Shown: positions 1 to 54,188 of the stretch, in pieces | How positions within the stretch are numbered: position 1 is the stretch's first letter | Layout of the letters: each line of letters starts with the position of its first letter | IMG/VR virus record: IMGVR_UViG_3300032770_000026 | Coordinates: 1 to 54,188 of that record | Strand: one strand, 5' to 3' | Source of the DNA: a virus | Taxonomy: Duplodnaviria; Caudoviricetes | Length of the DNA stretch: 54,188 nt | Made by a program: the position numbers and the translations under genes | Notes under the pieces: model-generated | What the model saw: only the letters and a program-made list of their open reading frames with translations | Databases searched by the model: none | What the model was told of the DNA's origin: nothing

Positions 1-59
1 GGCATTAAAAGAAAATATTGATTTGATACAACTATACGACCTATTAAAAAGAATAGCTA

Positions 60-821
60 ATGGAATATAGAATCAATGGATTTGAACAAATAAAGGCGTT
101 TTATAGATTAGTCTTTAATAATGAATATCCTTTTAAACCCCATCATATTTCATTGTATTTATTCCTGATTAATCAAAATAATAGGTCTAATTGGATGGAA
201 TGGTTTAAATGTCCTTATGACTTAGCGATGAATGGAGCTTGTATAAATAGCCGAGAAACTTATTATCGTTGTTTACATGAATTACAAGATTGGAAATTAA
301 TTGAATATAAACCTGGTATAAATAATTGGAAAGCTCCTTTAGTTAAGTTAGTAGTGTTGTCTAAAAATGGACAGGTAAACGGACAGGTAAACGGACAAGT
401 AGACGTACCAGTACCAGAACAAGCTCCCATACAACTACCCGAACAAGTAGTACGACAAGCAGTCGAACAAGTAGTCGGACAACTACCAGAACATATATAT
501 AAACAATTAACCAATAACCTTAAACCAATAACCGATAACTTAAAATCAGTTTTGGAATTTTTACAAAATTCAAAATCAACTAAAGCATGTTTATTTAAAA
601 ATTCAGAGTATTCAAATTTTGAGTTATTCAAAAGTAAATTCATTGGAACTGAATTTGAATGTGCGGACTTAAAGCATTACTATGATTCTTTTATGGATTG
701 GTCTAATTCAAAAGGTAAATTATCTAAAGATTGGATTGCCTCTGTCAGAAATGGAATGAGAAAAGATAAAGGCGAAGGTAAATTGAGATTATTGCAAATA
801 AAAACACAACTAACGAGATGA
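60..821 (+). CDS. Phage replication initiator (N-terminal winged-helix-like region, central repeat linker)
   Basis: Directly upstream of and overlapping the primase-helicase; internal 4-aa repeats and a C-terminal DW..SVRN motif typical of phage initiators. Confidence 0.65.
   Translation: MEYRINGFEQIKAFYRLVFNNEYPFKPHHISLYLFLINQNNRSNWMEWFKCPYDLAMNGACINSRETYYRCLHELQDWKLIEYKPGINNWKAPLVKLVVLSKNGQVNGQVNGQVDVPVPEQAPIQLPEQVVRQAVEQVVGQLPEHIYKQLTNNLKPITDNLKSVLEFLQNSKSTKACLFKNSEYSNFELFKSKFIGTEFECADLKHYYDSFMDWSNSKGKLSKDWIASVRNGMRKDKGEGKLRLLQIKTQLTR
369..488 (+). repeat. About ten degenerate 12-bp tandem repeats inside the initiator gene; candidate origin iterons
   Basis: GGACAGGTAAAC x2, GGACAAGTAGAC, ... 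GAACAAGTAGTC, GGACAACTACCA at 12-bp period, followed by AT-rich sequence. Confidence 0.6.
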
Positions 822-2602
822 AAATTTTATCCCTCAATACTAAGATCATTTATGACTTTGACTTTTCAGGCAAGGGATATATAAAATGCCCCGAATGTCA
901 AGAGGACCGCAAAAAGAAAAACACCAAGCCTTTTCGCGTGAATAAAGAAAAAAACGGCGGGTATTGTTATCATTGTGAATGTTCATTCGTTGAATATAAG
1001 CCTTTTAAAACTGAAAAAGCCTTCGCAATCCCAGAATGGAAAAACATTACTTCGCTAACTGATAAAGTTGTAAAATATTTCACCGGCCGAATGATAAGCC
1101 AGGATACTTTGGTTAAAATGAAAGTCTATTCTGATTGTCAATTTATGCCTCAGTTTAATAAATCAGTTGAAGTGATATGCTTCCCTTACTTCTTTAGCGA
1201 ACGATTGGTGAATATCAAATATCGCGGTCCTGAAAAATCCTTTAGTTTGGTTAAAGATGCTGAACTTGTATTTTATAATCTGAATTGCGTTTCAAATTTT
1301 GGTACTATCATAATAGTCGAGGGAGAAATTGATTGTTTAAGCATGATTGAATGCGGGTTTGAAAATTGTATATCAGTTCCAAACGGAGCTGCAGCAAAGG
1401 ATATGCCTTTTATTGATAACTATATTGAACTTTTCCAGGATAAAAAAATCATCATAGCAGTTGATAATGACTTAAGAGGATTAGAATTAAAATCTGAATT
1501 AATTCGTCGTTTTGGGTCCGAAAATTGCTTAACTATAAACTTCGAGGATTGCAAAGATGCTAACGAAGTCCTATGTGAAAAGGGCGGACCTGAGTTAAAA
1601 AGGATTATTAATGAAGCCAAAGAAATACCTGTTTCTGGTATTATAGACATTGATAGTCAATACGATGAAATTTATAATTTATTCCTTCATGGATTAGAAA
1701 AGGGTAAAACTTTGGGCATTTCAGAAATTGACGAGCTGATTACCTGGGAACTTTCGAGACTTGCTATTTGGACCGGGATACCCTCTCATGGTAAAAGTTC
1801 AATTGTAGACCTTATAAATGTTTTGTTAAATATTCGTTACGGTTGGAAAGTGGCTTATTTCAGTCCAGAAAGTTATCCTATGAAATTTCATTTTGCACGG
1901 CTTTATTCATTGATTTCCGGGCGTGCTTTTAAAGCTTTTGGTAAGCCAGACGAAAACGAATATGAAAAAGTTTATAATCATATTAATGAAAACTTTTCAT
2001 TCATCTATCCTGAAGATAATTTTAAAGTAGAAACCATACTTGAAAAGGCTAAATTTTTAGTTAAGAAAAGAGGTATAAACATACTTACCATTGACCCTTG
2101 GAATAATCTTGAGCACACAAAAAACAAAGGCGAATCCGATACTGATTACACAGGCCGGGTACTTTATGAACTAACAAAATTTGGAAAGAAAAATAATTGC
2201 TTGGTACATCTTATAGCGCATCCAACAAAGATGAAAAAACAGGTTAATGGGCTTTATGAAGTACCAAATATGTATGATATAAACGGGTCTGCTAATTTTT
2301 ACAATCGTGCTGATTATGGAATAAGTATCTATAGGTATTTTGGCGAAGATCCAAAAATAGATTTTAATGTTCTCAAGGTAAAATGGAAACATTTGGGCGA
2401 AGGTGGGACTGCGCAATTTCGATATAATACTATTAACGGTAGATTAGTTGATATAATTCAGGCTGATTCTGGATTTTTAGATAATTCAAATCTATTAGAA
2501 CCAGTTAAACAACAGACTTTAAACTTCGACATTAATCAACGAATTGAAACTAATACAAATTTCGAATATGAACAAAGAGATTCAAAAGATTTGCCTTTCT
2601 GA
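818..2602 (+). CDS. Bifunctional primase-helicase (T7 gp4/Twinkle-like)
   Basis: N-terminal CxxC...CxxC zinc finger, TOPRIM VEGEID and DND motifs, Walker A GIPSHGKS, IDP Walker B, LIAHP motif. Confidence 0.92.
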   Translation: MKILSLNTKIIYDFDFSGKGYIKCPECQEDRKKKNTKPFRVNKEKNGGYCYHCECSFVEYKPFKTEKAFAIPEWKNITSLTDKVVKYFTGRMISQDTLVKMKVYSDCQFMPQFNKSVEVICFPYFFSERLVNIKYRGPEKSFSLVKDAELVFYNLNCVSNFGTIIIVEGEIDCLSMIECGFENCISVPNGAAAKDMPFIDNYIELFQDKKIIIAVDNDLRGLELKSELIRRFGSENCLTINFEDCKDANEVLCEKGGPELKRIINEAKEIPVSGIIDIDSQYDEIYNLFLHGLEKGKTLGISEIDELITWELSRLAIWTGIPSHGKSSIVDLINVLLNIRYGWKVAYFSPESYPMKFHFARLYSLISGRAFKAFGKPDENEYEKVYNHINENFSFIYPEDNFKVETILEKAKFLVKKRGINILTIDPWNNLEHTKNKGESDTDYTGRVLYELTKFGKKNNCLVHLIAHPTKMKKQVNGLYEVPNMYDINGSANFYNRADYGISIYRYFGEDPKIDFNVLKVKWKHLGEGGTAQFRYNTINGRLVDIIQADSGFLDNSNLLEPVKQQTLNFDINQRIETNTNFEYEQRDSKDLPF

Positions 2603-2816
2603 GCAAGGTCAAAAACTCGAACAATTTATCCTAACGATGCCCTTAAACCAATATTTTAACACTAAAGGCGATGAAGAAACAATTCGCATAATCTGTGAAT
2701 GGATTGACCTCGACTGTATGTGGCCGTCCTATTACCTCGAATTCAACTTCGACAAGAGTAAATTTAAAAAGAAAGAATATAAAGTAAACGGAATTAAAGA
2801 ATTAAAAAGATGTTAA
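2568..2816 (+). CDS. Hypothetical protein
   Basis: ORF overlapping both neighbours; ATG at 2568 more likely than the TTG start at 2544. Confidence 0.5.
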   Translation: MNKEIQKICLSEQGQKLEQFILTMPLNQYFNTKGDEETIRIICEWIDLDCMWPSYYLEFNFDKSKFKKKEYKVNGIKELKRC

Positions 2817-3607
2817 TACACGATCATTTTCAGAATTTTAAAGTTTATCAAATTCCAAAAGCTCAATTGATAATAGCTGATATTCCTTATAATGTGGGTA
2901 TTAATGCTTATGCCTCAAATCCTTCCTGGTATAAAGACGGCGATAATAAAAACGGAGAAAGCGAATTGGCCGGGAAAGAATTTTTTGATACCGATAAGGA
3001 TTTTAGGCCGGCTGAATTTATGCACTTTTGCTCGACTATGTTAAAAAAAGAACCAAAAGAAAAAGGCCAAGCCCCCGCAATGCTAGTATTTTGCGAATAT
3101 GAACAACAATTCTATTTGATAGAACTAGCTAAAAAATACGGTTTACCCAATTACATAAATCTTGTTTTCCGCAAAAACTTTTCGGCTCAGGTTTTAAAAG
3201 CAAATATGAAAATTGTTGGCAATTGTGAATATGGCTTGGTTTTTTACCGTGATAAGCTTCCAAAATTCAATAATAACGGCAAAATGGTATTTAATTGTAT
3301 CGATGTGCCGCGCGACACAAAGAATGAAAAAATACATCCTACACAAAAATCCGTTGAATTACTTGAAAGGCTGATTGAAATATTTACCGATCCTGGCGAT
3401 GTTATAATCGATCCGGTTGCCGGTAGTGGATCAACATTAATTGCAGCCGAAAACAAAGGCCGTAAGGCTTACGGATTCGAAATTAAAATGAACTTCTTTA
3501 AGGCTGCTACAAATTGGATTGAGCAAAATCAACTTATAAAAAAGGAAATTAAAGAATTAGGATACGCAAAAACTGAATTAAATAAAACTCACTTAACTCT
3601 ATTTTAA
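2810..3607 (+). CDS. DNA adenine-N6/cytosine-N4 methyltransferase (beta class)
   Basis: DIPY catalytic motif (DPPY variant), HPTQK, DPVAGSGSTL SAM-binding motif. Confidence 0.9.
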   Translation: MLIHDHFQNFKVYQIPKAQLIIADIPYNVGINAYASNPSWYKDGDNKNGESELAGKEFFDTDKDFRPAEFMHFCSTMLKKEPKEKGQAPAMLVFCEYEQQFYLIELAKKYGLPNYINLVFRKNFSAQVLKANMKIVGNCEYGLVFYRDKLPKFNNNGKMVFNCIDVPRDTKNEKIHPTQKSVELLERLIEIFTDPGDVIIDPVAGSGSTLIAAENKGRKAYGFEIKMNFFKAATNWIEQNQLIKKEIKELGYAKTELNKTHLTLF

Positions 3608-3608
3608 A

Positions 3609-3896
3609 ATGAAAACCGAACAAATCAAATTAATCGTAACAGCCAATATCCAATATACGGATGGCAACCGTGGAAAAGCTATTGAACTGGCAAAGTATTG
3701 TACTAGAGCCTATACTCAATCTGGTATGGATTACGGGGCGAAAGTGGATAAAGTCGAGTTAATGAAAGACATAATTGATCTTGATTTATTAAATAAATAC
3801 TCTCTATTCCTAGAAAAACAAGGTTACATGGATACAGATTGGAGGGCCGAAGAACCTTTCGCAATTGACGAATTCATGAAAAGCTTGAAGAAATGA
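3609..3896 (+). CDS. Hypothetical protein
   Basis: ORF tightly coupled to the upstream gene. Confidence 0.55.
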   Translation: MKTEQIKLIVTANIQYTDGNRGKAIELAKYCTRAYTQSGMDYGAKVDKVELMKDIIDLDLLNKYSLFLEKQGYMDTDWRAEEPFAIDEFMKSLKK

Positions 3897-4047
3897 AACA
3901 TTACTGGACTGGAATAACAGCGACACCCTGGCATGTAACTTATTGTAAAAGATATACAGATAAAATAAGCCAATTAACTGAGAATATTGATGAAGTGACC
4001 TGTAAGGATTGCTTACGAAGGTTAAAAAGTTTGAAAGGAGAAAAGAA

Positions 4048-4425
4048 ATGACACTATTTGAAAAGAAACAAGAAATAATTTGCTTGAATCAAAGCAAAGA
4101 CGGATTAAGCACGAATGAATTAACGGAATTGCTTAATGAATATCGAATACTAGCAGTTGAACAATTTTTAATAACCCCTAAATTCTGGACTTTAATAGGT
4201 CGGTATATCCTCAGGATTTTAGGATTGCCATTTTTTAGCGCAATAGCCTTAATCTACTGTATTATTCAGTTTTTTGTATTTGTTATTAATTTCATTCGCT
4301 GGGGTGGTCAATCAATCGCATATACAAGGCATGTAAATTATAAGACTATTGCGGATGTCTATTTGAAGGTTGAAGAACTTGTAAATAAAAAGAAAACAAA
4401 TGAACCATATCTCCAAAACCAATAA
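4048..4425 (+). CDS. Hypothetical membrane protein
   Basis: Long hydrophobic stretch ILGLPFFSAIALIYCIIQFFVFVI; ATG at 4048 preferred. Confidence 0.55.
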   Translation: MTLFEKKQEIICLNQSKDGLSTNELTELLNEYRILAVEQFLITPKFWTLIGRYILRILGLPFFSAIALIYCIIQFFVFVINFIRWGGQSIAYTRHVNYKTIADVYLKVEELVNKKKTNEPYLQNQ

Positions 4426-4786
4426 AGTCCGTCTTTCTACCGGCGAAAAAATATCCCGGATGGAATTCAATAAAAGGATTCATGACGCGAAAGAATTGAA
4501 GTTATCACAGCAATTGAATGAGCATGGTTTAAATTTTTGCCAAGATTGTGCAAATGATAATGAATCTCTATTTAAACTCTTGATTGATGGACAAAAGTTT
4601 ATTAATGATTTAGAATATAGAATATTAGAGTGTTCTCATGAAATCTCAGTCAAAGAATGCGTTGAATCGGGTCGGGCGGAATTAGCCTATGATTTGAATA
4701 ACATGAGAATACGATGTCATTATCATCATAAAATAAAGGATGAGTTAAACTTAAAATTCAAACAATATGAAAACACTAGCGATTGA
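4400..4786 (+). CDS. NinG/HNH-like endonuclease
   Basis: CQDC ... CSHEIS ... NNMRIRCHYHH zinc/HNH-type pattern. Confidence 0.6.
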   Translation: MNHISKTNKVRLSTGEKISRMEFNKRIHDAKELKLSQQLNEHGLNFCQDCANDNESLFKLLIDGQKFINDLEYRILECSHEISVKECVESGRAELAYDLNNMRIRCHYHHKIKDELNLKFKQYENTSD

Positions 4787-4973
4787 TCCAGGTAATATTG
4801 AATCAGCTTTTGTAATTTGGGATGGAGAAATAATCTATTCGAAAGGAAAATTAAAGAATGAAGATTTATTAAGCACTAACCTTGCTACGAAGAAGGGCTA
4901 TTGCACACAACGTTTGATAATATGGAATGGCTGGGATTCGGAGCTACTAACTTATCCCACGCCACAAAACTAA
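4767..4973 (+). pseudogene. Truncated RuvC-like (RNase H fold) resolvase, interrupted by the cassette array
   Basis: MKTLAIDPGNIESAFV is a RuvC-like N-terminus; after about 35 aa the frame runs into the hairpin site. Confidence 0.6.
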
Positions 4974-5041
4974 TAGGTAGCAAGCTGGCTAAAAAGTCCG
5001 ATAACACCCAGCTATTTTATATTATGTGTTAGCGGTTGTTA
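4902..5041 (+). repeat. attC-like hairpin site 1
   Basis: ACAAC-GTTTG-ATAATATGGAATGGCTGGG (4917-4935) pairs with CCCAGCTATTTTATATTAT (5007-5025)-GT-GTTAGCG. Confidence 0.7.
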
Positions 5042-5045
5042 AATT

Positions 5046-5330
5046 ATGCAGTACAAAAAAGACGAAAATACAATTTGGGAAGATACTGGTAAAATTAAAG
5101 TACATAACTATCCAGCATCTTCAAGAAGTACATATTCATATATAACTCGAACTTATCGTGAAATAAAGAAGGATGCTTTTGGGTGGAAAGAAGTTGATGG
5201 AGAGCCAATTTATTTCCATGATATGACAACTGAACAGGTTACATTAGCGATGATTATGGGACAGGCTGAAAACGCATTAAATAATATTTGCAAGCGTGAG
5301 AAGTTTCTTGTTCCTATTAATAACCGCTAA
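5046..5330 (+). CDS. Hypothetical protein in cassette A
   Basis: ORF bounded by GTTAGCGGTTGTTA and TAATAACCGCTAAC; its stop codon lies inside CGCTAAC. Confidence 0.65.
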   Translation: MQYKKDENTIWEDTGKIKVHNYPASSRSTYSYITRTYREIKKDAFGWKEVDGEPIYFHDMTTEQVTLAMIMGQAENALNNICKREKFLVPINNR

Positions 5331-5691
5331 CGGTTGGCTGTATGATTAGTGCGCCAACCAAATTAGCAGAAATATTGATACGAGTTACAAACTTTAAAAT
5401 ACCGAGCGATGGAAAATTTTGATTATGAACAAATGGAAATGCCAACACCTTGCGAGCATTGCGGTGAGATATTTGACCTTAATGACGGGTATGGCTCTGA
5501 AAAATGGCACAAGAACGTTGTAATATGCGAAAAGTGTTATAGGGAAGAAGAAGCCGAAATAGAAGAAGATGAGCGCTGGGAGGAGATAAACATTGAAATT
5601 AGCAATGCTATCTACCACCTTAAAGAAGAGGGCGCGTGGGCAAAACTTACGGACGAGAACCGCGCATTAATTATACAGCATGTTAGCGGTT
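5322..5691 (+). repeat. attC-like hairpin site 2 with a ~307-nt coding loop
   Basis: AACCGCTAAC-GGTTG-GCTGTATGATTAGTGCGC (5337-5354) pairs with GCGCATTAATTATACAGC (5662-5679)-AT-GTTAGCGGTT. Confidence 0.75.
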
Positions 5692-5765
5692 CGTTGCCTG
5701 ATAAACACCCAGACACTGAAGCTGACGGCTATGTATTTTGCGGCAAATGTGGAAAGATGAAATAA
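5409..5765 (+). CDS. Zinc-finger hypothetical protein reading through the right arm of site 2
   Basis: CEHC, CEKC and terminal CGKC motifs; LIIQHVSGS is encoded by the hairpin arm. Confidence 0.65.
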   Translation: MENFDYEQMEMPTPCEHCGEIFDLNDGYGSEKWHKNVVICEKCYREEEAEIEEDERWEEINIEISNAIYHLKEEGAWAKLTDENRALIIQHVSGSLPDKHPDTEADGYVFCGKCGKMK

Positions 5766-5865
5766 GCTTTCGGCAATGACCGCTAACTCTTTTATATATA
5801 CACTTCAAAATTTTGCACTAAAATGGAAAGTCAAGAAAGAATCAAACTTTTAAAGTGAATGAATT

Positions 5866-6246
5866 ATGAGGAACGACAGGGAATACCAAATTTGTAAAGC
5901 AATTTCAACATATTTAAAATTTCAGTATCCAAATGTTATTTTTCATTTTGATTATGCTGGGCTACATTTAACCAAGGCTCAAGCCGGGAAAATGAAGGAA
6001 ATACAAGGTGGAAAGGGATGGCCGGATTTGTTTATTGCAGAGCCAAAGCATAATTATCATGGTTTGTTTTTGGAAATCAAAAAAGAAAATGAGCGACTTT
6101 ATAAAAAGATTAGCCGAATTCCAATAACCGAGCATATTCAATATCAAATTAATCAAATTATTACGCTTAACAAAAAAAATTATTGTGCTTGTTTTGCAAT
6201 TGGATTTGATGAGGCAAAAAAAATTATTGATGGATATTTAGGTTAA
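5866..6246 (+). CDS. VRR-NUC (PD-(D/E)XK) nuclease, probable Holliday junction resolvase
   Basis: GWPDLFI ... GLFLEIK motif, C-terminal GFDEA. Confidence 0.85.
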   Translation: MRNDREYQICKAISTYLKFQYPNVIFHFDYAGLHLTKAQAGKMKEIQGGKGWPDLFIAEPKHNYHGLFLEIKKENERLYKKISRIPITEHIQYQINQIITLNKKNYCACFAIGFDEAKKIIDGYLG

Positions 6247-6595
6247 TACCTAGCCTATTTTAACGTCAAATAATCAAATTTAAAAGAACAACCCCTTAAA
6301 CAAGGATAAGTATCAAAAACGAAAAATAATTGATTTAAACGCTTAAAAACGCAAAATATGAAATTTGAAGATTTGAAATTTTGTGAGGAGTTTGAAAAGA
6401 AATATAAATCGTTAGAACTTTTATTATTGATAAAAGACAATCTAACAGAGAAAGGACGAAAGGAATATTTTGAGTTAAAAACCTATATTCTCAACAATCT
6501 GGACAAATATATGGAATTAACCAACTAAGTCAAATAAAATCAACATAATGATATTAAATCATAACTAATTGATTAATAACTTAAGTCTAAAAAAT

Positions 6596-7102
6596 ATGGA
6601 TATACTAAACGAATCACAATCTATCATTGAATTTTTAAGAAAGAATTCAGATATTTTAAAAATCAATGGAATTGCTAAGCGTGCTGAAGTTCCTAGTTCA
6701 AGAATCTGGAACATGTTGTCGAATAGACAAATAAATCTATGTATAAAGGACGTAGCAAAACTTATTTCGGTATTATCTCCATTGGGGTATATCCCAGTTG
6801 ATGAAAAAAACGGGGGTATTAATAGAATCATCAAAAAGGTTTCCGAGATAACCAAGGTGCCGGTTTCAAAAATAACCAATTGCGCACAAGATCGTGAAGT
6901 CATAAGGGCCCGTGAATATATTGTTTTAGTAAATGAAAAAATTACTAAACTTAATTCTACGCTTTTAGGTAAAGAATTGGGTGGCAGGGATCACGCAACA
7001 ATATTATCGAACAAGAAAAGAGCAAACGGTTATCTCGAAGCAAAGGATAAATATTTTCTTGAATATTGGCCTGAAATAAAACGTCAACTACAAATAAATT
7101 AA
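6596..7102 (+). CDS. DNA-binding protein: N-terminal HTH plus DnaA domain IV-like C-terminus; candidate late regulator
   Basis: AREY ... LGKELGGRDHATIL is the DnaA C-terminal signature; last gene before the terminase. Confidence 0.7.
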   Translation: MDILNESQSIIEFLRKNSDILKINGIAKRAEVPSSRIWNMLSNRQINLCIKDVAKLISVLSPLGYIPVDEKNGGINRIIKKVSEITKVPVSKITNCAQDREVIRAREYIVLVNEKITKLNSTLLGKELGGRDHATILSNKKRANGYLEAKDKYFLEYWPEIKRQLQIN

Positions 7103-7163
7103 TGTATTATATTGACGAAATAGAAAAGAGAATTAAAGGATAAGAATTATTGATAATTAAGTA

Positions 7164-7193
7164 TTGAAATACCGAAATAAAAGAGTATATTTG
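7164..7193 (+). promoter_or_regulatory. Bacteroidota-type promoter upstream of the terminase genes
   Basis: TTG-N19-TATATTTG. Confidence 0.5.
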
Positions 7194-7384
7194 CAAAATA
7201 AAATAGTAAAATGAATTGTGAAAAACGTAAAACCGATAAAAGTTCATGCCTTCTTAAAGGGAGGGAAAAGAGTAATTAACAAAGACGATGCTAATTTCGT
7301 TAAATTAATGACTCAGGATGGATATTTGACTTTACGTAAGGACTTAGTAAAAGAATGGGATAAACTTCCACAAAACGCATAAGT

Positions 7385-7864
7385 ATGGCAAAGCACAAAT
7401 ATATTGAAACGCCTGAAAAAATGTGGGAATTATTCGAAGCTTATCGAAATGAGATAAAAGGTAATCCTATTGAGATCGTCGAACAAAAAAAGGGTACGTT
7501 AGTTATTCCGAAAAGTTTTGAAGGGAATATAAGTGAGCTTTTTCAATCAACAATAAATTTACCCCAGCAACGGCCTTTAACTATGGAAGGTTTTCTTAAT
7601 TACTTAGACGATAATGATATAATTTCAGATGCAACGGATTATTTTGAAAATAAAAACAATAGTTATGAAAAATATCTCCGTATCTGTAAACGCATAAAGA
7701 GAGTTATAAGGCAAGACCAAATAGAAGGTGGTATGGCTGGCATTTATAACCCTTCAATTACTCAGCGTTTAAACGGACTCACAGAAAAAACCGACATTAT
7801 GTCCGGTGGTCAACCTCTCCAAAGGACCATTATAAAGTGGGGTGATACAACATTAGAAGTATGA
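7385..7864 (+). CDS. terS: Terminase small subunit (P22 gp3-like)
   Basis: ETPEKMWE..Y, PLTMEGF, SITQRLNGL motifs; overlaps terL. Confidence 0.85.
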   Translation: MAKHKYIETPEKMWELFEAYRNEIKGNPIEIVEQKKGTLVIPKSFEGNISELFQSTINLPQQRPLTMEGFLNYLDDNDIISDATDYFENKNNSYEKYLRICKRIKRVIRQDQIEGGMAGIYNPSITQRLNGLTEKTDIMSGGQPLQRTIIKWGDTTLEV

Positions 7865-9267
7865 TCTATGAGTTTACTCCTAAACAATTAGAGGCTTTCG
7901 AGGCCTTACAATCAGAAAAATATAATTTTATTCTATATGGTGGCGCAATCCGAGGCGGAAAATCCGTTTGGGGTTTGTGTTCGTTAATTGTGTTATGTGA
8001 AATATTCCCAGGTTCCAGATGGTGTGTAGTTAGAGAAAATACAGACCGTTTAAGAACAACCACAATACCTTCGTTTCTTAAAATAAGCCCAAAAGGTAAA
8101 TTAAGACAAAATCCTTATGAATATTATCATTGGAATGGATCTACAATTCTTTTTAAAGGTGAAAACATTCAAAAAGACCCTGATTTAGATTCATTCAAAG
8201 GCTTAGAAGTGAATGGATTTCTATTTGAGGAAATAAACGAATGTCAAAAGGTTACTTTATATAAAGGATTTGAGAGGGCCGGATCATGGATTATTCCAAA
8301 TGCAAAAGTAAGGCCAAATCCTATTATACTTGCAACGTGTAATCCTACGAACGGTTGGGTTAAAGATTTGATTTATATTCCTTGGAGAAAAGGGGAATTA
8401 CCGGATAAGTGGATTTATATACCTGCTTTGATAACTGATAATCCACATATTCCACCCGAATATATTGAGAACTTAAAAAACTTGCCACGTTATGAATATG
8501 AAGTTTTTGTGGAAGGCAGTTGGGATGTTCAATTAAAAACCGGAGGTGAATTCTTAAAGGGATTTGAACCTGAAACACATATTAGACCATTAAAGTATGA
8601 TCCTGATTCAATTATTCATATCTCAATAGATTCAAACGTCGATCCTTATATTGCTGTGACTTGCTGGCAGCTTATAAAAGTGAATGATATTTGGGAAATA
8701 AGACAAATTCATGAACTTCCTGCAAGTGATCCATATAATACAGCCCGTAAAGCAGGGGATCAAGTTGGGTGGTGGCTTAGGCAAATAGGTTATAATCAAC
8801 GGGTGTTTATGAACGGCGACCGATCAACGAAAAATCGCAATAATATTGATGATGACAAACGTTCTTTTTATCAAATATTTGTTGATTCAATTAAAAGGCA
8901 GGGATTTGCAATTGAAGATAAGTTTTTGGACCATGCCCCTTCAGTATCACTCATAGGCGACTTTGTGAATGCAATATTTGATGGTACACTTAAATTTGCA
9001 AAGATTATAATTAACGAAAGTTGCAAGAAATCTATTAATGATTATATTGAAACTAAACAGGATAAGGACGGAAGTATACTTAAAAAGTTAGTTGTAAATC
9101 CAAAGACTAAAGTTAGTTACCAGGAGCACGGACACCTCACGGACACATTAAAGGATTTTATTGTACAGGCTTTTTATGAAGAGTTTACGCAGTTTGTAGA
9201 GAGGTTTAAAAAGCTTAAACCCGGCGGGACCAAAATCATCCCTCAAAGATCAAAGATTACGTTTTAA
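7861..9267 (+). CDS. terL: Terminase large subunit
   Basis: Walker A GGAIRGGKS, Walker B FLFEE, TCNP coupling motif, DNP, RNase H-type IDSN and HLTDT. Confidence 0.93.
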   Translation: MIYEFTPKQLEAFEALQSEKYNFILYGGAIRGGKSVWGLCSLIVLCEIFPGSRWCVVRENTDRLRTTTIPSFLKISPKGKLRQNPYEYYHWNGSTILFKGENIQKDPDLDSFKGLEVNGFLFEEINECQKVTLYKGFERAGSWIIPNAKVRPNPIILATCNPTNGWVKDLIYIPWRKGELPDKWIYIPALITDNPHIPPEYIENLKNLPRYEYEVFVEGSWDVQLKTGGEFLKGFEPETHIRPLKYDPDSIIHISIDSNVDPYIAVTCWQLIKVNDIWEIRQIHELPASDPYNTARKAGDQVGWWLRQIGYNQRVFMNGDRSTKNRNNIDDDKRSFYQIFVDSIKRQGFAIEDKFLDHAPSVSLIGDFVNAIFDGTLKFAKIIINESCKKSINDYIETKQDKDGSILKKLVVNPKTKVSYQEHGHLTDTLKDFIVQAFYEEFTQFVERFKKLKPGGTKIIPQRSKITF

Positions 9268-9462
9268 GAAAGCTTGTGAATATCGTTTTTGTTTTTCAAT
9301 CTTATTTATTCTGCTTACAATAACTTTATCAGAAATATATAAATCAGTTTTGCGCAAATAACTTGTAATTGTATGATAATTAAATCCTGACACTTTTGAT
9401 AATGCCTTTATTCCGGTTGCTGCAAAACTTAATTTTGTATCTAAATCTATCAGTATATACAT
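9250..9462 (-). CDS. Small hypothetical protein, possible HTH
   Basis: Reverse ORF with IKALSKVSGFNYHTITSYL. Confidence 0.4.
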   Translation of the reverse strand: MYILIDLDTKLSFAATGIKALSKVSGFNYHTITSYLRKTDLYISDKVIVSRINKIEKQKRYSQAFLKRNL

Positions 9463-9491
9463 TGTACTTGTCAAGATGGATGTATTTTACA

Positions 9492-9539
9492 TGACATACA
9501 AATGTATGCAATTTAACTAACTTTTACAACCTATTTTTG
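9492..9539 (+). promoter_or_regulatory. Late promoter 1: palindromic box plus -7 box
   Basis: TGACATACAAATGTATGCAAT at 9492; TATTTTTG at 9532. Confidence 0.75.
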
Positions 9540-9554
9540 TATAAAGTTTTAACA

Positions 9555-10625
9555 ATGGCAATTACCAAAGATCAGCTTACGCAGCTTAATTTTGGGTATC
9601 TTACAGGGCAAGACTTAGTACAGTTTTGTCCGACTCAGCTTCTTACCTCAATATACGAAAAATATCCTGCTCTTTTGCAAGCTGGCGTAGATATGGCCTT
9701 AGATGAACTCAAGGGTGCTTTGTGTAATCGTTACGATATTGATTCGGAAATTTACAACGCAAATCAATCATTTAAAAATCAAACAGGCGAAATAACTATT
9801 TCGATTGCAGCCGGGACCTACGTAAGCCGAATTTATTTCAATTGGATAGACCAGCTTCAAATAATCTTGCAAGATGCTGCAAACAACGGTATGCAAATGC
9901 CAAGAGATAATTCTCCGACTATTACAATCGGTACAACATTAGACGGCGAAGAAATAATGCCTTCTCAGCAAATCAATGAAGGATCGGTTATATGGATTAA
10001 TAAAATATTCACATCAGCAACGACTTTATATTTAAACATCGTAGGAGGTAATGTCGATATTGATTTATCGGCCAACAGTGGAGTTATTACTCCGCCTATA
10101 ACTGTTGTTGAGTTACTCAACCAAACAGGTGCTTTTACTTTAGTCTTACCGGCTAATACTTATGTTTATCAAATATTTGCCAACATTCTTTTAAGTACGC
10201 CTTCGATAAAGATAGGCACAACAGCCGGGGCAAATGATGTGGCACATTTAACCCTTGTTGCTAATGCTACTTTAACACTTTTAACTCAATATTTTACCAA
10301 TGCAACAACTTTGTATTTTACCGTTACAAGTGGGTCTGTGAATTTAAGACTAGACGAAGGCTTAAACTTTGTCGCCCCAACTCCGATTGTCTCAACAAGC
10401 AAACGAGATAACTATTTTGTTAAAGTGGCTGCTTTATATTCAATCAGAAATATTCTTGGTTCAACGGCTGCGGACAATAAAAAACTCTTATCTGATTTCG
10501 AATGGGCAATGACGCAGGTCGATTTAGTTTTAGACCGACTTAGAAGTTTTAAAATAAGAACAGCGCCTTCTCCTTTAAGAAGTAGTAACGAATTAGTTAA
10601 ATCATCATTTAGAACACTAGGATAA
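9555..10625 (+). CDS. Head-tail adaptor (Mu gp36/DUF1320-like) with a large internal two-domain insertion
   Basis: ELKGALCNRYD N-terminal part and KRDNYFVKVAA...FEWAM C-terminal part flank two beta-rich repeats; lies between terL and portal. Confidence 0.55.
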   Translation: MAITKDQLTQLNFGYLTGQDLVQFCPTQLLTSIYEKYPALLQAGVDMALDELKGALCNRYDIDSEIYNANQSFKNQTGEITISIAAGTYVSRIYFNWIDQLQIILQDAANNGMQMPRDNSPTITIGTTLDGEEIMPSQQINEGSVIWINKIFTSATTLYLNIVGGNVDIDLSANSGVITPPITVVELLNQTGAFTLVLPANTYVYQIFANILLSTPSIKIGTTAGANDVAHLTLVANATLTLLTQYFTNATTLYFTVTSGSVNLRLDEGLNFVAPTPIVSTSKRDNYFVKVAALYSIRNILGSTAADNKKLLSDFEWAMTQVDLVLDRLRSFKIRTAPSPLRSSNELVKSSFRTLG

Positions 10626-12083
10626 ATGCCAGCATCACAAGCACGGAAAGCAGCAAGAGCACATTTACAAGCTGAATGGCAAGCAAAATTAGCCATCGGA
10701 GGCGGAGGCTATGGACAAGGCAATAAAGTTTCAAAGCCTGCTACGGGTACTCAACCCGGAGTTAATCCGTTTATTATTCCTAAGCAATCTGGTCTTAACT
10801 ACACAACCCAGATGTTCCCAAACAACTATTATGTTGAATGGGATTTATCATCTTGGAGGGCAGCTTGCGACCAAGCTATTAAAATGGGATTTCCGGTTAG
10901 TTACGCTGCTTTAACGAGTTGGGTTTACGAGTGTAGCCCTTTCGTGCAATCTTTATTCAATGCTTTAGGCTATGGATTAACTGAGATTCCTGTTTATGTA
11001 ACAGATATGAAGGGTAATAAGATGACCGATATCACAACAGAAGTTTGTGATAAAAAATGGTTCATGGAATTACGTAAGGAGATTTTATTCTCAAGATTTT
11101 GGGGGTTTACCGGAATAAACTTCGATCCAATAAATAATAAGGTTTACAAATATCCAATGCAACAGATTGACCCTATCAATAGACTTTTAAGGCAATCAAC
11201 GTATAATTTTTCCGATGGTATAGACTTTTTTAAAACACCCAATCTTTTATTTGTTCAGCCTTCGACTAATTATGAAGAGTTTCTCGGATGGATGCAGCCT
11301 ATAACCAGGATGTTTATTCAGCAAAATATGAATTCAATGAACTGGATTCAGGCTGGAAGAAGATTAGCGTTTCCACTTCTTTCCGTTCAATACCCTGCAA
11401 GCGATAACGCTATTGATTCTGTAAATAATCTTATAAATGATTATCGGGCTGAGGCTGAAAATTATGTTGCTAATCTTGATCCTTCTAAAGCCCTTATTAC
11501 GCCTTACGTTATTGATCAAAATGGAAAAGTTCAGAGTGCGTTAGTTATTGATTCAAAAGACACTACCGCAAAAGCCGGGATGCATAAAATTTATCAGGAA
11601 TTCAATTCAGACGGTAAAAATGAAGTAAGAGAAATGATCCTCGGTGGAACCTTAACCGGGAATATTGGAGAATCTGGTGGATCTTACAATGCTGCCAAAG
11701 TCCACATGGGTAAACTTACTACTGTTATTACTGCATTAAATAATGAGGTGCTTTCAGTGTTTAATGATGAATCAGATTTTGCCCATAAATTACCTTTGTT
11801 TTATAAGGGATTTCCGAAAGAGTTTAAGTTTGACATTAATAGGACTAAGGAATTTGACATAACCGAAATCGAAAAACTTTCAAAGGCTGCTAGTGAAAAT
11901 AAATTACAACTGACTACTAAATTTTTTATCAAATATGGATTAGATGAAGAAGATATTCAAGAGGCTCCTAATCCTGCGCCAACAGGAGGTAGTTTTGACG
12001 ATGACGATACCGAAATGTCCGTTCAAATCGCCAAGCCTAAACGGTCTGTATTCGATACATTAAAAAAAAAAGAACTATACTGA
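10626..12083 (+). CDS. Portal protein (Mu gp29/DUF935-like)
   Basis: MILGGTLT...GGSYNAAKVH motif, size 485 aa, position. Confidence 0.85.
   Translation: MPASQARKAARAHLQAEWQAKLAIGGGGYGQGNKVSKPATGTQPGVNPFIIPKQSGLNYTTQMFPNNYYVEWDLSSWRAACDQAIKMGFPVSYAALTSWVYECSPFVQSLFNALGYGLTEIPVYVTDMKGNKMTDITTEVCDKKWFMELRKEILFSRFWGFTGINFDPINNKVYKYPMQQIDPINRLLRQSTYNFSDGIDFFKTPNLLFVQPSTNYEEFLGWMQPITRMFIQQNMNSMNWIQAGRRLAFPLLSVQYPASDNAIDSVNNLINDYRAEAENYVANLDPSKALITPYVIDQNGKVQSALVIDSKDTTAKAGMHKIYQEFNSDGKNEVREMILGGTLTGNIGESGGSYNAAKVHMGKLTTVITALNNEVLSVFNDESDFAHKLPLFYKGFPKEFKFDINRTKEFDITEIEKLSKAASENKLQLTTKFFIKYGLDEEDIQEAPNPAPTGGSFDDDDTEMSVQIAKPKRSVFDTLKKKELY
12062..12072 (+). other. Candidate -1 frameshift/slippage site (A10G) linking portal to MuF
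   Basis: The MuF frame is open from 12041, has no ATG until 12203 and spans the A run. Confidence 0.55.
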
Positions 12084-12202
12084 TTGGTAGAGAATACGTT
12101 CATTTAAAAGTTAAGCCCAAACAAATAATAGCTCAACCTCTCAAGGTAAACAAAATAGAATTTGTTTATCGTAACCCGGCTAAAACCGTTATAGATAAGG
12201 AT

Positions 12203-13591
12203 ATGTATAAGGCTTATAATCATGCCTTTTATAGTGAACTCATAAATAATACTTCAATTAAGACAACTTACGAAGCCTTCGGGGACACAGCTTGGCATGA
12301 GCGATATATGCTTAATGCTTATCAATTTTCAGCCGCCAAAGATTTAAGCGAAACCAAAGCTTTGCAAGAATTAGTTTTTCAATCAGAGGGATTTAAGGAT
12401 TTCAAAGAAAAAGCAAGCGAGATAAGCGATATATTTAATGATCAGTGGCTCCGGGTTGAGATGGATGTCTGCAAGCGTAATACTGTTATGGCCGAATCAT
12501 TTAGAAAAATAGAAGAAACGAAGGATTTATATCCTTACTGGATTTATAAAACGGAAAATGATGATAGGGTAAGGGATGAACATGCTGCTTTAGAAGGTAT
12601 CGTTTTTAGGGTTGGCGATCCTGAAGGAGATAATGTCTATCCTCAAAATGATTGGAATTGTAGATGTCATGGTGAACCTGTTGACGATCAATATTTGAAA
12701 GAAGAAAATAAACAAGTTTCAAAAGGAGAAGATTATCTTAATGAAAAAGATCCAGAATCAGGGAAGCCCTATGTTAATGAAAATTTTAGATTTAATCAAT
12801 TTCATCAAGGCGCAATGCCAAATAATAGCAGTTATTCAGAAGTTTTAAGTAGTGCGAATAAAGGGAATGCCGAATTATTTGATATGCCTGCAATTCCCGA
12901 ATTAGGTAAAATGGAGGAATTGTTAACTACTCCAATAGACATGAGTAAAATCAACAATTATGAGCTATATGATATTGACGGAGACGTAGGAAAATCAAGG
13001 AAAGGAATATCACTTTTTAATAGGATTTCTAATAAAGATTTTGTATCTTTAGGTGGAGATACTCCTGATTCTGACCTAATTATAAAGAAAATTGAAACAG
13101 GAACAATGTCTCAAAATGACCTTCGTATTGCTATTAAAACAGATAAATACGAAAGTCTTGTAACAGTTTCTAAATATGGCAATAACTTAAGTTTTGACAT
13201 TGACCATGTTGATGTTTTTGAAACAGGATCAGGATTAGGCGCTAAAATGTTTGCTAATATGTTGGACGCTGCTGAAAAAAATGGGTTTGAGAATATAGAA
13301 TTAAGGGCAGCGAAAGGAATCCATGACGGCAAAACTTATAACGGGTATTATACTTGGGCTCGTTTTGGGTTTGAGTTAAGAAATGATCAACAAAAAGTCT
13401 ATTTTCTTAACCTGGTAAAGACAAAAGGAGAAACAGCAACCATAAGGAATGCTAAAACGCTTCAAGAGTTAATGAGAACTAAAGAAGGCCAGATATTTTG
13501 GAAAGAAAACGGGTTTGATTACCTGGGTTCTTTTAACATAAAGAAAGACAAAAATTACTTTTTAGACTATTATAACCATAAATTTAAATAA
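12203..13591 (+). CDS. MuF (SPP1 gp7-like) minor head protein with GNAT-like C-terminal extension
   Basis: YKTENDDRVRDEH, PQNDWNCRC; C-terminal GSGLG...GYYTWARFGF. Confidence 0.85.
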   Translation: MYKAYNHAFYSELINNTSIKTTYEAFGDTAWHERYMLNAYQFSAAKDLSETKALQELVFQSEGFKDFKEKASEISDIFNDQWLRVEMDVCKRNTVMAESFRKIEETKDLYPYWIYKTENDDRVRDEHAALEGIVFRVGDPEGDNVYPQNDWNCRCHGEPVDDQYLKEENKQVSKGEDYLNEKDPESGKPYVNENFRFNQFHQGAMPNNSSYSEVLSSANKGNAELFDMPAIPELGKMEELLTTPIDMSKINNYELYDIDGDVGKSRKGISLFNRISNKDFVSLGGDTPDSDLIIKKIETGTMSQNDLRIAIKTDKYESLVTVSKYGNNLSFDIDHVDVFETGSGLGAKMFANMLDAAEKNGFENIELRAAKGIHDGKTYNGYYTWARFGFELRNDQQKVYFLNLVKTKGETATIRNAKTLQELMRTKEGQIFWKENGFDYLGSFNIKKDKNYFLDYYNHKFK

Positions 13592-13732
13592 ATGGATATT
13601 CCGACTTTTGAAGAAAATAATCATCTTTGGATTGAGGAAGGGTATAAACGAAGTAAAGAATTAGGGGATGCTCGAAAAAAGGATATTGAGCAAAAAAAAG
13701 TCCCTGAAATACCCCTTGAGGAGGTAGAATAG
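13592..13732 (+). CDS. 46-aa acidic protein, candidate immunity protein
   Basis: MDIPTFEENNHLW...EEVE, starts immediately after the MuF stop (TAAATG); below the ORF-track cutoff. Confidence 0.5.
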   Translation: MDIPTFEENNHLWIEEGYKRSKELGDARKKDIEQKKVPEIPLEEVE

Positions 13733-13972
13733 ACAAGACTTTAAAGAGGCTATATCCCTTTATACGCTTGTGGATAAAACTTTATGCACAAATGCCCATG
13801 AAGGTAAAAAATAACACCTTCTCCAGAAGCATAAGTATTTGATTGCTAATAATATATAAAACAAGGGTAAAAATGATTTTATTAAATACATCAAAAATAC
13901 TTAACATATTGATTATCAGCATCTCTAGTTTAGGAATAAATTATATAAGTTACGTAACTTTATGAAGGGATT
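13727..13972 (+). repeat. Non-coding module, copy 1 (inverted relative to 32858-33102)
   Basis: 13886-13972 is 82/87 identical to the reverse complement of 32858-32944; weaker colinear similarity over the rest. Confidence 0.9.
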
Positions 13973-14354
13973 AAATGATACTAAACCAAAGATGCAGGAA
14001 TTGCTTGTCTTGGTTGACGAATGGCAAAGAACATATCATTTCGACAAGGGAATTATAGTTTTTCAGAACAAAGAAAATTTAACTAACATCCGATTCAACA
14101 ACAATAGTTTTCACGAAATAGCAAAGCATACCAGGGGGGTTGAAAATTTACCTGAAGCTTTGATGCGGCCCGACGAGATTTGGAGCTATTGGGATGATCC
14201 AAAGAAACAATTAAGCGTAAGACGTAATTACATATTGTTAGGAAGTAATGGCAACTATGTTGTTAAAACTAAGGATGGCATAGTAATAAATGCTATATTT
14301 GTAGTTGATAGTTTGATAGATAGATTCAGAAAAGGGCTTTTAATTATAAGATGA
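13962..14354 (+). CDS. Stand-alone PBECR2-like (BECR fold) nuclease domain
   Basis: LPEALMRPDEIW...RRNYI...RKGLLI resembles MuF-associated PBECR2 domains. Confidence 0.6.
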   Translation: MKGLNDTKPKMQELLVLVDEWQRTYHFDKGIIVFQNKENLTNIRFNNNSFHEIAKHTRGVENLPEALMRPDEIWSYWDDPKKQLSVRRNYILLGSNGNYVVKTKDGIVINAIFVVDSLIDRFRKGLLIIR

Positions 14355-14947
14355 AAACAATAACTGATCTTTTACGCGACATAACGACCAAATATTCTGA
14401 AATGCAGAAGTTAAAACAGAATATGCCTCGTATTATTGGTGTTGAATCGGTTAAGGTATTAAAAGAGAACTTTAAAAAACAAGGTTACGATTCTGGCACA
14501 GGCTTTACAGCATGGAAGAAACGCAGCAAAGCAACTGATACGGCTTATGATTATAACAGAACTTCCAGCTACAGGACGCCAAAGCTTCACAAAAAATCAA
14601 AATACAAAAATCCCTATAAGGGATCGGTTGTTTCTTCAAAACGTCCTATCATGGTTCAAACTGGAAACACAAGGGACGCGCTTAATTTCCAAGCAAACGG
14701 GAATAAAACAATTATTGGGATATTTCCAAGAATTGTGATGATAGGAGGTAAATCTCATGATGCTTTTGCTCATGCTAAGATATTAAATGAAGGTGGGACG
14801 GGGACATGGGGAAGGCATTCTACTAAAATACCTAAGAGACAGTTTATGCCGCGCCCTCAAGATCCACCCAATCAGGCAATCTTAAATCAAGTAAAGAAGA
14901 AATATTTTTTTGAATTGGATAAATTTATGGCTGATTGGAAAAAATAA
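14351..14947 (+). CDS. Virion morphogenesis/tail completion protein (Mu gpG, P2 gpS-like)
   Basis: ENFKKQG..WKKR, AKILNEGG, IPKRQFM. Confidence 0.8.
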   Translation: MKTITDLLRDITTKYSEMQKLKQNMPRIIGVESVKVLKENFKKQGYDSGTGFTAWKKRSKATDTAYDYNRTSSYRTPKLHKKSKYKNPYKGSVVSSKRPIMVQTGNTRDALNFQANGNKTIIGIFPRIVMIGGKSHDAFAHAKILNEGGTGTWGRHSTKIPKRQFMPRPQDPPNQAILNQVKKKYFFELDKFMADWKK

Positions 14948-14953
14948 AATATT

Positions 14954-15124
14954 ATGACAGAACTTGAAATACAAAAACGATTACGCAAACAAGATGTTTG
15001 GATTGATTGTAATCAATGCCAAGGAACAGGATATGTTTATAAATGTGAATGTTCAGAATGTAAGGGCACTGGTAAAGTAAGGAAACCTCAGCCTCACAGA
15101 AACTTTAAAAAAGTATTATTATGA
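14954..15124 (+). CDS. 56-aa protein with DnaJ-type zinc finger
   Basis: CNQCQGTG and CSECKGTG motifs; not in ORF track. Confidence 0.6.
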   Translation: MTELEIQKRLRKQDVWIDCNQCQGTGYVYKCECSECKGTGKVRKPQPHRNFKKVLL

Positions 15125-15288
15125 AAGACGAGGAATTATTAAAAGATTTATTTAATACTTTGACTGACTTTAAAGAAAATGGAACATTTTTTATATCTGC
15201 AATTGAATTAGATATGTTCTATGATGGTGAGGAATTTGAAAAAAAATTAGATAAATTACTTGAAAGAATTAAAAAAGAAATATTATGA
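15121..15288 (+). CDS. 55-aa hypothetical protein
   Basis: ATGA overlaps at both ends. Confidence 0.5.
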   Translation: MKDEELLKDLFNTLTDFKENGTFFISAIELDMFYDGEEFEKKLDKLLERIKKEIL

Positions 15289-15824
15289 AAATTACCGGAG
15301 CTATCATAAACGCACTTATGAAGGAATTAAAATATTTATTCTTTGACCGTGAAGGAACTGTGATTCTTGACACTGAATTAAAAGACGATATGTCTTATAA
15401 TTTTCCTTTGTGCATACTTGAAATTCCCGAAGCCGGAGAATCGGCAAGATTGCCAGGCAACGGCGTAACCCGTTTAGACTATGACTTTGCATTAAGAGTT
15501 TATAATTATGAACCAAACGCTTATAATGAAGATGACGATAGTTATTCAGTTACTCTTTTGGATATAATCGACATTGTACGAGTTCATTTTGAAAATGAAA
15601 CATGGATAACTCAAGAGATGATAAATCTTACCACAAATTATGCGTTCAGGTTAACTTTTGGAGGCATAAACAGAGTTGAACCATTGCAGGATGAAGAAAA
15701 ACTTATCATGGGATATAGATTAACATTTAACACAATAGCAGTTGACCAAGAGACAGATTCAACAACTGATATGACAGTAACAGCAGCAACAGAAACAGGA
15801 ACGATAGTATTTAAAGATAATTAA
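15285..15824 (+). CDS. Tail terminator/neck protein (Mu gp37-like)
   Basis: FPLCILEI, LLDIIDIV motifs; size and position. Confidence 0.55.
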   Translation: MKITGAIINALMKELKYLFFDREGTVILDTELKDDMSYNFPLCILEIPEAGESARLPGNGVTRLDYDFALRVYNYEPNAYNEDDDSYSVTLLDIIDIVRVHFENETWITQEMINLTTNYAFRLTFGGINRVEPLQDEEKLIMGYRLTFNTIAVDQETDSTTDMTVTAATETGTIVFKDN

Positions 15825-15929
15825 AATATCATTCGTGAAATTTGGTCAAAAAGAATCATACTTTTAATTATCAATAAAACGATTGATAAAATAACAATAA
15901 AGATTAAAACTGAAAAGAATATATCTGGG

Positions 15930-16148
15930 TTAATTTTCATTGCATAAAATATCATCAGTTTTTACTCCAAAGAATTTAGCAAGTCTCTCAAGGGTTACAA
16001 CTGTTTGTCCATTATGTTTGCCATCATATCGGCCTTTCTCTATGTGTTCTATTGTCCCCTTACTTACGTCAATCTCAAGGGCTAATCCGAATTGACTTAG
16101 TTTTTTACTCGTTCTTAATTCTCTAATCTTTTTACCGTTTATAGGCAT
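15930..16148 (-). CDS. XRE-family HTH transcriptional regulator
   Basis: IRELRTSKKLSQFGLA..IDVSKGTIEHIEKG. Confidence 0.9.
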   Translation of the reverse strand: MPINGKKIRELRTSKKLSQFGLALEIDVSKGTIEHIEKGRYDGKHNGQTVVTLERLAKFFGVKTDDILCNEN

Positions 16149-16149
16149 A

Positions 16150-16446
16150 TTAACTACGATTTAAACCTTGTGCTGGGGTTGAATAATAGGACATTCTCAA
16201 TAAATCATTAATATTTATTTGCTTACCTTTTGCTTTAACACATTTATTATAATGGTTAATGTAAGTATTATCAACAACCATAAGGGATGTTTTAGTCTTA
16301 GGCACTACATGATAGCGTTTGCCTGTTAGCTTGTGAAGTCTGTTGGCCTTGCGTTTAGCGTACCAAAAGGAAATGTAGTTGTGAATTGTGTTGTACTCAA
16401 AAATGATCCAGGTTTTAAATTGTTTCATAAAAATTTGGTTTGACAT
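16150..16446 (-). CDS. Hypothetical protein
   Basis: ORF coupled to the HTH gene; its first ATG lies in the late palindrome. Confidence 0.6.
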   Translation of the reverse strand: MSNQIFMKQFKTWIIFEYNTIHNYISFWYAKRKANRLHKLTGKRYHVVPKTKTSLMVVDNTYINHYNKCVKAKGKQININDLLRMSYYSTPAQGLNRS

Positions 16447-16488
16447 ACAAATGTATGCAATGAAATAGTTTAATGTATCATAATTTTG
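16441..16488 (+). promoter_or_regulatory. Late promoter 2: palindromic box plus -7 box
   Basis: TGACATACAAATGTATGCAAT at 16441; TAATTTTG at 16481. Confidence 0.8.
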
Positions 16489-16534
16489 CTGTAATTATTA
16501 ACAATAATTTGTTGATTAATAACAATACAGTATC

Positions 16535-19456
16535 ATGCCATACCCAAATTTCCATTCAGCAAGGATTCGTGAACCGGAAGAATTCGAGCGTATTGTTGTT
16601 TTAGAAACTTTACCAAATGGAATTATGATTTATGGTGGACCTTTAAAAAGTGATCCAAAGGGACCAACAAAACCGCAGGCCTACAGATTTCCAAAAGATA
16701 AATTCACAGTTGAAGAAGCAAAATCTTGGCTTAAAGAACACAATATAAAATACATTTTATTTGAGCCTGCGAAAGACACAAAAGAGAGCATGGAAACATC
16801 TGAAACAGTTAATTTGCAAGCTTCAAAAGGTGGAAAAAGAATAATCTTTACGAATGAAGTTCCAAACGATCAGGGGTCTATTATTCCTAATGATGTATAC
16901 GATTTTTCTCGATATAAATACAATCCTGTTCTCTTAAAAAAACATGACTGGCATTCTGACTCTATAGGAGATATGACCGACATTCAATTTGATGGTCAAA
17001 ATTGGTCTGGCATTCCAAAGTTTCATAAAATAACTGAAGAAAGCAAAAGAGCCGCTGAAATGTATGAAGGTGGATGGCTTAGGTCTGCTTCTGTTGGCGG
17101 AGAATCTATTTGGAAAACAACAGGTGAGTACGAAACTTATATCGACGAAAACGGGCAACAAAGAAAACGCCCAGTTTATTGGAAAGATGAAAATGGATTA
17201 ATGCGTTCTGAGTATTTTATGGTTTATGAAATATCTCTTCCTACCCTTCCAAGTAATCCAATGGCTGTTACTGAGGATGCGATAAGAGAAGCTGAAAAGC
17301 TTAATTTAAGCGTAATATATACCCCTGAAGAAATAGCAAATGTTCACAACAACATAGTAACATTAAAATCGAAATTAGAAATTCAAAATTCAAGCACAAT
17401 GGCGGAAAAGAAAGAAAAACCGAAACCTGCCGCTGAAGAAACTGCAACCGCTGCTGAAAAGTCGCAAGAAACAGAACAAACAGCAACGCAGAGTACCGAG
17501 AATATTGATAAAAGTAATCATGTGATTCTCGAAAATAAAAAATCCAGTATTCCTGGTTGGTTAAAAGATATTATTGGAATGACTGCAAAGTTTGCTCACC
17601 CGGAAGGGGAATATGGAGATGATCCAATAGTAAAGAAACCAGAAAAAAAAGGAGATGTATCCGACCAGCCCACGCCGACAGGTATGGCTGCAAAGAAAGA
17701 AGCCGAGGCTGAAAAGTCACGCAAAAACGCAGAGGACGCTGTAAAGAAAGTCAAAGAAGCAAAAGAAAAATACGAAGGTGCCGAAGGCGAAGAAAAAGAA
17801 AAATTCAAAAAGGAATACGACGAAGCATGCAAGGAAGCTGAAGAAGCTTGCCGTGAGGCTGAAGAAGCCGAAGAAGCTGCAAAAAAGGCAGCAAAAAAAG
17901 AGGCTGAAGAAGCAGAGGAAGAATCTGGTGCCTCTAAGAAAGAAGCCGAAGGAGAATCTGAGACTTCAAAAAAGGAAGCCTCTAAAAACAGTGTAAAAAT
18001 GAATGCAAAACCAGTAAAAAAGACAAGGGAAGAATTAAGCTCATTAGGGCTTCAACCTATCCCTCAACCTAAAATACATTTTGGCGAAAGTGTGACTTTC
18101 TCAAAATTAAGCGCTAAAGACAACAAAGAAGGCCAGCAAATTCTTAACCGTGTATTCAACGGGACTAAGGAAGGTAAAACGATTGACGATTACCGGATTA
18201 TTCTGAACTCTATTTTGGAAGATCCTAAATATTCAGCCATTGCTGAAAAGACCCGTTTCCATTTGAACCCCAATGAAGGTGCAATGGAAAGCCTAAGATC
18301 AGGATTGAGATTAACTTCAAAACCGAATCCAAACATCGGTGTTAATTTCAAAGAAATTGCAGCCCGTTTAAATACAGGCGTGGTTGAAGGTGTAAACTTT
18401 AAACTTGGCGCTAATCCTGAACGTAGGACTATGTTGACCACTGATGGAAACTTTAGTACTATGGATACTGTGGCTGTTGAATGGTTACCTTTTATCATAT
18501 ACAAACTATTCCCTTCTGAAAGTTGGAAAAATGAAATTCCTATTTTTGGCGTACAGGATACAGCCCGTAACCTTGGTATTATCTGGACAAATATAGCCGC
18601 TGATCCGACTATCGGACGCGGTACGGCTCCGGCAAATACGGTCGATTATACATACGATGATACCGCAGTAGGTTTAAAACTTACTCCTTATTATACTCCT
18701 ACAATCAGATGGACTCCAATTCACATGCATCAATTACGCTATGATCAACAGGCTTCAGGCTGGGCTCAAACACTTGCTAAACTAGAAGCGATCATGGGTG
18801 ATGATATGTTATATACTCTTGCCGCTGGTGTTATTGCAAATTCTCAGCCAATCGTTAAGACACGCGGTCCAGTTGATTCTACGCAAACACAAACATTCAT
18901 AGTAGGTACAGGAAGTAATGGTATTGATAAATTCTATTTTAATTCTTCATTTGCTGGTACTCTTACCAAACCTGGGTTCAATGACATAATGGCTATTGAG
19001 CAAATTTATGACTATTTGAATTTCAATCTGGAAAAAGAACGTCCTGTATTGGTAGTTGATTCAATTATGAAATCCTATATTAAACAGGATAAGCAAACTC
19101 AAAGCATGTTAACTAGATGGATCAATGATAATGGTTCTGAAGTTCAGAAAATAAGTAACACATTATTCCATCCACGTTCGCGTGTGGTTGCTTATGATCC
19201 CGCAGGTGGAACGGCAATTGACACTAACGCTTCTGGCGCTGTTATTCCAGTTACTACTCAAAGTGCTGCTCTTTCTTTTGTAAGCTCACAGGTTGGTATT
19301 GGCCTTGGTTTAATAGACGTGTTCTTTATTCAAGATCCAGCCAATTACGGATTCAAAATGTCTATGGACTTAAGAATCGGCATCAGGGCTTTACGTAGCG
19401 ATTATACAGGCGTTTCGCTATACGTTTACGATAGCATAGCTCAATCAGGACAATAA
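16535..19456 (+). CDS. Prohead protease-scaffold-major capsid polyprotein
   Basis: NPVLLKKH, LRSASVGG, EISLPTLPSNP (HK97-type protease); E/K/A-rich coiled coil; ~340-aa C-terminal region with capsid-like features and no other capsid candidate. Confidence 0.8.
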   Translation: MPYPNFHSARIREPEEFERIVVLETLPNGIMIYGGPLKSDPKGPTKPQAYRFPKDKFTVEEAKSWLKEHNIKYILFEPAKDTKESMETSETVNLQASKGGKRIIFTNEVPNDQGSIIPNDVYDFSRYKYNPVLLKKHDWHSDSIGDMTDIQFDGQNWSGIPKFHKITEESKRAAEMYEGGWLRSASVGGESIWKTTGEYETYIDENGQQRKRPVYWKDENGLMRSEYFMVYEISLPTLPSNPMAVTEDAIREAEKLNLSVIYTPEEIANVHNNIVTLKSKLEIQNSSTMAEKKEKPKPAAEETATAAEKSQETEQTATQSTENIDKSNHVILENKKSSIPGWLKDIIGMTAKFAHPEGEYGDDPIVKKPEKKGDVSDQPTPTGMAAKKEAEAEKSRKNAEDAVKKVKEAKEKYEGAEGEEKEKFKKEYDEACKEAEEACREAEEAEEAAKKAAKKEAEEAEEESGASKKEAEGESETSKKEASKNSVKMNAKPVKKTREELSSLGLQPIPQPKIHFGESVTFSKLSAKDNKEGQQILNRVFNGTKEGKTIDDYRIILNSILEDPKYSAIAEKTRFHLNPNEGAMESLRSGLRLTSKPNPNIGVNFKEIAARLNTGVVEGVNFKLGANPERRTMLTTDGNFSTMDTVAVEWLPFIIYKLFPSESWKNEIPIFGVQDTARNLGIIWTNIAADPTIGRGTAPANTVDYTYDDTAVGLKLTPYYTPTIRWTPIHMHQLRYDQQASGWAQTLAKLEAIMGDDMLYTLAAGVIANSQPIVKTRGPVDSTQTQTFIVGTGSNGIDKFYFNSSFAGTLTKPGFNDIMAIEQIYDYLNFNLEKERPVLVVDSIMKSYIKQDKQTQSMLTRWINDNGSEVQKISNTLFHPRSRVVAYDPAGGTAIDTNASGAVIPVTTQSAALSFVSSQVGIGLGLIDVFFIQDPANYGFKMSMDLRIGIRALRSDYTGVSLYVYDSIAQSGQ

Positions 19457-19463
19457 TATAAAG

Positions 19464-19490
19464 CCCCGACTCCGGTCGGGGTATAACTTT
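19464..19490 (+). terminator. Hairpin after the capsid gene
   Basis: CCCCGAC-TCCG-GTCGGGG with a weak T tail. Confidence 0.5.
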
Positions 19491-19504
19491 AAAAATTAAG
19501 TAAA

Positions 19505-20182
19505 ATGAAAAAGATATTTATATTAGGTTTTTTATTCGTGAGTCTTGGTTTAATGGCTCAATTGCCTGTATCCACAAAAGTAAAAACCCTTTCTCCGGCG
19601 TTGGTGCCTGGCGGGATTACGACTCTTAATTCATCAAAATATGATACTCTAAAAACTGGCGATACTTTATTTTATAAGGTATTGATTAATCATGATGAAA
19701 TTGGGTATCCTTATTTGTCTCTACTTTTAAAAAGAGTAGCTGGTGCTGATACCGCAACGGTAACCGCAACTTTTTGGCAATCTGTTGATGGGTCTACCAA
19801 TTGGCAGCAAGTTAAATACTTATCCAAAGTAACCACTTTTTTGTTTGATACGACGAAATTTGCAGGAAGTACAACTGGCACAAGTACATTATTGTTTGAT
19901 ACGACTAAATATTCAGCGGGAGTTTACCGACATGATTTTTATTCGGCAACTTTAACCGGAAAGGGAAGACAACTTTATTCAGCTACAGGAACTTCAGCAA
20001 ATACCGAAACAGCTTGGACGGTTTCTCTTACAAAAGCTATAATGAAAGGTGGAACCACTGTCAGTTTTTGGCGAAACAATGCAGCTTTTGAAAGTCAATA
20101 TTTAGGTATTCGTTTTATTTCAGCTGTAAGCTCAGGTTTTAAAGGAATTTATTACGGATCAGTAAGATATGATAATAAATAA
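19505..20182 (+). CDS. Beta-rich, decoration-like protein with signal peptide
   Basis: MKKIFILGFLFVSLGLMA-Q; directly after the capsid gene. Confidence 0.55.
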   Translation: MKKIFILGFLFVSLGLMAQLPVSTKVKTLSPALVPGGITTLNSSKYDTLKTGDTLFYKVLINHDEIGYPYLSLLLKRVAGADTATVTATFWQSVDGSTNWQQVKYLSKVTTFLFDTTKFAGSTTGTSTLLFDTTKYSAGVYRHDFYSATLTGKGRQLYSATGTSANTETAWTVSLTKAIMKGGTTVSFWRNNAAFESQYLGIRFISAVSSGFKGIYYGSVRYDNK

Positions 20183-20185
20183 ACT

Positions 20186-20641
20186 ATGGCTAAGAAAGAA
20201 AAAACAAATGTAAGTGTTACGAACACTATTTTTAATGTAAGACCGATACACGTTGCACGTATAAAGGCTTATTTGGATGCTGGTTATGATAAAGTAATCA
20301 TTCATGGTGACGGTATGATGTTTTGCGGGAAAACCGGCCAAACATTTGACGGTAAAACAATGGAATTTGGTTCGGATCATCACAAAGAATTTAATTCCGG
20401 TGTAGCAGAAATCAACAAAAATGAGCTTATTGCAAGAGCTAAATTTAGGGCTATTTATGTCAAAGGCGGAGAATTACCTTCAACCCCTGAAGAAGTCATA
20501 CAAGAATTCTATGATAACCAAGCCCGTGAAATGCAAAGCGCTACCAAACCCGAACTTGCAACCAACTTTAAAAATGCCGTAACAGTTCCTGACCCTGTTC
20601 AGCCTAAAGTAATTAAGGCTTCTAAACAGGAAGAAGTTTAA
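20186..20641 (+). CDS. Hypothetical head/neck-region protein
   Basis: ORF between the capsid and sheath genes. Confidence 0.6.
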   Translation: MAKKEKTNVSVTNTIFNVRPIHVARIKAYLDAGYDKVIIHGDGMMFCGKTGQTFDGKTMEFGSDHHKEFNSGVAEINKNELIARAKFRAIYVKGGELPSTPEEVIQEFYDNQAREMQSATKPELATNFKNAVTVPDPVQPKVIKASKQEEV

Positions 20642-20647
20642 CCAAAT

Positions 20648-20670
20648 GGCTGGTCCAACGGCCAGCCTTT
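20648..20670 (+). terminator. Hairpin before the sheath gene
   Basis: GGCTGGTC-CAAC-GGCCAGCC-TTT. Confidence 0.5.
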
Positions 20671-20683
20671 AATATTTAAAATA

Positions 20684-22243
20684 ATGGAACATATTATAAG
20701 TACAACCATTTCAAATACACCTTCGGGAATACCGGGGTCGTTTGATGGTGTTATGATGATGATTGTAAAAGGCGTTGCGACAACTACTGGTACAACGGCA
20801 CTTGTTTTGGATACGGCTTATCTGGGTAATAAACTTGATGATTTTGTAACCGGATTAGGGATAACACCTGATTATGATTACGTAAACAGTCTTTCGGTTT
20901 ATCAACAGGTAAGTGAATTCTATACTGAGGCAGGAGACGGGGCTTACTTGTGGTTAGTTGTAACAGCGACTACTACAAACTTTGCAACTTATTGCGCTAT
21001 AGCAACCGGAACAACTTTTATGAATCTTATCAGGGGCACTAATTTAACCGATCCTGATATGCGGGTTAAAATGTTAGGATTAGGATATAATCCGCCTCAA
21101 ACCCGGCAAAGTGCAGCTGATTTCCCTTCAGATGTTACTTCTACGATTCCTTTATTGCAGCTCACACTAGCGCAATTAGCCGAAGAAGGATACGCATTAT
21201 CTGCAATAATTGACGGTGAAAATATGTCTTCGACTGCCACAGCTTCGACGCTTCAAACAATGGCAAATAAGAAAGCCTCTTCGATTTCAATGTGTATTAC
21301 AGGGTCTAAGCCTAACGGGGTAGCTTCAATTGGTGCCGCTCTTGGGAGGTTTGCAAGAATTTCTTTAGGTCATGGATTCGGAGAAGTTGACGACGGCCCT
21401 ACATCGGTTCAAAAAGCTTATTGGACAAATGGGGTAGCCGTTCCGATTGTAGGTTCTACAATATCTCAGGGCACAGATTTAACAGCTGGACATTCATATA
21501 TGGTTGTTCTAGGACCTGTAACCTATAATTCAACTGTTTATTCAGTTGGTGAAATATTTACTGTAATCGTAGGAACTTTAGGATTTACCGGAACAGGAAC
21601 GACTGTTGTTGATTTAACAACAACCGGAACTGTAGTAGTAGGTCATACTTATATGGTGCTTTTTGGTCCTATAACTTACAATAGTGTTGTTTACGGAACC
21701 GGAACAACTTTCACAGCTGTAACAAATCATACAACATTTACCGGTGGAATAGTATTTGAATTCACCGCTCAAGATGTTTCTAAACTTTTCCCGGCTGACG
21801 TAAATACTCTCGGAACCAAACAGTATATGTTTTTACGGACTTGGTTTCAACAGTCTGGTCTATATTGGAATGACGGTGCAACTTGCGATTTATCTACGAC
21901 TCCACTTTCTACCCAGGAATTCAACAGGGTAGGTAACGCATTAAGTGCTGATTTGTTAGAATTTTTAATTACAAATCTAATGGGTAAAAACGTTCCTGTT
22001 GATACGAAGACCGGGCTTGTTGCGCGTTCTTTCACAGCTGCTAAAGAAGAAGATTTTAGCCGTACATACTTAGAGCCTTTGATTGTTCCCAAGGCACCGA
22101 ATACTGTCGGGGATATATCAGCTGGAAGTCTTTCACTCGTAGGCACTCCAAACGGAGCTAATACAGTTGACTGGACTTATACGCTTACGATTAACGGAAC
22201 CCCGATTACCGGGTCTGCTACTGGAACTGTAACCTTTGTTTAA
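20684..22243 (+). CDS. Tail sheath protein (DUF2586-like) with inserted repeat domains
   Basis: QVSEFY..AGDGAYLW, GAALGR, YMFLRT..GLYWND motifs. Confidence 0.8.
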   Translation: MEHIISTTISNTPSGIPGSFDGVMMMIVKGVATTTGTTALVLDTAYLGNKLDDFVTGLGITPDYDYVNSLSVYQQVSEFYTEAGDGAYLWLVVTATTTNFATYCAIATGTTFMNLIRGTNLTDPDMRVKMLGLGYNPPQTRQSAADFPSDVTSTIPLLQLTLAQLAEEGYALSAIIDGENMSSTATASTLQTMANKKASSISMCITGSKPNGVASIGAALGRFARISLGHGFGEVDDGPTSVQKAYWTNGVAVPIVGSTISQGTDLTAGHSYMVVLGPVTYNSTVYSVGEIFTVIVGTLGFTGTGTTVVDLTTTGTVVVGHTYMVLFGPITYNSVVYGTGTTFTAVTNHTTFTGGIVFEFTAQDVSKLFPADVNTLGTKQYMFLRTWFQQSGLYWNDGATCDLSTTPLSTQEFNRVGNALSADLLEFLITNLMGKNVPVDTKTGLVARSFTAAKEEDFSRTYLEPLIVPKAPNTVGDISAGSLSLVGTPNGANTVDWTYTLTINGTPITGSATGTVTFV

Positions 22244-22254
22244 AATTTAAAGAT

Positions 22255-22680
22255 ATGAGTTTAAATCTAAATACATTAATTTATACTTCTTCAGATTATA
22301 AGATTGCGTTATCTTATAACGGAGTGACAGTTCCTTTAAATATCGTTGAGTCTTTTGATTATGGTGGAAAAAAGGAATCTGAGTATATTCACGCAGTGGG
22401 CACAGATGAACCTGTTGGCCTTAAAACGAACACCTCAACTTATCCTGGTAAACTCTCAATGGAAGCTGGCGAAGTTGAAATATTTCTAAAGGCTGCAGGA
22501 TTAGCTCTTATGACACAAATAACCAATGCCACGATTTCTGTTGTAACATTTGACGGAAATCTGGCAAAGATTTATAAAAGTGTCGTGTTTACTTCTCATG
22601 ATGGGTCTTTCAAGGCTAAAGACAAACGTTCTTTAATTACGCTTAGTTGGGAATCAATTGGACCGGTAGGAATTTTTTAG
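22255..22680 (+). CDS. Tail tube protein
   Basis: 141 aa, follows sheath, beta-rich, HAVG.EPVG motif. Confidence 0.75.
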   Translation: MSLNLNTLIYTSSDYKIALSYNGVTVPLNIVESFDYGGKKESEYIHAVGTDEPVGLKTNTSTYPGKLSMEAGEVEIFLKAAGLALMTQITNATISVVTFDGNLAKIYKSVVFTSHDGSFKAKDKRSLITLSWESIGPVGIF

Positions 22681-22696
22681 ATAAATTATTTTTATT

Positions 22697-23317
22697 ATGA
22701 AGATTTGTGGCATATATAAAATTACATCGCCTATTAAAAAAATATATATAGGAAAATCAATTGATATTTTTCATAGATGGAAATTATACAATAATTTAAG
22801 ATGTAAATCACAAACCCATCTTTATAATTCATTAAAAAAATACGGAGCCAATAAACATAAATTTGAGATTATTTGCCAATGTGACAAATCAGAATTAAAT
22901 AATCTTGAAAAATATTATATAGCATTATTCCAGTGTTTTAATAATAAATATGGATTAAATCTAAAGTCTGGAGGCGAAGGAGGTAGTATTTGTTCAGATG
23001 AAACTAAGAAAAAACAGAGTGATGCTCAAAAAAGGATTGGCAATAAACCTCCAATTATATGGGGAGATGCAAAAGGTAAATTTAAAAAGGGACAAAAAGC
23101 ATGGAATAAAGGCAAAAAAATGAGTCACGAACAGTATGAAGCTTGCAAAAATACTATGTTTAAAAAGGGCTCTCATTTATCAGAAGAAATTAAACAAAAA
23201 ATGTCTGAATCTCAAAAGGGGAGAAAACATACTGAAGCGACAAAAATAAAAATGAGCGAATCAGCAAAAAATAGATGTAAGCAAAATAATGAAATATTTG
23301 ATTTAATTTTAAACTAA
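22697..23317 (+). CDS. Free-standing GIY-YIG homing endonuclease with NUMOD3 repeats
   Basis: GIYKIT...YIGKS..R; HLSEEIKQKMSES and HTEATKIKMSES repeats. Confidence 0.9.
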   Translation: MKICGIYKITSPIKKIYIGKSIDIFHRWKLYNNLRCKSQTHLYNSLKKYGANKHKFEIICQCDKSELNNLEKYYIALFQCFNNKYGLNLKSGGEGGSICSDETKKKQSDAQKRIGNKPPIIWGDAKGKFKKGQKAWNKGKKMSHEQYEACKNTMFKKGSHLSEEIKQKMSESQKGRKHTEATKIKMSESAKNRCKQNNEIFDLILN

Positions 23318-23701
23318 ATGTTAACATTCGAAAAGGAACTTTCTTGGGTTAGTTATGATGTAGACGGGGATAAAGTAGTCGAATCACCACGTACAAAAAT
23401 AGCTACTTTTTATGATCTTAATCGTACTGATAAGCGTCAGCATAAATTGCACTTTAAGATCATATCTATTTTTGAAGGTCTTGAAAAAGGCAAAGACGAA
23501 GCTGATTCGATTGGAATAAGTTCAGATGGATTATATGATATAACTGTGAAGGCTATTAATATTCTTTTGGTAACCAATGAAGTTTTTAATGAAGTTGATA
23601 AAAAAGAACTACTAAATGATTCGATAGCTTTGTTAGAGCTTGGGATGTGGTTATTTAAAGAAAAATTTACCCCCTTTTTTGCGATGTTGAGAATGAGTTA
23701 A
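23318..23701 (+). CDS. Tail assembly chaperone (short form)
   Basis: Between tube and tape measure; ends with slippery CCCTTTTTTG. Confidence 0.7.
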   Translation: MLTFEKELSWVSYDVDGDKVVESPRTKIATFYDLNRTDKRQHKLHFKIISIFEGLEKGKDEADSIGISSDGLYDITVKAINILLVTNEVFNEVDKKELLNDSIALLELGMWLFKEKFTPFFAMLRMS

Positions 23702-23922
23702 ATACCATAAATAAAAAGCCCGATGAGGCTCTAAAAAATTTAATAGCTCGTGACCCGGTTTTTTATCATCAGACCATGTTTCGGGCTTTTTTACACTATA
23801 CAACTGAGGATTTGGAAAACATGGGAATTGACGAATATATGAATTGCTTGGTAATGTTAAAAAATGTACTTGAGACAATCCATGCTCCTTTTATGGATCA
23901 TAATAATTTAACCAATGCCTAG
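23680..23922 (+). CDS. -1 frameshift extension of the tail assembly chaperone
   Basis: The -1 frame is open for 80 codons from TTTTTTG (23675-23681) to TAG at 23920-23922. Confidence 0.7.
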   Translation, partial: CDVENELNTINKKPDEALKNLIARDPVFYHQTMFRAFLHYTTEDLENMGIDEYMNCLVMLKNVLETIHAPFMDHNNLTNA

Positions 23923-25525
23923 TTACGCATTTCAAATAGATACAACAGGCGATAGCGCTGAGAAAATAAAGCAAATCAAGGCAGCTATTGAACAAATGGG
24001 CGGGAAACTTAAGGATATTCCTGAACACGCAAATAAAATAAAAAATGCATTTGGAGGGCTTATTAGCCAATTTAAAGGATTAGCCGGTGCTTTGGGTGTT
24101 GGATTAGGAGCGTTTGCAGGTTTTAGTTTTATAAAGCAATCTAAAGAGGCATTTGATAAATTCGAGGAATCTGTTGTTAAAATAGAGACTGCGATTAAGT
24201 CTACAGGCGGAGCTGCGCAGTTATCTTTATCTCAATTAGGTGACGAAGCTAAGAAATTAAGTGGCGTTTCTCTATTTAGCCGGGCGTCTATTATGGATGC
24301 TCAATCTATGCTACTCACGTTTACTCAGATAAAAGGTACAGTTTTTAACGAGGCAATTCCTGCGATCATGGATTTTGCTACACGTTATAAAACTGATCCG
24401 GTTGAGGCTGCTTTACAAGTTGGCAAAGCTCTTAATGACCCTGAAAAAGGATTGCATCGTCTTTCAAGAATGGGCGTTGTATTTTCAGCACAACAGGAAG
24501 CGCAAATTAAAAAATTCATGGCCGTTAACGATGTAGCCAGCGCTCAAAGGGTAATGTTAAAGGAGCTAAACACTGAATTTGGCGGACTTGCCGAAGCGAT
24601 GACAAAAACTGATGAAGGAAAGTTAAAAATGGCCGCTAAAACAATGCAAGAATTTAAAATACAAGTTGGTGAACTTGTGTCTAAAATTTTAGTGATGCTA
24701 ATCCCTGCGTTTAATACAGTAGTTAAGCTTTTCAAAGAGTTTAAAGATTGGATAACAGGAGATAGCGAATCAGCATATATTTTTAAAGAAATAATAGTGG
24801 TTATCGGCGGGGCTCTTTTAGGTTATCTTGTAGTTGTCAATGCGATTGCTTTAGCTACTAAGATTTGGACAGCCTTTCAATGGCTTTTAAATATAGCTAT
24901 GTCAGCTAATCCTATTGGGATTGTTATTATTGCCGTTGTTGCTCTTATTGCTGCTATCGCTGCTTTGTGGGATAAATGCGAAGGATTTAGAAAGATAGTA
25001 GGAGGCGTATTTGCTGAAATTGCCAAGGTTATAATGGGAATTGTACATTATTTTGTCAATCTGGCAAAGATAATGTATGATGTGTTTACATTTAATTTTA
25101 AAGATGCATGGGCTCAAGGTAAAAAATTCATCTCAGATTTTAAAAATGACTTTCTTCAGGGTTGGGGTGAAGCATGGGATAAAGGATCAAAAAAAGCCCA
25201 AGAATCTAAATTTAAATTTGGTGGATTAATCGGATTAGGAGGTAAAAAAGATCAGGAAAAATCAGCCGAAGAAAGAATGAAAATGGGAATGGGCGGAGGT
25301 CCAGGAGGGTTAGCCCAGGGAGCCATAAACACAGCCGCTTTAGGTGGTGCATCTGGTGGTCTCGGAGAGGCTAAAATTATTAAGATAGACTTTCATGCTC
25401 CACTTATGAAGATAGACGTCCCCGGAGGCAATGGGATGGATATTGTTTCAAAAGCTCCTTTAGCAATGGAATCACTTATTAGGATAGCTAATAATCTTAG
25501 TCAATCACAAGGATCAACTATGTAA
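23915..25525 (+). CDS. Tape measure protein
   Basis: AALQVGKALNDP..GL..LSRMGV, ANPIG motif, hydrophobic and aromatic periodic repeats. Confidence 0.9.
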   Translation: MPSYAFQIDTTGDSAEKIKQIKAAIEQMGGKLKDIPEHANKIKNAFGGLISQFKGLAGALGVGLGAFAGFSFIKQSKEAFDKFEESVVKIETAIKSTGGAAQLSLSQLGDEAKKLSGVSLFSRASIMDAQSMLLTFTQIKGTVFNEAIPAIMDFATRYKTDPVEAALQVGKALNDPEKGLHRLSRMGVVFSAQQEAQIKKFMAVNDVASAQRVMLKELNTEFGGLAEAMTKTDEGKLKMAAKTMQEFKIQVGELVSKILVMLIPAFNTVVKLFKEFKDWITGDSESAYIFKEIIVVIGGALLGYLVVVNAIALATKIWTAFQWLLNIAMSANPIGIVIIAVVALIAAIAALWDKCEGFRKIVGGVFAEIAKVIMGIVHYFVNLAKIMYDVFTFNFKDAWAQGKKFISDFKNDFLQGWGEAWDKGSKKAQESKFKFGGLIGLGGKKDQEKSAEERMKMGMGGGPGGLAQGAINTAALGGASGGLGEAKIIKIDFHAPLMKIDVPGGNGMDIVSKAPLAMESLIRIANNLSQSQGSTM

Positions 25526-25526
25526 T

Positions 25527-25967
25527 ATGAGACTACAAGATCCTACAAATATTCCCTGGCAAGTTTTTATAAATGGAGTTGAACTTCCTTCAGATGTGCT
25601 TGTGAGCTTAAACGGAGAAAAGATAATTGCTGAAAGTAAGATTCTGGATGGGGTATCAGTATTTGAACGTATTTGTAGAAAGCCATTTGAACTTAATTTT
25701 GACTTTAATCTCAGAGCATTAAATATTTTGAATCAATATGTTTTTCCAAATGAAGACGCTTATAATATTATTACTGATGTTTGGACGCCCGATCAGGTAG
25801 TTAATTGTCAGAATACTTTTTTAAATAAAATAGGGATTAACGACATAGTAATAAAAAATATAACATTTGTACCGATACGGGGAAATACAACACTTCCTTG
25901 TACACTCAAATGTCTTGAAAATTATAACAGTAATAACCAAAAAAATACTTTAATAATACCATTATGA
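25527..25967 (+). CDS. Tail tube initiator-like baseplate protein
   Basis: Follows tape measure; G.SVFERI motif. Confidence 0.55.
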   Translation: MRLQDPTNIPWQVFINGVELPSDVLVSLNGEKIIAESKILDGVSVFERICRKPFELNFDFNLRALNILNQYVFPNEDAYNIITDVWTPDQVVNCQNTFLNKIGINDIVIKNITFVPIRGNTTLPCTLKCLENYNSNNQKNTLIIPL

Positions 25968-26188
25968 ATGCAAAATTAAAGGCAACAGAAATTGTTTGCG
26001 ATTTTTTAGAATCATTTAAAAGTTTAACTTTTTTTGATATTAATAAACATGAGATTGAATGTGAAATAGTTGCAAAACATAGAGCATATTATTTTATAAA
26101 ACAAAATATACTACCAACAATAGGTAGTGAGGCTGATCTTAAATTTTGGAAAAATGTTCTTGAAGAAATCAATAAAATAAATTTGTAA
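25964..26188 (+). CDS. Hypothetical protein
   Basis: Coupled ORF ending FWKNVLEEINKI; looks like an inserted non-structural gene. Confidence 0.5.
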   Translation: MNAKLKATEIVCDFLESFKSLTFFDINKHEIECEIVAKHRAYYFIKQNILPTIGSEADLKFWKNVLEEINKINL

Positions 26189-27429
26189 TGTATTTCAACG
26201 CACATTGTAAAGTCATAATAAATGATCAAACACTTGAGACTGTTGTAAGTGTTGAGACTCATAACGATTCTAATCATATAGGCTCGTATTGTGACATTGT
26301 GCTGCCTTTGAACTCAAGAATAGAATACAAAAGCGAAACAAACCAAGCGCCAAAACCAGACAATCAAGATCCTCAGATAGATTATAGTCAGGTAAATAAC
26401 GGATATATAACGGCTCCTACTCGATACCTTTTTAATACCGGAGATCATATTATCGTCAAAGCTAAATACGATGGCTATGAACAGGTAGACGGGGCGGAGT
26501 CCGATGGCTATTTACCGATTTTTGACGGGTTTATTTATGATTTCTACGAAAGTACGCCGGTTAAAATCAAGTGTTTAGACTATATATACTGGTTTAACAT
26601 AGGTATTTATGGAAGTAAAATCATAACAGTTATAAAGAATCTAAAACCTGGAAAGAAACCACCAAAAAAACCTAAAACGAGTACTGGCCAGGGGGTATCT
26701 TTTAAAAGTACAACATTTAAAGAAATCCTACAGGACATTTGCGACACAGTGAGTTATAATATAGCCGTCTGGAATGACGAAAATGATACAGATTACCCGG
26801 AAGTTTCTTTAAGCGAGCCTATTTTTGATATGAATCTTGTTAATATATCTTTTATTCAAATGTCCCCGGCTGCCGTTCTTGAATGGTTCAAAAAAGAGCT
26901 CGGTTTGAATATTACTTTAATGGGAACTAAGCTATATGCTAATTTAGCAAGTAATACAACCGGAACGGTAATCTTACAAACAGATAAAAACATTATTGCT
27001 TCAGGGCTTCAAACGACAAATTTAAAACATTTCAAAACAAAAAAATCAAAAGGTTCAAATTCTATATTCTTAAGAATCAAGGTAAAGGCTTATTTTTTGC
27101 GGGATGACGGGACAAAAGATAGTATAGAGGTAGGTGATCCGAACGGCCAACTAAGGGAGGTATTTTTCTATAACGTCAAGAGAGATGAAAAACTATATAC
27201 TCAAATGGCAAACGAGGCCATTCAAAAATATCATCAGGACCGTTATACCGGTGAAGTCGAAACATATTTGTACCCTTTTTGCGATCTTTTCTGGAAGGTA
27301 CAATATTTTGATGTCCGGTATCCTGAAAGAAATGGATCGTACGTTGTTACGATGTTGCAACAATCATTAAATGAACACGGGTTTCACAAAAAATTAAAGC
27401 TGGCATTTTTAGACGATCAAAATGGATAA
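26188..27429 (+). CDS. Baseplate hub protein (Mu gp44/P2 gpD-like)
   Basis: CDIVLP, IFDGFI, PVKIKCLD, PERNGSY motifs. Confidence 0.75.
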   Translation: MYFNAHCKVIINDQTLETVVSVETHNDSNHIGSYCDIVLPLNSRIEYKSETNQAPKPDNQDPQIDYSQVNNGYITAPTRYLFNTGDHIIVKAKYDGYEQVDGAESDGYLPIFDGFIYDFYESTPVKIKCLDYIYWFNIGIYGSKIITVIKNLKPGKKPPKKPKTSTGQGVSFKSTTFKEILQDICDTVSYNIAVWNDENDTDYPEVSLSEPIFDMNLVNISFIQMSPAAVLEWFKKELGLNITLMGTKLYANLASNTTGTVILQTDKNIIASGLQTTNLKHFKTKKSKGSNSIFLRIKVKAYFLRDDGTKDSIEVGDPNGQLREVFFYNVKRDEKLYTQMANEAIQKYHQDRYTGEVETYLYPFCDLFWKVQYFDVRYPERNGSYVVTMLQQSLNEHGFHKKLKLAFLDDQNG

Positions 27430-28018
27430 CGAGGCAGCAGAAAAAATAATTCATGACGGTTTGATTCGTTGGGGACGGTCTCTAATAAGGGCTTCGATTG
27501 TCACCGAGGGAGTTATTGTCTCAGTTGACGAAACTACTTATACTTGTGTTGTTGCTTTACAGACTACTAATCCTGACGGATCAGTAACAAATACAGAGAT
27601 TAATAATGTGCCTTTAAAAGTGCTTATAGGCTCCCAGGCTTCGCTTATTGAAATACCAAAAGTTAACACGACATGTACGCTTTGTTTTCGAGATAATAAT
27701 ATTCAAAGGCCTCAGCTTTACCAAGTTCATGAATGCGATAAGATTTTAATAAAAATTGGTAATACAACGTTACAGGCTGATACTAATGGGTTTGTGTTTA
27801 ATGGAGGCGATAAAGGAATGGTCAAGGCCGATGAACTTAAAACTCAAAGCGAAAAGGATAAAGCTATTTTAGATGGAATTTTACAAGTATTACAAACGCC
27901 CGTTAATGAACCTGGCAATGGAGCACCTTCTGCTTTTCAAGCTGCTTTAATAGCTGTAATAGGGACAAAACAAAGTGGAGATTGGACAAGTTTAGAAAAC
28001 GATAAAATTAAACAATAA
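27422..28018 (+). CDS. Baseplate spike protein (gpV/Mu gp45-like)
   Basis: OB-fold-like N-terminus, IPKVNT, FNGG motif. Confidence 0.65.
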   Translation: MDNEAAEKIIHDGLIRWGRSLIRASIVTEGVIVSVDETTYTCVVALQTTNPDGSVTNTEINNVPLKVLIGSQASLIEIPKVNTTCTLCFRDNNIQRPQLYQVHECDKILIKIGNTTLQADTNGFVFNGGDKGMVKADELKTQSEKDKAILDGILQVLQTPVNEPGNGAPSAFQAALIAVIGTKQSGDWTSLENDKIKQ

Positions 28019-28323
28019 TGGGAGACTTGCAATATAATCCACAAACGAGAGATCTTGTTATCACAAAAGGGGACTTTACGATGACTAATAACCCAAGTGT
28101 GCAGAATGGAGCTATAATCCGTGATGCTCATTGTTTTAGCCTTAGATTTCCGGTTTATGGCATCGGATTACAACGGGTTATTAATGCTCCTTTACAGGTT
28201 ATTAATTATGAAATGAACCGTTGGGTAACCCAGGTAAAAAGTGATGGTGCAAAAAAAGCAACTTTTACAGCTGAGATTGTAAATAAAACGGCTATTGTGA
28301 ATAACACAGTTTCGTATATATGA
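28018..28323 (+). CDS. Baseplate wedge/sheath initiator (gp25/Mu gp46-like)
   Basis: DLVI..GDF, FPVYGIGL. Confidence 0.6.
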   Translation: MGDLQYNPQTRDLVITKGDFTMTNNPSVQNGAIIRDAHCFSLRFPVYGIGLQRVINAPLQVINYEMNRWVTQVKSDGAKKATFTAEIVNKTAIVNNTVSYI

Positions 28324-28973
28324 TTTATGTAACAAAATATGGTGAGTCTATTCGTGATGTGTCTATCAATGCCTGCGGATCAATACAGGCATGGGAGCCT
28401 ATTCTTAATTTAAACTTATATACCGAATGGACGCCGACGCTTACAGCTGGTATGATATTAGAAGTTCCTGACGTTATTGATTCTGATGTGCAAAAAACAC
28501 AACAGCTTTATCCTTCTAATAACAATCCTAATATACCTAATCTTGATACTTTATTAACAGCTATTACTGATAATTTAGACAGTGCAACGATAAATATATT
28601 TACTCCGCCAGGTGTAACGCAATCGTTTATAAACTATTATACAGTACGGGAAAACGAGACTATAAAAGATGTTTGTTTAAACTCAACGGGCACAATAGAC
28701 AATTGGGAATCGATTTTAAATGCCAATGATTTTACCGAATGGGTACCTACTTTAACGGCCGGTCAAAAAATTGTTATACCCCCAGATGCTGAAATTCAAA
28801 ATAATGTGCTTTTTGTAACAACGAAATACCCTTCAAACAATGGACCTGATATTGCTAATTTTGATACATTGGTTAGTGATTTCATAAGCAATTTTAGTAA
28901 TTATTGGATATTACAGTCATCATACTGGGATGATTTGGGGCAGTGGATTGATATGGCTGAATGGTTAGATTAA
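28320..28973 (+). CDS. Tandem LysM-like (gpX-type) baseplate protein
   Basis: Two ~100-aa repeats: YVTKYGESIRDV...LTAG and YTVRENETIKDV...LTAGQ. Confidence 0.7.
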   Translation: MIYVTKYGESIRDVSINACGSIQAWEPILNLNLYTEWTPTLTAGMILEVPDVIDSDVQKTQQLYPSNNNPNIPNLDTLLTAITDNLDSATINIFTPPGVTQSFINYYTVRENETIKDVCLNSTGTIDNWESILNANDFTEWVPTLTAGQKIVIPPDAEIQNNVLFVTTKYPSNNGPDIANFDTLVSDFISNFSNYWILQSSYWDDLGQWIDMAEWLD

Positions 28974-28983
28974 AAACAAAGAT

Positions 28984-29358
28984 ATGTCAAGAATAAATAT
29001 AAATAATGGAGATTCAGGGTTAACGGTTAGGAATGCCTTAAACGCTATGACTTCAGAGTTATACGGAAGCCTTTCGAATGTTCCTATTAAATTGGTAGGC
29101 CAAACCGGGGCGTTTACTCAGGCAATATTAGCCGATACTTGGGTCGAAAGAATAAGTATAACGCCTGCATCTGGTACGCCGGATATTAAAATCGGAACTT
29201 CACTACACGGTACAGAGCTTTGCCCTGTGACTTCTATAGATAATTATTTGCCCGTGCTTATACAGCAATATTTTACCGATGCCAGTACCTTATATTTTGA
29301 GACTACGGGCGGAACCGTAAATGTAAGAATTGACAATTTAAATCCATACGCACTATGA
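28984..29358 (+). CDS. Small appendage-like protein sharing a domain with the 9555 protein
   Basis: NGDSGL.VRNALN fibre-attachment-like N-terminus; IKIGT...QYFTDASTLYF. Confidence 0.55.
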   Translation: MSRININNGDSGLTVRNALNAMTSELYGSLSNVPIKLVGQTGAFTQAILADTWVERISITPASGTPDIKIGTSLHGTELCPVTSIDNYLPVLIQQYFTDASTLYFETTGGTVNVRIDNLNPYAL

Positions 29359-30128
29359 GCGCTTATTCTACGATAATTTCCTTTATACAATCAGCAATGC
29401 CTGAGCTTAATAGCACAAGCGTTGCCGGGATTGTTAATAAAATGGCCGAGGCCAACGGGCAAGTAATAGATAATACTTTAGCGGAGTTAACCAATACAGA
29501 GACTATTATTACTCAAACTATAACCGATAAAAACGACGGTCATTCGGGATCGTATATTGCCAATGCTTTAGCTTACCAAGAAGGTGATAACCTTTCTATT
29601 GATGCGAACGGTAATTATTACTATGCTGTTATTGATACAACAAAGCAAATCATAAAGCAAGCTGCATTTAAAGAAGTAATAAGTGGGTCAAGTGCTTCAC
29701 TTGTGCTAAAAGTGGCTTATATTGATCCTAATACCGGACTTTTAGCAGCCTTACCGACAAATAAAAAAACCGCCTTTGATAGTTACTTCAGATTGTTTGA
29801 AAAACCAGGTCTACCGGTAACAAAAATTTCTAATGATCCGAATACATTAGCTTTTGATGCTCTTATAACTTATGATCCCACTTATGATTATACTATTCTT
29901 CAAACAAATGTTGCTGCTGCGTTAATTACTTTCCGGGATAACTTCACTTTTAATGGGACATTCAGGAATTACTATTTGGAAAACTATTTAGTTACAAACG
30001 TGCCTGGAGTTAACGCAGTTTATCTATCAAATACGACTATTGATGCGGTACCTTTTTCAGGGGATACTGTGCTTTCAGCTGGGTACTTTAATTTTGGAAC
30101 TGTAAACGTAACTTATGAATCAATTTAA
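29355..30128 (+). CDS. Baseplate wedge protein (J-like)
   Basis: Y..NALAYQ.GD, LKVA, FNG, VPGV, AGYF. Confidence 0.65.
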   Translation: MSAYSTIISFIQSAMPELNSTSVAGIVNKMAEANGQVIDNTLAELTNTETIITQTITDKNDGHSGSYIANALAYQEGDNLSIDANGNYYYAVIDTTKQIIKQAAFKEVISGSSASLVLKVAYIDPNTGLLAALPTNKKTAFDSYFRLFEKPGLPVTKISNDPNTLAFDALITYDPTYDYTILQTNVAAALITFRDNFTFNGTFRNYYLENYLVTNVPGVNAVYLSNTTIDAVPFSGDTVLSAGYFNFGTVNVTYESI

Positions 30129-30627
30129 GCAAATATCATATCCCAAAATGCTATATGAATGTTTGGGTGCTTACCACTCGGTAAACTCAGCCGGAGCGTT
30201 ATCTTATTTATACAAGTTCTGTCTGTGTTGTGTCTATGTGCTTCAAACCCCGTTTAATAATTTTGACTTATGGAGAATTAAAAAACTTCTTATCGCTAAT
30301 TGTCGCTGGGAAATAGGCCAATTAACAAATGTCCTTAACATGCTTTACGATCCTTCACAGAAACGAATAACCATAGGGCAAAACTCAATAGTTGGATGCT
30401 TTGTTTTTAACATAGACGAAGGCGAAAGCTCTACTTTTGTTATGAATATAGACGAAGATGAAAGTACGGTCTTTGTTCCAAACATCGACGAGGCAATAAA
30501 CAGTGCAATGGTTACATTTTATGTACCTGCTTCAATCTATACTAATACTCCGACTTTAACGTCTTTAATCGCTGATATTGAACAAATAAGATGGAAGGGT
30601 ATTTTATACCAAATTGTGTCACTCTAA
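30115..30627 (+). CDS. Baseplate wedge protein 2
   Basis: LTNVLNMLYDP..KRITI; three internal FVxNIDE repeats. Confidence 0.55.
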   Translation: MNQFKQISYPKMLYECLGAYHSVNSAGALSYLYKFCLCCVYVLQTPFNNFDLWRIKKLLIANCRWEIGQLTNVLNMLYDPSQKRITIGQNSIVGCFVFNIDEGESSTFVMNIDEDESTVFVPNIDEAINSAMVTFYVPASIYTNTPTLTSLIADIEQIRWKGILYQIVSL

Positions 30628-30637
30628 AACTTAAAAT

Positions 30638-31633
30638 ATGTCTAATAAAATTCAATTTCCAAACAATAGATTAACGCCTCCGGCTTTAGGCAAACCGGTA
30701 TTTGCGACAGATATTCAAAATAATACTGAAAATTTGCTTGAGGCAATGAATATCCTTTTAGGATTACCAGCTTCAGGAGGTACGGCTTTTGCAATACTAT
30801 CAGGTCTTACTTATAATGAAAGCGAAGGGACCTATGACCCTGGTTATGTTTATATGAATGGAGTTATATACTACAGTGCTGATATAATATATGATCCATG
30901 TTACCTTGTACCAAATGTAACTGATACTGAATCTAAATTGCATAATCCGGATGGAAATTCTTATAATACTTATCGTATCTATTATGCGATTTCAAGCTCG
31001 TCCCCATCTGGGGGAATGCCTCAATTTACAGGTTCTATGGATCAATATCGGTTAAGTATAGTTTTAGCTAAATCACAAGCAATCGCAACTGCGGCTGCGG
31101 ATGCAACTTCAAAAGCTAATACGGCGCAATCTAATGCTGAAGAATATACTGATAATGCAATTTCAGGATTAGGAACAGCGGCAACTAAAGATGTAGGATT
31201 AGCTGCAAACAACGTTTTGCAAAGCGATGGAATGAGTAGGGATAAATTTACAATGACAAGTGATCAGTATGATAAGTTGGTTACTGTTGAAGATGATTTT
31301 GTATGTCGGAGAGCAACAGGGATGAAACAACCAAAAATTATTGAGATTACAAATTATAATATGAATACTGGTGGAGCTGTATCTGAAATTTCTATTGCAC
31401 ATGGATTGACTTATTCAAAAATAATAGGATGCCGAGTTATTATCGAAAATGACGAAGAGACATTAAAAAATGTAATTTCAGGGACTAATGGCAATGGAAG
31501 TTCGACAGCCTGTTATTATGAAGTAAATGGAACTAATATTCGCATAATTAATGAAATTGGTAGTACATATTGCAGTTCCTCTTATGATGGCACAGGACAT
31601 AGAGGATGGATTATTATAGATAATATAGCTTAA
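30638..31633 (+). CDS. Tail fibre protein
   Basis: AILSG..PGYVYMNG N-terminus, DATSKANTAQ coil, GLGTAATKDVG fibre motif, IAHGL C-terminal domain. Confidence 0.7.
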   Translation: MSNKIQFPNNRLTPPALGKPVFATDIQNNTENLLEAMNILLGLPASGGTAFAILSGLTYNESEGTYDPGYVYMNGVIYYSADIIYDPCYLVPNVTDTESKLHNPDGNSYNTYRIYYAISSSSPSGGMPQFTGSMDQYRLSIVLAKSQAIATAAADATSKANTAQSNAEEYTDNAISGLGTAATKDVGLAANNVLQSDGMSRDKFTMTSDQYDKLVTVEDDFVCRRATGMKQPKIIEITNYNMNTGGAVSEISIAHGLTYSKIIGCRVIIENDEETLKNVISGTNGNGSSTACYYEVNGTNIRIINEIGSTYCSSSYDGTGHRGWIIIDNIA

Positions 31634-32565
31634 TTTGAAAAATGATTAGCTTCATTTTCAAAATAGTTATTTGAATAACCATTAACTAAATCATTTATAG
31701 CGTAAGTTGAAAGAAAATTTAGGTTTATATTGAGATGATTTAATATCTTGTTATTTGAATTTGGAGTAAATAAATCAAATTCAGTATATTGTAAAGCATG
31801 AATAAATTCATGTTTTAAATTAGCCTTAAAATCGGAATTGGAATATTTTAAAGGTTTAAAATAAGGATCATTATTTTTGAAAGCTGTTATTGTATTTCCC
31901 AATGATTGGCCAACTGTTAAGCCTTCAGTAATTGGTTTATGAGATGAAATAAACACTATTGATCCAGTTAATAATGTTTGTTTAATATTGAATGAATATC
32001 CTTTTGAAAAACTTAAATAAGCTATATATCCTATTATTGCAGGATCAATTTTAATTGATATTTTATGAAAACTAGCTTGAAAATTAAAACAATAAAGTGT
32101 TAAATATAAATTAGATGTAATTGGCTTATTATTATATCCATTGATTATAATTGATTGACCTATTGAATGAATTAATCTTGAAGTTAGCAAAAAATCATTT
32201 TGTTTTACCGAATATTTGGCCGTATAGTTAATAGCACCTCCAATAGCGCCCTTATATAATCCCTTAATCATTGCATGAGTGAATTTTTCTCCTTTTTTAT
32301 GATGAAATCCCGAACCAATTCCGCTAACTAAACTCGAAGAAATGACATTATAAGCAGCATATTTTAAGTCGTTTTGTGCCTGACAAATAACTGGAATCAT
32401 AAAGAATAAAACCAATATTTTTAGATTCTTGTTAATAAACTTTTCAACAAGCTTAGATGCATGCTTTGTTAAGGTAGTCTTATTTTCCTTGCAGAACTTT
32501 TTATAAAGTTTGTGATTTTCAGGCGAAAGCCTTACATTAAATTTTGGTAATTTGTTCTTGTACAT
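31630..32565 (-). CDS. Ribbon-helix-helix domain fused to a membrane/exported HExxH zincin-like domain
   Basis: KFNVRLSPENHKLYKKFCKENKTTLT; ILVLFFMIPVICQA-Q; KHEFIHALQY...FENEAN. Confidence 0.6.
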   Translation of the reverse strand: MYKNKLPKFNVRLSPENHKLYKKFCKENKTTLTKHASKLVEKFINKNLKILVLFFMIPVICQAQNDLKYAAYNVISSSLVSGIGSGFHHKKGEKFTHAMIKGLYKGAIGGAINYTAKYSVKQNDFLLTSRLIHSIGQSIIINGYNNKPITSNLYLTLYCFNFQASFHKISIKIDPAIIGYIAYLSFSKGYSFNIKQTLLTGSIVFISSHKPITEGLTVGQSLGNTITAFKNNDPYFKPLKYSNSDFKANLKHEFIHALQYTEFDLFTPNSNNKILNHLNINLNFLSTYAINDLVNGYSNNYFENEANHFSN

Positions 32566-32575
32566 GACAGTAAAA

Positions 32576-32761
32576 TTAAAATGAAATAGCAAACTGTGAT
32601 CCTATTTTCATGAGTTTTGCGCCTGTTTGCGCTGAAAAATAGGTTAAAATCTTTTCTTCCGACCAACTATTTAATATAGAATCAACTACTTTATCAAGTA
32701 TTGATTGTTCTGTGCTTTGTGGCCTGTAACACATTTCTATTATTTCTCTTTTGCTGTACAT
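32576..32761 (-). CDS. Hypothetical protein
   Basis: First gene of the reverse-strand pair. Confidence 0.55.
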   Translation of the reverse strand: MYSKREIIEMCYRPQSTEQSILDKVVDSILNSWSEEKILTYFSAQTGAKLMKIGSQFAISF

Positions 32762-32792
32762 ATCGTGTTGTTTTTCTTTACTATATTATACG

Positions 32793-32808
32793 AAAGTTAC
32801 GTAACTTT
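32793..32808. promoter_or_regulatory. Perfect 16-bp palindrome over the -7 box of the reverse-strand promoter
   Basis: AAAGTTACGTAACTTT; minus strand reads TTG-N20-TAACTTTC. Confidence 0.6.
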
Positions 32809-32857
32809 GTTGTAATAAACAACATGTTTTAGAGCATAAGTGTTTTTATATTAAAGG

Positions 32858-33102
32858 AATCCCCTCATAAAGTTACGTAACTTATACAATTTATTCCTAA
32901 ACTAGAGATATTGATAATCAATATGTTAAGTGTTTTTGATGTATAAAAATATAACAAAAAATATAGTTTTTATAACTAATTGATTTACTGTTAGATTATC
33001 TTCTGGAGAGGGCTATATTTAAAATCAACCTTGGCATTTGGGCGTAAAACTTATTCTGAGACCGTGTAGAGAATTTATAGACCTTGAAAGGCTTGTTTAA
33101 TC
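32858..33102 (-). repeat. Non-coding module, copy 2
   Basis: Inverted copy of 13727-13972; AAGTTACGTAACTT at 32870-32883. Confidence 0.9.
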
Positions 33103-33133
33103 AAAGGCATAGGGTTATAAAATTAGACATTTT

Positions 33134-33181
33134 TGACATACAAATGTATGCAATGAATTCCTAGTGAGAACAGTAATTTTG
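33134..33181 (+). promoter_or_regulatory. Late promoter 3: palindromic box plus -7 box
   Basis: TGACATACAAATGTATGCAAT at 33134; TAATTTTG at 33174. Confidence 0.8.
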
Positions 33182-33196
33182 TTCAAATATTTTACT

Positions 33197-34900
33197 ATGA
33201 AAAAGATAGTCTTTATTATCTTAACTAGCTTAACGTTAAATTGTTATTCTCAAAATCCTATCCCAATTTCTCAACCTTATAACTTTCTCCAATATGTTCA
33301 GGTTCAAAAATATATTTATGTTAAGGATAGTGTTGAGATTAATAATAAATGGTGGTCGCCTTATTGGTGGAATACCTTTAACAATAAAGTAGGGTTTAAA
33401 GATACCACTTCAACAGGCAAAATAGACACAAAAGCGCAACGCGCGACTGCATTAAATAGCTATCAAAAAAAATCAGATACAGCAACTTATGACGCTTCAA
33501 AATATTATGTTCAGCAATTATTGAATTCTTATATTAAATGGGTTGATACGTTGTCAACTGGAAAGATAGCTACAAAAAAATATGTTGCTGATCATTCAGG
33601 CGGTTCTTCAGATAGTTCTAAATTAATAACTAAATATGATTTTACTCAAGGCGTTTATGGTGAGGTTCATTTGTTGGATGAAAATAATATAAATGAATTT
33701 GCTATACAAAATGATGAAATTTTATTGCAGGCTAAATCTATTTTAGGGGCAAGTGCAGGAATCTATGCCGATACCTTTGGAAATGCATATTTAACCGGGT
33801 CAAATCATACAGGAACAAAGACGACAACTTATAAAGTTGGGCAAAATGGATTAGAGGCAACGGCTAATTATTATGCAAGAAATATTTCAAATCCAGGATG
33901 GTTAGTTGATAAAAATGCTTTAGATAGTACAGTTGCAGCTAATTCCGGCGGAAGTTTTGGTGATAGTATTTTAAAATTCGATGCTATTAAAAAGACATTC
34001 GTGCCTTATTCGAGTAAGCAAAATCAATTAAGCTTTTATAATGCAAATACATGGCCTGACAAAACAGATGATACGCTTAAATTAAATGGAATATATTGCC
34101 CTACAGGTTTGCATTTTAGAAATGGGGGTAGAATATGGGATTTTACACTTCAAGGAATGTATGGATACCCGGAATTCAACATGTTTGAAAACAATAATAT
34201 ATTAGCCCTTGGCTTTAATCCGAATAACGGGAATTATCTTTTTAACAACGTAACCCCTGATTCAGTTTTTGGAATGACATTTAATCAGCAAGATTCCATA
34301 CGATTTCAAGCGACTTCATTTTTTACAAAAATGGGAGATATAACTAAAAATAATTATATCAATGTTGATTATAAAGGAAGGCTAACTCAAGTGATAGGTG
34401 GCGTTACAAAAACTGTGTTATCAACGTCAGGGGACTTAACATTAGCGGGTGATTTAAAATATAAAGTATCTCATGGAGATGCAGTAATTTCAGGTGCTTC
34501 TTATGTACCTTCATTAACTGTAAATGTCCCTTTGAAATTAGTACCATCAATGACAGTAAAAGAATCTGATAGTATTACAATAGCAGGTGATACAGTAACA
34601 ATAGCTGCAACCAGAGGAGGTGATTATAAATTCAGAATTTATGGAAATATATCATCAGTATCAGGAAATGATTTTGTAATTAATGAAAGAAAAAATTCAG
34701 TAGTAATAGATGTAAATGATTATTTTGAATGTTCTACTACAGGCGCTACAAATTTTACTCCAATTGCTTATGAATGGTATACACATGGACTGGTAGCAGG
34801 GGATAAAATATCATGGTGGATTACAAATACAACAAACTCAGATGATCCAACAATACGTAGTTTTAAGGTCATTGTAGAAAAAGTACCGGATAAAATTTAA
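33197..34900 (+). CDS. Fibre/adhesin-like protein with signal peptide
   Basis: MKKIVFIILTSLTLNCYS-Q; repeated DTxSTGKIxTK and ATKKYVAD; beta-rich C-terminus. Confidence 0.55.
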   Translation: MKKIVFIILTSLTLNCYSQNPIPISQPYNFLQYVQVQKYIYVKDSVEINNKWWSPYWWNTFNNKVGFKDTTSTGKIDTKAQRATALNSYQKKSDTATYDASKYYVQQLLNSYIKWVDTLSTGKIATKKYVADHSGGSSDSSKLITKYDFTQGVYGEVHLLDENNINEFAIQNDEILLQAKSILGASAGIYADTFGNAYLTGSNHTGTKTTTYKVGQNGLEATANYYARNISNPGWLVDKNALDSTVAANSGGSFGDSILKFDAIKKTFVPYSSKQNQLSFYNANTWPDKTDDTLKLNGIYCPTGLHFRNGGRIWDFTLQGMYGYPEFNMFENNNILALGFNPNNGNYLFNNVTPDSVFGMTFNQQDSIRFQATSFFTKMGDITKNNYINVDYKGRLTQVIGGVTKTVLSTSGDLTLAGDLKYKVSHGDAVISGASYVPSLTVNVPLKLVPSMTVKESDSITIAGDTVTIAATRGGDYKFRIYGNISSVSGNDFVINERKNSVVIDVNDYFECSTTGATNFTPIAYEWYTHGLVAGDKISWWITNTTNSDDPTIRSFKVIVEKVPDKI

Positions 34901-34911
34901 ACTTATATATC

Positions 34912-35382
34912 ATGAAAAAGATTTTTATTTTACTAATATTTAGCTTATCAATATTGAGCTTGAAAGCTCAAACCGTAATATACCCGCCAAATACGGCTTT
35001 CGGGACGTTTGATTCGATTAAAGTCCCTGTTACCGATACTGTTTATTCACTCTCTAAGATAGGAGATATTTCGGGTTATTATAGTGTTTGGGAATTTGAC
35101 ATGAGTCGGCTTGATAGTTCGGTGAGCGTAAATCCGGGAGGCGGAAGTCGAATAATAAGGAATTCGCCGAGATTATATTCTTTCAATCCAATTATAGCCG
35201 ATTCGCTTCCTTATACTTTACCAAGGCTTAAATGGAAAACAACCACAAATGGAGTAACGCAAAATACAAAAGCTTTGCCTATTATTATTCATTTTGATTA
35301 CGAATATGCGGCAATCAAAGTAAAACGTCTAGGATGTACAGCTGGTAAATATTTATTATTCAGAGTTAATTTTCACAGATGA
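34912..35382 (+). CDS. Beta-rich protein with signal peptide
   Basis: MKKIFILLIFSLSILSLKA-Q. Confidence 0.55.
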   Translation: MKKIFILLIFSLSILSLKAQTVIYPPNTAFGTFDSIKVPVTDTVYSLSKIGDISGYYSVWEFDMSRLDSSVSVNPGGGSRIIRNSPRLYSFNPIIADSLPYTLPRLKWKTTTNGVTQNTKALPIIIHFDYEYAAIKVKRLGCTAGKYLLFRVNFHR

Positions 35383-36707
35383 GATTTAAATTACTTATAT
35401 TATTCCTCCTATTCCCCCTTTCCCTCTACTCCCAGGAAACCCGGATAACTCCCTGGGGCATAAAAGATAATTCTTTGGGTAATATGGAAGAAATACGAGA
35501 TAATTCGTTGGGGATGGAACAAACAGAAATTCCAACTTCAGTTAAAAATAAATTTTTATTCATTGGATATTATTCTCATATTTCAAATGGCAAGATGCCA
35601 AATATATTAGGTACAGATTATTTAACTGTTGCGGGAAGTGCAGGGAGCGAAACTTATCAATGTCCTAATAATGCAACATATATTACTGCTGATTCAGATA
35701 AACTTTGGTTTAATCCTACCTTACAAACTGTAACTACTGCCAATCTTATAGGATATGATTTTTTAAGAACAATCGTAAAATATGATGATGATTCACCCTA
35801 TACAATAAGATGGATTGGTATTTTAAAGGCTACCTCTACGTTTACACAATCAGAATTAAATAATCTTTTCAGATATTTTAGGCTTTCCGTATGGTGGAAT
35901 AATTCATTAAATGCCTATGGTAGAGTTAAAGAGAATAGGGGGATAGGCAAAAATTCATGGCCTCCTTATGAAACAGAATCTATTGCTTTATTTGCGCGAA
36001 TGGCAGCCGCAGGAGAACCAGCAACATCAGCAAGGAAAACAATTATTAATACTGCAATTGCTGCTTTAAAAACTGACGGCATTTGGGCAAAATTAGATTT
36101 TTTACACGTAGAAGCTGCACACGGTAATGCATCAGCCAGGTTAAATTGGATAGGAGATGTTTATAATTTAACTGATGGAGTTGCGCCTACATTCACAATT
36201 GATCAGGGATTTGCAGGTAATGGCTCAAGTAAATATTTAAGAACAGGATTTAATCCTGGGATAGCAGGTATTAAATACTCTCGCAATAGCGCAACATTAG
36301 GATGTTATTCCAGAACCTCCGGGGCGGAGACTGGCATATTTATGGGAGCCTCTACTGTTTGCGAGTTTTATGTCAATTATGGAAGTGGTGTATTTTATTT
36401 TTTTGTGAACGGAACTGAACTTAGTACAACCGGATCAACTGGTGCGGGTTTATTTACTGTAGTCAGAGATGGTGCAACTACAGAAAAAGCATATATCGGC
36501 AAAACAAAAACAGACAAAACAAATAGTTCTGTACTTCCTGATCCTGTTGAACTTTATATTTTATGTTTTAATGCAGGCACACCTAATCAGTTTAGTAATA
36601 AACAAATTGCTATGGATTTTGGAGGGAGTGCATTAACACCAACAGAACAGGGACTTTTATATGATATTATGGTAACTGGATATTTAACTTCAATTGGCGC
36701 ACAATGA
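35379..36707 (+). CDS. Fibre/lectin-like protein with signal peptide
   Basis: MRFKLLILFLLFPLSLYS-Q; LKTDGIWAKLD...GFAGNGSSKYLRTGFNP resembles a concanavalin-like phage fibre domain. Confidence 0.55.
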   Translation: MRFKLLILFLLFPLSLYSQETRITPWGIKDNSLGNMEEIRDNSLGMEQTEIPTSVKNKFLFIGYYSHISNGKMPNILGTDYLTVAGSAGSETYQCPNNATYITADSDKLWFNPTLQTVTTANLIGYDFLRTIVKYDDDSPYTIRWIGILKATSTFTQSELNNLFRYFRLSVWWNNSLNAYGRVKENRGIGKNSWPPYETESIALFARMAAAGEPATSARKTIINTAIAALKTDGIWAKLDFLHVEAAHGNASARLNWIGDVYNLTDGVAPTFTIDQGFAGNGSSKYLRTGFNPGIAGIKYSRNSATLGCYSRTSGAETGIFMGASTVCEFYVNYGSGVFYFFVNGTELSTTGSTGAGLFTVVRDGATTEKAYIGKTKTDKTNSSVLPDPVELYILCFNAGTPNQFSNKQIAMDFGGSALTPTEQGLLYDIMVTGYLTSIGAQ

Positions 36708-38401
36708 CAACGATAACAGAAGGAATGACATCAGCTCAGTTTATTACTGCTTTAAATGTTAATTTTGGTTTATTAGCATTCCCCAATTCGTCATTGGCTA
36801 CAATCACAAGCTCATCTGATTTAACGGCAATAAATGGGAATTTTATTATTTTAAAAAATGAAACTTATTTAACTACTAATATTTTTGCGTTATCAAATGG
36901 TATGACGGGTTCAGATTTTATCAATGCGTTAAATTATAATTTTAACAATTTGAATCTGAATATTAATGGAGCGAATGCAGTATTAACAGTCGGTACAGAT
37001 AAAAACTATAAAACTATAAATACAGCAGTCGCAAGAGCGATATCTGGCAATACTTTGAAAATTGACGCAGGGACTTATAATGAACATATTGATTTAAGTA
37101 CAAAAAGATTGAATCTAATTGGATCAGGAACTCTTGAAACAATAATTTATTATACTGAGACACTTAGTCCAACCAATATTTTCTCAACTGTAAGTATTGG
37201 AACAAATTCGACATTTGATAATATAATATTTAGAAAACTCAACAATAACGCAGCAAATAGTCATAAGGAAATAATCTCTATTTCAGCATGTAATCCTGAA
37301 TTTACTAATTGCGAAATTCAATCAGCGCAGTCAGATCATAGATTAGATATAATGCTAATCCAAAATTCATCAAATGTTACAATGACTAACTGTATTTTTG
37401 ATTGTAACGGAGTTTTGTTTGGTGATAAAGATACGCTTATAACAGTTAAGGATACTTCCACTTTTACTTATGAAGGCACAAAATTCAAAGCACAAATTTT
37501 AGCTCAAAATAGTTCTGTTGTTAATATTGATGCTGATGAATTATGGACAGGCACCGGAACAGGGTTACACACAATTGAGGCTAGTGGAACTGCAAGTATT
37601 ACAGTAAAAATAAATACAACTCATCGGGGATTTAATCAGGCTTCTAATTTAGAAATTAATGCATGGACTGAAAAACTTGTACTCGTTTGGCTAGAGGGCG
37701 ATAACACATTTACTCTAAATGGAAAATTAAGAGGTGAAATTACAGTCGATGGTTATAATAACACTGTGCTTATTAAGGATGTAACAGCCGATACCGGAGC
37801 GTGTAGAATAGTCTCAGGAGGCGGAGCACATATTAATACAAATGTAATTACAATTGATAATAGCCATTTAATCTATGATTTTGACGATGTTGCGATTGGA
37901 TTACATAACATTGAAGATACAATGGGCTGTGTTTATAAGCTCATAAATGGTACTATTTTAGAATTTTCTGGCTATCATGGTCATGCTCATACCTATGGTC
38001 AACCCATAGCTAGTAGCAACGGCGGAACTGTCTATATGAGAAATAGTCAGGTTATTCAACATTGTGATCAAATCGATGGTTATGCGATTGCTATTTCAAG
38101 CAACGGCCCAGTTGATATTGAAGATTCTGTAATTACTTGTGATGATTGGGACGGTAATGATGCACATGAATGTTTAATAGTTTCCTTATATCAATCACAT
38201 ATAAATTGCAGACTAAAAAATGTAACATTTAATAATGATACAGGGACTTTGGGTTATGCAGTTTATGTTTACTTAGCAGGTAAAACGCTTGATTCATCTG
38301 ATTATATTTGCGCTTCAGGATTAATCAATAATACCTTGGCGACAAATATTTCAAATGATATGACAAGTTATAATACATTATTAAACCATTGTACGCCATA
38401 A
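36704..38401 (+). CDS. Pectin-lyase-fold beta-helix tailspike/depolymerase
   Basis: TVGTDKNYKTINTAV...IDAGTYNEHI cap followed by Asn-rich beta-helix repeats. Confidence 0.7.
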   Translation: MTTITEGMTSAQFITALNVNFGLLAFPNSSLATITSSSDLTAINGNFIILKNETYLTTNIFALSNGMTGSDFINALNYNFNNLNLNINGANAVLTVGTDKNYKTINTAVARAISGNTLKIDAGTYNEHIDLSTKRLNLIGSGTLETIIYYTETLSPTNIFSTVSIGTNSTFDNIIFRKLNNNAANSHKEIISISACNPEFTNCEIQSAQSDHRLDIMLIQNSSNVTMTNCIFDCNGVLFGDKDTLITVKDTSTFTYEGTKFKAQILAQNSSVVNIDADELWTGTGTGLHTIEASGTASITVKINTTHRGFNQASNLEINAWTEKLVLVWLEGDNTFTLNGKLRGEITVDGYNNTVLIKDVTADTGACRIVSGGGAHINTNVITIDNSHLIYDFDDVAIGLHNIEDTMGCVYKLINGTILEFSGYHGHAHTYGQPIASSNGGTVYMRNSQVIQHCDQIDGYAIAISSNGPVDIEDSVITCDDWDGNDAHECLIVSLYQSHINCRLKNVTFNNDTGTLGYAVYVYLAGKTLDSSDYICASGLINNTLATNISNDMTSYNTLLNHCTP

Positions 38402-38430
38402 TTAATGATAACACTTTATAAACTTATGAT

Positions 38431-38826
38431 ATGAAAGATTTAAAAAAAACAAACACAATTGCGATGTTCATCCTCGCAGGGCTTATAACGACAGGTTTTT
38501 TCTGCTTGTTATTTATGCTCTTTTTTGTTAATATCCCTACTGAGAATAAAGGTATGTTAGATACTGCCGTAGGCGCATTAATCGGTGCTTTTTCCGGCGG
38601 GGTAGTAGGTTACTTCTTTGGAAGTTCTGCCGGTAGTGCTGAGAAAACCCAATTAATGAACGCCGTGTCTCAATCTCAGGAATCAACGCCAAACATAGTA
38701 AATCTAACAACCCCTCAACACAAGGTTTATAAATCAGAGGATGAAATCAACGCTGATTTAGCCAGTGGAGTTTTAACCCAGGAGCAAGCGAACTTCGAAC
38801 TTGATAAATTACGTCTTAATGGTTAG
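38431..38826 (+). CDS. Holin
   Basis: Two TM helices with VVGYFFGSSAGS. Confidence 0.7.
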   Translation: MKDLKKTNTIAMFILAGLITTGFFCLLFMLFFVNIPTENKGMLDTAVGALIGAFSGGVVGYFFGSSAGSAEKTQLMNAVSQSQESTPNIVNLTTPQHKVYKSEDEINADLASGVLTQEQANFELDKLRLNG

Positions 38827-38914
38827 TTTTTTCATAGTGTTTTTAGTTAGTTGGTTATCCCAGGGTGAAGGGTTAGCGCCCCGGGTTTTGTTAAACCTTA
38901 CACAACCTTATACA

Positions 38915-38992
38915 ATGAAAATAAAAAATAAACCGGTCGGCGACGATGACCCTCCAAGGCCACCAAACCCGCCCAATCCATTTAAATTATGA
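38915..38992 (+). CDS. 25-aa proline-rich peptide
   Basis: MKIKNKPVGDDDPPRPPNPPNPFKL, ATGA-coupled to the next gene. Confidence 0.4.
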   Translation: MKIKNKPVGDDDPPRPPNPPNPFKL

Positions 38993-39345
38993 AAACAACA
39001 GTATGCTTAGTATTTATGTGCCTATATGCTATTTATGCAATTTTCGGAGACAAACCATTCCTTTTTAATAGCTTTTGGCGTAGTTTTATTTGGATACTTG
39101 CCTGGGGATTTTCGGCAACATTATTGATTTTAGGGATATCCAAACAAGAAAGCCTATTTGATATTTCAGTCCAGGTAAGCACTATAATTTTACTTACTTT
39201 ACTTTGCGCCTTTTATTTGTTAATCATAAATAAGCCAAAGGCCGAATTTAGTAGGCTTTGTAATTATTGGATTTTAGCTTATGCCTTTGCCGCTTTTGTG
39301 CCTGTTTCTATATTTATAAGTTATGTTATTAAAATTCTGAAATGA
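38989..39345 (+). CDS. Four-TM membrane protein
   Basis: Four hydrophobic segments. Confidence 0.6.
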   Translation: MKTTVCLVFMCLYAIYAIFGDKPFLFNSFWRSFIWILAWGFSATLLILGISKQESLFDISVQVSTIILLTLLCAFYLLIINKPKAEFSRLCNYWILAYAFAAFVPVSIFISYVIKILK

Positions 39346-39563
39346 TGAAAGGATTGAAAGATACCTGGGTTGGATTTTTGGCAGTATTTATTGTGTTATC
39401 AATATCGACGGCCTTTATTGTAAAGGCTATTCAGGAAAAAGCAGATAAAAAATATGTCGATAAACAAGTTCAATCAGTTATCACTTCAGTCTCTACGCCT
39501 TTAAAAGAAATGAATTGCAAATTAGATACTATCATTAACTACAACAAAAATGAACGAAAATGA
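39342..39563 (+). CDS. Single-TM protein (lysis region)
   Basis: One TM helix plus short coil. Confidence 0.55.
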   Translation: MMKGLKDTWVGFLAVFIVLSISTAFIVKAIQEKADKKYVDKQVQSVITSVSTPLKEMNCKLDTIINYNKNERK

Positions 39564-39993
39564 AATTAAGCGGATTGAGGAAGTTGTTGTTAAAACATTA
39601 TGTAGTAAAATAGAAACTGAATTAAACACAAAGTTTAATAATTATTTTAAAGGCGTTAAGCTCCTTATGGTTTCATTAACTACTTTATTTCTTGCCTTTG
39701 TAGGATTATCATTGACTAATATGGTTAGTTTGTCATCTTTTAAAGGTGACGTTCAATCAATTATTGTTGACTTAAAAAATCAGGATCAAAAAAATAGCGA
39801 TAATATAAAGAGCATAAAAGTTGAAATTGCATTACCCGTTCAACTAGCATTAGCAAAGGCCAATATGGTTGAAGCACTGCAAACAAAAGATATGGCATCC
39901 TATTATAAGTACAGCGAAATAGTTACTCAGTTGCAAATTGATATTCTTAAATTTAAATATCCTGATGACGAAAAAACAAGAGGTACTAAATGA
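39550..39993 (+). CDS. Single-TM coiled-coil protein (lysis region)
   Basis: TM helix followed by heptad pattern. Confidence 0.55.
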   Translation: MNENEIKRIEEVVVKTLCSKIETELNTKFNNYFKGVKLLMVSLTTLFLAFVGLSLTNMVSLSSFKGDVQSIIVDLKNQDQKNSDNIKSIKVEIALPVQLALAKANMVEALQTKDMASYYKYSEIVTQLQIDILKFKYPDDEKTRGTK

Positions 39994-40298
39994 AAGCCAG
40001 TCCCTTCATATCGAACCCTAATTTAGATTGTTACGAAGCCTTTTTAAACAATCTAAGGCTTACTATTAATCAAAATCAATTTGATGCTCTTATTTTGCTT
40101 TGTATCGAAATAGGCACCAACACTTTTGAAAAATCTGAGTTATTCAAGGCAATAAATGATCATAGACAAAAACGAATCATCAAAAAGGAGTTTAAGAAAT
40201 TAAGTGGCCAGGTGAGTGAAAACGGACATTTCTGTATTGATTTGATGCTTGCTGAAAAGATAAAAGGATTAATCGAACTTTATTTTAAACCGATATGA
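39990..40298 (+). CDS. GH24 lysozyme C-terminal fragment lacking the catalytic N-terminus
   Basis: INQNQFDALI...IG...FEKSEL...ELY; no E...D/T catalytic region. Confidence 0.55.
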   Translation: MKASPFISNPNLDCYEAFLNNLRLTINQNQFDALILLCIEIGTNTFEKSELFKAINDHRQKRIIKKEFKKLSGQVSENGHFCIDLMLAEKIKGLIELYFKPI

Positions 40299-40717
40299 AA
40301 CTACTTATTAAACTAATCGCATTTAAAGATACCTATACAATAGGCCATCTTTACATTGATCATGAAAATGGTAATATTCAGTACTTTGCGGATACTTTAG
40401 GAGATAAATACCGCGATTTATCTGTCGAACCCAAGGTGCCTAAATTAACTCATATTCCTTGCGGAACTTATAAGGTACATTTATTTTTCTCACCTAAACA
40501 TCAGTTTTTAGTACCATTGCTTCAGGACGTGCCTCAATTCAGTATGATCGAAATACACCCCGGCAACATCCCGGAGGATACGGACGGATGTATCCTGATC
40601 GGCAAAAATACAATCAAAGGACAACTAACGAGTTCAAAAAATACTTTTAAATGTCTCATGGATTGTCTTCAGGATTCAGGGCAAAAAGAATGGTTATTAA
40701 CTATTGAGAAAGGATAA
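40295..40717 (+). CDS. DUF5675-like (L,D-transpeptidase-like fold) putative endolysin
   Basis: YTIGHLYID, IPCGTY, IEIHPGN...DTDGCILIG. Confidence 0.75.
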   Translation: MKLLIKLIAFKDTYTIGHLYIDHENGNIQYFADTLGDKYRDLSVEPKVPKLTHIPCGTYKVHLFFSPKHQFLVPLLQDVPQFSMIEIHPGNIPEDTDGCILIGKNTIKGQLTSSKNTFKCLMDCLQDSGQKEWLLTIEKG

Positions 40718-40721
40718 AACT

Positions 40722-41300
40722 ATGAAAAACTTCAAACCAACTTTAAGCATGCTACAATGGATTCTCATCCTTAGCCTGGCACTATATATTATTTTTTTGA
40801 AACAATGTAGAAAATGCCCACCGACCCAAACCATAACAGTAACTAAAATACTTCCCAGTGATACGGTTTATAAAGAACTTAAGGTTAAATTTCCCGTACC
40901 AATTCTATCAATAAGATACGATACAGTTTGGAAAACAAAGAAAATAGATACCCTGGCAATCTTAAAAGATTATTTCTGTGTTAAATTTATGCGAGATTCA
41001 ATTAAAGGCGATGAAATAAAGGGCACAATCGAAGATTCAATTTATCAGAATAATATTAAATGGAGAAAGGTATTTGCGTTAAATACTCGCAAAACAACAA
41101 TTAACACAACGATTGTCAACAACTGGAAAAACTCTGTTTATGTTGGTTTTTCAGGATACTTTGGAACGGTCCAGGGGTTGGGATTATCTGGTCAATATGT
41201 GACTAAAAATTGGTCTGCCGGTGGTGGCTATGACTTTATTAACAGGCAGATACGAGGTGACTTTGAATTAAATTTAAGATATATTTTTTCTCGAAAATAG
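40722..41300 (+). CDS. Putative spanin-like protein
   Basis: N-terminal TM then KQC, DTV-rich linker, C-terminal amphipathic beta strands; last lysis gene. Confidence 0.5.
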   Translation: MKNFKPTLSMLQWILILSLALYIIFLKQCRKCPPTQTITVTKILPSDTVYKELKVKFPVPILSIRYDTVWKTKKIDTLAILKDYFCVKFMRDSIKGDEIKGTIEDSIYQNNIKWRKVFALNTRKTTINTTIVNNWKNSVYVGFSGYFGTVQGLGLSGQYVTKNWSAGGGYDFINRQIRGDFELNLRYIFSRK

Positions 41301-41339
41301 GTAGTAGTGTTTTTTCTCATAAATTAGGTAGTTAGTTTG

Positions 41340-41369
41340 GCCGGTCGCTGTGAAGCAAACCGGCTTTTT
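41340..41369 (+). terminator. Rho-independent terminator ending the late region
   Basis: GCCGGT...ACCGGC-TTTT. Confidence 0.65.
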
Positions 41370-41376
41370 CGTTAAA

Positions 41377-41476
41377 GGTGATTTAAATCATCTCTAAAGG
41401 GTGACGAAAATCATCGAAAAAAGGTAAAAATAATTGCCTAAATATTTGCACAGGTAATTTAAAATACCTATCTTTA
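41377..41476 (+). promoter_or_regulatory. Early promoter with tandem operator-like sites
   Basis: GGTGATTTAAATCATC and GGTGACGAAAATCATC; TTTG-N20-TATCTTTA; AGGTA-N8-TACCT in the spacer. Confidence 0.55.
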
Positions 41477-41515
41477 TATCATATATATAATAAAAACAAT
41501 TTAATACTTAAAGTC

Positions 41516-41869
41516 ATGAAAAAATACACAATTTACGAGGTCGAAACTGGTGCAATTCAAAGAGGTAGAATTTCTTTTACGTTTGACGGTTTCCAAATTT
41601 TTAACACATTAAAATTTTGTGAAGCAAAAAAACAAAATAAAGATAATAGGTTTATTGTACCTGTTGTTTTTAAACACAATGATTCTATTATTGAAGAAGC
41701 TCCTGAAAACGCAATTTGCATAAATGGGTATCTTGAAAACGGTAATTGGGTTTCTGAGATAGTTGTTTTAACTGATGAACAAAAAATTAAGTTAGAACAA
41801 CTTGCAACCGAATACTTTAAAAAGTCAATTTCTTTTACCGCAGCAGATTTAGTAAGACAAATTTTATGA
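41516..41869 (+). CDS. Hypothetical early protein
   Basis: First ORF after the promoter. Confidence 0.6.
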   Translation: MKKYTIYEVETGAIQRGRISFTFDGFQIFNTLKFCEAKKQNKDNRFIVPVVFKHNDSIIEEAPENAICINGYLENGNWVSEIVVLTDEQKIKLEQLATEYFKKSISFTAADLVRQIL

Positions 41870-42198
41870 AAACAACAACAGTAATAAGCGCAACTTTCGG
41901 TAAGGGCACAGTAGTAAGTGAAGACTTAAAAGCAAAGACTATAACCGTAGATTTTAACGGCATTATCAAGACTTTAGTTACTCGCTTTGCAAACTTAACT
42001 AACGAAGATGGTTTGGCTTTTGAAGGTCAAAAAGTAAAGAAAGTTACTTCAAAAAAGACTGATTATTCAAAATTAACAGACGAAGAATTAACCAATCTTT
42101 ACAACGAAGAAAAAGCAAAATTTACAGGTGCTTTGATAAGCGCAAATAACGATGCAAAAGAAGATCATTTAAAAGGAATTGGACACATATCTAAATAA
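41866..42198 (+). CDS. Hypothetical protein with Tudor/SH3-like N-terminus
   Basis: ATFGKGTVV...ITVDF.GIIKTL. Confidence 0.55.
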   Translation: MKTTTVISATFGKGTVVSEDLKAKTITVDFNGIIKTLVTRFANLTNEDGLAFEGQKVKKVTSKKTDYSKLTDEELTNLYNEEKAKFTGALISANNDAKEDHLKGIGHISK

Positions 42199-42361
42199 AT
42201 AACTATGAAAGCAATAATTTATTTAAACCAAGTAGCAATTAATGAATTTGATAATTTGGAAGATGCTTATTCTTTCACACTCGCCAACGAATGCACTTCA
42301 ATTGAAGTGATAGGACAAGGGATTTATACTATCGAAGAATTTCAAACTGCTTATTCAAATA

Positions 42362-42598
42362 ATGAATTTTAAAATGAGTAAATCACAAACAAGATCAATC
42401 ATAGCTTATTATCTAACTGCTATTGTAAAAGAAAAAAATCTATCTCTTTACCAGTTAGAAAAATTAACCGGATTACCGGGCCATCAGATCAAACCTGTTT
42501 TAGCCGGTGAAAAAAGCTATAATGTTGATACACTTGACAAAGTTTTAAACGCTCTTGAAATTGAAATCGGTCTTAACAACAAAGCCGGTCAAAAGTGA
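42362..42598 (+). CDS. XRE-family HTH regulator
   Basis: EKNLSLYQLEKLTGL...YNVDTL. Confidence 0.8.
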   Translation: MNFKMSKSQTRSIIAYYLTAIVKEKNLSLYQLEKLTGLPGHQIKPVLAGEKSYNVDTLDKVLNALEIEIGLNNKAGQK

Positions 42599-42608
42599 AC
42601 CGGCTTTT
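42581..42608 (+). terminator. Rho-independent terminator
   Basis: AAAGCCGGT...ACCGGCTTTT. Confidence 0.65.
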
Positions 42609-42812
42609 AGATTTTATCCATTCGTTTAATTTTAAGTTAGGCAGGTATTACCCATTAGCCGCATGTTTAATTCCTTTCTTTTTAGTTTATACTAAGTTTA
42701 ATTATCTGCTAAAAATAAAATAATAAAGTTCAAAGTTAATAAATATTTTTGGATTTATTTTAATAATTATTAAAATTTTGTTTATATTTGTGGGAACTAA
42801 AAATCATAAATT

Positions 42813-43193
42813 ATGAAACAAGAATTTGAAATGAGTGAAGAAGAAATGCAAGCAATACTTGACATTTCAAGAGATAACACGCCTGTTATATTTGTTGGTG
42901 TTTGGCTTGGTTTAGACAAGCAAGAAAGAGCTAATAAACTATGGCAAATAATGGCTGATAAATACGGCTTTGTGTGGGATTCCGTAGAACCCTCGGCTAA
43001 AGGAATGAGATATTTTTTGGCAACCCCTAAACCAATAGTTCCGCCTAAAACCCAAGAGGAAATTGAAATGGAAAAATACGATACAATTGGCAAAATTGTT
43101 AAACAATTGGAATACTGTGAATATAAAACAGAAGATGGGCTTCATTCATTAAAAGATAATATCGCTTTTAAGGCTTTAAAAAAGATGTCATGA
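42813..43193 (+). CDS. Hypothetical protein
   Basis: ORF after a TATATTTG box at 42783. Confidence 0.65.
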   Translation: MKQEFEMSEEEMQAILDISRDNTPVIFVGVWLGLDKQERANKLWQIMADKYGFVWDSVEPSAKGMRYFLATPKPIVPPKTQEEIEMEKYDTIGKIVKQLEYCEYKTEDGLHSLKDNIAFKALKKMS

Positions 43194-43369
43194 ACAATCT
43201 CAAGAAAATCTTCAAAAAAAAGGGCATAACTCAAAAATGGCTTTCTGAACAATTAAACGTAACCACTGTAACAATAAACAACTGGTGTCAGAATAAAATA
43301 CAGCCCAGCCTTGAAACCCTCGAAAAGATAGCCAAAATATTGAACATAAACAAAAAGGAACTAATATGA
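43190..43369 (+). CDS. XRE-family HTH regulator (59 aa, not in ORF track)
   Basis: KKGITQKWLSEQLNVTTVTINNWCQNKIQPSLETL. Confidence 0.85.
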   Translation: MNNLKKIFKKKGITQKWLSEQLNVTTVTINNWCQNKIQPSLETLEKIAKILNINKKELI

Positions 43370-44443
43370 ACGATGATATAATTTTAGAATCTGGTAAAAT
43401 ATATTATTTAGATTATGGATCAAATACTCAGATAATTGGTAGGTATGAAAGAAGCAATGTAACTAATCATTATTTTTATGATTTACTGCATTATTGGAAT
43501 GGATACGAAACCTTCAAACATAATAATGAATATTGTGTTAAATCTGGCATCGAGAACATAAGAAGAGCTACTAAAGCCGAAAAGCATTCTTTAATAAGAT
43601 TTGAAATTGAATTTGAATGTATTTAATCGCTTCTAAATAAAATAAGTAAAATGAAAAGGATAAATCATAAAGCGAGGTTATGTGCATTAAAATATCTTTG
43701 GTCATGGGCAAGGGAAGGCAGTTGCAAAGACAGTGATTTTATTATAGATAGAGAAGATTATACTGAAGTTTCCGATGATGATTTATCTTATGAAATGAAA
43801 CGAATTGAAAGACAACTTTATAAAGAAATAAATAAAACACATTTAATTGTAAGTTAATCAATTTAAAATAAAGATATGGGTTACTACGGTCTAATAAAAG
43901 AAACAAGTCGTATCAAAAGAAATGATACAATTGAAGATTTGCACAGAGTAACGCAATGGAGATATTCTAAAGGATTAAGTTATATTTCTCCAAAAAGTCA
44001 ATCGGTAAGAAGTTTGGAAAATGCAGTCGCTTTATCTTTAAAAGACATTGATTTAAATAATTTGCCTGAATTAATTAGAGGTAAATCATTTTATATTAGT
44101 ATTTTACCTGAAATTTTGCTCCCTAACAAGCCAAAAAATAAATTATAAAAAGATGGAAGAAATAAAAAATGACAAAAGTGCAATAGATCATAATCTTATT
44201 GTAGCTGATAAAAAAATCAGGATAGCAAAAAGATGGGATATTAAAATAAGAATGATAGATAATGAATCTGTTGTTATGGAACCTTTCGACATTCCTTTCC
44301 AAAATGCTATTAATAATTTATTAAATGACAGGCAACGATTAGCTAAAAATTATTTTGATACATTGGACCAGGAAATTAAGAAGTCGATTTTAGAGACATT
44401 TGTTTATAATACTGAACAAATCAGACTTTTACTTGGTTTTTAA
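43366..44443 (+). CDS. Four small hypothetical ORFs (43366-43626, 43651-43857, 43876-44148, 44153-44443)
   Basis: Co-oriented, tightly spaced ORFs; no recognised motifs. Confidence 0.5.
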
Positions 44444-44478
44444 TCCCTCTCCCGACGAAAACAAAAATTTAGGAAAAT

Positions 44479-45195
44479 ATGGATGAAATTGAATATGAAA
44501 TTTGGAAAGAATTTGAAACTTTATCAAATTATGATGTTGATACTATTCATAATAATGTGGAAATTCATGAACATTTTGGATTGCCTTATCATGATAGATT
44601 GAATAAAGTAACTGAAAGTGGATATTCTTTACTTGATAAGGGATTTCTATCTGTTGATAGGAAAATTGATAATTTACTAAATCAATCGTCGATAAATTGG
44701 AATGAAATTAAAAAATTATACCCAGAAGCGCCTTATAAATCAATTGATCCGTGGCAAATTGATTGGATTGAAAAAAGAAAAATGCTACATAAAATATTTT
44801 TTGATGAAAAAAAGGCTATAGATTATTTTATATCAAGAAGATGGCCAAATGGTATAATATGTCCAAAATGTGGATGTCCAAACATACGAGATGTTTCAGA
44901 TCAATGGAATATGCATAATGAAAATTATAATATGTTTTATTGTCTTTTTTGCCATAAAACTTTTAGTCCAACAGTTGGGACAATATTGCAAAATACGAAA
45001 ATTACTTATATAAAATGGTTAAGTGCGGTATATTTATTAACTTCCGCTCATTCTAATACAATAAATGCTTCTGCTTTTGGCAGAGCGTTAAATATTACAC
45101 ATCATTCTTCATATTATATTTTTCAAAAAATTAAAAAAAATGTAGGGAATGAATTCTTATTTAGAATAAACAAAGGTTTATTTATTAATACTTAA
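44479..45195 (+). CDS. Protein with IS1595-type zinc ribbon and HTH but no DDE domain
   Basis: RRWPNGIICPKCG...CLFCHKTFSPTVGTILQNTK...W. Confidence 0.7.
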   Translation: MDEIEYEIWKEFETLSNYDVDTIHNNVEIHEHFGLPYHDRLNKVTESGYSLLDKGFLSVDRKIDNLLNQSSINWNEIKKLYPEAPYKSIDPWQIDWIEKRKMLHKIFFDEKKAIDYFISRRWPNGIICPKCGCPNIRDVSDQWNMHNENYNMFYCLFCHKTFSPTVGTILQNTKITYIKWLSAVYLLTSAHSNTINASAFGRALNITHHSSYYIFQKIKKNVGNEFLFRINKGLFINT

Positions 45196-45206
45196 AATTA
45201 ATTAAA

Positions 45207-45703
45207 ATGATAACAAAAGAACAATTAATAGAATTTGGGATGAAAGAATTATCTCAAGAAGAAGGTGGTTTTTATTTTCCTATGAAAAAAGTAATTTCAG
45301 TACCAAATGAAGAAAATGAGGATAATGATGAATTTGGGGATATTTCTATATGTGTATCAATGGCATATAATAGCTCCAAGATTGTATTGTCTTTACCTGA
45401 TGGTTCGGTTATAAATGTTTTTGTAGAAACTATTGAAGAATTGAAAGCATTTGAAAAATGTATTGCTGGGTGGGAGCCCAATTACTAATTTATAATACTA
45501 AAATGGATGATCAAACTAGAGATTATTTAGTAGAAATGACAGTAAAAACACTTGGCATTTCAAGAAATCAAGCTAAATTAAGACTTGAGGCATTTTTAAA
45601 AAGTGGAGTTTTGGCAAAATGGAAGAATCCTGATCCAGATGAAACTATGTTTCATATAATAACAGACATAGCAATGCAAATACCACAATTAGGTGTTGAA
45701 TAA
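45207..45703 (+). CDS. Two small hypothetical ORFs (45207-45488 and about 45503-45703)
   Basis: Co-oriented ORFs. Confidence 0.5.
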
Positions 45704-45838
45704 AAGTATAGTTAATTCTTTCACAATAGTTTCACGATTTAAAATCGGAAAACAATAAACCTCAATAGCAATAAGTCATTCATATAAAGAGGACTACAGC
45801 CTTCTAAGCGTGATGCTAAAAAAATAATTCAAAATAAA

Positions 45839-45870
45839 TTTGCTTTTTTGTAACAAATAATTTACATTTA
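45839..45870 (+). promoter_or_regulatory. Bacteroidota-type promoter
   Basis: TTTG-N20-TACATTTA, same spacing as the 41445 promoter. Confidence 0.5.
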
Positions 45871-45884
45871 CGTAAAATTAACCA

Positions 45885-46067
45885 ATGAATAGAATAGACG
45901 AAATATTGCAAAATAAAGGCATCATGAAAAGCTGGTTAGCTGACAAACTTAAAATTAGCCATACCTTAATGAGTTTTTACTGCAATAATACTCGTCAACC
46001 AAGTGAAGAAAGACTTAAAGAAATAGCATTAATACTTGGTGTGCCTTATAAAGATTTGTTAAACTAA
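45885..46067 (+). CDS. XRE-family HTH regulator
   Basis: MNRIDEIL..KGI.KSWLA...YCNNTRQPS. Confidence 0.85.
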   Translation: MNRIDEILQNKGIMKSWLADKLKISHTLMSFYCNNTRQPSEERLKEIALILGVPYKDLLN

Positions 46068-46078
46068 ATCTAAAAGTC

Positions 46079-46596
46079 ATGAACACTGAACTTAAAATCC
46101 CGCTTGAAAATACCGCATTAAGGTATTACTGTCATAACTATGTTGATGCTGACTTATCCAAGCTACCAGATTGGCAGAAGGATTTAGCCAGAAAACGTGT
46201 TAGGGAGCTTGCTAAGGCTGATTTATCCTTAGAGGACAACATCGAGTTTATAAACTTTTGCATTGCTTACCACGAATCAAAATGTCAGCATCTTGCTGCA
46301 TATACTGAACAATTGCTTAATCAATTAAAATAGATGCTATGAAGCGTACTAAACTCAGAAGTCTTTGCGGGAAGGTAGATAAAAATCGTGAAAAATATTT
46401 ATCCTCAATAGATTCGTTAGTTTCCGAACTTGAAAAAATAAGCGGTTTAGAGTTAAGTAGCAATGATTTTCCCGGAGATGGATTAGGGATAGGATTAAAA
46501 GGCGCCGACAGATATATATCTATAAGTGAAGCATTAGAAAGAATAGAATCAACAGGAACATTAACCGAAAGTGATTTTGACGAAACTTATTTATAA
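46079..46596 (+). CDS. Two small hypothetical ORFs (46079-46333, 46339-46596)
   Basis: Co-oriented ORFs. Confidence 0.5.
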
Positions 46597-46613
46597 TCAA
46601 TTAAAATAAAGAA

Positions 46614-47276
46614 ATGAATCAATTTAAATTACTGGATTTATATTGCTGCGCCGGTGGAGCCGCTAAAGGATATTCACTTGCAGGATTCCAGGTTGTCGGT
46701 ATAGATAAAAAATATCAAAAACATTACCCTTTCGAATTTATACAAGCCGACGCCCTGGAATATCTTGAAAATAATTGGCAAAATTATGATGCCTTTCACG
46801 CTTCACCTCCTTGTCAGAAATACAGTAATGGAGCAAAACAAATGAAAACAACCAATAATCATCCTGATTTAATAAAACCAACACATGATATACTTTTAAA
46901 AACCGGCAAGCCTTATGTTATTGAAAATATAATGCCTGCCAAAACAGAACTTATTAATCCTTTTATGTTATGCGGAACTATGTTTGGATTAGGGGTTTTT
47001 AGGCATAGATTATTCGAGACGAACTTTCAGGTTTTATTGCCAGATCATTCCAGGCATAATGGTAAAATAGGAGATGGTAAATACAATACAGTAACAGGGC
47101 ATGCTGGTGGAAGTTCAAAAAGAGACGGCTTTAAAAATGGCGGAACTGATGCCTGGAAAATATCAATGGGTATTGATTGGATGACAGGCGAAGAATTAAA
47201 AGAAGCAATTCCACCCGCTTATACAGAATTTATAGGTAAACAATTAATCGATTTTTTAAAATCTAAACAGTCATGA
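46614..47276 (+). CDS. Short C5-cytosine DNA methyltransferase-like protein
   Basis: LDLYCCAGG, ASPPCQ, VIENI, RHRLFE, EAIPPAY. Confidence 0.85.
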   Translation: MNQFKLLDLYCCAGGAAKGYSLAGFQVVGIDKKYQKHYPFEFIQADALEYLENNWQNYDAFHASPPCQKYSNGAKQMKTTNNHPDLIKPTHDILLKTGKPYVIENIMPAKTELINPFMLCGTMFGLGVFRHRLFETNFQVLLPDHSRHNGKIGDGKYNTVTGHAGGSSKRDGFKNGGTDAWKISMGIDWMTGEELKEAIPPAYTEFIGKQLIDFLKSKQS

Positions 47277-48944
47277 AAACACTAACAAAAGATTCAAAGT
47301 TTATGTCCCTTGAAAAGTACAGAGCAATATCAAAGTCATTAACCAAGGCTTCTGAGTGCTTTTTAAAGGCAAGAAAAATGTTCGCTTTAATAATTCTATT
47401 GTTCATTGTAGTTTCTCTAAATGCCCAATCCTTTGAGAAAATAAACGGATTAGGGAAAAGCTACCTGTTTGTTGTAAAAACTTTAGTTACATCCCAAGGG
47501 CAAGACCAACTGCAAGAAGTTAAGTTTAATAATACTCTGCCAATGGCTAACTATTTCTCTCCTGAATTTGGATTAGTCGGTTATGTCTTTAATAAAAATA
47601 AGGACAAATGCATTAAAATGGTTCTCCCTTTAGAATCGGTACATATGTTTGACTTCTCAGGGTTTAAATCTTATGAAGGCAAACTCTTATACAACGGGAC
47701 TTTTACAAGGGTTATAATTGTTGAAAATTTAAAATAGAAATAAGATGGAAGGGAAATATACAAGAGGTAATTGGAGTATCAGGCAATATGGAATGTCATT
47801 ATTAATCGAAACAGACGAGACGTTAATTGCCAGTCTTGAAAGGTGGACTAATGGTAAGGATCAAGAGGCTAACGCCAAACTTATCGCAGCCGCTCCTGAA
47901 CTTTTAGAAGCTTGTTATGCATTTGTAAATGCGCGCGTCTCTAAAACAATGGGATATTATAGCGAAGAGCAAATTGATGCTATTGATAAAATGAAATTAG
48001 CAATTAAAAAAGCCACCGAATAATTAATTTAATACATAAGTAAGATGGAAAAATTAGGACAAGAACCTGCATTTCATTCTGAATTTGATGGAACTGAAAA
48101 GGATTTTACCGGGATGCCATGTTTAGTGCATCGTAAATATTACGGCATTTCGAAACGCTTCTATGCTGCCTGTTCTGCAATGCAAGGATTATTATCTCAT
48201 ATCGAAGGGTATGAAAAGGCAAATGGTATAGAACTTTTAATTGCAGATGCCTATGAATTTGCCGATGAACTTTTAAAACAAGAAAATGCCTAAACATTAT
48301 TGTCCCATATGCTCTGCCCCATTACCCGTAATAGGCCAATGGGTAAAATGTGAACCTTGCGGATATGCAGAACCAATTAAACATTTTAAAGGCACAAAGG
48401 AACAATCAGTATCAAACTTCCAGCACAAAAGAGAAAGAGCGAATGTGTGGGGAGGGAGAAAAAGAATTGCAGATTAATTTAAAACTTAAAAACATAAAAT
48501 TATGAACAAAGGGTTATTAACAGCAGCTTTAGGATTAGCAGCATTATCAATGCCAATGCCACAAGTTCACGCAAGTGGATATTTTAACAATACCCCATAT
48601 TTCCCTGGTACTCATGAAAACCGCAAACGCAAACATAATAAACTACATAAAAGTAGAATCTTGCGGAGAAAGCACAGGAAAGCAGCTTAGTACTAACCAA
48701 AACCAACATTTTGAAACTATTAAAATTATGTTTGATTTTTTCAATAATCGTTATATGTATTCTTCTGCATCAGTTATATGAGGAGAAACATAAATCAGTA
48801 AAAATAAAAACAATACCAATTGATCAATTGAAATTAGAACACGATAGGGGATTACGGGAAGGCTTTAAAATAGGACAAAAGTATTTCTGTAACCCGGAAC
48901 CAAACGACAAACAAATTGACAGTATTTTAATGATAAAAAAATAA
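47273..48944 (+). CDS. Cluster of small hypothetical ORFs (47273-47737, 47745-48023, 48045-48293, 48286-48477, 48502-48690, 48711-48944)
   Basis: Includes common phage motifs ANAKLIAAAPELL and AMQGLL...ADELL, and a CPIC/CEPC zinc ribbon. Confidence 0.55.
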
Positions 48945-49291
48945 GACTATGTGGACAAATTTATTAATCTGGATTTTAATAATCATACTGATTATAGCTA
49001 TAATCCTAGGAATAGGCTGGTTTATTCACACAATCGAAAAGAACTATCCTGAACCGAAAACACCCGAACGTGAAACCCATTCTATTTATGAAGAAACTTT
49101 AAAAGATTTAAGCGATTGCGGAAAATGAGAGACCTACCAATAAATAACATACTCCTCCCCTTCGAGCACGAACCATCCGACGAAGAATCTCATCATTGCG
49201 GCTCCCCAATGGATCACAAAGAGGATTGGGATACTGGGGAAGAATATTTAGAATGTAGACATTGTAATTATAACACATTAAAAACTGAATA

Positions 49292-49657
49292 ATGGAGAAA
49301 TGCATAATTAAAACTTGTGTAAAAAAAGAAACCCAAAAAGGGACTTATTACACTATCGAACTTTCCGATGATAGAAAGGGGTTAAGTTCAGACGATTTAA
49401 CCGGGAAAATTGGACAAGAAACTGAACTCGAAGTAAAGCAAGGTAAAGAATATCAGGGCGTAATGCAATATTATTTCAACCTGCCAAAAGCAGATAAACC
49501 GGCAAATGGGAAATTTCCTGCTAAGGATTGGACTTATGAAAAAAGACGTTATGCTCTTGAGAATGCTGTTAATTTTTGCAGAGACAGAAAAGAATTAACC
49601 TCAGCAAATACAATTGATCTAGCAAATAAGTTTTTTGAATTTCTTAATACGAAATAA
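49292..49657 (+). CDS. Possible single-stranded DNA-binding protein
   Basis: Beta-rich OB-like N-terminus; close to the exonuclease. Confidence 0.35.
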   Translation: MEKCIIKTCVKKETQKGTYYTIELSDDRKGLSSDDLTGKIGQETELEVKQGKEYQGVMQYYFNLPKADKPANGKFPAKDWTYEKRRYALENAVNFCRDRKELTSANTIDLANKFFEFLNTK

Positions 49658-49817
49658 TCATGGTAAACGAAAATATTGATTTTATAATCGATAGACAGCC
49701 ATTAATTAACTGGCAAAAATGGTTAAACCAATGGATGCATACTTATAAAACCATTGAGATAATTAACTCGACAGTCCATGAGAATGGAGAAGTAACTATA
49801 ATCTTAAAACGAATCAA

Positions 49818-50585
49818 ATGATAAAGTTTATCGATGAACTAGCGAATAAGATTACGATTCCAGATCAACACTTCTACGAATCGACGAAGAACCCGGGAAA
49901 ATGGTTGCCTTCAGTTACTACTTTTCTTGAGGCTTATCCTAAGGGTATAGCTTATATAATGTGGCTTAAACAAGTAGGCATGAATGCAAGCCAAATACTT
50001 AACGAAGCGGCTGAAATAGGTTCAAATATCCATGCTGCAATTGACCAATACGTAAAATCAGGATCATTAAGTTATTTAAGTAAAACCGGCCAAGAGCTTT
50101 TTAAGTGGGAGGAATGGGAGTTAATCTGCAAAGCGATGGAATTTTTCACCATTTATAAACCAGAAATAATTGTTCATGAATTTTCATTCGCTTCTGATGA
50201 ACTTGGTTATGGTGGCACTATTGATATGATTTGCAAAATCAATGGTGAAATATGGCTTATAGACTACAAATCCGGTAATGGAATATATGAAAGTCACTAC
50301 CTGCAAATTGCCGCTTATAAGAAAGCCTGGGAACTTTTAAACCCGCAATATCCAATTCAACATTCAGGGTTACTTCATTTAAAGGCAGCCACAAGAAAAG
50401 AAATTGAAGGGCAAATTCAAGGTAAGGGATGGAAAGTTGAGCAACCGGAAAACTCTTTTGAAAATGACTTTGAATATTTCCAGTACTGTCAGAAACTTTG
50501 GCATCGGGCAAACCCAAAAGTCGCCCCAAAGATTCTTGAATATCCTTTGAGTTTTACAAAACAGGAAGAACTAATTCTTAAGTAA
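49818..50585 (+). CDS. PD-(D/E)XK exonuclease (Cas4/RecB-like)
   Basis: LPSVTT, GSNIH, GGTID, IDYKSG, LQIAAY. Confidence 0.85.
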   Translation: MIKFIDELANKITIPDQHFYESTKNPGKWLPSVTTFLEAYPKGIAYIMWLKQVGMNASQILNEAAEIGSNIHAAIDQYVKSGSLSYLSKTGQELFKWEEWELICKAMEFFTIYKPEIIVHEFSFASDELGYGGTIDMICKINGEIWLIDYKSGNGIYESHYLQIAAYKKAWELLNPQYPIQHSGLLHLKAATRKEIEGQIQGKGWKVEQPENSFENDFEYFQYCQKLWHRANPKVAPKILEYPLSFTKQEELILK

Positions 50586-50600
50586 ACTAAAAATAAAACA

Positions 50601-50786
50601 ATGAAAGAATTAAATGGAATATCAGCATCCGACAGTGTTAAAATCGACAAGGAATTAATACGCATAAAAACTTTGATTGACGAAGCAGACAACTATTATT
50701 TTGCAGAAAAGCCGAAAGAAAAACTTGAAATATTAAAAGCAGATATTGACGATATTTTTTCAAATATAATGAGAATATTAGAATGA
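50601..50786 (+). CDS. Hypothetical protein
   Basis: Short helical ORF. Confidence 0.5.
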   Translation: MKELNGISASDSVKIDKELIRIKTLIDEADNYYFAEKPKEKLEILKADIDDIFSNIMRILE

Positions 50787-50896
50787 CCTATTGTCTCGAC
50801 CTAAATTTTAAAATTGTCCCATTTACCGGACAAAACTCACTCAAAACAGGTTCTTATTCTGATTGCCTAAAGTGAAAAATAACTAAAAACAAAATT

Positions 50897-52180
50897 ATGA
50901 AATATTTAAAAATTAAAAACGATGGCCTTTTAGATTCACGTCTCATATATCTAATGGGCGGAACAACTAAGGCCAATGATCATTACAAAATAGGTCAATT
51001 TGGCACCGGTATAAAATACGTGCTCGCATGGCTTTTGAGAAATAATATTTTTTTCAAAATATTCATAGGCGGAAAAGAACTTGTTATTTCTACGAAAACC
51101 GAAATCATTAGGGATACGGAATTTAATGTAATTTACATCAATAATGAACGGACAAGTATAACCACAAATATGGGGTTGAATTGGAAAGCATGGATGATTA
51201 TTCGTGAAATTTGGTGTAATGCATTGGACGAAGAAAACGGGTCATATTGCGAAACTGAAGAAGTTCTGCCAGAGGAAAATAGCACTGAGTTTTATATTCA
51301 ATTAACTGGTGAAATAAAAGATGTTTTTGATAATTGGACAAAGTATTTTATTTCTCAACAACCACTACAGAATGAAAGAGATTTCGCTATTTATCATGGT
51401 GGCGAAACCTTGAGGCTTTATAAAAATGGCATTCTTATAAAGGAAATCGAAAACTACAAAACAGTTTTCGCTTATGATATTAAGAATGCAAACATAAACG
51501 AACTCAGGGAATTCAATGGCACTGCGTCAAACGAGATTGTAAGGATATTCCCTTTTTTAAACAAGGCATGTATTGATATCTTACTTAACAACATAAAGGG
51601 ATGTTATGAAGAAACAATGAACTACGATTGGTACGGAATCCCTGCCTACGGAGACCAATGGAAAGAAGCTATCGGCGCGGCTAAATTCATTGATTACGAT
51701 TCTTATGATAAATTAATTGTCAGACAGCCGAAATTAGCAGAAGAACCAATTATTCAGGTGCCTAAAGGATTATTCAAAGAACTTATTAAACACTTCCCGT
51801 CAGTTTCAATACTCCGTGTATCCGACAAGGTAAATACTTTTTATGAAACTTCGTCCTATTTATTCAACGAAAAGATTCAAATCTGCATTAAAATACTCGA
51901 ATCATGTAATTATTTTCTTGACAAAGATCTGAAGATAATTACAGGAATGTTTGGTAATTCGTTAACTCAAGGGTCAATTAATTTTGATTCAAAGGAAATA
52001 CGTTTATCTGAGGATTTAGAACACTTATCCGACATTGAATTAATATATGTTCTAATTGAAGAAAACGAACATTACCGGACTTCATTTGACGATTGTTCCC
52101 GTGAATTTCAAACCCATTTTCTTAAACTGTATACAAACATGCTTTTAAAACAGGCAAAAGAAAATATTTCACAAAATTGA
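50897..52180 (+). CDS. GHKL (HSP90-like) ATPase with permuted motif order and possible C-terminal zincin-like domain
   Basis: IKNDG, IGQFGTGIKY, REIWCNALDE; C-terminal LIEENEH. Confidence 0.65.
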   Translation: MKYLKIKNDGLLDSRLIYLMGGTTKANDHYKIGQFGTGIKYVLAWLLRNNIFFKIFIGGKELVISTKTEIIRDTEFNVIYINNERTSITTNMGLNWKAWMIIREIWCNALDEENGSYCETEEVLPEENSTEFYIQLTGEIKDVFDNWTKYFISQQPLQNERDFAIYHGGETLRLYKNGILIKEIENYKTVFAYDIKNANINELREFNGTASNEIVRIFPFLNKACIDILLNNIKGCYEETMNYDWYGIPAYGDQWKEAIGAAKFIDYDSYDKLIVRQPKLAEEPIIQVPKGLFKELIKHFPSVSILRVSDKVNTFYETSSYLFNEKIQICIKILESCNYFLDKDLKIITGMFGNSLTQGSINFDSKEIRLSEDLEHLSDIELIYVLIEENEHYRTSFDDCSREFQTHFLKLYTNMLLKQAKENISQN

Positions 52181-52300
52181 TTATGAATCCTAACCCCTTC
52201 TCTTATCCATCCCGAAAAACCGTAAAAGCAATTCAGGAATGGAAAATAAAAAACGCCCTGAAGGGGTTGATACAAGTAAAGTAATTTTAAAATTGATAAA

Positions 52301-52585
52301 ATGACAACATTTGAATACGGAGTAATGAGTTCAAAATATTCATGTGAAGCTGAAAATAAATTAACGGCTTATGTTGCTATGTGCTTGCATTACGATAGGA
52401 ATAATCACATGATTGCTATTTATGCGCCTGAGGAATGTAAAAAAGATAGTTGGCTTAATCCATTTGGCCAAGTATCTAAAAGACTAGATGAAGTATTCGG
52501 AGGCGAAGGGGCTTTTGATAAATATGTTGATTCACATATCGAAGAAATTAGGACTTGTTATAAATCTATTAAACAATTGTGTTAA
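52301..52585 (+). CDS. Hypothetical protein
   Basis: Intact ORF. Confidence 0.55.
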   Translation: MTTFEYGVMSSKYSCEAENKLTAYVAMCLHYDRNNHMIAIYAPEECKKDSWLNPFGQVSKRLDEVFGGEGAFDKYVDSHIEEIRTCYKSIKQLC

Positions 52586-53022
52586 TGGACTTTCTAGCTA
52601 AGATAACCGGACAAAATCATTTTGAGCCATTAGGCGCGGAGGCATTTAAAAAGTCTCTTAAATTAAAACCTGATGATTATATCCGACTTGAAACCTGGAA
52701 AGAAAGAAATATTCAATTTCATCGCAAATATTTTGCCTTTTTAAACACCATAATCTATTTTTTGCCAGAGGATGAGAAATACGATCGCTTTAGAAATATC
52801 GATTACCTACGTGAAGAATTAATGATAATGATCGGGTCTGTGGACATTCATATCACCATGGACGGCGAGCAAATTTTAAGGCCAAAATCGATAAGTTTTA
52901 AATCGATGGACAATGAAGCTTTTGAAAAAGTCTATTCGCTTTCGATTGATGCGGCCTTGAAATACTTCTTGCATCATCTTAATAAAGAGGATTTTGAACG
53001 ACAAATATTAAGTTTTATTTAA
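52579..53022 (+). CDS. DUF1367/NinB-like protein
   Basis: RNIQFHRKYFAFL...PKSISFKSMD..F...Y. Confidence 0.7.
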   Translation: MLMDFLAKITGQNHFEPLGAEAFKKSLKLKPDDYIRLETWKERNIQFHRKYFAFLNTIIYFLPEDEKYDRFRNIDYLREELMIMIGSVDIHITMDGEQILRPKSISFKSMDNEAFEKVYSLSIDAALKYFLHHLNKEDFERQILSFI

Positions 53023-53234
53023 AAATAGAAAGTATGAATAACGGAGAATTTTCATCTGAAATTATCGCATTTACAGCCCAAAATAGTAATTATCAAGTTG
53101 ATAGAAGTTATATTTCTTTAAGTCATATTTATATCAAATAGTTGAAAAATTAAATTGGGTTATTAAAAATCTAAAATGATTTGTACAAATACGATTGAAG
53201 TATATGGAACAGATAACCATCTAAAATAAACAGT

Positions 53235-53483
53235 ATGTCAAAAGAAAGAATTGAATTAAACAAATCAGAAAAAGAATTACTTGAATTTTCGGCTGGTGAC
53301 TTAATTCCAGAATTAGCTAAAAATCCAAATCTACAACATGTAAGAATGTCTGCATTTGACTATTACAATCCACAGACAAAAGAATATTATCAAGTTCATG
53401 TTTTAGTCACGCGGGACGAAAGCGACTTTCTGGAGTTTTTACAGACTGAAGAGATGTCAGCATATGGGAAAAAAATAGTTTAA
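53235..53483 (+). CDS. Hypothetical protein
   Basis: Intact ORF. Confidence 0.55.
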   Translation: MSKERIELNKSEKELLEFSAGDLIPELAKNPNLQHVRMSAFDYYNPQTKEYYQVHVLVTRDESDFLEFLQTEEMSAYGKKIV

Positions 53484-53535
53484 TTATTGACTTTTAGATT
53501 TTTCCCTCTTTACCTGAGAAGGGCTAAGAGGTTTT

Positions 53536-53753
53536 ACTAACTTAAAAATGGAATTATGAAAACACCTTACAAATGTCCTTATCAACACAAAAAAAGTTGT
53601 GATAAAGTTGATCCAAACGGATGGCTTTATATGGTTTGTGAAGAATGCGAACATTACGAAAATGGAGTGCGTGAAACCGGATCATTTTTATCATTTTCCT
53701 GGTTTAAAAAGAAACGTAACTAATTGACTAACTTAAAAATGGAATTATGAAAA
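53536..53753 (+). repeat. 27-bp exact direct repeat (53536-53562, 53727-53753) forming the starts of two small ORFs (53556-53723, 53747-53878)
   Basis: ACTAACTTAAAAATGGAATTATGAAAA twice. Confidence 0.85.
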
Positions 53754-53923
53754 AGATTGTAAAAGCTTGGATTTGGATTTTATATGCCATTTCATTCCTT
53801 GTAACTCCTATTGTGATTATTTGGCAAATGGCTAATGAGCACGCTAATGAAATCGGGAATTATATTGATAAAGATTGAACTAACTAACTGATTTATTAAT
53901 ATTTTTTGAAATGAAAGAGATGT

Positions 53924-54188
53924 ATGGCATTATCCTATACTGAACAATTACAGGACCAACGATGGATGGATAGATAAATCTGATAAAATAAAGGAAAGAG
54001 ATAATAATACCTGTCAGATTTGCGGAACGAAAGAGCATTATGTTTACGTACATCATATTTGTTATTTACCTGATACGCTTGCATGGGAATATGACGATGA
54101 ACTTTTACAAACAGTATGCAGAAAACACCATGAACAACTAACTTATGACATGCCTAAAGTTGCAGGAATTATAGCATTTCAGGCATTA
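53924..54188 (+). pseudogene. HNH endonuclease with a 4-bp duplication frameshift; continues across the circular join to TAG at 68-70
   Basis: YTEQLQDQRW / KERDNNTCQICG...VHHICY...WEY...TVCRKHH; GATGGATGGA at 53961. Confidence 0.7.

Follow-up and report, generated by a model that had tools for sequence, protein, structure and literature searches.

We analyzed a 54,188-nucleotide phage record from IMG/VR (IMGVR_UViG_3300032770_000026), the whole of which we call the window. Between an HNH-like endonuclease ORF and a VRR-NUC-type nuclease gene lie the remnant of a RuvC-like resolvase gene, two hairpin sites and two small ORFs (Table 1). An earlier note on this DNA had read the segment as a phage-borne array of integron-like gene cassettes; its observation is confirmed as real, and its interpretation overall is partly supported.

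Table 1. Features of the array and its flanks (window positions).
Feature	Position	Strand	Description
HNH-like endonuclease ORF	4400-4786	+	Weak PHROG matches (phrog_144, phrog_5956); context gene
RuvC-like resolvase gene stump	4767-4847	+	27 codons; matches phrog_1770 positions 3-24 of 158 only
Module X	4848-4911	+	Conserved non-coding 3' end of upstream cassette; left core GCACACAAC (4903-4911) at its end
Site 1 (hairpin Y)	4903-5036	+	Left core 4903-4911, spacer 4912-4916, left arm 4917-4935, loop 4936-5006, right arm 5007-5025, spacer 5026-5027, right core 5028-5036
Cassette unit 1	4912-5331	+	Hairpin Y, right core, ORF A, left core; predicted limits
ORF A	5046-5330	+	94 aa, no family; between 15-nt cassette termini
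Unit 1 end	5317-5331	+	TTAATAACCGCTAAC; complement of 5028-5042
Site 2, interrupted	5323-5690	+	Left core 5323-5331, spacer 5332-5336, left arm 5337-5354, loop and ORF B body 5355-5661, right arm 5662-5679, spacer 5680-5681, right core 5682-5690
Cassette unit 2	5332-5787	+	Interrupted hairpin with ORF B, 106-nt body 5682-5787, left core 5779-5787; predicted limits
ORF B	5409-5765	+	118 aa, zinc-ribbon protein; starts in site 2 loop, runs through right arm and core
Array end	5788-5805	+	Backbone directly after last AAC, no hairpin; no partner arm
VRR-NUC-type nuclease gene	5866-6246	+	Backbone/context; PF08774 weak, phrog_824 E 1e-13

Exact copies of the core GTTAGCGGT/ACCGCTAAC occur four times inside 4848-5798 and nowhere else in the 54,188-base record, in which length alone would predict about 0.4 copies by chance (a simple arithmetic estimate). 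Exact GTTAGCGGT lies at 5028 (+), 5323 (-), 5682 (+) and 5779 (-). Both sites share one architecture, comprising AAC, 5 nt, a stem of 18-19 bp, a loop, the second stem arm, 2 nt and GTTA. The stem arms are 84% complementary over 19 nt in site 1 and 89% complementary over 18 nt in site 2, and all five mismatches are G:T on the + strand. Cores also pair between successive sites: 5028-5036 is the reverse complement of 5323-5331, and 5682-5690 that of 5779-5787, at 9 of 9 positions in each case. At the termini of the first cassette, 5028-5042 and 5317-5331 are 93% complementary over 15 nt; those of the second (5682-5701/5770-5787) pair over 9 bp, a 1-nt bulge and a further 7 bp. The shared hairpin architecture with its asymmetric spacers and the inverted repeat around the first cassette had both been claimed in the earlier note and hold, as does the inverted repeat around the second, although the latter is less perfect than originally written.

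ORF A ends within the left core that follows it, its stop codon (5328-5330) falling in CGCTAAC as first noted, and in locus G001 the same 15-nt termini enclose an unrelated 87-aa ORF. Site 2 is canonical in its parts, but its loop is interrupted by about 250 nt of ORF B, which matches phrog_14808 and, below the cut-off, Lar_restr_allev (E 4.6e-4), and has homologues in loci L040 (75%) and L041 (64%). A third AAC arm at 5779-5787 is followed by TCTTT TATATATAC; the claim that it is partnerless is borne out, with no partner arm within 1.7 kb. Arrays in the cultured phages P12002L and P12002S end in the same way, and a contig from sequencing run X4 has 5784-5893 in common with the window, preceded by a different cassette end.

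On its left, the array ends in a rearranged stump. The RuvC-like stump continues into module X to form a chimeric ORF (4767-4973), and the record holds no further pieces of the gene. The 64 nt of module X recur in L030, L032-L035, L039 and two MAG contigs; in L030, L033 and G002 the cassette of this type begins with GTTGTGTGC, which is absent from the window, so that the 5' partner core is missing here. We rejected a split or intron-containing RuvC gene at this end, as the phrog_1770 match covers 22 residues only and an Rfam search of the window matched no family. A frame-2 peptide across 4901-5032 was likewise discarded as part of RuvC: it is translated hairpin Y, and recurs inside an unrelated ORF of L107. 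Copies of hairpin Y, 88-96% identical and with different flanks, occur in L031, L036, L037 and L038, and another lies within the recombinase-linked array of L107. In related wetland contigs (runs X1 and X4) the HNH-like ORF is itself cassette-like, with similarity ending at 4761 and followed by a canonical core and left arm. A blastn search of 3500-7500 against 50,697 phage records gave no match, and viral contigs yielded no relatives of the HNH-like ORF or ORF A. Synteny through the VRR-NUC gene was set aside, since its closest relative (L006) has different upstream genes and no cores.

Overall, the window sites look worn: the own cores of site 1 pair over 3 bp only, site 2 is split by 307 nt, and the left end holds a gene stump and an orphan cassette end. 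Folded as DNA, site 1 reaches -15.6 kcal/mol (z = -1.55), a stability equaled in 15 of 200 shuffles and thus within the shuffle range; what argues for significance is the recurrence of the cores together with the comparative evidence. A strict scan for the family pattern (TAAC...GTTA, span at most 200 nt, at least 12 pairs) returns no site in the window, because site 1 has CAAC (the end of module X) and site 2 spans 364 nt owing to ORF B.

A hairpin-site family in Bacteroidota and their phages

We compared the window with two covariance models of the site. The first, R1, includes window site 1 in its training set and scores it at 116 bits; the second, R2, was built from 13 bacterial sites only and finds site 1 as its sole significant match in the window (62.7 bits, E 2e-13). 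Site 2 matches both models weakly, through its left arm and loop (16.1 bits, E 0.27 for R1; 16.3 bits, E 0.09 for R2). With R1 we found 54 sites in array-bearing viral and MAG loci and none in the 14 VRR-NUC-related loci scanned (of 24 related loci). Sites at E <= 1e-5 are present in 69 of 151 sampled Bacteroidota genomes. Arrays of the same element occur in unrelated viral contigs and in the Polaribacter phages P12002L and P12002S; by blastp, four array-bearing phages have almost no proteins in common, and on this ground we rejected an enzyme encoded by all of them.

Read along the strand that folds best, a family site opens with the left core G-NNNN-TAAC and closes with the right core GTTA-NNNN-C. 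Between them, the two arms of an 18-19 bp stem enclose a loop of 30-150 nt in which some motifs are conserved; a spacer of 4-5 nt separates the left core from the first arm, and one of 1-2 nt the second arm from the right core. The stem carries fixed G:T wobbles at positions 8 and 13, and both window stems have these wobbles together with spacers of 5 and 2 nt. Compensatory changes are seen at 17 of 23 pairs in an alignment of 20 viral sites, and the two wobble positions hold G:U in 15 and 17 of the 20. The 13 bacterial sites behave similarly: pairing extends to 96% of alignment cells, a figure that falls to 72% on shuffling and to no more than 52% on sliding, compensatory changes affect 16 of 23 pairs, and the wobble positions hold G:U in 7/12 and 12/12. 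This family of hairpin DNA sites appears specific to Bacteroidota and their phages, and is widespread among them.

Cassette termini and probable exchange at the cores

Each cassette begins with the reverse complement of the sequence in which it ends, including a variable 4-nt "barcode". Perfect barcode complements join 26 of 46 consecutive site pairs (random mean 1.6, maximum 8), compared to only 2 of 61 cases inside a single site. The rule extends to all 20 pairs of one Flavobacterium array and to 166 of 234 pairs in recombinase-linked viral arrays, bearing out the integron-like cassette logic first proposed for this locus. Inverted repeats that flank each segment, with hairpins in subterminal position, could also mark miniature transposable elements or IS200/IS605-type hairpin elements. 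We rejected this reading as scarcely credible: the repeats vary between elements yet stay complementary, as expected of pairing rather than of a site bound by a transposase, five records contain neither a Y1 transposase nor a serine recombinase, and no target duplications are visible around the window segments.

Comparison between phages places the limits of shared sequence at the cores. Similarity ends within 12 nt of a core in 110 of 338 cases, compared to 3.3% for random positions, and these ends divide into 93 at the left core (AAC side) and 17 at the right core (GTT side). In the wetland contigs, similarity to the window breaks at 4909-4915, 5031-5041 and 5784. Of the two cultured phages, P12002S carries an extra 1,080 bp (three units) that is missing from its sister P12002L, with the remainder 99.6-100% identical, and the junction of this indel lies within 11 nt after a left core, which is as finely as it can be placed. 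Lytic phages thus differ by whole units at these junctions. The earlier note had anticipated variation at the cores in related phages, and this is what we see, though more often on the AAC side than at GTT, where it had looked for cassette gain or loss.

Because breakpoints cluster on the AAC/spacer side, the hairpin appears to travel with the gene downstream of it. We set the unit limits in Table 1 on the basis of this bias and of the P12002L/P12002S indel, which moves the cassettes from 5028-5331 and 5682-5787, as first delimited, to 4912-5331 and 5332-5787. These comparisons of sequence suggest site-specific recombination of the sites. At the same time, the 17 right-core ends and the 11-nt uncertainty of the junction mean that homologous recombination between similar arms could give rise to part of the pattern. 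Contigs from four sequencing runs contain no joint that removes a unit, in assemblies of a kind that drops rare circles and deletions.

Linked recombinase, gene polarity and cargo

A XerA/IntI-like tyrosine recombinase without the IntI insertion adjoins arrays in bacteria and in many viral contigs; in G019, for example, a 346-aa enzyme lies at the array end. Homologues are present in 43 of the 151 Bacteroidota genomes, and sites in 32 of those 43 compared to 37 of the 108 others; with a close homologue defined at E <= 1e-60, 37 genomes have sites but none at that cut-off. Among viral loci with a homologue, 62 of 80 have sites; the strand that encodes the recombinase carries 299 of these sites and the opposite strand 6, with 296 upstream of the recombinase and 3 downstream. 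This linkage is a correlation among related genomes. The two things that the earlier note proposed to seek with a covariance model, further arrays and a linked tyrosine recombinase, were both found in Bacteroidota and phages. Five recombinase-bearing viral records, which are 17-46% fragments, gave no Terminase_6N match, so that their viral status rests on the classification of the collection and on the gene context of L107.

The window itself has no match to a tyrosine recombinase, a serine recombinase or a Y1 transposase in a record that is 88% complete, in line with the first description of the array as integrase-less. Similarly, six array-bearing phage genomes, four of them complete and including P12002L and P12002S, contain no tyrosine recombinase and nonetheless show whole-unit differences. 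The hairpins might therefore be mere hotspots for homologous or illegitimate recombination between similar repeats, with no dedicated recombinase acting in phages, much as in the promoter/stem-loop cassettes of T4-type phages. The breakpoints at the right core or inside an arm fit this idea, as do the recombination nucleases that are encoded (VRR-NUC and HNH in the window, NinG/Rap in P12002L). Hotspots alone, however, leave unexplained why cassette ends covary in perfect complementarity across a variable barcode, why phage and bacterial sites alike retain the fixed G:T wobbles and the unequal spacers, and why arrays elsewhere are linked so tightly, and in a set orientation, to a single recombinase family; we judge this account unlikely.

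Gene polarity differs between the two hosts of the family. In viral arrays, the better-folding strand, counting G:U pairs, is the coding strand in 40 of 43 intervals, whereas bacterial sites are antisense to genes in 40/45 and 20/22. Together with the five window stem mismatches, which all read as G:U in the mRNA sense, and with ORFs that begin in or just after sites, the viral arrangement would suit intercistronic hairpins for processing, stability or termination of an early transcript, with the DNA pattern as a by-product. Such a primary role at the RNA level is very improbable, given the antisense bacterial sites, the lack of an Rfam match, the absence of a T-run 3' of the window stems on inspection, and its failure to account for core breakpoints and for cassette ends that pair across 100-1500 nt. 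A secondary RNA role in phages may exist; no RNA sequencing run is among those listed with this DNA.

We consider it likely that 4848-5798 is a short, recombinase-less array of two cassette units whose boundaries are folded single-strand DNA sites belonging to an integron-like system. The cognate enzyme would be the XerA/IntI-like recombinase that lacks the IntI-specific insertion, and strand exchange would occur at the junction of left core and spacer. A unit of hairpin, right core, gene and left core would leave as a circle, in which its own two cores would pair perfectly, and could re-enter at any other site. With the enzyme absent here, it would have to be supplied in trans by the host or a co-infecting phage if the array is presently active; otherwise the array would be a relic. 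The phage looks like a recombinase-less outpost of a gene-shuffling system common to Bacteroidota and many of their phages. If this mechanism holds, it would offer a route for accessory, probably counter-defence, genes among unrelated Bacteroidota phages, and such genes could be found by their flanks.

Viral cargo is rich in DNA methyltransferases, with family sites around the methyltransferase genes of P12002L, whereas bacterial arrays, which are phylum-wide here, carry defence-type domains of restriction and abortive-infection types. In the literature searched, we found no description of this contrast in cargo or of the reversed polarity. A broader idea, which we offer tentatively and would not bet on, is that Bacteroidota and their phages maintain two mirror-image cassette economies on one folded-site family, in which reversed polarity would silence captured genes and recombinase-less phages would borrow the enzyme to swap counter-defence genes. 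Seen in this way, bacteria would hold long arrays behind a recombinase, and phages arrays with or without a recombinase of their own placed after the array. Viral cargo in this scheme would include other DNA-modification genes besides methyltransferases.

Comparison with known systems

Bacteria are known to gather small adaptive genes and rearrange them by means of integrons, the textbook example of such a device. Two other systems, the PeSL promoter/stem-loop cassettes of T4-type phages and the pdif/Xer modules of Acinetobacter plasmids, also place small accessory genes between repeated sites and shuffle them as modules. To our knowledge, neither has complementary cassette termini or a covarying barcode, and their sites and enzymes are different. 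In integron attC sites the stem has extrahelical bases, and the unpaired spacer at its center is roughly symmetric. Neither holds for the sites described here: their stem runs over 18-19 bp without a break or bulged bases and has two fixed G:T wobbles, and it is flanked by spacers of 4-5 and 1-2 nt (5 and 2 nt in the window). They further differ from attC sites in a paired core of at least 9 bp with a 4-nt barcode, in conserved loop motifs, in a partner enzyme without the IntI insertion and, in phages, in genes that lie downstream of the site on the folding strand.

There are also points of likeness to attC sites and CALINs. Both families have inverse AAC...GTT cores around an imperfect hairpin, small promoter-less ORFs with a stop codon often in the left core, cassette starts complementary to cassette ends, and methyltransferase cargo, and integrase-less arrays in lytic phages are known for attC as well from passages of PMC9892861. 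Those passages (Qi et al. 2023) put attC clusters in a few phages already in print, among them a CALIN of P12002L that holds two methyltransferase genes, and report that, of two P12002L sites tested, one recombines with attI1 through the action of IntI1. P12002L also carries sites of the present family, a correspondence at the level of the phage.

The window array could accordingly consist of ordinary attC sites served by classical integron integrases. Taking TIGR02249 at 265 bits or more, and with it the IntI insertion, as the mark of an integron integrase, we found true integrases in 50 of the 151 Bacteroidota genomes; family sites do not track with them, being present in 25 of these 50 and in 44 of the 101 others. 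All three IntI loci on contigs of 2.2-5.3 Mb lack a family site within 10 kb even with filters off, and one of the three has a different, classical-looking attC array that scores 17.9 bits with R1. The enzymes linked to family arrays score 203 and 151 bits against TIGR02249, each in two stretches and below both integron-integrase cut-offs, and the window has no TIGR02249 integrase beside its array. Classical Bacteroidota integrons (TIGR02249 with attC, as in L086) share with this family the phylum, the overall idea and TAAC/GTTA-type cores, but are a separate site family and enzyme clade whose co-occurrence with it is not beyond chance. We regard service by classical integrases as quite improbable, and the suggestion that the 5/2 spacers mark a family distinct from classical attC stands, since these sites are separate from the attC arrays that adjoin true IntI genes in the same phylum. 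In a preprint passage, Bacteroidota are counted among clades "previously found without any integrons".

The closest bacterial counterparts are the recombinase-associated immunity arrays (rAID) of Bacteroidales, which passages of Ross et al. 2019 (10.1101/471110) and PMC12247911 describe as having integron-like repeats. In a rAID array, an XerD-like tyrosine recombinase on the 5' side is followed by co-directional short genes. Bacterial arrays that carry the present sites have this architecture, and we liken the two on that ground, the published motif being shown only as a figure. The window differs in being from a phage, in having no recombinase and in its opposite gene polarity. Moreover, the passages describe rAID for Bacteroidales and immunity genes, while the present family is phylum-wide, with one array in Flavobacterium. 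Neither source links arrays to phages in these passages: "phage" occurs in 10.1101/471110 only in a general remark on phage defence, and the word is absent from the corresponding text of PMC12247911, where the rAID mechanism is still called open in 2025. We found no description of the site structure or of phage-borne recombinase-linked arrays in the literature searched. The locus ties rAID-type arrays to phage attC clusters and gives the sites an anatomy open to testing, with the 4-nt barcode, the fixed wobbles, a junction at which cleavage is likely and a candidate for the enzyme; should the proposed mechanism hold, the biogenesis of rAID arrays would become directly testable.

The cassette array of the window

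The window carries a recombinase-less array of integron-like cassettes, whose sites form a family distinct from classical attC. Each site runs from a left core ending in AAC through a spacer, a stem, a loop, the second stem arm and a spacer to a right core starting with GTT. The finding is real, and the earlier note, which had proposed an integron-like cassette array without an integrase, was largely right: the array, its lack of a recombinase and the separate site family all stand, and for the mechanism we infer from anatomy, covariation, breakpoints and linkage that a single DNA strand would fold at the site, that a tyrosine recombinase would act on the folded strand, and that strand exchange would occur at the AAC junction.

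The window spans the entire record, a 54,188-base viral contig of 88% rated completeness, and holds a series of small genes between 2800 and 7400, all on the + strand. The array features fall between the HNH-like ORF and the VRR-NUC gene. The methyltransferase gene, 1.3 kb upstream of the array, has no flanking sites in the window; in other phages such genes are cassette-borne.

Features of the array region in the window
Feature	Position	Strand	Remark
DNA methyltransferase (N6/N4)	2810-3607	+	family search of window ORFs
HNH-like ORF	4400-4786	+	family search of window ORFs
Chimeric ORF	4767-4973		RuvC-like resolvase N-terminus (27 codons) continuing into module X and hairpin Y
Module X	4848-4911		3' end of an upstream cassette
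Stem 1	4917-4935/5007-5025	+	
ORF A	5046-5330	+	enclosed by complementary 15-nt termini
Stem 2	5337-5354/5662-5679	+	
ORF B	5409-5765	+	starts inside the second "loop", runs out via right arm and core
VRR-NUC nuclease	5866-6246	+	family search of window ORFs

The repeated cores, two stems, 5/2-nt spacers and cassette termini seen in the sequence at the outset are all present. The record has four exact copies of GTTAGCGGT in all, at 5028, 5323, 5682 and 5779, whose orientation alternates. Both stems have AAC plus 5 nt on the 5' side and 2 nt plus GTTA on the 3' side. The stems contain five mismatches, each of them G:T on the + strand. Both cassettes satisfy the rule that their termini are complementary, with an identical barcode (the four variable bases of a core). 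Site 1 has a folding energy of z = -1.55, and folding energy by itself would not have flagged it.

The array looks worn. Of its upstream cassette only the last 64 nt are left, in fusion with 27 codons from a RuvC-like gene; the 5' core of this cassette is absent from the window, and no further RuvC-like pieces occur elsewhere in the record. The two cores of site 1 pair with each other across 3 bp. In site 2 the arms are genuine and carry wobbles at positions 8 and 13, and the loop is similar to the family loop as far as 5408, after which about 250 nt of ORF B precede the right arm. At 5787/5788 the array ends with AAC followed by backbone without a hairpin. ORFs in loops also occur outside the window: one site loop of the cultured Polaribacter phage P12002L (L042, 39518-39707; compare window 5355-5661) contains a small annotated gene. 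A homologue of ORF B in contig L040 retains the right arm and core and is missing the left arm; another, in L041, has neither left arm nor right arm and core.

A site family of phages and Bacteroidota

Short, highly identical matches to the chimeric ORF led to ten unrelated viral contigs, in which two DNA modules recur: module X, the 64 nt ahead of the first AAC, and hairpin Y, which is site 1. Module X is kept in at least seven viral contigs and in two contigs from MAGs, one labelled Bacteroidetes and the other Bacteroidales, and contains an internal GCACTAAC; in the window and in L030, L032-L035, L039, L051 and L052 it is a non-coding 64-nt cassette end behind differing ORFs. Hairpin Y is 88-96% identical in four contigs, with cores differing on both sides. 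A structural scan showed that these viral contigs hold arrays built in the same way, nearly all on a single strand, including 13 sites in a complete 64.6-kb phage (G001) versus 0-2 in ten shuffles.

For 20 aligned sites the fold is a 4-bp TAAC/GTTA helix and a 19-bp stem, with compensatory changes in 17 of 23 pairs and two conserved G:U positions. The resulting covariance model R1, trained with window site 1 included, identified 54 sites in array-bearing loci, none in 14 scanned loci related via the VRR-NUC gene, and, with filters off, no more than site 1 and, weakly, the left half of site 2 in the window. Because site 1 had been in this training set, we built a second model, R2, from 13 bacterial sites only; its sole significant match in the window is site 1, at 62.7 bits. 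Further sites, whose absence would have counted against the earlier note, exist both in viral array-bearing loci and in bacteria: among 151 genomes drawn evenly from the Bacteroidota phylum, 69 contain R1 matches, often in clusters of one orientation.

Including flanks, site lengths fall into classes of about 100, 137 and 205-215 nt. Two alignments (A4 and A5) show a loop of ~70 nt with conserved motifs of ATTTCGAAGCAC.AAAC and CCACTG types common to viral and bacterial sites, and no conserved inner helix was predicted in the loop from either. Viral and bacterial site sequences separate in part: the closest site in another genome is viral for 35 of 49 viral sites and bacterial for 64 of 74 bacterial ones. 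A lone family site (L062:12470-12611, contig C46 of the Bacteroidales MAG G007) lies in ordinary chromosomal surroundings beside a type IIG restriction-modification gene, far from arrays. G007 has 31 sites over many short contigs with viral-type gene polarity, several of which begin or finish in a site; these contigs are probably phage sequence that was binned with the MAG and assembled in pieces because of the repeats.

Cassette ends and exchange points

The right-core barcode exactly complements the left-core barcode of the next site in 26 of 46 consecutive site pairs (random pairing: mean 1.6, maximum 8), while the two cores within one site are complementary in only 2 of 61. On a Flavobacterium chromosome, 20/20 consecutive pairs match across all nine core bases. 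The core sequence is therefore free to vary while the two ends of a cassette stay complementary, as expected if cassettes are excised as circles and inserted again at a folded site. Identical 15-nt termini (window 5028-5042/5317-5331 and L043:1943-2206) enclose two unrelated ORFs in two phages (BLASTP E 4.7), and it looks as if cargo can be exchanged while the ends around it are conserved.

Between different viral contigs, 110 of 338 similarity ends lie within 12 nt of a core, compared with 3.3% for random positions inside arrays. Related phages vary with breakpoints at the cores, as had been proposed, but mostly at the left-core (AAC) junction with the spacer (93 ends) and seldom at the right core, GTT (17). 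Where contigs of other wetland runs overlap the window, the similarity stops at 4761 (a canonical site comes next), 4909-4915, 5031-5041 and 5784. The clearest case of exchange at cores is the pair of Polaribacter phages, 99.6-100% identical around their arrays: P12002S carries 1,080 bp (three units) missing from P12002L, with the junction at most 11 nt past a left core, and another block has been exchanged. Downstream, this block stops exactly at an AAC, beyond which the shared backbone begins with no hairpin, an array end like that of the window. These differences and the breakpoint positions point to a mobile unit that most likely comprises hairpin, right core, gene and left core (window 4912-5331 and 5332-5787).

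Recombinases, gene polarity and known systems

The PF00589 profile has no match in the window, in five other array-bearing viral records (two complete) or in either Polaribacter phage, and no serine recombinase or Y1 transposase was matched in five records including the window. Four array-bearing phages have almost no proteins in common. Linked tyrosine recombinases, absent from the window, do lie beside arrays in bacterial genomes and viral contigs, in line with the earlier note. In a Flavobacterium, a cluster with 24 or more sites over 20 kb terminates at a tyrosine recombinase of 346 aa (PF13495 and PF00589 domains), whose best NCBIfam matches are a XerA/integron-integrase model (216 bits; cut-off 220) and the integron-integrase model TIGR02249 (203 bits; cut-off 265); as the latter match is split in two, the enzyme lacks the IntI insertion. 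At E <= 1e-60, 43 of the 151 genomes have a homologue, and sites occur in 32/43 genomes with and 37/108 without one (odds ratio 5.6, genomes not being independent), and in many genomes the gene is within a few kb of an array.

Among 80 viral loci with a recombinase homologue at 39-48% identity, the structural scanner called sites in 62: 299 on the recombinase strand and 6 on the opposite one, 296 upstream and 3 downstream, the last site lying 69-800 nt ahead of the gene in the 50 loci listed. The terminus rule is satisfied by 166 of 234 pairs. On one strand, the viral contig L107 carries a primase gene, an array that opens with hairpin Y and holds HNH, Dam-type methylase and small ORFs, and genes for a recombinase of 270 aa and a DnaB-like helicase. 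Some phage-borne systems are therefore complete; among these recombinase-linked arrays, that of the window is an orphan.

The longest inter-site ORF lies on the G:T-wobble strand in 40/43 intervals of viral or virus-like arrays, and on the opposite strand in 40/45 bacterial intervals and 20/22 flanks in eleven further genomes. Folded as DNA, the wobble strand gives the better structure at 5 of 6 sites. The recombinase occupies the same array end relative to the sites in viral and bacterial arrays; the inversion concerns the genes. Viral cassette ORFs include DNA methyltransferases (10/40) and matches to PAPS-reductase, radical-SAM and, weakly, Lar-like families. Matches among 40 bacterial ones include MvaI/BcnI and MutH-type nucleases, Eco57I, Shedu SduA_C, AIPR, SLATT, YLATT, AAA_15, AAA_21, Gp49 and a beta-lactamase-fold protein. 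Our literature search found no published description of the polarity reversal, the cargo contrast or the viral/bacterial separation of site sequences.

The sites are separate from those of classical integrons, as the earlier note had suggested. Of the 151 genomes, 50 carry TIGR02249 integrases above cut-off (290-500 bits). These integrases do not track the sites, which are found in 25/50 genomes with and 44/101 without one; many of the integrase genes lie 250-300 nt from a contig end. Around three TIGR02249 genes on long contigs (2.2-5.3 Mb), R1 with filters off detected no sites within 10 kb; one of them (L086:250-9600) adjoins a different, classical-looking attC array, where R1 reaches 17.9 bits. 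A fourth, 3.8 kb from four sites, is ambiguous. The recombinase-associated arrays of Bacteroidales (rAID), whose biogenesis a 2025 preprint (PMC12247911) still calls open, have the layout of our bacterial recombinase-linked arrays: as described by Ross et al. (2019, 10.1101/471110), rAID-1 has a 5' XerD-like recombinase, short co-directional genes and integron-like intergenic repeats.

Follow-up and report, generated by a model that had tools for sequence, protein, structure and literature searches.

Integrons are known for the capture of whole genes in bacteria. In shufflons and the invertible segments of phages (R64 pilV/Rci; Mu G, P1 C), a constant N-terminal part is joined to alternative C-terminal segments lying between inverted repeats, while the Rickettsia palindromic elements are selfish palindromes, copies of one sequence, in which about 100-150 bp of hairpin DNA is read in frame. 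The phage locus described here differs from these in several respects. Firstly, in comparison with shufflons, there is no sign of double coding and no invertase at hand, and the alternatives are spread over genomes, rather than placed side by side. Secondly, in comparison with the Rickettsia elements, only the arms are shared, the interiors encoding unrelated peptides, at least one of which is under purifying selection. Thirdly, the features expected of MITEs or transposons with TIRs were not found, as interiors are unrelated, arms vary, flanks are not duplicated and no transposase is shared.

The recombination sites of integrons, attC, have R boxes with the consensus 5'-RYYYAAC-3' ... 5'-GTTRRRY-3', and natural sites span 53-152 nt with a VTS of 3-100 nt, as given in the part of PMC7439510 that describes them. 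For Polaribacter phage P12002L, Qi et al. (2023, PMC9892861) report a CALIN that holds two methyltransferase genes along with a pair of predicted attC sites, one of which IntI1 recombined into attI1. Synthetic attC sites in protein linkers, as presented in the passages of Nivina et al. (2020, PMC7439510) concerned with them, are alike in combining a structure-specific site within coding sequence with in-frame recombination; however, those were engineered and tested with IntI1, whereas the putative sites reported here are natural and enclose a whole protein module.

The PeSLs of T4-type phages, so far as the relevant text of Arbiol et al. (2010, PMC2839356) describes them, are likewise short stem-loop motifs among small non-essential genes, found at the borders of insertions, deletions and replacements, and they are intergenic units of a sigma70-like early promoter and a terminator arranged as direct repeats. 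By contrast, the motifs at this locus are in inverted orientation, fall within reading frames without disrupting them, and bring stops, two of the four in the window being in frame or having a stop. The PeSL cassettes of T4-type phages were reportedly the subject of a further study by Comeau et al. in 2014. Keyword searches of open-access literature returned reports of attC sites within phages and of synthetic ones within coding sequence, but none describing genes nested in loops or tail cassettes read in frame.

The locus and its composite gene

The window, meaning the whole stretch of DNA analysed, is a virus record of 54,188 bases with a completeness estimate of 88% and a G+C content of about 33%. 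Its genes encode a primase-helicase, DNA methylases, a small and probably a large terminase, and portal, Mu-F-like and tape-measure proteins. Among deposited phage records, the sole match to ORF 5409-5765 was in Tenacibaculum phage Larrie (residues 1-90, 53% identity), and a blastn search of positions 4400-6400 against such records matched nothing. Because the Larrie match is accompanied by matches to Bacteroidota MAGs, the host of this phage is probably a member of the Bacteroidota. Rfam returned no RNA family at gathering scores across the whole window, and merely four weak, irrelevant matches across 4300-6400; nor did the window contain any pointer to a group I or II intron or to a ribozyme.

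Four exact copies of the 9-mer GTTAGCGGT are present in the window, all of them falling within 760 bp (5028-5787) and alternating in strand (5028+, 5323-, 5682+, 5779-). When up to one mismatch is allowed there are 9 matches against 4.66 expected, which is not an over-representation, so that what is non-random is how the exact copies cluster. Searching the window for further GTT...AAC inverted pairs gave 43, against about 27 in shuffles, and just two units stand out. Together with the folds predicted around them, the copies delimit two hairpin sites and two cassettes (Table 1).

Table 1. Positions of the sites, cassettes and reading frames within the window.
Feature	Position	Strand	Source or extent
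Site 1, upstream hairpin site	4904..5036	+	MFE and centroid fold
GTTAGCGGT, R'-like core of site 1 and 5' arm of cassette A	5028..5036	+	
Cargo of cassette A, whole 94-aa gene with its own start	5046..5330	+	ORF list
ACCGCTAAC, 3' arm of cassette A and R''-like core of site 2	5323..5331	+	
Site 2, attC-like hairpin, 307-nt loop, 370 nt in total	5322..5691	+	MFE and centroid fold
Composite ORF, 118 aa, spanning the junction at 5682	5409..5765	+	
N-terminal module, 91 codons, Cys4 zinc ribbon then helices	5409..5681	+	
Cassette B, tail unit, 106 nt	5682..5787	+	codons 92-118 and stop

Site 1, of about 133 nt, consists of ...CACAAC, the 5-nt spacer GTTTG, a stem (4918-4935 with 5006-5023, G-T pairs included) around a loop of about 70 nt, and then GTTAGCGGT. 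Cassette A, which follows, is 304 bp long (5028-5331) and is closed by a 15-nt inverted repeat with 5028-5042 that is 93% complementary. The TAA stop of its gene falls within its right arm. This 94-aa product matched no protein family, and a search for DNA-level relatives of its ORF found none; its protein relatives number 33, including the window's own, with 31 of the 33 listed being 88-105 aa long, and they diverge after ...KFL(V/I)PI. In site 2, positions 5322-5332 pair with 5681-5691, 5335-5336 with 5679-5680, and 5338-5354 with 5662-5678. The stem of site 2 is not formed in the minus-strand MFE structure, because several of its pairs are G-T, and both sites fold on the plus (sense) strand alone. 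Cassette B is composed of the arm GTTAGCGGT (5682-5690), TCG, an inner helix TTGCC...GGCAA (5694-5698 with 5772-5776), TG and the arm ACCGCTAAC (5779-5787). Downstream of it no further hairpin was found, the ...CTAAC arm there being without a complete site.

The earlier note had started the ORF at 5409 in a loop of about 307 nt, and had read it through the right arm into a cassette of about 100 bp with no start of its own. Each of these points agrees with the present analysis: the loop spans 5355-5661, exactly 307 nt, and encloses the start; GTTAGCGGT is read as VSG, with codons 5682-5693 being VSGS; and the stop, at 5763-5765, lies in the 106-nt cassette B, within which there is no plausible start codon. 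The tail, SLPDKHPDTEADGYVFCGKCGKMK, was misread in one detail, as it ends CGKCGKMK rather than CGKC. The N-terminal module (hereafter N-module), together with a conserved 5' leader at 5337-5408, sits in the loop of site 2.

An AlphaFold model of the 118-aa protein (mean pLDDT 79.4) has a zinc ribbon and three helices that end at residue 94, beyond which are a low-confidence linker and then a small hairpin at CGKC. As the helices end at residue 94 and a linker follows, the junction is therefore placed at a domain border. A fold search with this model gave no match at E <= 0.001, only generic zinc fingers, and the match to PHROG 14808 is to a group with no assigned function there. The Lar restriction-alleviation family (PF14354, Lar_restr_allev) was considered and rejected, scoring 20.8 bits over residues 14-58 against a Pfam gathering cut-off of 28.6. 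The protein appears to be a small zinc-ribbon protein of an early-type gene region, Lar-like below the threshold.

Comparison of this anatomy with that of integrons gives a mixed picture. The sites of the wider family resemble attC in being imperfect hairpins with ...AAC and GTT... cores, spacers of unequal length, a further stem that is variable and, now and then, an extra-helical T. The helices, unpaired spacer and loop of the attC fold are present in site 2 and in the short hairpins described below. In size, site 2, with its 370 nt and 307-nt loop, is far outside the natural attC range, whereas site 1 and the empty hairpins are within it. The R boxes in the window, CGCTAAC and GTTAGCG, each fit five of the seven positions of RYYYAAC/GTTRRRY, with the AAC and GTT triplets present. 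As in integrons, ORFs lie upstream of a site on the same strand and have their stop inside it, and a cassette begins with letters that complement the inverse core of its 3' end (5028-5036 matching 5323-5331, and 5682-5690 matching 5779-5787); as in CALINs, there is no integrase nearby, and the intI integrase of a complete integron is absent from the window. Unlike integron cassettes, loops here hold leaders and N-terminal halves, while cassettes can be in-frame C-terminal tails with stops; attC has nothing equivalent to the inner helix of the tail units; and integrons use the bottom strand, whereas the window's sites fold on the sense strand. On balance, positions 4904-5787 probably represent a short integron-like cassette array without its own integrase (CALIN-like) in a phage genome. 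Such an array would work like a CALIN-type integron cassette array, as a variant rather than a proven member of that class.

Tail units and hairpins in other genomes

Units built like cassette B form a phage-borne family. The pattern GTTAGCRRTTCG-N60-90-TGAYYGCTAAC, in which the cores are fixed and their conservation is therefore by construction, matched 49 IMG/VR loci, as against 8 in 596 Gb of prokaryote genomes. Since about one chance match is expected per 7x10^10 bases, assuming equal base use, the prokaryote count is close to the chance level, and two of those eight matches (L078, L083) have no inner helix. On these pattern counts the viral collection, taken as much smaller than 596 Gb, is strongly enriched for tail units. 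They are about 100-113 bp long, with arms that are fully complementary in 36 of the 49, 11 of the 13 others being copies of one unit, and they encode tails of about 30 aa, many with CxxC...CxxC. All but two continue the frame of an upstream ORF that is open for 17-96 codons (47/49); of the exceptions, one is at a contig edge and one has a stop two codons upstream. All 49 are terminated by stops built into TG-ANNGCTAAC, either TAA, within GCTAAC (37), or TGA (12). The interiors of the units are unrelated to one another, and the arm letters vary between them.

The pairing of the stems exceeds chance. Across 44 distinct units, 95.2% of alignment cells are paired, compared with 79.7% in shuffles, none of 500 of which was as high, and with 18-50% in slid controls. 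The inner 6-bp helix, which the search did not impose, is 89% paired, with all six of its pairs co-varying. Mismatches in the stems are divided almost equally between G-T and A-C (6 and 7 in one set, 5 and 4 in the other), and the lack of a G-T excess therefore fits pairing of DNA rather than RNA. A proposed third, outer helix between the upstream stretch CGCCAACC and a downstream GGTTnGC was rejected, as its pairing was no better than that of permuted pairs; the upstream stretch pairs instead with a partner 100-200 nt upstream. Shufflon-like double coding was also rejected, as cassette B does have an open frame on its reverse strand (ORF 5683-5808), but the antisense frames of other units mostly hold stops.

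The nesting of a gene within a site, which the earlier note had regarded as unlike classical attC, is not peculiar to the window. In 24 of 40 units, the stretch of about 20 nt preceding GTTAGC is matched upstream by an exact reverse complement of 8-13 nt, but a control stretch is so matched in only 5 of 40. This partner is 97-196 nt upstream in 22 of the 24, and 368 and 408 nt in the other two, and in 20 of the 24 it is preceded by TAAC or CAAC plus 5-6 nt. Thus N-modules are generally enclosed by an AAC...GTT hairpin, formed between the AAC-proximal partner and its complement on the GTTAGC side.

The same hairpin also exists in an empty form of about 57-63 nt, NNNNCTAAC-GG(N3-5)-stem-TCGTTTTAAT-G-stem'-(N)T-GTTAGNNNN. 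Three were found without imposing the loop, two in P12002L and one in L054, and TCGTTTTAAT was common to all three; a pattern search, again with the cores fixed, then added 30 more IMG/VR loci. There are 27 distinct empty hairpins, 26 from IMG/VR loci and one from P12002L. Among the 26, pairing of the stem reaches 93% and 10 of its 11 pairs co-vary; one spacer is 5-7 nt long and the other 2 nt, and eight have an extra T in the 3' half of the stem. Several of these loci have the classical GTTAGGC core. Stems that vary around a shared loop, TCGTTTTAAT, are the reverse of what is expected of attC. Short AAC-GG...T-GTT hairpins in which both arms are of the GGT type had no match in IMG/VR. By blastn, P12002L is the only cultured phage record with such a hairpin, one being located at 30003-30061 between methyltransferase genes and the other at about 30850-30960, and hairpins are present there even though pairs of the exact arm type are few. 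These hairpins and the attC sites in the pertinent part of PMC9892861 are in the same phage, a correspondence by phage rather than by coordinates.

The arms provide a signature of cassettes. Within the hairpin, their four variable letters are complementary in only 1 of 27 cases, but complementarity to the arm beyond the neighbouring cassette is found in 15 of 27 cases on the upstream side and 9 of 27 on the downstream side, compared with means of 0.69 and 0.82, and maxima of 4 and 5, in 1000 permutations. Because the first bases of an integron cassette come from its own folded site, so that adjacent sites are hybrids, complementarity across cassettes is the signature expected of integron cassettes, and it is not predicted by a purely RNA-level or local-hairpin reading. 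In all, 124 perfect 9-bp pairs of the form GTTAGNNNN...NNNNCTAAC are present in the loci, separated by 90-1300 nt. Six pairs are in L029 alone, and these have five different triplets; among the 78 sources searched (77 loci and the window), 35 have a single pair and 25 have none. Many single units have only a ...CTAAC arm, with no complete site downstream.

Junctions and the mixing of modules

The earlier note predicted that homologues of the N-terminal part would carry other C-termini starting exactly at the junction. A search of 5.8 billion proteins gave 121 matches, 97 of which share the N-terminal part; 73 of those reach the junction and, with the window's own protein, make a set of 74. The homologues are not colinear across the junction: 25 of the 74 stop within 15 residues of it, and the other 49 have tails of at least 15 aa belonging to 35 unrelated clusters. 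Among these 49 tails, 35 start with the same GTT-encoded Val, 25 with VS and 15 with VSxS. Conversely, the window's own tail, PDTEADGYVFCGKCG(K/A)M..., ends 23 further proteins that do not have the N-module and whose preceding parts are unrelated. The gene in L004 and L005 has 11 synonymous and no non-synonymous differences from the window in 19 tail codons including the stop, its arms being absent. The excess of synonymous changes indicates that the tail is a peptide under selection, not a mere translated repeat.

That the homologues would be flanked by inverted arms holds for some of them. When read as DNA, homologues with long VSNS tails have that tail bounded by GTTAGCAAT...ATTGCTAAC, with a compensatory change in both arms; these arms occur in L002/L007 and L006/L088, two contigs each seen twice, and in L087. 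Overall, arms are present in 2 of 23 viral loci and in 2 of the 26 examined among 39 metagenome loci, with the remaining loci that were read, shorter or diverged forms, lacking the motif. In L087 and L088, the leader of the N-module is conserved from just after ...TAAC/TAAT, the stem of site 2 has a compensatory C-G to T-A change, and the leader's stem half G(C/T)TGTATGAT changes jointly with ATTATACA(G/A)C adjoining GTTAGC.

Contigs from two other samples break at the same places. Some match 5336-5686 or 5336-5695 and then diverge, one continuing with a P0002-like tail, whereas others match from about 4909 to 5035, 5041 or 5048, after which three different sequences follow the first GTTAGCGGT. 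The break points therefore fall at 5035-5048 and 5686-5695; being contigs, these data give presence and break points rather than frequencies, and the parts they do not cover are uninformative. The exchange that the earlier note placed at GTT (5682) is consistent with the second group of break points, but modules also break on the AAC side.

Across the family, one tail is found with different N-modules, the homology running from GTT to AAC, and one N-module with different tails. Tails shared from GTT to AAC form the T2 group (L039, L044, L047, L049) and the T3 group (L034, L054, L081), and where the same tail unit occurs elsewhere, the sequence downstream differs. Hairpin interiors, GTTAGNNNN...NNNNCTAAC bodies and N-modules each assort independently of the others, and their breaks fall at AAC as well as GTT cores. 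When 14 cassettes were compared with all loci, no gene was inherited together with its downstream hairpin; the shared stretches were a hairpin, a body or an upstream module alone, and G|TT-to-G|TT sharing was confined to identical contigs. This differs from a strict integron cassette, in which a gene and its own attC form a unit, as here bodies and hairpin interiors assort apart. The earlier proposal of domain shuffling is thus supported by comparative sequence data, N-modules and tails being mixed; whole-gene cassettes coexist with tail units at this locus (ORF 5046-5330).

Proposed mechanism and its rivals

This work demonstrates the anatomy of the sites, the co-variation of their stems, the complementarity of cassette ends, the in-frame design of the units and the natural mixing of modules. 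The mechanism we propose is that the sites act as attC-like imperfect hairpins, and that segments bounded by GTTAGNNNN...NNNNCTAAC would behave as cassettes. From its 5' end, a site has the core ...CTAAC, then 5-6 nt of spacer, one half of a variable stem, the loop, the other half of that stem and 1-2 nt of spacer with a final T, before the core GTTAG...; its loop can hold a gene's leader and N-terminal 15-95 codons or so. Cassettes of about 100-113 bp are read in frame from GTT AGC NNT TCG, giving V-S-x-S, and add a tail of about 30 aa, ending in the stops of the right arm (TGA, or the TAA in TG-ANNGCTAAC). Because GTT/AAC cassettes are designed in frame, exchange of cores would join any N-module to any tail in frame, and ORF 5409-5765 would be one such composite. 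The exchange itself may proceed through structure-specific recombination on folded single strands, by a tyrosine recombinase from the host or a helper. Structure-specific recombination at GTT/AAC cores is the best-supported inference for the mechanism, and one that we hold with moderate confidence.

A tyrosine recombinase (PF00589) had no match in the 88%-complete window. One is encoded by 7 of 49 unit-bearing contigs, and by 3 of the 13 that are at least 90% complete. The three recombinases examined are proteins of about 265 aa in the Xer/IntI clade; none reaches a curated cut-off, and their similarity to the integron-integrase model is confined to two stretches. The absence of such an enzyme from most complete unit-bearing phages is accommodated by an alternative that we consider unlikely, in which the hairpins are regulatory or processing punctuation, and the cores only supply microhomology through which co-infecting phages undergo general or relaxed homologous recombination, with no dedicated recombinase. 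The independent assortment of all three kinds of module, each breaking at both cores, would suit such a process, as would sites in the window that fold on the sense strand only, and L075, in which a 44-nt direct repeat after ...TAAC lies on either side of a gene. The loop TCGTTTTAAT common to three short hairpins likewise suggests sequence-specific recognition of hairpins, and the PeSLs, as the relevant part of PMC2839356 describes them, are a precedent for modular shuffling by conserved cassettes. However, this alternative leaves unexplained both the complementarity of arm letters across cassettes of up to 1300 nt, rather than within the hairpin, and the strict Watson-Crick pairing without an excess of G-U. 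The shared cores, at 5-9 nt, are also short for homologous exchange, and no Rfam family is present to mark an RNA function here.

More improbable is that the GTTAGNNNN...NNNNCTAAC bodies are MITE-like or foldback elements inserting at the 3' ends of genes, tolerated, like the Rickettsia palindromic elements, because they are in frame, with the AAC...GTT hairpins as by-products of neighbouring insertions. The unit of same-tail exchange does span exactly GTT to AAC in the T2 and T3 groups, terminal inverted repeats are perfect over 9 bp with the inner helix closing the hairpin, and units are often solitary, as in the 35 of 78 sources with one pair. Yet unrelated interiors mean that these are not repeated copies of one element, and variable arm letters are unlike the ends recognised by transposases. 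Among 1430 ORFs from 56 loci, no transposase, nor any other protein family, was common to all loci, and no target-site duplication was seen at the flanks of units. Furthermore, the AAC...GTT hairpins have co-varying stems of their own, and occur without neighbouring bodies of this kind. Finally, chance similarity or an assembly artefact, which the metagenomic origin of the window and the unremarkable count of 9-mers with up to one mismatch might allow, is effectively refuted by the four exact alternating copies within 760 bp, by the same build in 49 + 30 independent viral contigs, a cultured phage and contigs of other samples, and by co-variation exceeding all 500 shuffles.

With structure-specific recombination at the cores as the favoured reading, a broader and more tentative proposal is that Bacteroidota phages may run an "exon-shuffling integron", having sites in the linkers of small early proteins, and shuffling N-modules enclosed by hairpin loops and zinc-knuckle tails (on hairpin-closed cassettes of about 106 bp that include their stops) in frame, inside single phages as well as between them. 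Were this so, it would generate combinatorial libraries of small proteins, perhaps for counter-defence, as the natural counterpart of the synthetic attC-in-linker design. Part of the mosaic character of small phage genes would also be explained, and engineering would gain a second set of structure-specific sites, this one natural. The analysis also points to a family of Cys-rich tails of about 30 aa, with one tail strictly conserved on at least 23 unrelated proteins. In phages, sites of the attC kind seem to mark off half-genes, and their design includes both the reading frame and the stop codons; if recombination at them were shown, they would represent a natural mechanism for the in-frame shuffling of protein domains.

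Stop codons in the arms and a unit out of register

The right arm of the tail unit, TG-ANNGCTAAC, carries stop codons (TGA and TAA) in two of the three reading frames, both in the window (5777-5787) and in all 49 IMG/VR tail units. The left-hand GTTAGC arm contains TAG in a single reading frame, and this codon ends ORF 4901-5032 of the window. A further ORF enters site 1, the first hairpin of the array, and has its stop within the site 1 loop; hence it may represent either a gene that has been cut short or a further N-module, the front part of a gene upstream of a tail. Its start we take to resemble the N-terminus of RuvC-type resolvases, and the ORF has no match in Pfam or PHROG.

Separately, the tail unit of locus L050 (490-679) is 90% identical to that of locus L087, and is one base out of frame with respect to the upstream ORF, with a stop two codons before the unit; decay of this copy or an error in sequencing may account for this. 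In the cultured Polaribacter phage P12002L, further small genes bounded by GTTAG...CTAAC lie away from the methyltransferase region, with ...GCTAAC-GGACGAG gene ends likewise found outside it.

Coordinates of the features described
Feature	Location	Position	Strand
Tyrosine recombinase, ~265 aa, Xer/IntI clade	L156	409-1212	
Tyrosine recombinase, ~265 aa, Xer/IntI clade	L157	664-1455	-
Tyrosine recombinase, ~265 aa, Xer/IntI clade	L158	643-1455	-
Small nuclease-like genes flanking the array	window	4400-4786; 5866-6246	
68-aa ORF entering site 1, start MKTLAIDPGN...	window	4767-4973	
DNA coding for the tail peptide	window	5709-5765	
DNA coding for the tail peptide	L004	10484-10540	
GTTAG...CTAAC-bounded genes and ...GCTAAC-GGACGAG gene ends	P12002L (L086)	38933-39125; 39707-39833; 32630-32700	

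Direct repeats and palindromes

Two near-identical copies of the direct repeat T(A/C)TTTTATAT are present in the window, one just outside the first GTTAGCGGT (5012-5021), the other just after the last ACCGCTAAC (5788-5797). This repeat may have arisen as a target duplication of the entire 760-bp block; alternatively, it may be a chance match, the DNA being AT-rich. Locus L075 has a 44-nt direct repeat, TCGCTCATTCGTG...GCTGACAAAAC, with a small hairpin within it; its copies lie ~220 nt upstream of the unit and directly after it, following ...TAAC on either side of one two-module gene. Elsewhere in the window, an AT-rich intergenic region (32796-32881) holds the palindrome GTTACGTAAC twice, at a distance of 76 nt, and adjoins the only long minus-strand ORF (31630-32592).

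Candidate recombinases, flanking genes and the shared tail

Three closely related tyrosine recombinases, encoded by phage contigs bearing cassette arrays, are candidates for the recombining enzyme. Their top NCBIfam matches are XerA and integron integrase, all below cut-off, and recombinases of this type are absent from most unit-bearing phages. As for the two small nuclease-like genes flanking the array, one product is rich in Cys and His, contains a CHYHH motif and matches no family; the other is VRR-NUC/PD-(D/E)XK-like (Pfam, below cut-off) and matches PHROG 5702, a Holliday junction resolvase.

The 18-aa C-terminal peptide PDTEADGYVFCGKCGKMK is letter-for-letter identical on 23 otherwise unrelated small proteins (P0098-P0120), some with N-terminal parts that are presumably DUF551-like, and its coding DNA differs at synonymous sites only. 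The lone CxxC at the C-terminus suggests that this tail contributes a zinc site common to these proteins, or acts as a docking tag.

Follow-up and report, generated by a model that had tools for sequence, protein, structure and literature searches.

Two well-described transcriptional slippage sites, those of Thermus thermophilus dnaX (tau/gamma) and Shigella spa13/mxiE, consist of a bare homopolymer of 9–10 A/T within coding sequence, about as long as the RNA-DNA hybrid (9–10 bp), and according to the available part of a review (PMC5009743) slippage is efficient already at 9 A/T. No accessory structure is involved, and in each case two products with a common N-terminus are made, the slipped product accounting for about 50% in dnaX and 25–30% in spa13. 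The portal–MuF junction analysed here is similar in the nature of its run, in the lack of an accessory structure and in the predicted pair of products, and differs in genes, organisms and purpose, since two phage head structural proteins would be joined. Over 300,000 characters of review text searched, the word "portal" occurs 0 times.

In the tail chaperone pair G/GT of lambda and most tailed phages, a recoding site in the late structural operon is conserved across many lineages and provides a short protein and a C-terminally extended form for assembly at a fixed ratio, as described in the accessible parts of PMC5009743 and PMC7302621. Our locus shares the operon context, the conservation and, as predicted, the short and extended forms. 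However, G/GT is recoded by the ribosome on a heptamer such as G_GGA_AAG, whereas here the site is an A9–A12 run and the pair is portal and MuF, with an extension that amounts to a whole protein with a cargo domain.

MuF proteins often bear C-terminal toxin or enzyme domains, which are thought to be delivered at infection (PMC6316719, PMC5576092, available text). In the SPP1 gp6–gp7 system, covered by the same two sources, the portal brings a few MuF copies into the procapsid, as we propose here, but gp7 is encoded by a separate gene with its own start and binds the portal non-covalently, whereas the tether at our locus would be covalent and set by slip frequency. Constitutive portal–MuF fusion genes occur in Microbacterium phage clusters EA3/EA5/EA8 and EB (PMC7302621, in the part available), and Porphyromonas phage phage012a (BK068093) has one portal–MuF–PBECR2 ORF. 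The domain order, portal then MuF, is that of our locus, and phage012a also adds a C-terminal enzyme domain (PBECR2); in these single ORFs all 12 portal subunits carry MuF, whereas here the domains lie in different frames and the slipped products alone would be fused.

The PRFect survey of SEA-PHAGES genomes, which names MuF-like genes, raised the idea that two genes forming a fusion in one phage may be linked through frameshifting in another (PMC10885494). The pair in question is MuF-like plus a VIP2 ADP-ribosyltransferase, placed among unverified "false positives", rather than portal plus MuF, and "portal" occurs 0 times in the survey text available to us. We found no published description of portal–MuF recoding in a literature that took in a minority of the subscription journals, and an earlier report is possible.

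The junction in the window

The stretch of DNA analysed (hereafter the window) is an uncultured metagenome contig of 54,188 nt from a wetland phage. Its portal gene ends TTA AAA AAA AAA GAA CTA TAC TGA, and the MuF frame, which is -1 relative to the portal, is open from 12041 and has its first ATG/GTG/TTG at 12203, 54 codons past that opening. These features, on which the earlier note had built its proposal of a programmed slip, were borne out by the sequence and the list of open reading frames (Table 1). The portal ORF matches Pfam Portal_Mu (E 6.4e-12, 45.9 bits, cut-off 23.9), the MuF ORF matches PHROG 220, "minor head protein and DNA pilot" (E 6.6e-25), and a PF04233 gene lies directly downstream of a portal gene, the arrangement by which the MuF superfamily is recognised. 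The portal and Phage_Mu_F domains are not in one ORF, being in frames 0 and -1 with the TGA at 12081 between them.

Table 1 Features of the portal–MuF region (coordinates of the window).
Feature	Position	Strand	Remarks
Portal gene	10626..12083	+	485 aa, ends ...LKKKELY*; zero-frame product
TAA closing the -1 frame upstream	12038..12040	+	21 nt 5' of the run; 5' limit of any shift window
A10 slip site	12062..12071	+	last base of Leu479 and Lys480–482 of the portal
MuF-frame coding segment without start codon (RTILIGREYVHLKV...)	12071..12202	+	no ATG/GTG/TTG; reached only from the portal frame
Zero-frame stop TGA	12081..12083	+	9 nt 3' of A10
Rest of the MuF ORF	12203..13591	+	462 aa from the first ATG; ORF-finder call
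Phage_Mu_F (PF04233) core	12506..12670	+	residues 156–210 of P0002, E 2.8e-14, 54.2 bits, cut-off 29.6
C-terminal cargo domain	12908..13588	+	227 aa, widespread family, possibly GNAT-like; 1269 homologues at E ≤ 0.001

The earlier note had also set the start-less stretch against a genome in which genes normally abut. Many pairs in the structural module do abut, but gaps of 100–300 nt are common there as well, and therefore the 119-nt gap between portal and MuF has little meaning by itself. The run is another matter, since A10 is the sole A or T run of at least 9 on both strands of the 54-kb window, where a Markov model predicts about 9.8 such runs of A and 3.1 of T (about 13 together); shuffled sequences gave a mean of 22 pattern matches. 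No tRNA genes were found within the window, and promoter-like and terminator-like sites occur in it at a frequency no different from chance.

Conservation of the run and of the start-less segment

We assembled a main clade of 36 distinct junctions whose portals are 39–83% identical to that of the window. Each carries an A run (A10 in 30, A9 in two, A11 in three and A12 in one) whose last A is separated from the portal stop by 0–19 nt. Relative to the portal, MuF occupies the -1 frame in 35 junctions and the +1 frame in one, and not a single junction is in frame. The first A of the run falls on codon position 3 in 25 cases, on position 2 in six and on position 1 in five, the length of the run staying close to 10. 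Lys codons elsewhere in these portals are AAA in 63% of cases (663/1054), and lineages that prefer AAG (25–38% AAA) keep A10 nonetheless. Judged by the steady length over three codon phases and by the retention of AAA against an AAG preference, selection is acting on the nucleotides of the run.

The layout recurs in another, distantly related clade centred on Peternella_1, a cultured phage of Winogradskyella sp. HaHa_3_26, with A10 and a -1 MuF frame in 7/7 distinct junctions; in Peternella_1 itself the run occupies positions 2708–2717 of locus L029. In the record of this phage MuF is annotated from a GTG start, giving two ordinary genes. In four main-clade loci (L023, L024, L054, L070) and four of the Peternella clade (L072–L075, L072 being Peternella_1), the run's first two A's belong to a TAA in the -1 frame, which pins the shift to the run. 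The recurrence that the earlier note had set as a test, a slippery run with a -1 overlap and no independent MuF start, was thus found in 35/36 junctions of the main clade and in all seven of the other.

Among GenBank phages, a blastn search with the portal–MuF region gave no match, and tblastn with the portal returned only two distant gut-phage records, one of which (L033) has no A-run and a next gene that begins with ATG. A scan of genome contigs gave one locus, on a 1637-nt Chitinophagaceae MAG contig that ends before the junction and offers a faint hint of host.

The stretch between the run and the first start codon bears the marks of coding sequence. Its third-position share of differences in pairwise comparisons was 22/41, 22/39 and 18/30, its dN/dS was 0.165 (L009 vs L010), and its other frames hold 2–6 stops; a peptide motif in it is conserved across the 36 junctions. 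By these patterns of substitution, the start-less segment is evolving as coding sequence under purifying selection in the MuF frame; the portal and MuF ORFs are under purifying selection too. The start codons are, in contrast, not conserved: the first ATG/GTG/TTG of the MuF frame in relatives lies 19–401 nt past the run at varying places, and at the position of the ATG at 12203 L003 has Ile where the window has Met.

Three relatives with 45–49% identity encode in-frame portal–MuF proteins, in which KKK is followed by VIG.EY, and with these the start-less segment aligns from the K-run onward. At protein level, 225 unfused relatives stand against these 3 fused ones, and a DNA search for the fusion P0004 returned only loci already in the set. 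A portal–MuF fusion is viable, since in-frame fusions occur in these relatives, in the Porphyromonas phage and in the Microbacterium phages; by the three relatives, the run is not strictly required for linking the two proteins.

The A10 run is a slip site under selection and neither chance nor an assembly error. The proposal of programmed slippage yielding a portal–MuF fusion is supported by the conserved run, the frame relation and the lack of a MuF start, and we consider it very probable that A10 is a programmed site joining the portal to the MuF frame, whether polymerase or ribosome does the slipping.

Routes from portal to MuF

In the mechanism that we propose, most transcripts would keep A10, and their translation would stop at the TGA at 12081 with the 485-aa portal as product, whereas in some transcripts RNA polymerase would re-pair the growing RNA with the T10 stretch of the template and insert an extra A. 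Ordinary translation of the A11 mRNA would then run from Lys482 directly into RTILIGREY..., giving a portal–MuF–cargo protein of 988 aa (482 + 506 residues; about 110 kDa), presumably the minority product that the earlier note had envisaged. Because MuF and cargo have no start codon of their own, the slip rate would set their amount, and each MuF copy would be made already tethered to a portal subunit, which should make the portal vertex its place of entry into the procapsid.

The locus shows the sequence features by which sites of programmed transcriptional slippage are recognised, namely an A/T run of about 9 or more inside coding sequence, its conservation at synonymous sites and the avoidance of such homopolymers elsewhere. 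Slippage of RNA polymerase is probably the main route of joining, and the polymerase rather than the ribosome would do most of the slipping, for three reasons. The first is a cut-off in run length, A8 being still tolerated and A9 or longer purged, which matches the length of the RNA-DNA hybrid and the efficient slippage at 9 A/T: against the Markov model, the window has 28 A7 runs (33.5 expected) and 9 A8 runs (13.8 expected), and the related loci (171 kb) hold 40 runs of at least 9, of which 35 are those at the junctions and the others mostly look non-coding. The second is that the run has no stimulatory RNA structure. Folds of the flanks in 15 junctions were no more stable than those of local windows (median share as stable 0.41–0.58), and an Rfam search around the slip site gave no match. 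The third is that one lineage needs a +1 shift at the run, and such a shift is within the reach of polymerase slippage. Runs of at least 9 could nevertheless have been purged because they promote slippage in replication and not in transcription, and E. coli RNA polymerase slips poorly on coding-strand A runs compared with T runs, a property that depends on the polymerase and may differ here (PMC6260861, in the text available). No RNA sequencing runs containing the sequence were listed.

The same product would be made if ribosomes reading unedited A10 mRNA underwent a programmed -1 shift at a heptamer (A_AAA_AAA or A_AAA_AAG) inside the run. We regard this as unlikely to be the main route, while acknowledging that ribosomal shifting may contribute alongside polymerase slippage. 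Such frameshifting is an established mode of recoding in phage structural genes, the tail chaperone G/GT being one example (PMC5009743, PMC7302621, parts available), and every one of the 36 junctions contains an in-phase A heptamer (A_AAA_AAA in the window), as a run of 9 or more does in any phase; the junction of L014, CAA AAA AAA AAG TAG, even has the classical dnaX-type A_AAA_AAG with a stop directly after it. However, seven A's would suffice for a ribosomal -1 shift, yet no junction has fewer than 9 and 30/36 have exactly 10. Moreover, no structure stands out up- or downstream and none was matched in Rfam, the lineage with a +1 requirement does not fit a -1 shift, and the 37 A7/A8 runs in the window occur at near-chance frequency, suggesting that an A-heptamer by itself causes little shifting in this host.

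It is improbable that MuF is made as a separate protein, either from a non-canonical start (ATT, ATA, CTG) or by re-initiation just past the portal stop, with the A-run kept for a C-terminal Lys-Lys-Lys of the portal. An ATT does overlap the stop in the window and in the relatives nearest to it (TGATT, TAATT), recalling coupled stop-start overlaps, and KKK occurs near the C-terminus, within the last 16 residues, in 112/119 related portals. Nevertheless, no near-cognate start is conserved, and L023, which reads AAG TCA ACC CAA TTA GGT from the run to G.EY, contains none at all. A lysine motif would not demand A's against codon preference, nor 10 of them over 9, across three codon phases, and an independent start would permit any frame, yet the frame is -1 in 35/36 junctions. 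The MuF-frame peptide is, furthermore, conserved from the run onward and aligns to the in-frame fusions from the K-run.

Still less probable is that the variation lies in the DNA, replication slippage giving rise to genome subpopulations in which an in-frame portal–MuF gene supplies the fusion. The three in-frame relatives, for each of which there is one sequence from one contig, have the KKKN expected of an 11-A run translated in frame, and L048 is one base shorter at the run than its nearest relatives. On the other hand, at the DNA level all 36 distinct junctions are out of frame, the count of unfused to fused proteins given above is lopsided, and contigs from three sequencing runs have no indel at A10, though contigs hide minority variants.

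An artefact, whether a homopolymer error of sequencing or assembly in one long ORF or a decaying gene pair, has next to no probability left: homopolymers are error-prone and the window comes from an uncultured metagenome, but independent contigs from many samples have A9, A10, A11 or A12 and are all out of frame, Logan contigs of three runs (two of them maybe from the source sample) agree with the window at the run, both ORFs are under purifying selection, and the finished genome of Peternella_1, obtained from culture, has the identical layout. The alternative offered by the earlier note, that assembly had miscounted the homopolymer of a gene that is really a constitutive fusion, is rejected on account of the A9–A12 runs that keep the -1 relation with none in frame and the lack of an indel in the Logan contigs.

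Implications and the C-terminal domain

We lean slightly towards a broader reading, in which the poly-A slip is the sole route to MuF and its cargo and constitutes, after G/GT, the second broadly conserved recoding in tailed-phage morphogenesis. The frequency of polymerase slippage would then most likely dose the extended subunits among the twelve of the portal, with MuF headed for the inside of the capsid and for the host; several distant clades would have evolved or kept this layout, and genomes of the Peternella_1 type would be misannotated as having two genes. That an effector would sit at the DNA exit vertex, as the earlier note suggested, would follow by analogy with SPP1 gp7 (PMC6316719, accessible portion), and we likewise infer the share of fused product, its location in the capsid and any later release of MuF or cargo.

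Should this reading be right, many lineages use recoding to express two core genes of the phage head, a fact missed by current annotation, which gives MuF genes arbitrary internal starts and so deprives them of a conserved N-terminal segment, as with the GTG of Peternella_1. The slip rate at one homopolymer would determine how many copies are made of a protein that is bound to the portal and possibly ejected, and separate, slip-joined and fused genes would be evolutionary alternatives for one domain pair. A simple annotation rule would be to look for an A-run of at least 9 just 5' of a portal stop, followed by a start-less MuF frame. These phages, whose hosts are probably Bacteroidota, would also offer a natural test bed for programmed transcriptional slippage, and Peternella_1 on Winogradskyella is a cultured phage-host pair carrying the same site. 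In Bacteroidota, frameshift stimulators based on Shine-Dalgarno sequences are not expected to act.

The C-terminal domain of the MuF ORF, which the earlier note labelled GNAT, is possibly GNAT-like, as far as weak and indirect profile matches indicate. Direct searches of Pfam, PDB and PHROG gave no usable match, and against GNAT family models the domain of the window hit no family at E ≤ 0.01. Among 37 aligned homologues, however, Acetyltransf_1 was found in 4, Acetyltransf_7 in 3, Acetyltransf_10 in 2 and Acetyltransf_CG in 2, and one homologue (P0127) matches a GNAT model above the cut-off. A profile of the domain had weak matches in PDB, of which the top 4 of 5 are GNATs (E 0.017–0.21), and the ESM Atlas cluster ranked third (score 0.91) has PF00583 on 20% of its members. 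The C-terminal part of MuF varies among relatives, the -1 ORFs that are complete within their locus ranging from 280 to 900 codons. In the window, a 46-codon ORF at 13592–13732 lies directly 3' of the MuF ORF.

The portal-MuF junction

The window, a viral record of 54,188 bases, comes from a wetland metagenome and its completeness is estimated at 88%. The earlier note had described ten A's at the portal end, within TTA AAA AAA AAA GAA CTA TAC TGA, followed by a MuF frame in -1 relative to the portal, open from 12041 and with its first ATG at 12203. We recovered all of these features and saw no GTG or TTG before 12203 either, and the -1 frame does encode MuF, a head protein with a Phage_Mu_F (PF04233) domain, here matched above the Pfam cut-off, and a C-terminal cargo domain. 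Elsewhere in the late region, the ORF preceding the portal had no match in Pfam or PHROG; its called start is a TTG after a gap of 269 nt (region 9268-10625), and its true start is uncertain.

Late-region features of the window
Feature	Position	Remark
Small terminase	7385-7864	
Large terminase	7861-9267	
ORF of unassigned function	9537-10625	362 codons; between large terminase and portal
Portal	10626-12083	
A-run	12062-12071	at portal 3' end
MuF	ends 13591	
Cargo domain of MuF	12908-13588	
Neck/tail-completion protein	14351-14947	
Tape measure and baseplate hub		3' of neck/tail-completion protein
GIY-YIG-type homing endonuclease ORF	22697-23317	within structural module; PHROG 314, E 1e-30

Portal-based scans found 19 viral and 37 metagenome loci. 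Sixteen of the viral loci were used (L011 and L027 are on contigs already counted, L020 stops before the junction); eight of the metagenome loci stop short of the junction, seven duplicate known junctions and the junction of L039 was settled manually. Including the window, this gave 36 distinct junctions, with portals 39-83% identical to that of the window. The slippery run and -1 overlap which the earlier note had proposed looking for in relatives are conserved: a run of A's lies 0-19 nt 5' of the portal stop in all 36 junctions (A10 in 30, A11 in three, A9 in two and A12 in one), and the MuF frame is -1 in 35, +1 in one (L048) and in frame with the portal in none. The first A occupies codon position 3 in 25 junctions, position 2 in six and position 1 in five, and because the phase of the run differs in this way its length is no by-product of three Lys codons. 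Lys codons outside the run are AAA in 663 of 1054 cases in these portals, and three AAG-preferring lineages (25-38% AAA) retain A10.

At the protein level, KKK or KKKK occurs within the last 16 residues in 112 of 119 related portal clusters. Among the portal tails that depart from KKK, that of P0085 extends 14 residues into LLIGSEYVNL, those of P0108 and P0122 end in RKKW..., which might reflect a shorter run, and the EKKNWL end of P0044 still fits ten A's. L048 has A10 at 2811-2820 and, after the run, one base fewer than its nearest relatives L025 (A11) and L016 (A10 and an added C). In its portal tail L048 agrees with cluster P0073, which was found on seven contigs from three sources. Another locus, L034 (CAIKTE010000355.1), is a 1637-nt contig in a Chitinophagaceae MAG with a portal 62% identical to that of the window, which points only weakly to a host in the Bacteroidota.

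In the 36 junctions, a canonical start first appears in the MuF frame 19-401 nt 3' of the run, at no conserved position; where the window has Met, at 12203, L003 has Ile, and the first ATG of this related locus falls within the conserved TAWHERYMLNAYQF block. The segment from the portal stop to 12203 evolves like coding sequence in the MuF frame, with third-position differences of 22/41, 22/39 and 18/30 in three pairwise comparisons, a dN/dS of 0.165 in the sole pair with unsaturated synonymous sites, and 2-6 stops in the other two frames. The peptide directly after the Lys run is conserved across the 36 junctions and consists of a hydrophobic triplet, G.EY, a spacer and a Y.N..GK...P.Y..YN..FF block. 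In four junctions of the window's clade a -1-frame TAA overlaps the first two A's of the run, so that in these the MuF frame can be entered only within the run.

Polymerase or ribosome at the A-run

The junction is, on this comparative evidence, a recoding site, and the data do not tell polymerase from ribosome. On both strands of the window a nine-A pattern matched once, at the junction run; dinucleotide shuffles (n=100) gave a mean of 22 matches, with at least two in every shuffle. The window contains 28 A7 runs (33.5 expected from a Markov model), nine A8 runs (13.8 expected), one run of A9 or longer (about 9.8 expected) and none of T9 or longer (about 3.1 expected). Runs of up to eight are tolerated in this genome and longer ones purged, with the junction run as sole exception. 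In the related loci (171,430 bases), 35 of the 40 A/T runs of at least nine are junction runs. The other five, each of nine, are at L062 900-908, L062 241-249, L013 7169-7177, L012 1549-1557 and L014 6322-6330; four are intergenic-looking or at gene ends, and the run at L062 900-908 is inside a 107-codon open frame 5' of the portal.

We lean towards a transcriptional route, in which RNA polymerase slips on the run. Every junction has at least nine A's, though a ribosomal heptamer needs only seven, an excess which speaks against a ribosomal -1 frameshift at the run. The cut between A8 and A9 matches both the RNA-DNA hybrid, of 9-10 bp, and the reported slippage length, efficient slippage being described at nine A/T in the accessible text of PMC5009743. 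The polymerase is further favoured by the lack of enriched flanking RNA structure at the junctions and of any match in an Rfam search, by the +1 that L048 needs at the same run, and by the near-chance frequency of the 37 A7/A8 runs in the window, which suggests that bare A-heptamers are harmless in this genome. Three points count against it, namely that ten A's always include an in-phase A_AAA_AAA, that the purge of long runs could instead be directed at replication slippage, and that slippage on A versus T runs varies between polymerases (PMC6260861, accessible text). We regard the ribosomal route as rather unlikely.

Fusions, separate genes and the artefact reading

Non-recoding readings, taken all together, appear improbable. 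The homopolymer assembly error in a constitutive fusion, raised by the earlier note, is countered by none of the 36 junctions being in frame and by Logan contigs that match the window. Contigs from two runs, both of which may be the source sample, are identical to it over 11400-12800, and in a third run a 151-nt contig of a ~90% relative crosses the A-run without a gap, although contigs are blind to minority variants. The comparative evidence is the stronger, as runs of 9, 10, 11 and 12 A's come from many samples with the frames always apart.

Peternella_1 (MT732475), a cultured Winogradskyella phage with a Mu-type portal (E 7e-60), was too distant to be found by tblastn with the window portal. 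Its portal ends CCT AAA AAA AAA AGT ..., an A10 run (L029 2708-2717), and Phage_Mu_F (E 7e-18) is reached from this run through a -1 frame that lacks a start codon. In the public record, MuF begins at an internal GTG (locus position 2836); since the run and the open start-less frame lead in from the portal, this annotation probably omits a conserved N-terminal segment. A10 and the -1 relation recur in seven of seven distinct junctions of this second, Peternella clade (portals 66-71% identical to Peternella_1's).

Portal and MuF also occur in other layouts. Flavobacterium phages FPSV-S1 and lotta8-1, of Peternella_1's family, lack the run, and their ATG lies 4 nt past the portal stop; likewise, a distant gut phage has a separate gene with its own ATG after the portal. 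In Porphyromonas phages, a single ORF joins portal and MuF to a nuclease domain, PBECR2; that of phage012a (BK068093; L028 1507-4068), of 853 aa with Portal_Mu, Phage_Mu_F and PBECR2, is annotated merely as 'portal' and is a constitutive portal-MuF-cargo protein. Portal-MuF fusions are known in Microbacterium phage clusters (PMC7302621, accessible text). Among relatives of the window portal, P0004, P0005 and P0006 read as in-frame portal-MuF fusions of 878-925 aa, each one sequence on one contig, with KKKN.../KKKS... junctions (KKK then VIG.EY); they may be genuine fusions, or else variants that differ by one base in the length of the run. The window -1 peptide aligns to one of the three from the K-run onward (E 1e-49).

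Our literature search, which covered openly accessible papers, turned up no account of recoding between portal and MuF. In their accessible text, the large recoding review PMC5009743 does not contain the word 'portal', nor the MuF toxin paper PMC5576092 the word 'frameshift'. The closest statement is in PRFect (PMC10885494, accessible text), where MuF-like genes and VIP2 genes, which certain phages have as fusions, are flagged as possible frameshift pairs.

The fused product and its cargo

By either route, Lys482 would be followed by RTILIGREY..., giving a protein of 482 + 506 = 988 residues. The C-terminal end of the portal would point into the capsid. The best-studied MuF protein, SPP1 gp7, binds the portal, is taken into the procapsid in a few copies and helps infection start, and C-terminal toxin or enzyme domains are frequent on MuF proteins (accessible text of PMC6316719 and PMC5576092). 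Whereas gp7 is recruited to the portal non-covalently, the window's MuF would through the slip be recruited covalently, with the dose set by the slip frequency.

Direct searches with the last 227 residues of MuF, the cargo domain, gave no match. At E<=0.001 the domain has 1269 homologues, and many of these are parts of very large proteins with several domains. Some homologues matched GNAT models, P0127 over the cut-off and P0126 under it, the matching part of the latter being 88% identical to the window cargo domain. Acetyltransf_1 matched 4 of 37 aligned homologues, GNAT structures made up four of five weak matches of the family profile to the PDB (E 0.017-0.21), and PF00583 was present on 20% of the members of an ESM Atlas neighbour cluster. 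With this indirect support, a GNAT-like fold of the cargo domain is a lead worth having rather than an established finding. Members of the family, which includes the window domain and proteins P0127-P0143, are also found as repeats within proteins of 1000-2600 aa. These proteins bear ADP-ribosyltransferase, DRAT or SocA/Panacea domains as well, a pattern suggestive of a common pool of cargo or toxin-module domains.

Follow-up and report, generated by a model that had tools for sequence, protein, structure and literature searches.

A non-coding module duplicated in opposite orientation in a phage genome is a candidate promoter-operator cassette

The phage genome analysed here (IMG/VR record IMGVR_UViG_3300032770_000026; the window is the whole stretch of 54,188 nucleotides) carries a non-coding module of about 245 bp that is duplicated in opposite orientation. 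With moderate confidence, we read this module as a duplicated cassette consisting of a putative promoter and a predicted palindromic operator, the promoter activity and the binding protein both being predicted from the sequence. The coordinates of the module and its neighbours are collected in Table 1.

Table 1. Positions of the module copies, the palindromes and the neighbouring features in the window.
Feature	Position	Strand	Remarks
Module copy 1	13727..13972	+	246 bp; faces the plus-strand operon 13962-15824
Copy 1 distal block	13727..13834	+	~108 bp; ~65% identity to copy 2; islands ACAAGnCTTT, CAAATGCC, CTCTCCAGAAG
Copy 1 core	13886..13972	+	87 bp, 82/87 against copy 2; putative promoter, about -80 to the start region
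Module copy 2	32858..33102	-	245 bp; faces the minus-strand cassette 32761-31630
Copy 2 core	32858..32944	-	internal ATG opens just a 5-codon frame (MRGFL*)
Palindrome site 1	13947..13960	.	right half TAACTTTA is similar to a -7 box; an in-frame ATG (13992) follows after 31 nt
Palindrome site 2	32870..32883	.	exact copy
Palindrome site 3	32794-32807	.	exact copy, solitary, without the rest of the module; precedes the 61-aa gene
Unit A	32762..32857	-	the 61-aa gene's own upstream region; holds the solitary third palindrome
Operon behind copy 1	13962..15824	+	five genes
Cassette behind copy 2 plus Unit A	31630..32761	-	61-aa protein and 311-aa protein
MuF-like head protein	12203-13591	+	upstream of copy 1
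46-aa ORF	13592-13732	+	ends at the left edge of copy 1
Neighbouring late-type promoter	33132..33181	+	26-nt motif, 16 nt, TAATTTTG; heads gene 33164
Candidate HTH regulators (small proteins, n=4)	15930-16148 (-), 42362-42598, 43190-43369, 45885-46067		candidates for the palindrome-binding protein

A repeat search of the whole window found the two cores as inverted arms of 87 nt with 94% complementarity. No other inverted pair came near this length (the runner-up was 54 nt with 70%), and self-BLAST of the genome recovered the two cores (E 3e-34). Both searches bear out the first-pass annotation, in which 13886-13972 had been matched to 32858-32944 at 82 of 87 positions and patchy similarity had been followed out to total lengths of 246 and 245 bp. 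The longer extent is borne out as well. The distal flanks, 13727-13885 and the reverse complement of 32945-33102, aligned with a local score of 31 across ~108 bp. A score of at least 31 was reached by none of 1,000 dinucleotide shuffles (mean 10.3, sd 1.5, maximum 19) and by none of 1,082 other real windows of the genome (maximum 17), and the extent of ~245 bp is therefore real. The similarity has two tiers: the core is 94% identical and the distal part about 65%, and an AT-rich, indel-bearing stretch separates them. Islands of 8-11 identical bases stand out in the distal part.

The module could be a functionless relic, namely an intergenic stretch that was copied once and has decayed neutrally save for a recent gene conversion of the core, although we consider this unlikely. 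There are just two copies, and none was found elsewhere by a phage database search or by exact patterns in IMG/VR; copy 2 is absent from a relative that keeps the cassette; and the core takes in 11 nt of the annotated PBECR2 reading frame. All of these are consistent with a relic. However, the exact palindrome recurs outside the duplicated stretch, before a gene and with matching start-codon spacing, and islands of identical bases within a ~65% stretch are the pattern expected under constraint. The uniform 94% identity over 87 contiguous bases resembles recent copying or gene conversion more than site-wise selection, an observation that counts against a promoter, as does the negative outcome of the searches for further copies in the phage database and IMG/VR.

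The perfect 14-bp palindrome AAGTTACGTAACTT occurs as three exact copies in the window against 0.43 expected, and none of 100 shuffles reached three. All three are intergenic and upstream of genes. Sites 1 and 2 had been placed correctly before, but the third exact copy had been overlooked. It lies in Unit A, which shows weak colinear similarity to the core (AAAAACACTT .. AACATnTTGnTTAT .. palindrome); the score of the upstream part of this similarity was reached by 34 of 2,000 shuffles. The distance from the end of the palindrome to an ATG is 31, 32 and 32 nt at the three sites, with ATG 32761 being 32 nt beyond the palindrome of Unit A. Short exact motifs repeated at gene starts are also known from mycobacteriophages, in which the stoperators of cluster A and the start-associated sequences of cluster K are 13-bp asymmetric sites that occur in tens of copies and are bound by phage regulators. 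Unlike these, the motif described here is a palindrome of 14-16 bp that occurs three times and inside a larger duplicated module.

The sequence of this phage makes a Bacteroidota-type host plausible. SD-like 4-mers stand ahead of 7 of 89 genes, while random positions give 9.1 +/- 2.9; positions -11/-12/-3 upstream of genes are A-rich; perfect TAnnTTTG boxes head several intergenic regions; and the Atlas clusters closest to the 311-aa protein come mostly from Bacteroidota. According to the available part of one report (PMC9723704), the -7 box of Bacteroidota, TAnnTTTG, lies at -12 to -5 and the median 5' UTR is 24 nt. As a yardstick for promoters we used the Bacteroidota sigma-A type of the inferred host, with a -33 element TTTG/TTG about 19-21 nt upstream of a -7 element TAnnTTTG.

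By this yardstick, TAACTTT(A/C) is a -7-like box at all three palindromes. The boxes, TAACTTTA at sites 1 and 2 and TAACTTTC at site 3, carry five of the six specified bases of TAnnTTTG, the final G being replaced by A or C. The -33-like element at site 3 is TTG with a 20-nt spacer (TTG-N20-TAACTTTC), while sites 1 and 2 have just TTTAG with a 21-nt spacer and no TTG 17-23 nt upstream of the box. What characterizes an operator, a dyad-symmetric repeated site overlapping a promoter-like element, is found here in the palindrome lying three times over a -7-like box. For the start codons behind copy 1, ATG 13962 within the core had a start-context score of -2.17 against a random-ATG mean of -2.48 (10th percentile of 86 genes), which does not set it apart from an ATG taken at random, and ATG 13992 scored only slightly higher, -0.43. 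The incomplete match to the -7 box, the opposite-strand TAnnTTTG in copy 1 and the small advantage of ATG 13992 are observations that speak against a promoter.

As a promoter-operator cassette, each copy would head a small inward operon under a control of its own, separate from that of the long plus-strand late operons. The palindrome, AAGTTACGTAACTT(T), would be the site for a dimeric DNA-binding protein, and the gene-proximal half-palindrome TAACTTT may double as a Bacteroidota-type -7 box, so that the promoter would be blocked whenever a protein is bound. The transcript would begin a few bases farther downstream, where the 94% identity of the copies stops, and the real start codons would be those 31-32 nt past the palindrome: the PBECR2 nuclease would begin at ATG 13992, and the 61-aa protein, whose gene follows the solitary third palindrome, at ATG 32761. 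Accessory sites may lie in the distal ~108 bp, which contains the conserved islands. Both copies point inward, with the same polarity relative to the genes that they head. The cassette behind copy 2 is on the minus strand, out of reach of the plus-strand operons, and needs its own promoter. Among the options offered by the first-pass annotation (a recombination site, a duplicated promoter/operator or an origin-like element), the duplicated promoter/operator fits best, with regard to the polarity, the third palindrome before a gene and the lack of an ORF or RNA structure. In phage lambda, the promoter-operator units OL/PL and OR/PR are likewise present twice in opposite orientation, with palindromic operators overlapping the promoter, which is putative in the present case. 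Unlike the lambda units, which point outward from the repressor gene and contain three operators each, the copies described here face each other across 19 kb of structural genes.

We favour a function at the DNA level. Stops occur in all six frames of the module and leave no ORF; folding of the module as RNA gave z-scores from -1.23 to +1.85, with no stable fold; Rfam gave no match at the gathering score, and there was no tRNA; and neither module contained a terminator-like site. A structured RNA was rejected on the lack of an Rfam match and of a stable fold and on the weak consensus folds. It is quite unlikely, too, that the core promoter fires away from the cassettes and that the distal ~108 bp is transcribed, either as a leader or as a small RNA. 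Such a transcript would be antisense to the end of the MuF gene at copy 1 and would run toward gene 33164 at copy 2. A perfect TAnnTTTG on the minus strand of copy 1 (13899-13892) could serve this promoter, the conserved distal islands would fall inside the transcript, and the two-sequence alignment fold contained one compensatory pair (CCTTC/GAAGG versus CCCTC/GAGGG). However, the box of copy 2 reads TGTTTTTG, in which the invariant A is lost, and gene 33164 already has a late-type promoter of its own. The alignment-fold energies were just -12 and -16 kcal/mol over 256 columns, with no conserved or stable structure.

Invertible DNA segments, such as those of Mu (Gin/gix) and P1 (Cin/cix) and the invertible promoters of Bacteroides, have short sites of about 20-35 bp and a neighbouring recombinase gene, and they occur in both orientations in a population. 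The present case resembles them in having a DNA segment between inverted repeats in a phage or Bacteroidota setting, but none of the three properties was seen in this record or in the contigs compared with it, and the two copies do not look like a site-specific inversion switch. We consider it very unlikely that the module is a palindromic crossover with bending-protein sites that inverts the block in the manner of these systems. The inverted orientation, the perfect 14-bp palindrome and the matches to the IHF consensus in both copies are what such a site would present. Against it, no integrase, invertase, resolvase or transposase was found by Pfam and PHROGs among the 87 ORFs of this record, which is 88% complete, and the only related matches were an IS1595-type zinc-ribbon domain and a GIY-YIG homing endonuclease; the previous statement that no recombinase is encoded nearby holds for integrases and invertases. 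The inverted repeats measure 87-245 bp, and the lone third palindrome, 76 bp from the second, is needless for an inversion system. As for the IHF consensus WATCAANNNNTTR, two matches are indeed present in each copy, but the opposite orientations described for both are seen in copy 2 only (32916 +, 32973 -), while those of copy 1 (13832, 13902) are both on the minus strand. The window contains 19 matches to this motif against 9.55 expected, and it therefore carries little information.

The assemblies also give a single arrangement. Contigs of two independent assemblies (X1 and X2) bridge copy 1 and a contig of X2 bridges copy 2, all in the reference arrangement, and no strand-changing joints at the cores were found among the matches listed, which are contigs of depth about 8-11 from which rare isomers would escape. 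The inverted 87-bp cores might instead be a substrate for homologous recombination by phage or host functions, with the 19-kb block existing as two isomers. This is rather unlikely in our view, but if the cores do recombine, the module would matter as a hot spot, whether it is a promoter or not. The available text on the T4 recombination system states that patches under 50 bp suffice (PMC2839356), a length exceeded by the cores (87 bp, 94% identity). Among the phage's own products are a PD-(D/E)XK exonuclease (49818-50585) and a NinB/Orf protein (52579-53022), and the two-tier identity is the pattern expected from gene conversion between the cores. Since both copies point inward, inversion would leave each cassette behind a module copy and should be tolerated. 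The counter-evidence is the reference arrangement of the X1 and X2 contigs, which is weak evidence at the depth given above.

Two relatives, the X3 contigs and L003, were compared with the window. In X3, 45 other letters stand in place of 32840-33133 (294 bp, including all of copy 2), as seen in one 872-nt contig of depth 6. The aligned stretch 32633-32839 of this relative spans the third palindrome, with none over 32728-32839 among the differences listed, and the late-type promoter is kept directly after the indel. In L003, a partial relative, the similarity stops 142 bp short of copy 1, at 13585, and the MuF protein has a long, different C-terminal extension at the place of the 46-aa ORF and copy 1. 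By these two breaks, the module lies at gene-content breakpoints and behaves as a discrete exchangeable unit. The cassette behind copy 2 is present in X3 without the module, and this cargo therefore did not arrive with it. Thus, of the proposal of a recombination site that inverts the block or brought in each cargo, the location at gene-content breakpoints stands, while the inversion is unsupported, with no invertase and a single arrangement, and the cargo of copy 2 occurs independently. That X3 keeps its cassette without the module, copy 2 being dispensable there, is an observation against a promoter. A MITE or other small transposable element was also rejected: the two copies have no end-to-end inverted repeat in common, and X3, with its 45 replacement letters, offers no clean empty site. 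An 11-nt pair at 13754/13961 is present in copy 1 only.

A regulatory cassette may have been duplicated, or exchanged by recombination, at variable places in the genome to give the two copies, similarly to the mobile PeSL (promoter-early stem-loop) cassettes of T4-type phages. The available parts of the reports on PeSL (PMC2839356, PMC4122927) describe non-coding cassettes that are conserved, measure roughly 100 bp and immediately precede accessory or orphan genes of variable regions; where close relatives differ by an indel or a replacement, the breakpoints fall at these cassettes. The module is likewise positioned before accessory genes, and it coincides with the X3 indel (one contig) and the end of the L003 similarity (one partial relative). 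PeSL bring a promoter, whereas the promoter here is predicted from resemblance. According to the same parts of these reports, a genome contains about 50 PeSL, most of them direct repeats, and these combine a sigma-70 consensus with a stable GC-rich stem-loop terminator in a host type that differs from the one inferred here. The present genome has two inverted copies plus one degenerate unit, with a perfect palindrome and no stable hairpin or stem-loop terminator.

An origin-like element, in which a DnaA box and an AT-rich stretch would be served by a DnaA-C-domain protein (6569-7102) and a primase-helicase, is highly improbable. In its favour are a perfect TTATCCACA at 13769-13777, which is faced by a box with one mismatch, the AT-rich middle of the module, and the Bac_DnaA_C domain protein of the phage. 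However, DnaA boxes with up to one mismatch number 16 against 18.4 expected and are not enriched, the perfect box and its partner are not conserved in copy 2, and neither copy coincides with a switch of GC skew; the origin-like option raised earlier fails on these points.

The operon behind copy 1 encodes a PBECR2 nuclease (13962/13992-14354; PF18810, E 8.1e-8 in Pfam), a neck/tail-completion-like protein of 198 aa (PHROG 26, E 7.6e-9), a zinc-finger-like protein of 56 aa and proteins of 55 and 179 aa. Both copies had been said to adjoin accessory cargo, which is apt in that the gene sets are small and accessory, except that the operon of copy 1 includes the neck/tail-completion-like gene. The name "head-tail block" for the enclosed DNA is a misnomer, as the small and large terminase, portal and MuF genes are all upstream of copy 1. 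The minus-strand cassette has a GC content of 26.9% against 33.7% for the genome. Its 61-aa and 311-aa proteins gave no family match; the latter starts at ATG 32565 and contains a hydrophobic segment and an HEFIH motif. Finally, a TTACGTAA core is located 9 nt ahead of the start of one candidate HTH regulator gene, 45885-46067.

The virus record is a linear sequence of 54,188 bp with a GC content of 33.7%, 88% complete by estimate, and its + strand carries nearly all genes; the minus-strand genes are confined to two islands (Table). The two core arms of the module are 87 nt long and 94% complementary, and form by far the longest inverted pair of the window. The local alignment of the distal flanks extends across about 108 bp and scores 31, a value reached by none of 1000 dinucleotide shuffles (mean 10.3, sd 1.5, max 19) or of 1082 other windows from the same genome. 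Two tiers can thus be distinguished in the module, a core at 94% and a distal part at about 65% with identical islands of 8–11 bases, and an AT-rich indel stretch lies between them. These values confirmed the inverted duplication of a non-coding module proposed in the first-pass annotation. The 19-kb block between the copies had been described there as the head-tail block, which was incorrect, because the terminase, portal and MuF genes are all outside it. Both copies face inward and each heads a small gene set, copy 2 being located in a 402-bp divergent region that separates the minus-strand cassette from gene 33164.

Table. Coordinates of the module, its motifs and the surrounding genes.
Feature	Position	Strand	Remark
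Replication and methylase genes	60–7100	+	
Small and large terminase	7385–9267	+	
TTTGACATACAAATGTATGCAATGAA motif	9490–9515	+	ahead of gene 9537
Mu-type portal	10626–12083	+	
MuF-like head protein	12203–13591	+	
46-aa ORF	13592–13732		between MuF and module copy 1
Module copy 1	13727–13972	+	
Core arm, copy 1	13886–13972		
Palindrome AAGTTACGTAACTT, site 1	13947–13960		
Gene set behind copy 1	13962–15824	+	
PBECR2 nuclease-domain protein	first in 13962–15824	+	PF18810, E 8.1e-8
Neck/tail-completion-like protein	within 13962–15824	+	PHROG 26, E 7.6e-9
56-aa zinc-finger-like protein and two unknowns	within 13962–15824	+	
98-aa protein and 72-aa XRE-type HTH protein	15930–16446	-	PF12844, E 4.7e-9 (HTH)
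TTTGACATACAAATGTATGCAATGAA motif	16439–16464	+	ahead of gene 16535
Structural block	16535–31633	+	sheath-like DUF2586 protein, tape measure, baseplate hub
GIY-YIG/NUMOD3 homing endonuclease	22697–23317		free-standing, between two structural genes
61-aa protein and ORF annotated as 320 aa	31630–32761	-	minus-strand cassette
Unit A	32762–32857		between copy 2 and 61-aa gene; contains site 3
Palindrome AAGTTACGTAACTT, site 3	32794–32807		
Direct repeat TAAGTGTTTTT	32837–32847 and 32927–32937		11 nt; flanks most of core 2
Module copy 2	32858–33102	-	
Core arm, copy 2	32858–32944		
Palindrome AAGTTACGTAACTT, site 2	32870–32883		
TTTGACATACAAATGTATGCAATGAA motif	33132–33157	+	ahead of gene 33164
Additional tail/lysis genes, then early region with many small HTH proteins	after structural block		

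The palindrome AAGTTACGTAACTT occurs three times exactly against 0.43 expected, and none of 100 shuffles reached three. Its positions in the two copies had been recorded correctly, but the third exact copy, in unit A, had been overlooked. Unit A has a weak colinear likeness to the core, and its score upstream of the palindrome was matched by 34 of 2000 shuffles. Two matches to the IHF consensus are present in each copy as claimed, but the claimed opposite orientation fails in copy 1, where both are on the same strand; the window holds 19 such matches against 9.55 expected.

No Shine-Dalgarno signal was detected across the window, as 7 of 89 genes have an SD-like 4-mer ahead of them, compared with 9.1 ± 2.9 for random positions. 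Strong A-richness marks positions -11/-12 and -3 ahead of the start codons. The two properties together fit a Bacteroidota host. According to a report on a flavobacterium, the sigma-A -7 box TAnnTTTG is located at -12 to -5 and the median 5' UTR is 24 nt (PMC9723704). Perfect TAnnTTTG boxes are found at the head of several intergenic regions of the window, and the gene-proximal half of the palindrome reads TAACTTT(A/C) at all three sites, with 5 of the 6 specified bases of the box. The upstream element is TTG (20 nt) at site 3 and TTTAG (21 nt) at sites 1 and 2. The distance from palindrome to ATG is 31, 32 and 32 nt, these ATGs being 13992 (in frame with PBECR2), that of a 2-codon frame behind copy 2, and 32761 (the 61-aa gene). 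The start-context score of ATG 13992 (-0.43) is slightly better than that of ATG 13962 inside the core (-2.17), which is like random positions (mean -2.48).

From this anatomy, the module is best read as a two-copy, regulatory-looking cassette of an ordinary kind for a phage, and the duplicated promoter/operator is the one of the options first offered for it that fits best. The host would read Bacteroidota-type expression signals, the putative operator would overlap the -7-like box, and transcription would begin where the identity between the copies ends. Copy 2 and unit A would then be tandem promoters serving the minus-strand cassette. Candidates for the binding protein are four small HTH proteins of the phage, encoded at 15930–16148 (minus strand), 42362–42598, 43190–43369 and 45885–46067. 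The TTACGTAA core is found 9 nt ahead of the HTH gene start at 45885, and TTACGTAA occurs seven times in the window, four of them within the intergenic part of about 9%.

Other functions were considered for the module. An open reading frame is excluded by stops in all six frames of both copies, which also have no peptide in common. A structured RNA was rejected, because there was no match to Rfam at the gathering score or to a tRNA, and single-strand folds of the cores and distal parts on both strands gave z-scores from -1.23 to +1.85; two-sequence consensus folds of the module were weak. Neither copy has a terminator-like hairpin. One compensatory pair was observed, CCTTC 13817–13821 with GAAGG 13964–13968 in copy 1 and CCCTC 33008–33012 with GAGGG 32862–32866 in copy 2, which links the distal island with the sequence directly 3' of the core ATG; it may be due to chance, as only two sequences were compared. 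The suggestion of an origin-like element was not borne out, since no GC-skew switch was found, DnaA boxes with up to one mismatch number 16 against 18.4 expected, and the sole perfect box (13769–13777, in copy 1) is not kept in copy 2. Terminal inverted repeats or target duplications common to the two copies were not found.

The remaining proposal, a recombination site that inverts the block, disagrees with several results. As the first-pass annotation had stated for the vicinity, integrase, invertase and transposase genes were not found, here across the whole of the 88% complete record. The module thus differs from site-specific inversion systems in lacking a recombinase and in having an extra palindrome. 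Contigs covering 13400–33300 were compared from the three wetland-metagenome runs in which the region is present (X1, X2 and X3). One X1 contig starts 2.8 kb before 13400 and continues to 22673 with zero differences, and two X2 contigs span 13400–29514 and 29486–33300. Assemblies made independently of the IMG/VR record, though probably from the same samples, thus span both copies in the reference arrangement. Among the matches listed, no strand-changing joint was present at the cores, although a depth of 8–11 hides rare isomers. An odd X1 contig that joins about 18 nt near 31936–31953 to about 18 nt near 15263–15281, with 12 letters between, was taken as a chance match to a contig of another organism rather than as an inversion. 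Among the phage's own genes are those for a PD-(D/E)XK exonuclease and a NinB/Orf-type mediator, and rare inversion through homologous recombination may occur. Genome isomerism of this kind, if the copies did drive inversion of the structural block, would be unusual among tailed phages; no observation demands it.

A relative in run X3, represented by one 872-nt contig (depth 6), matches 32633–32839 and then 33134–33300; the 294 bp at 32840–33133 are replaced in it by 45 other letters. The copy-2 stretch is therefore missing from this relative, in which the 61-aa gene, the third palindrome and the late-type promoter of gene 33164 are all preserved. At the other locus, X3 coverage across 13400–14063, where copy 1 lies, is low. 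The left breakpoint (32839/32840) is inside the first copy of the direct repeat TAAGTGTTTTT, which could be a microhomology serving the exchange. Recent copying of copy 2 from copy 1 is unlikely, because all 245 bp would be expected to be near-identical and the distal part is at about 65%. It is possible that the duplication is old and copy 2 was later lost by the X3 relative, or that copy 2 was gained by recombination with another phage bearing a diverged cassette. With either origin, the core likeness is kept through constraint or gene conversion, and the uniform 94% across 87 contiguous bases favours conversion or recent core copying.

Copy 1 also lies at a variable spot. L003, whose MuF is 73% identical, was the sole relative found by the MuF protein search in IMG/VR, and searches there with the 578-aa, 320-aa and 198-aa proteins gave no relatives. 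The similarity of L003 to the window reaches 13585 and then stops, and its MuF (region L003 5441–7300) continues with at least 190 extra residues, forming a long C-terminal extension in which a HELGH motif of metalloprotease-like type is present. In the window (12203–14354), MuF ends with its conserved part and is followed by the 46-aa ORF, the module and a separate PBECR2 gene. The region behind MuF is a variable 'toxin slot'. Variable C-terminal toxin domains are frequent on MuF proteins, and PBECR domains have been described in MuF fusions. When the PBECR2 protein was compared with longer proteins none scored, and a fused MuF-PBECR2 ancestor was thereby not found.

The minus-strand cassette on the other side has a GC content of 26.9%, compared with 33.7% for the genome. 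The annotated 320-aa ORF has a better start at ATG 32565, giving 311 aa. The product carries a HEFIH motif as well as a hydrophobic segment of signal/anchor-like character; its closest Atlas clusters are unnamed proteins, mostly from Bacteroidota, and its metallopeptidase-like structural neighbours are weak. Its N-terminal 45 or so residues give the impression of a ribbon-helix-helix DNA-binding motif, with no Pfam match at E up to 5 and only itself returned by the homology search; such a motif would make it a membrane-tethered candidate binder of the palindrome. The 61-aa protein gave no usable feature match, and its structural neighbours are weak, over short stretches only.

When 50,697 phage records were searched with the module by blastn, none matched, and the exact 37-mer core pattern was absent from IMG/VR. 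An 18-mer (palindrome plus TATG) was present there at two loci, both unrelated (one high-GC, one intracoding). The 15-mer palindrome occurs at 64 loci of IMG/VR, none of which resembles the window in blastn or tblastx comparisons; the majority appear to be coding or chance sites, as judged by eye from the flanking sequence with ORFs for two of them (L016 and L035) alone. The same core is used in two unrelated low-GC phage records. The first (G001; L072 1501–1575) has three intergenic TTACGTAAC sites inside 75 bp, upstream of a 107-aa ORF. The second (G002; L073 1501–1740; 47.9 kb, complete) contains two full palindromes at a spacing of 225 bp, both 15 nt ahead of the ATG of minus-strand ORFs, the first just beyond the 3' end of a putative large serine recombinase gene, so identified from its sequence without a family search. 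The palindrome type may be a recurrent operator.

The closest described analogue is the PeSL, the promoter-early stem-loop cassette of T4-type phages. PeSLs are conserved promoter cassettes of about 100 bp upstream of orphan genes, mark indels among close relatives and recombine with one another (PMC2839356, PMC4122927). PeSLs number about 50 against two or three for the module, which differs further in its inverted orientation, lack of a stem-loop, palindromic putative operator, host type and predicted promoter role. That the module is a self-contained, exchangeable Bacteroidota-phage counterpart of the PeSL, moving between variable loci through recombination and, by virtue of its inverted copies, also permitting the recombination functions of the phage to flip the 19-kb structural block into two isomers, with the palindrome as both operator and either-strand -7 element, seems to us quite improbable as a whole. 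Repeated regulatory cassettes reveal how accessory genes are wired into the expression programme of a phage, here the MuF-associated PBECR2 nuclease and the low-GC membrane metalloprotease-like gene, and also mark points where genomes break and rejoin in mosaic evolution. To our knowledge, promoters and operators of environmental Bacteroidota phages are almost unstudied. The 14-bp operator candidate and a 26-nt late-promoter motif, with three sites each, offer handles for reporter and binding assays.

This 26-nt motif, TTTGACATACAAATGTATGCAATGAA, contains the palindrome CATACAAATGTATG, and its 20-mer core recurs without a mismatch at each of the three sites, where 0.01 occurrences would be expected. 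A perfect TAnnTTTG box is located 16 nt after each copy. Judged from this arrangement, the sites appear to form a class of late promoter specific to the phage that includes an activator or sigma site. The 20-mer was found at no locus in IMG/VR and at two in JGI metagenomes, neither similar to the window. A likeness of 32883–32899 to the 3' part of the motif (14/17) is at chance level by a rough estimate. The minus-strand 98-aa ORF and the HTH gene that follows it lie divergently to the late-type promoter ahead of gene 16535, in a layout that resembles a toxin-antitoxin pair. Within the structural block, the homing endonuclease gene is skipped by some contigs (22673–23318 in X1, 22746–23315 in X3), and its presence appears to vary within the population.
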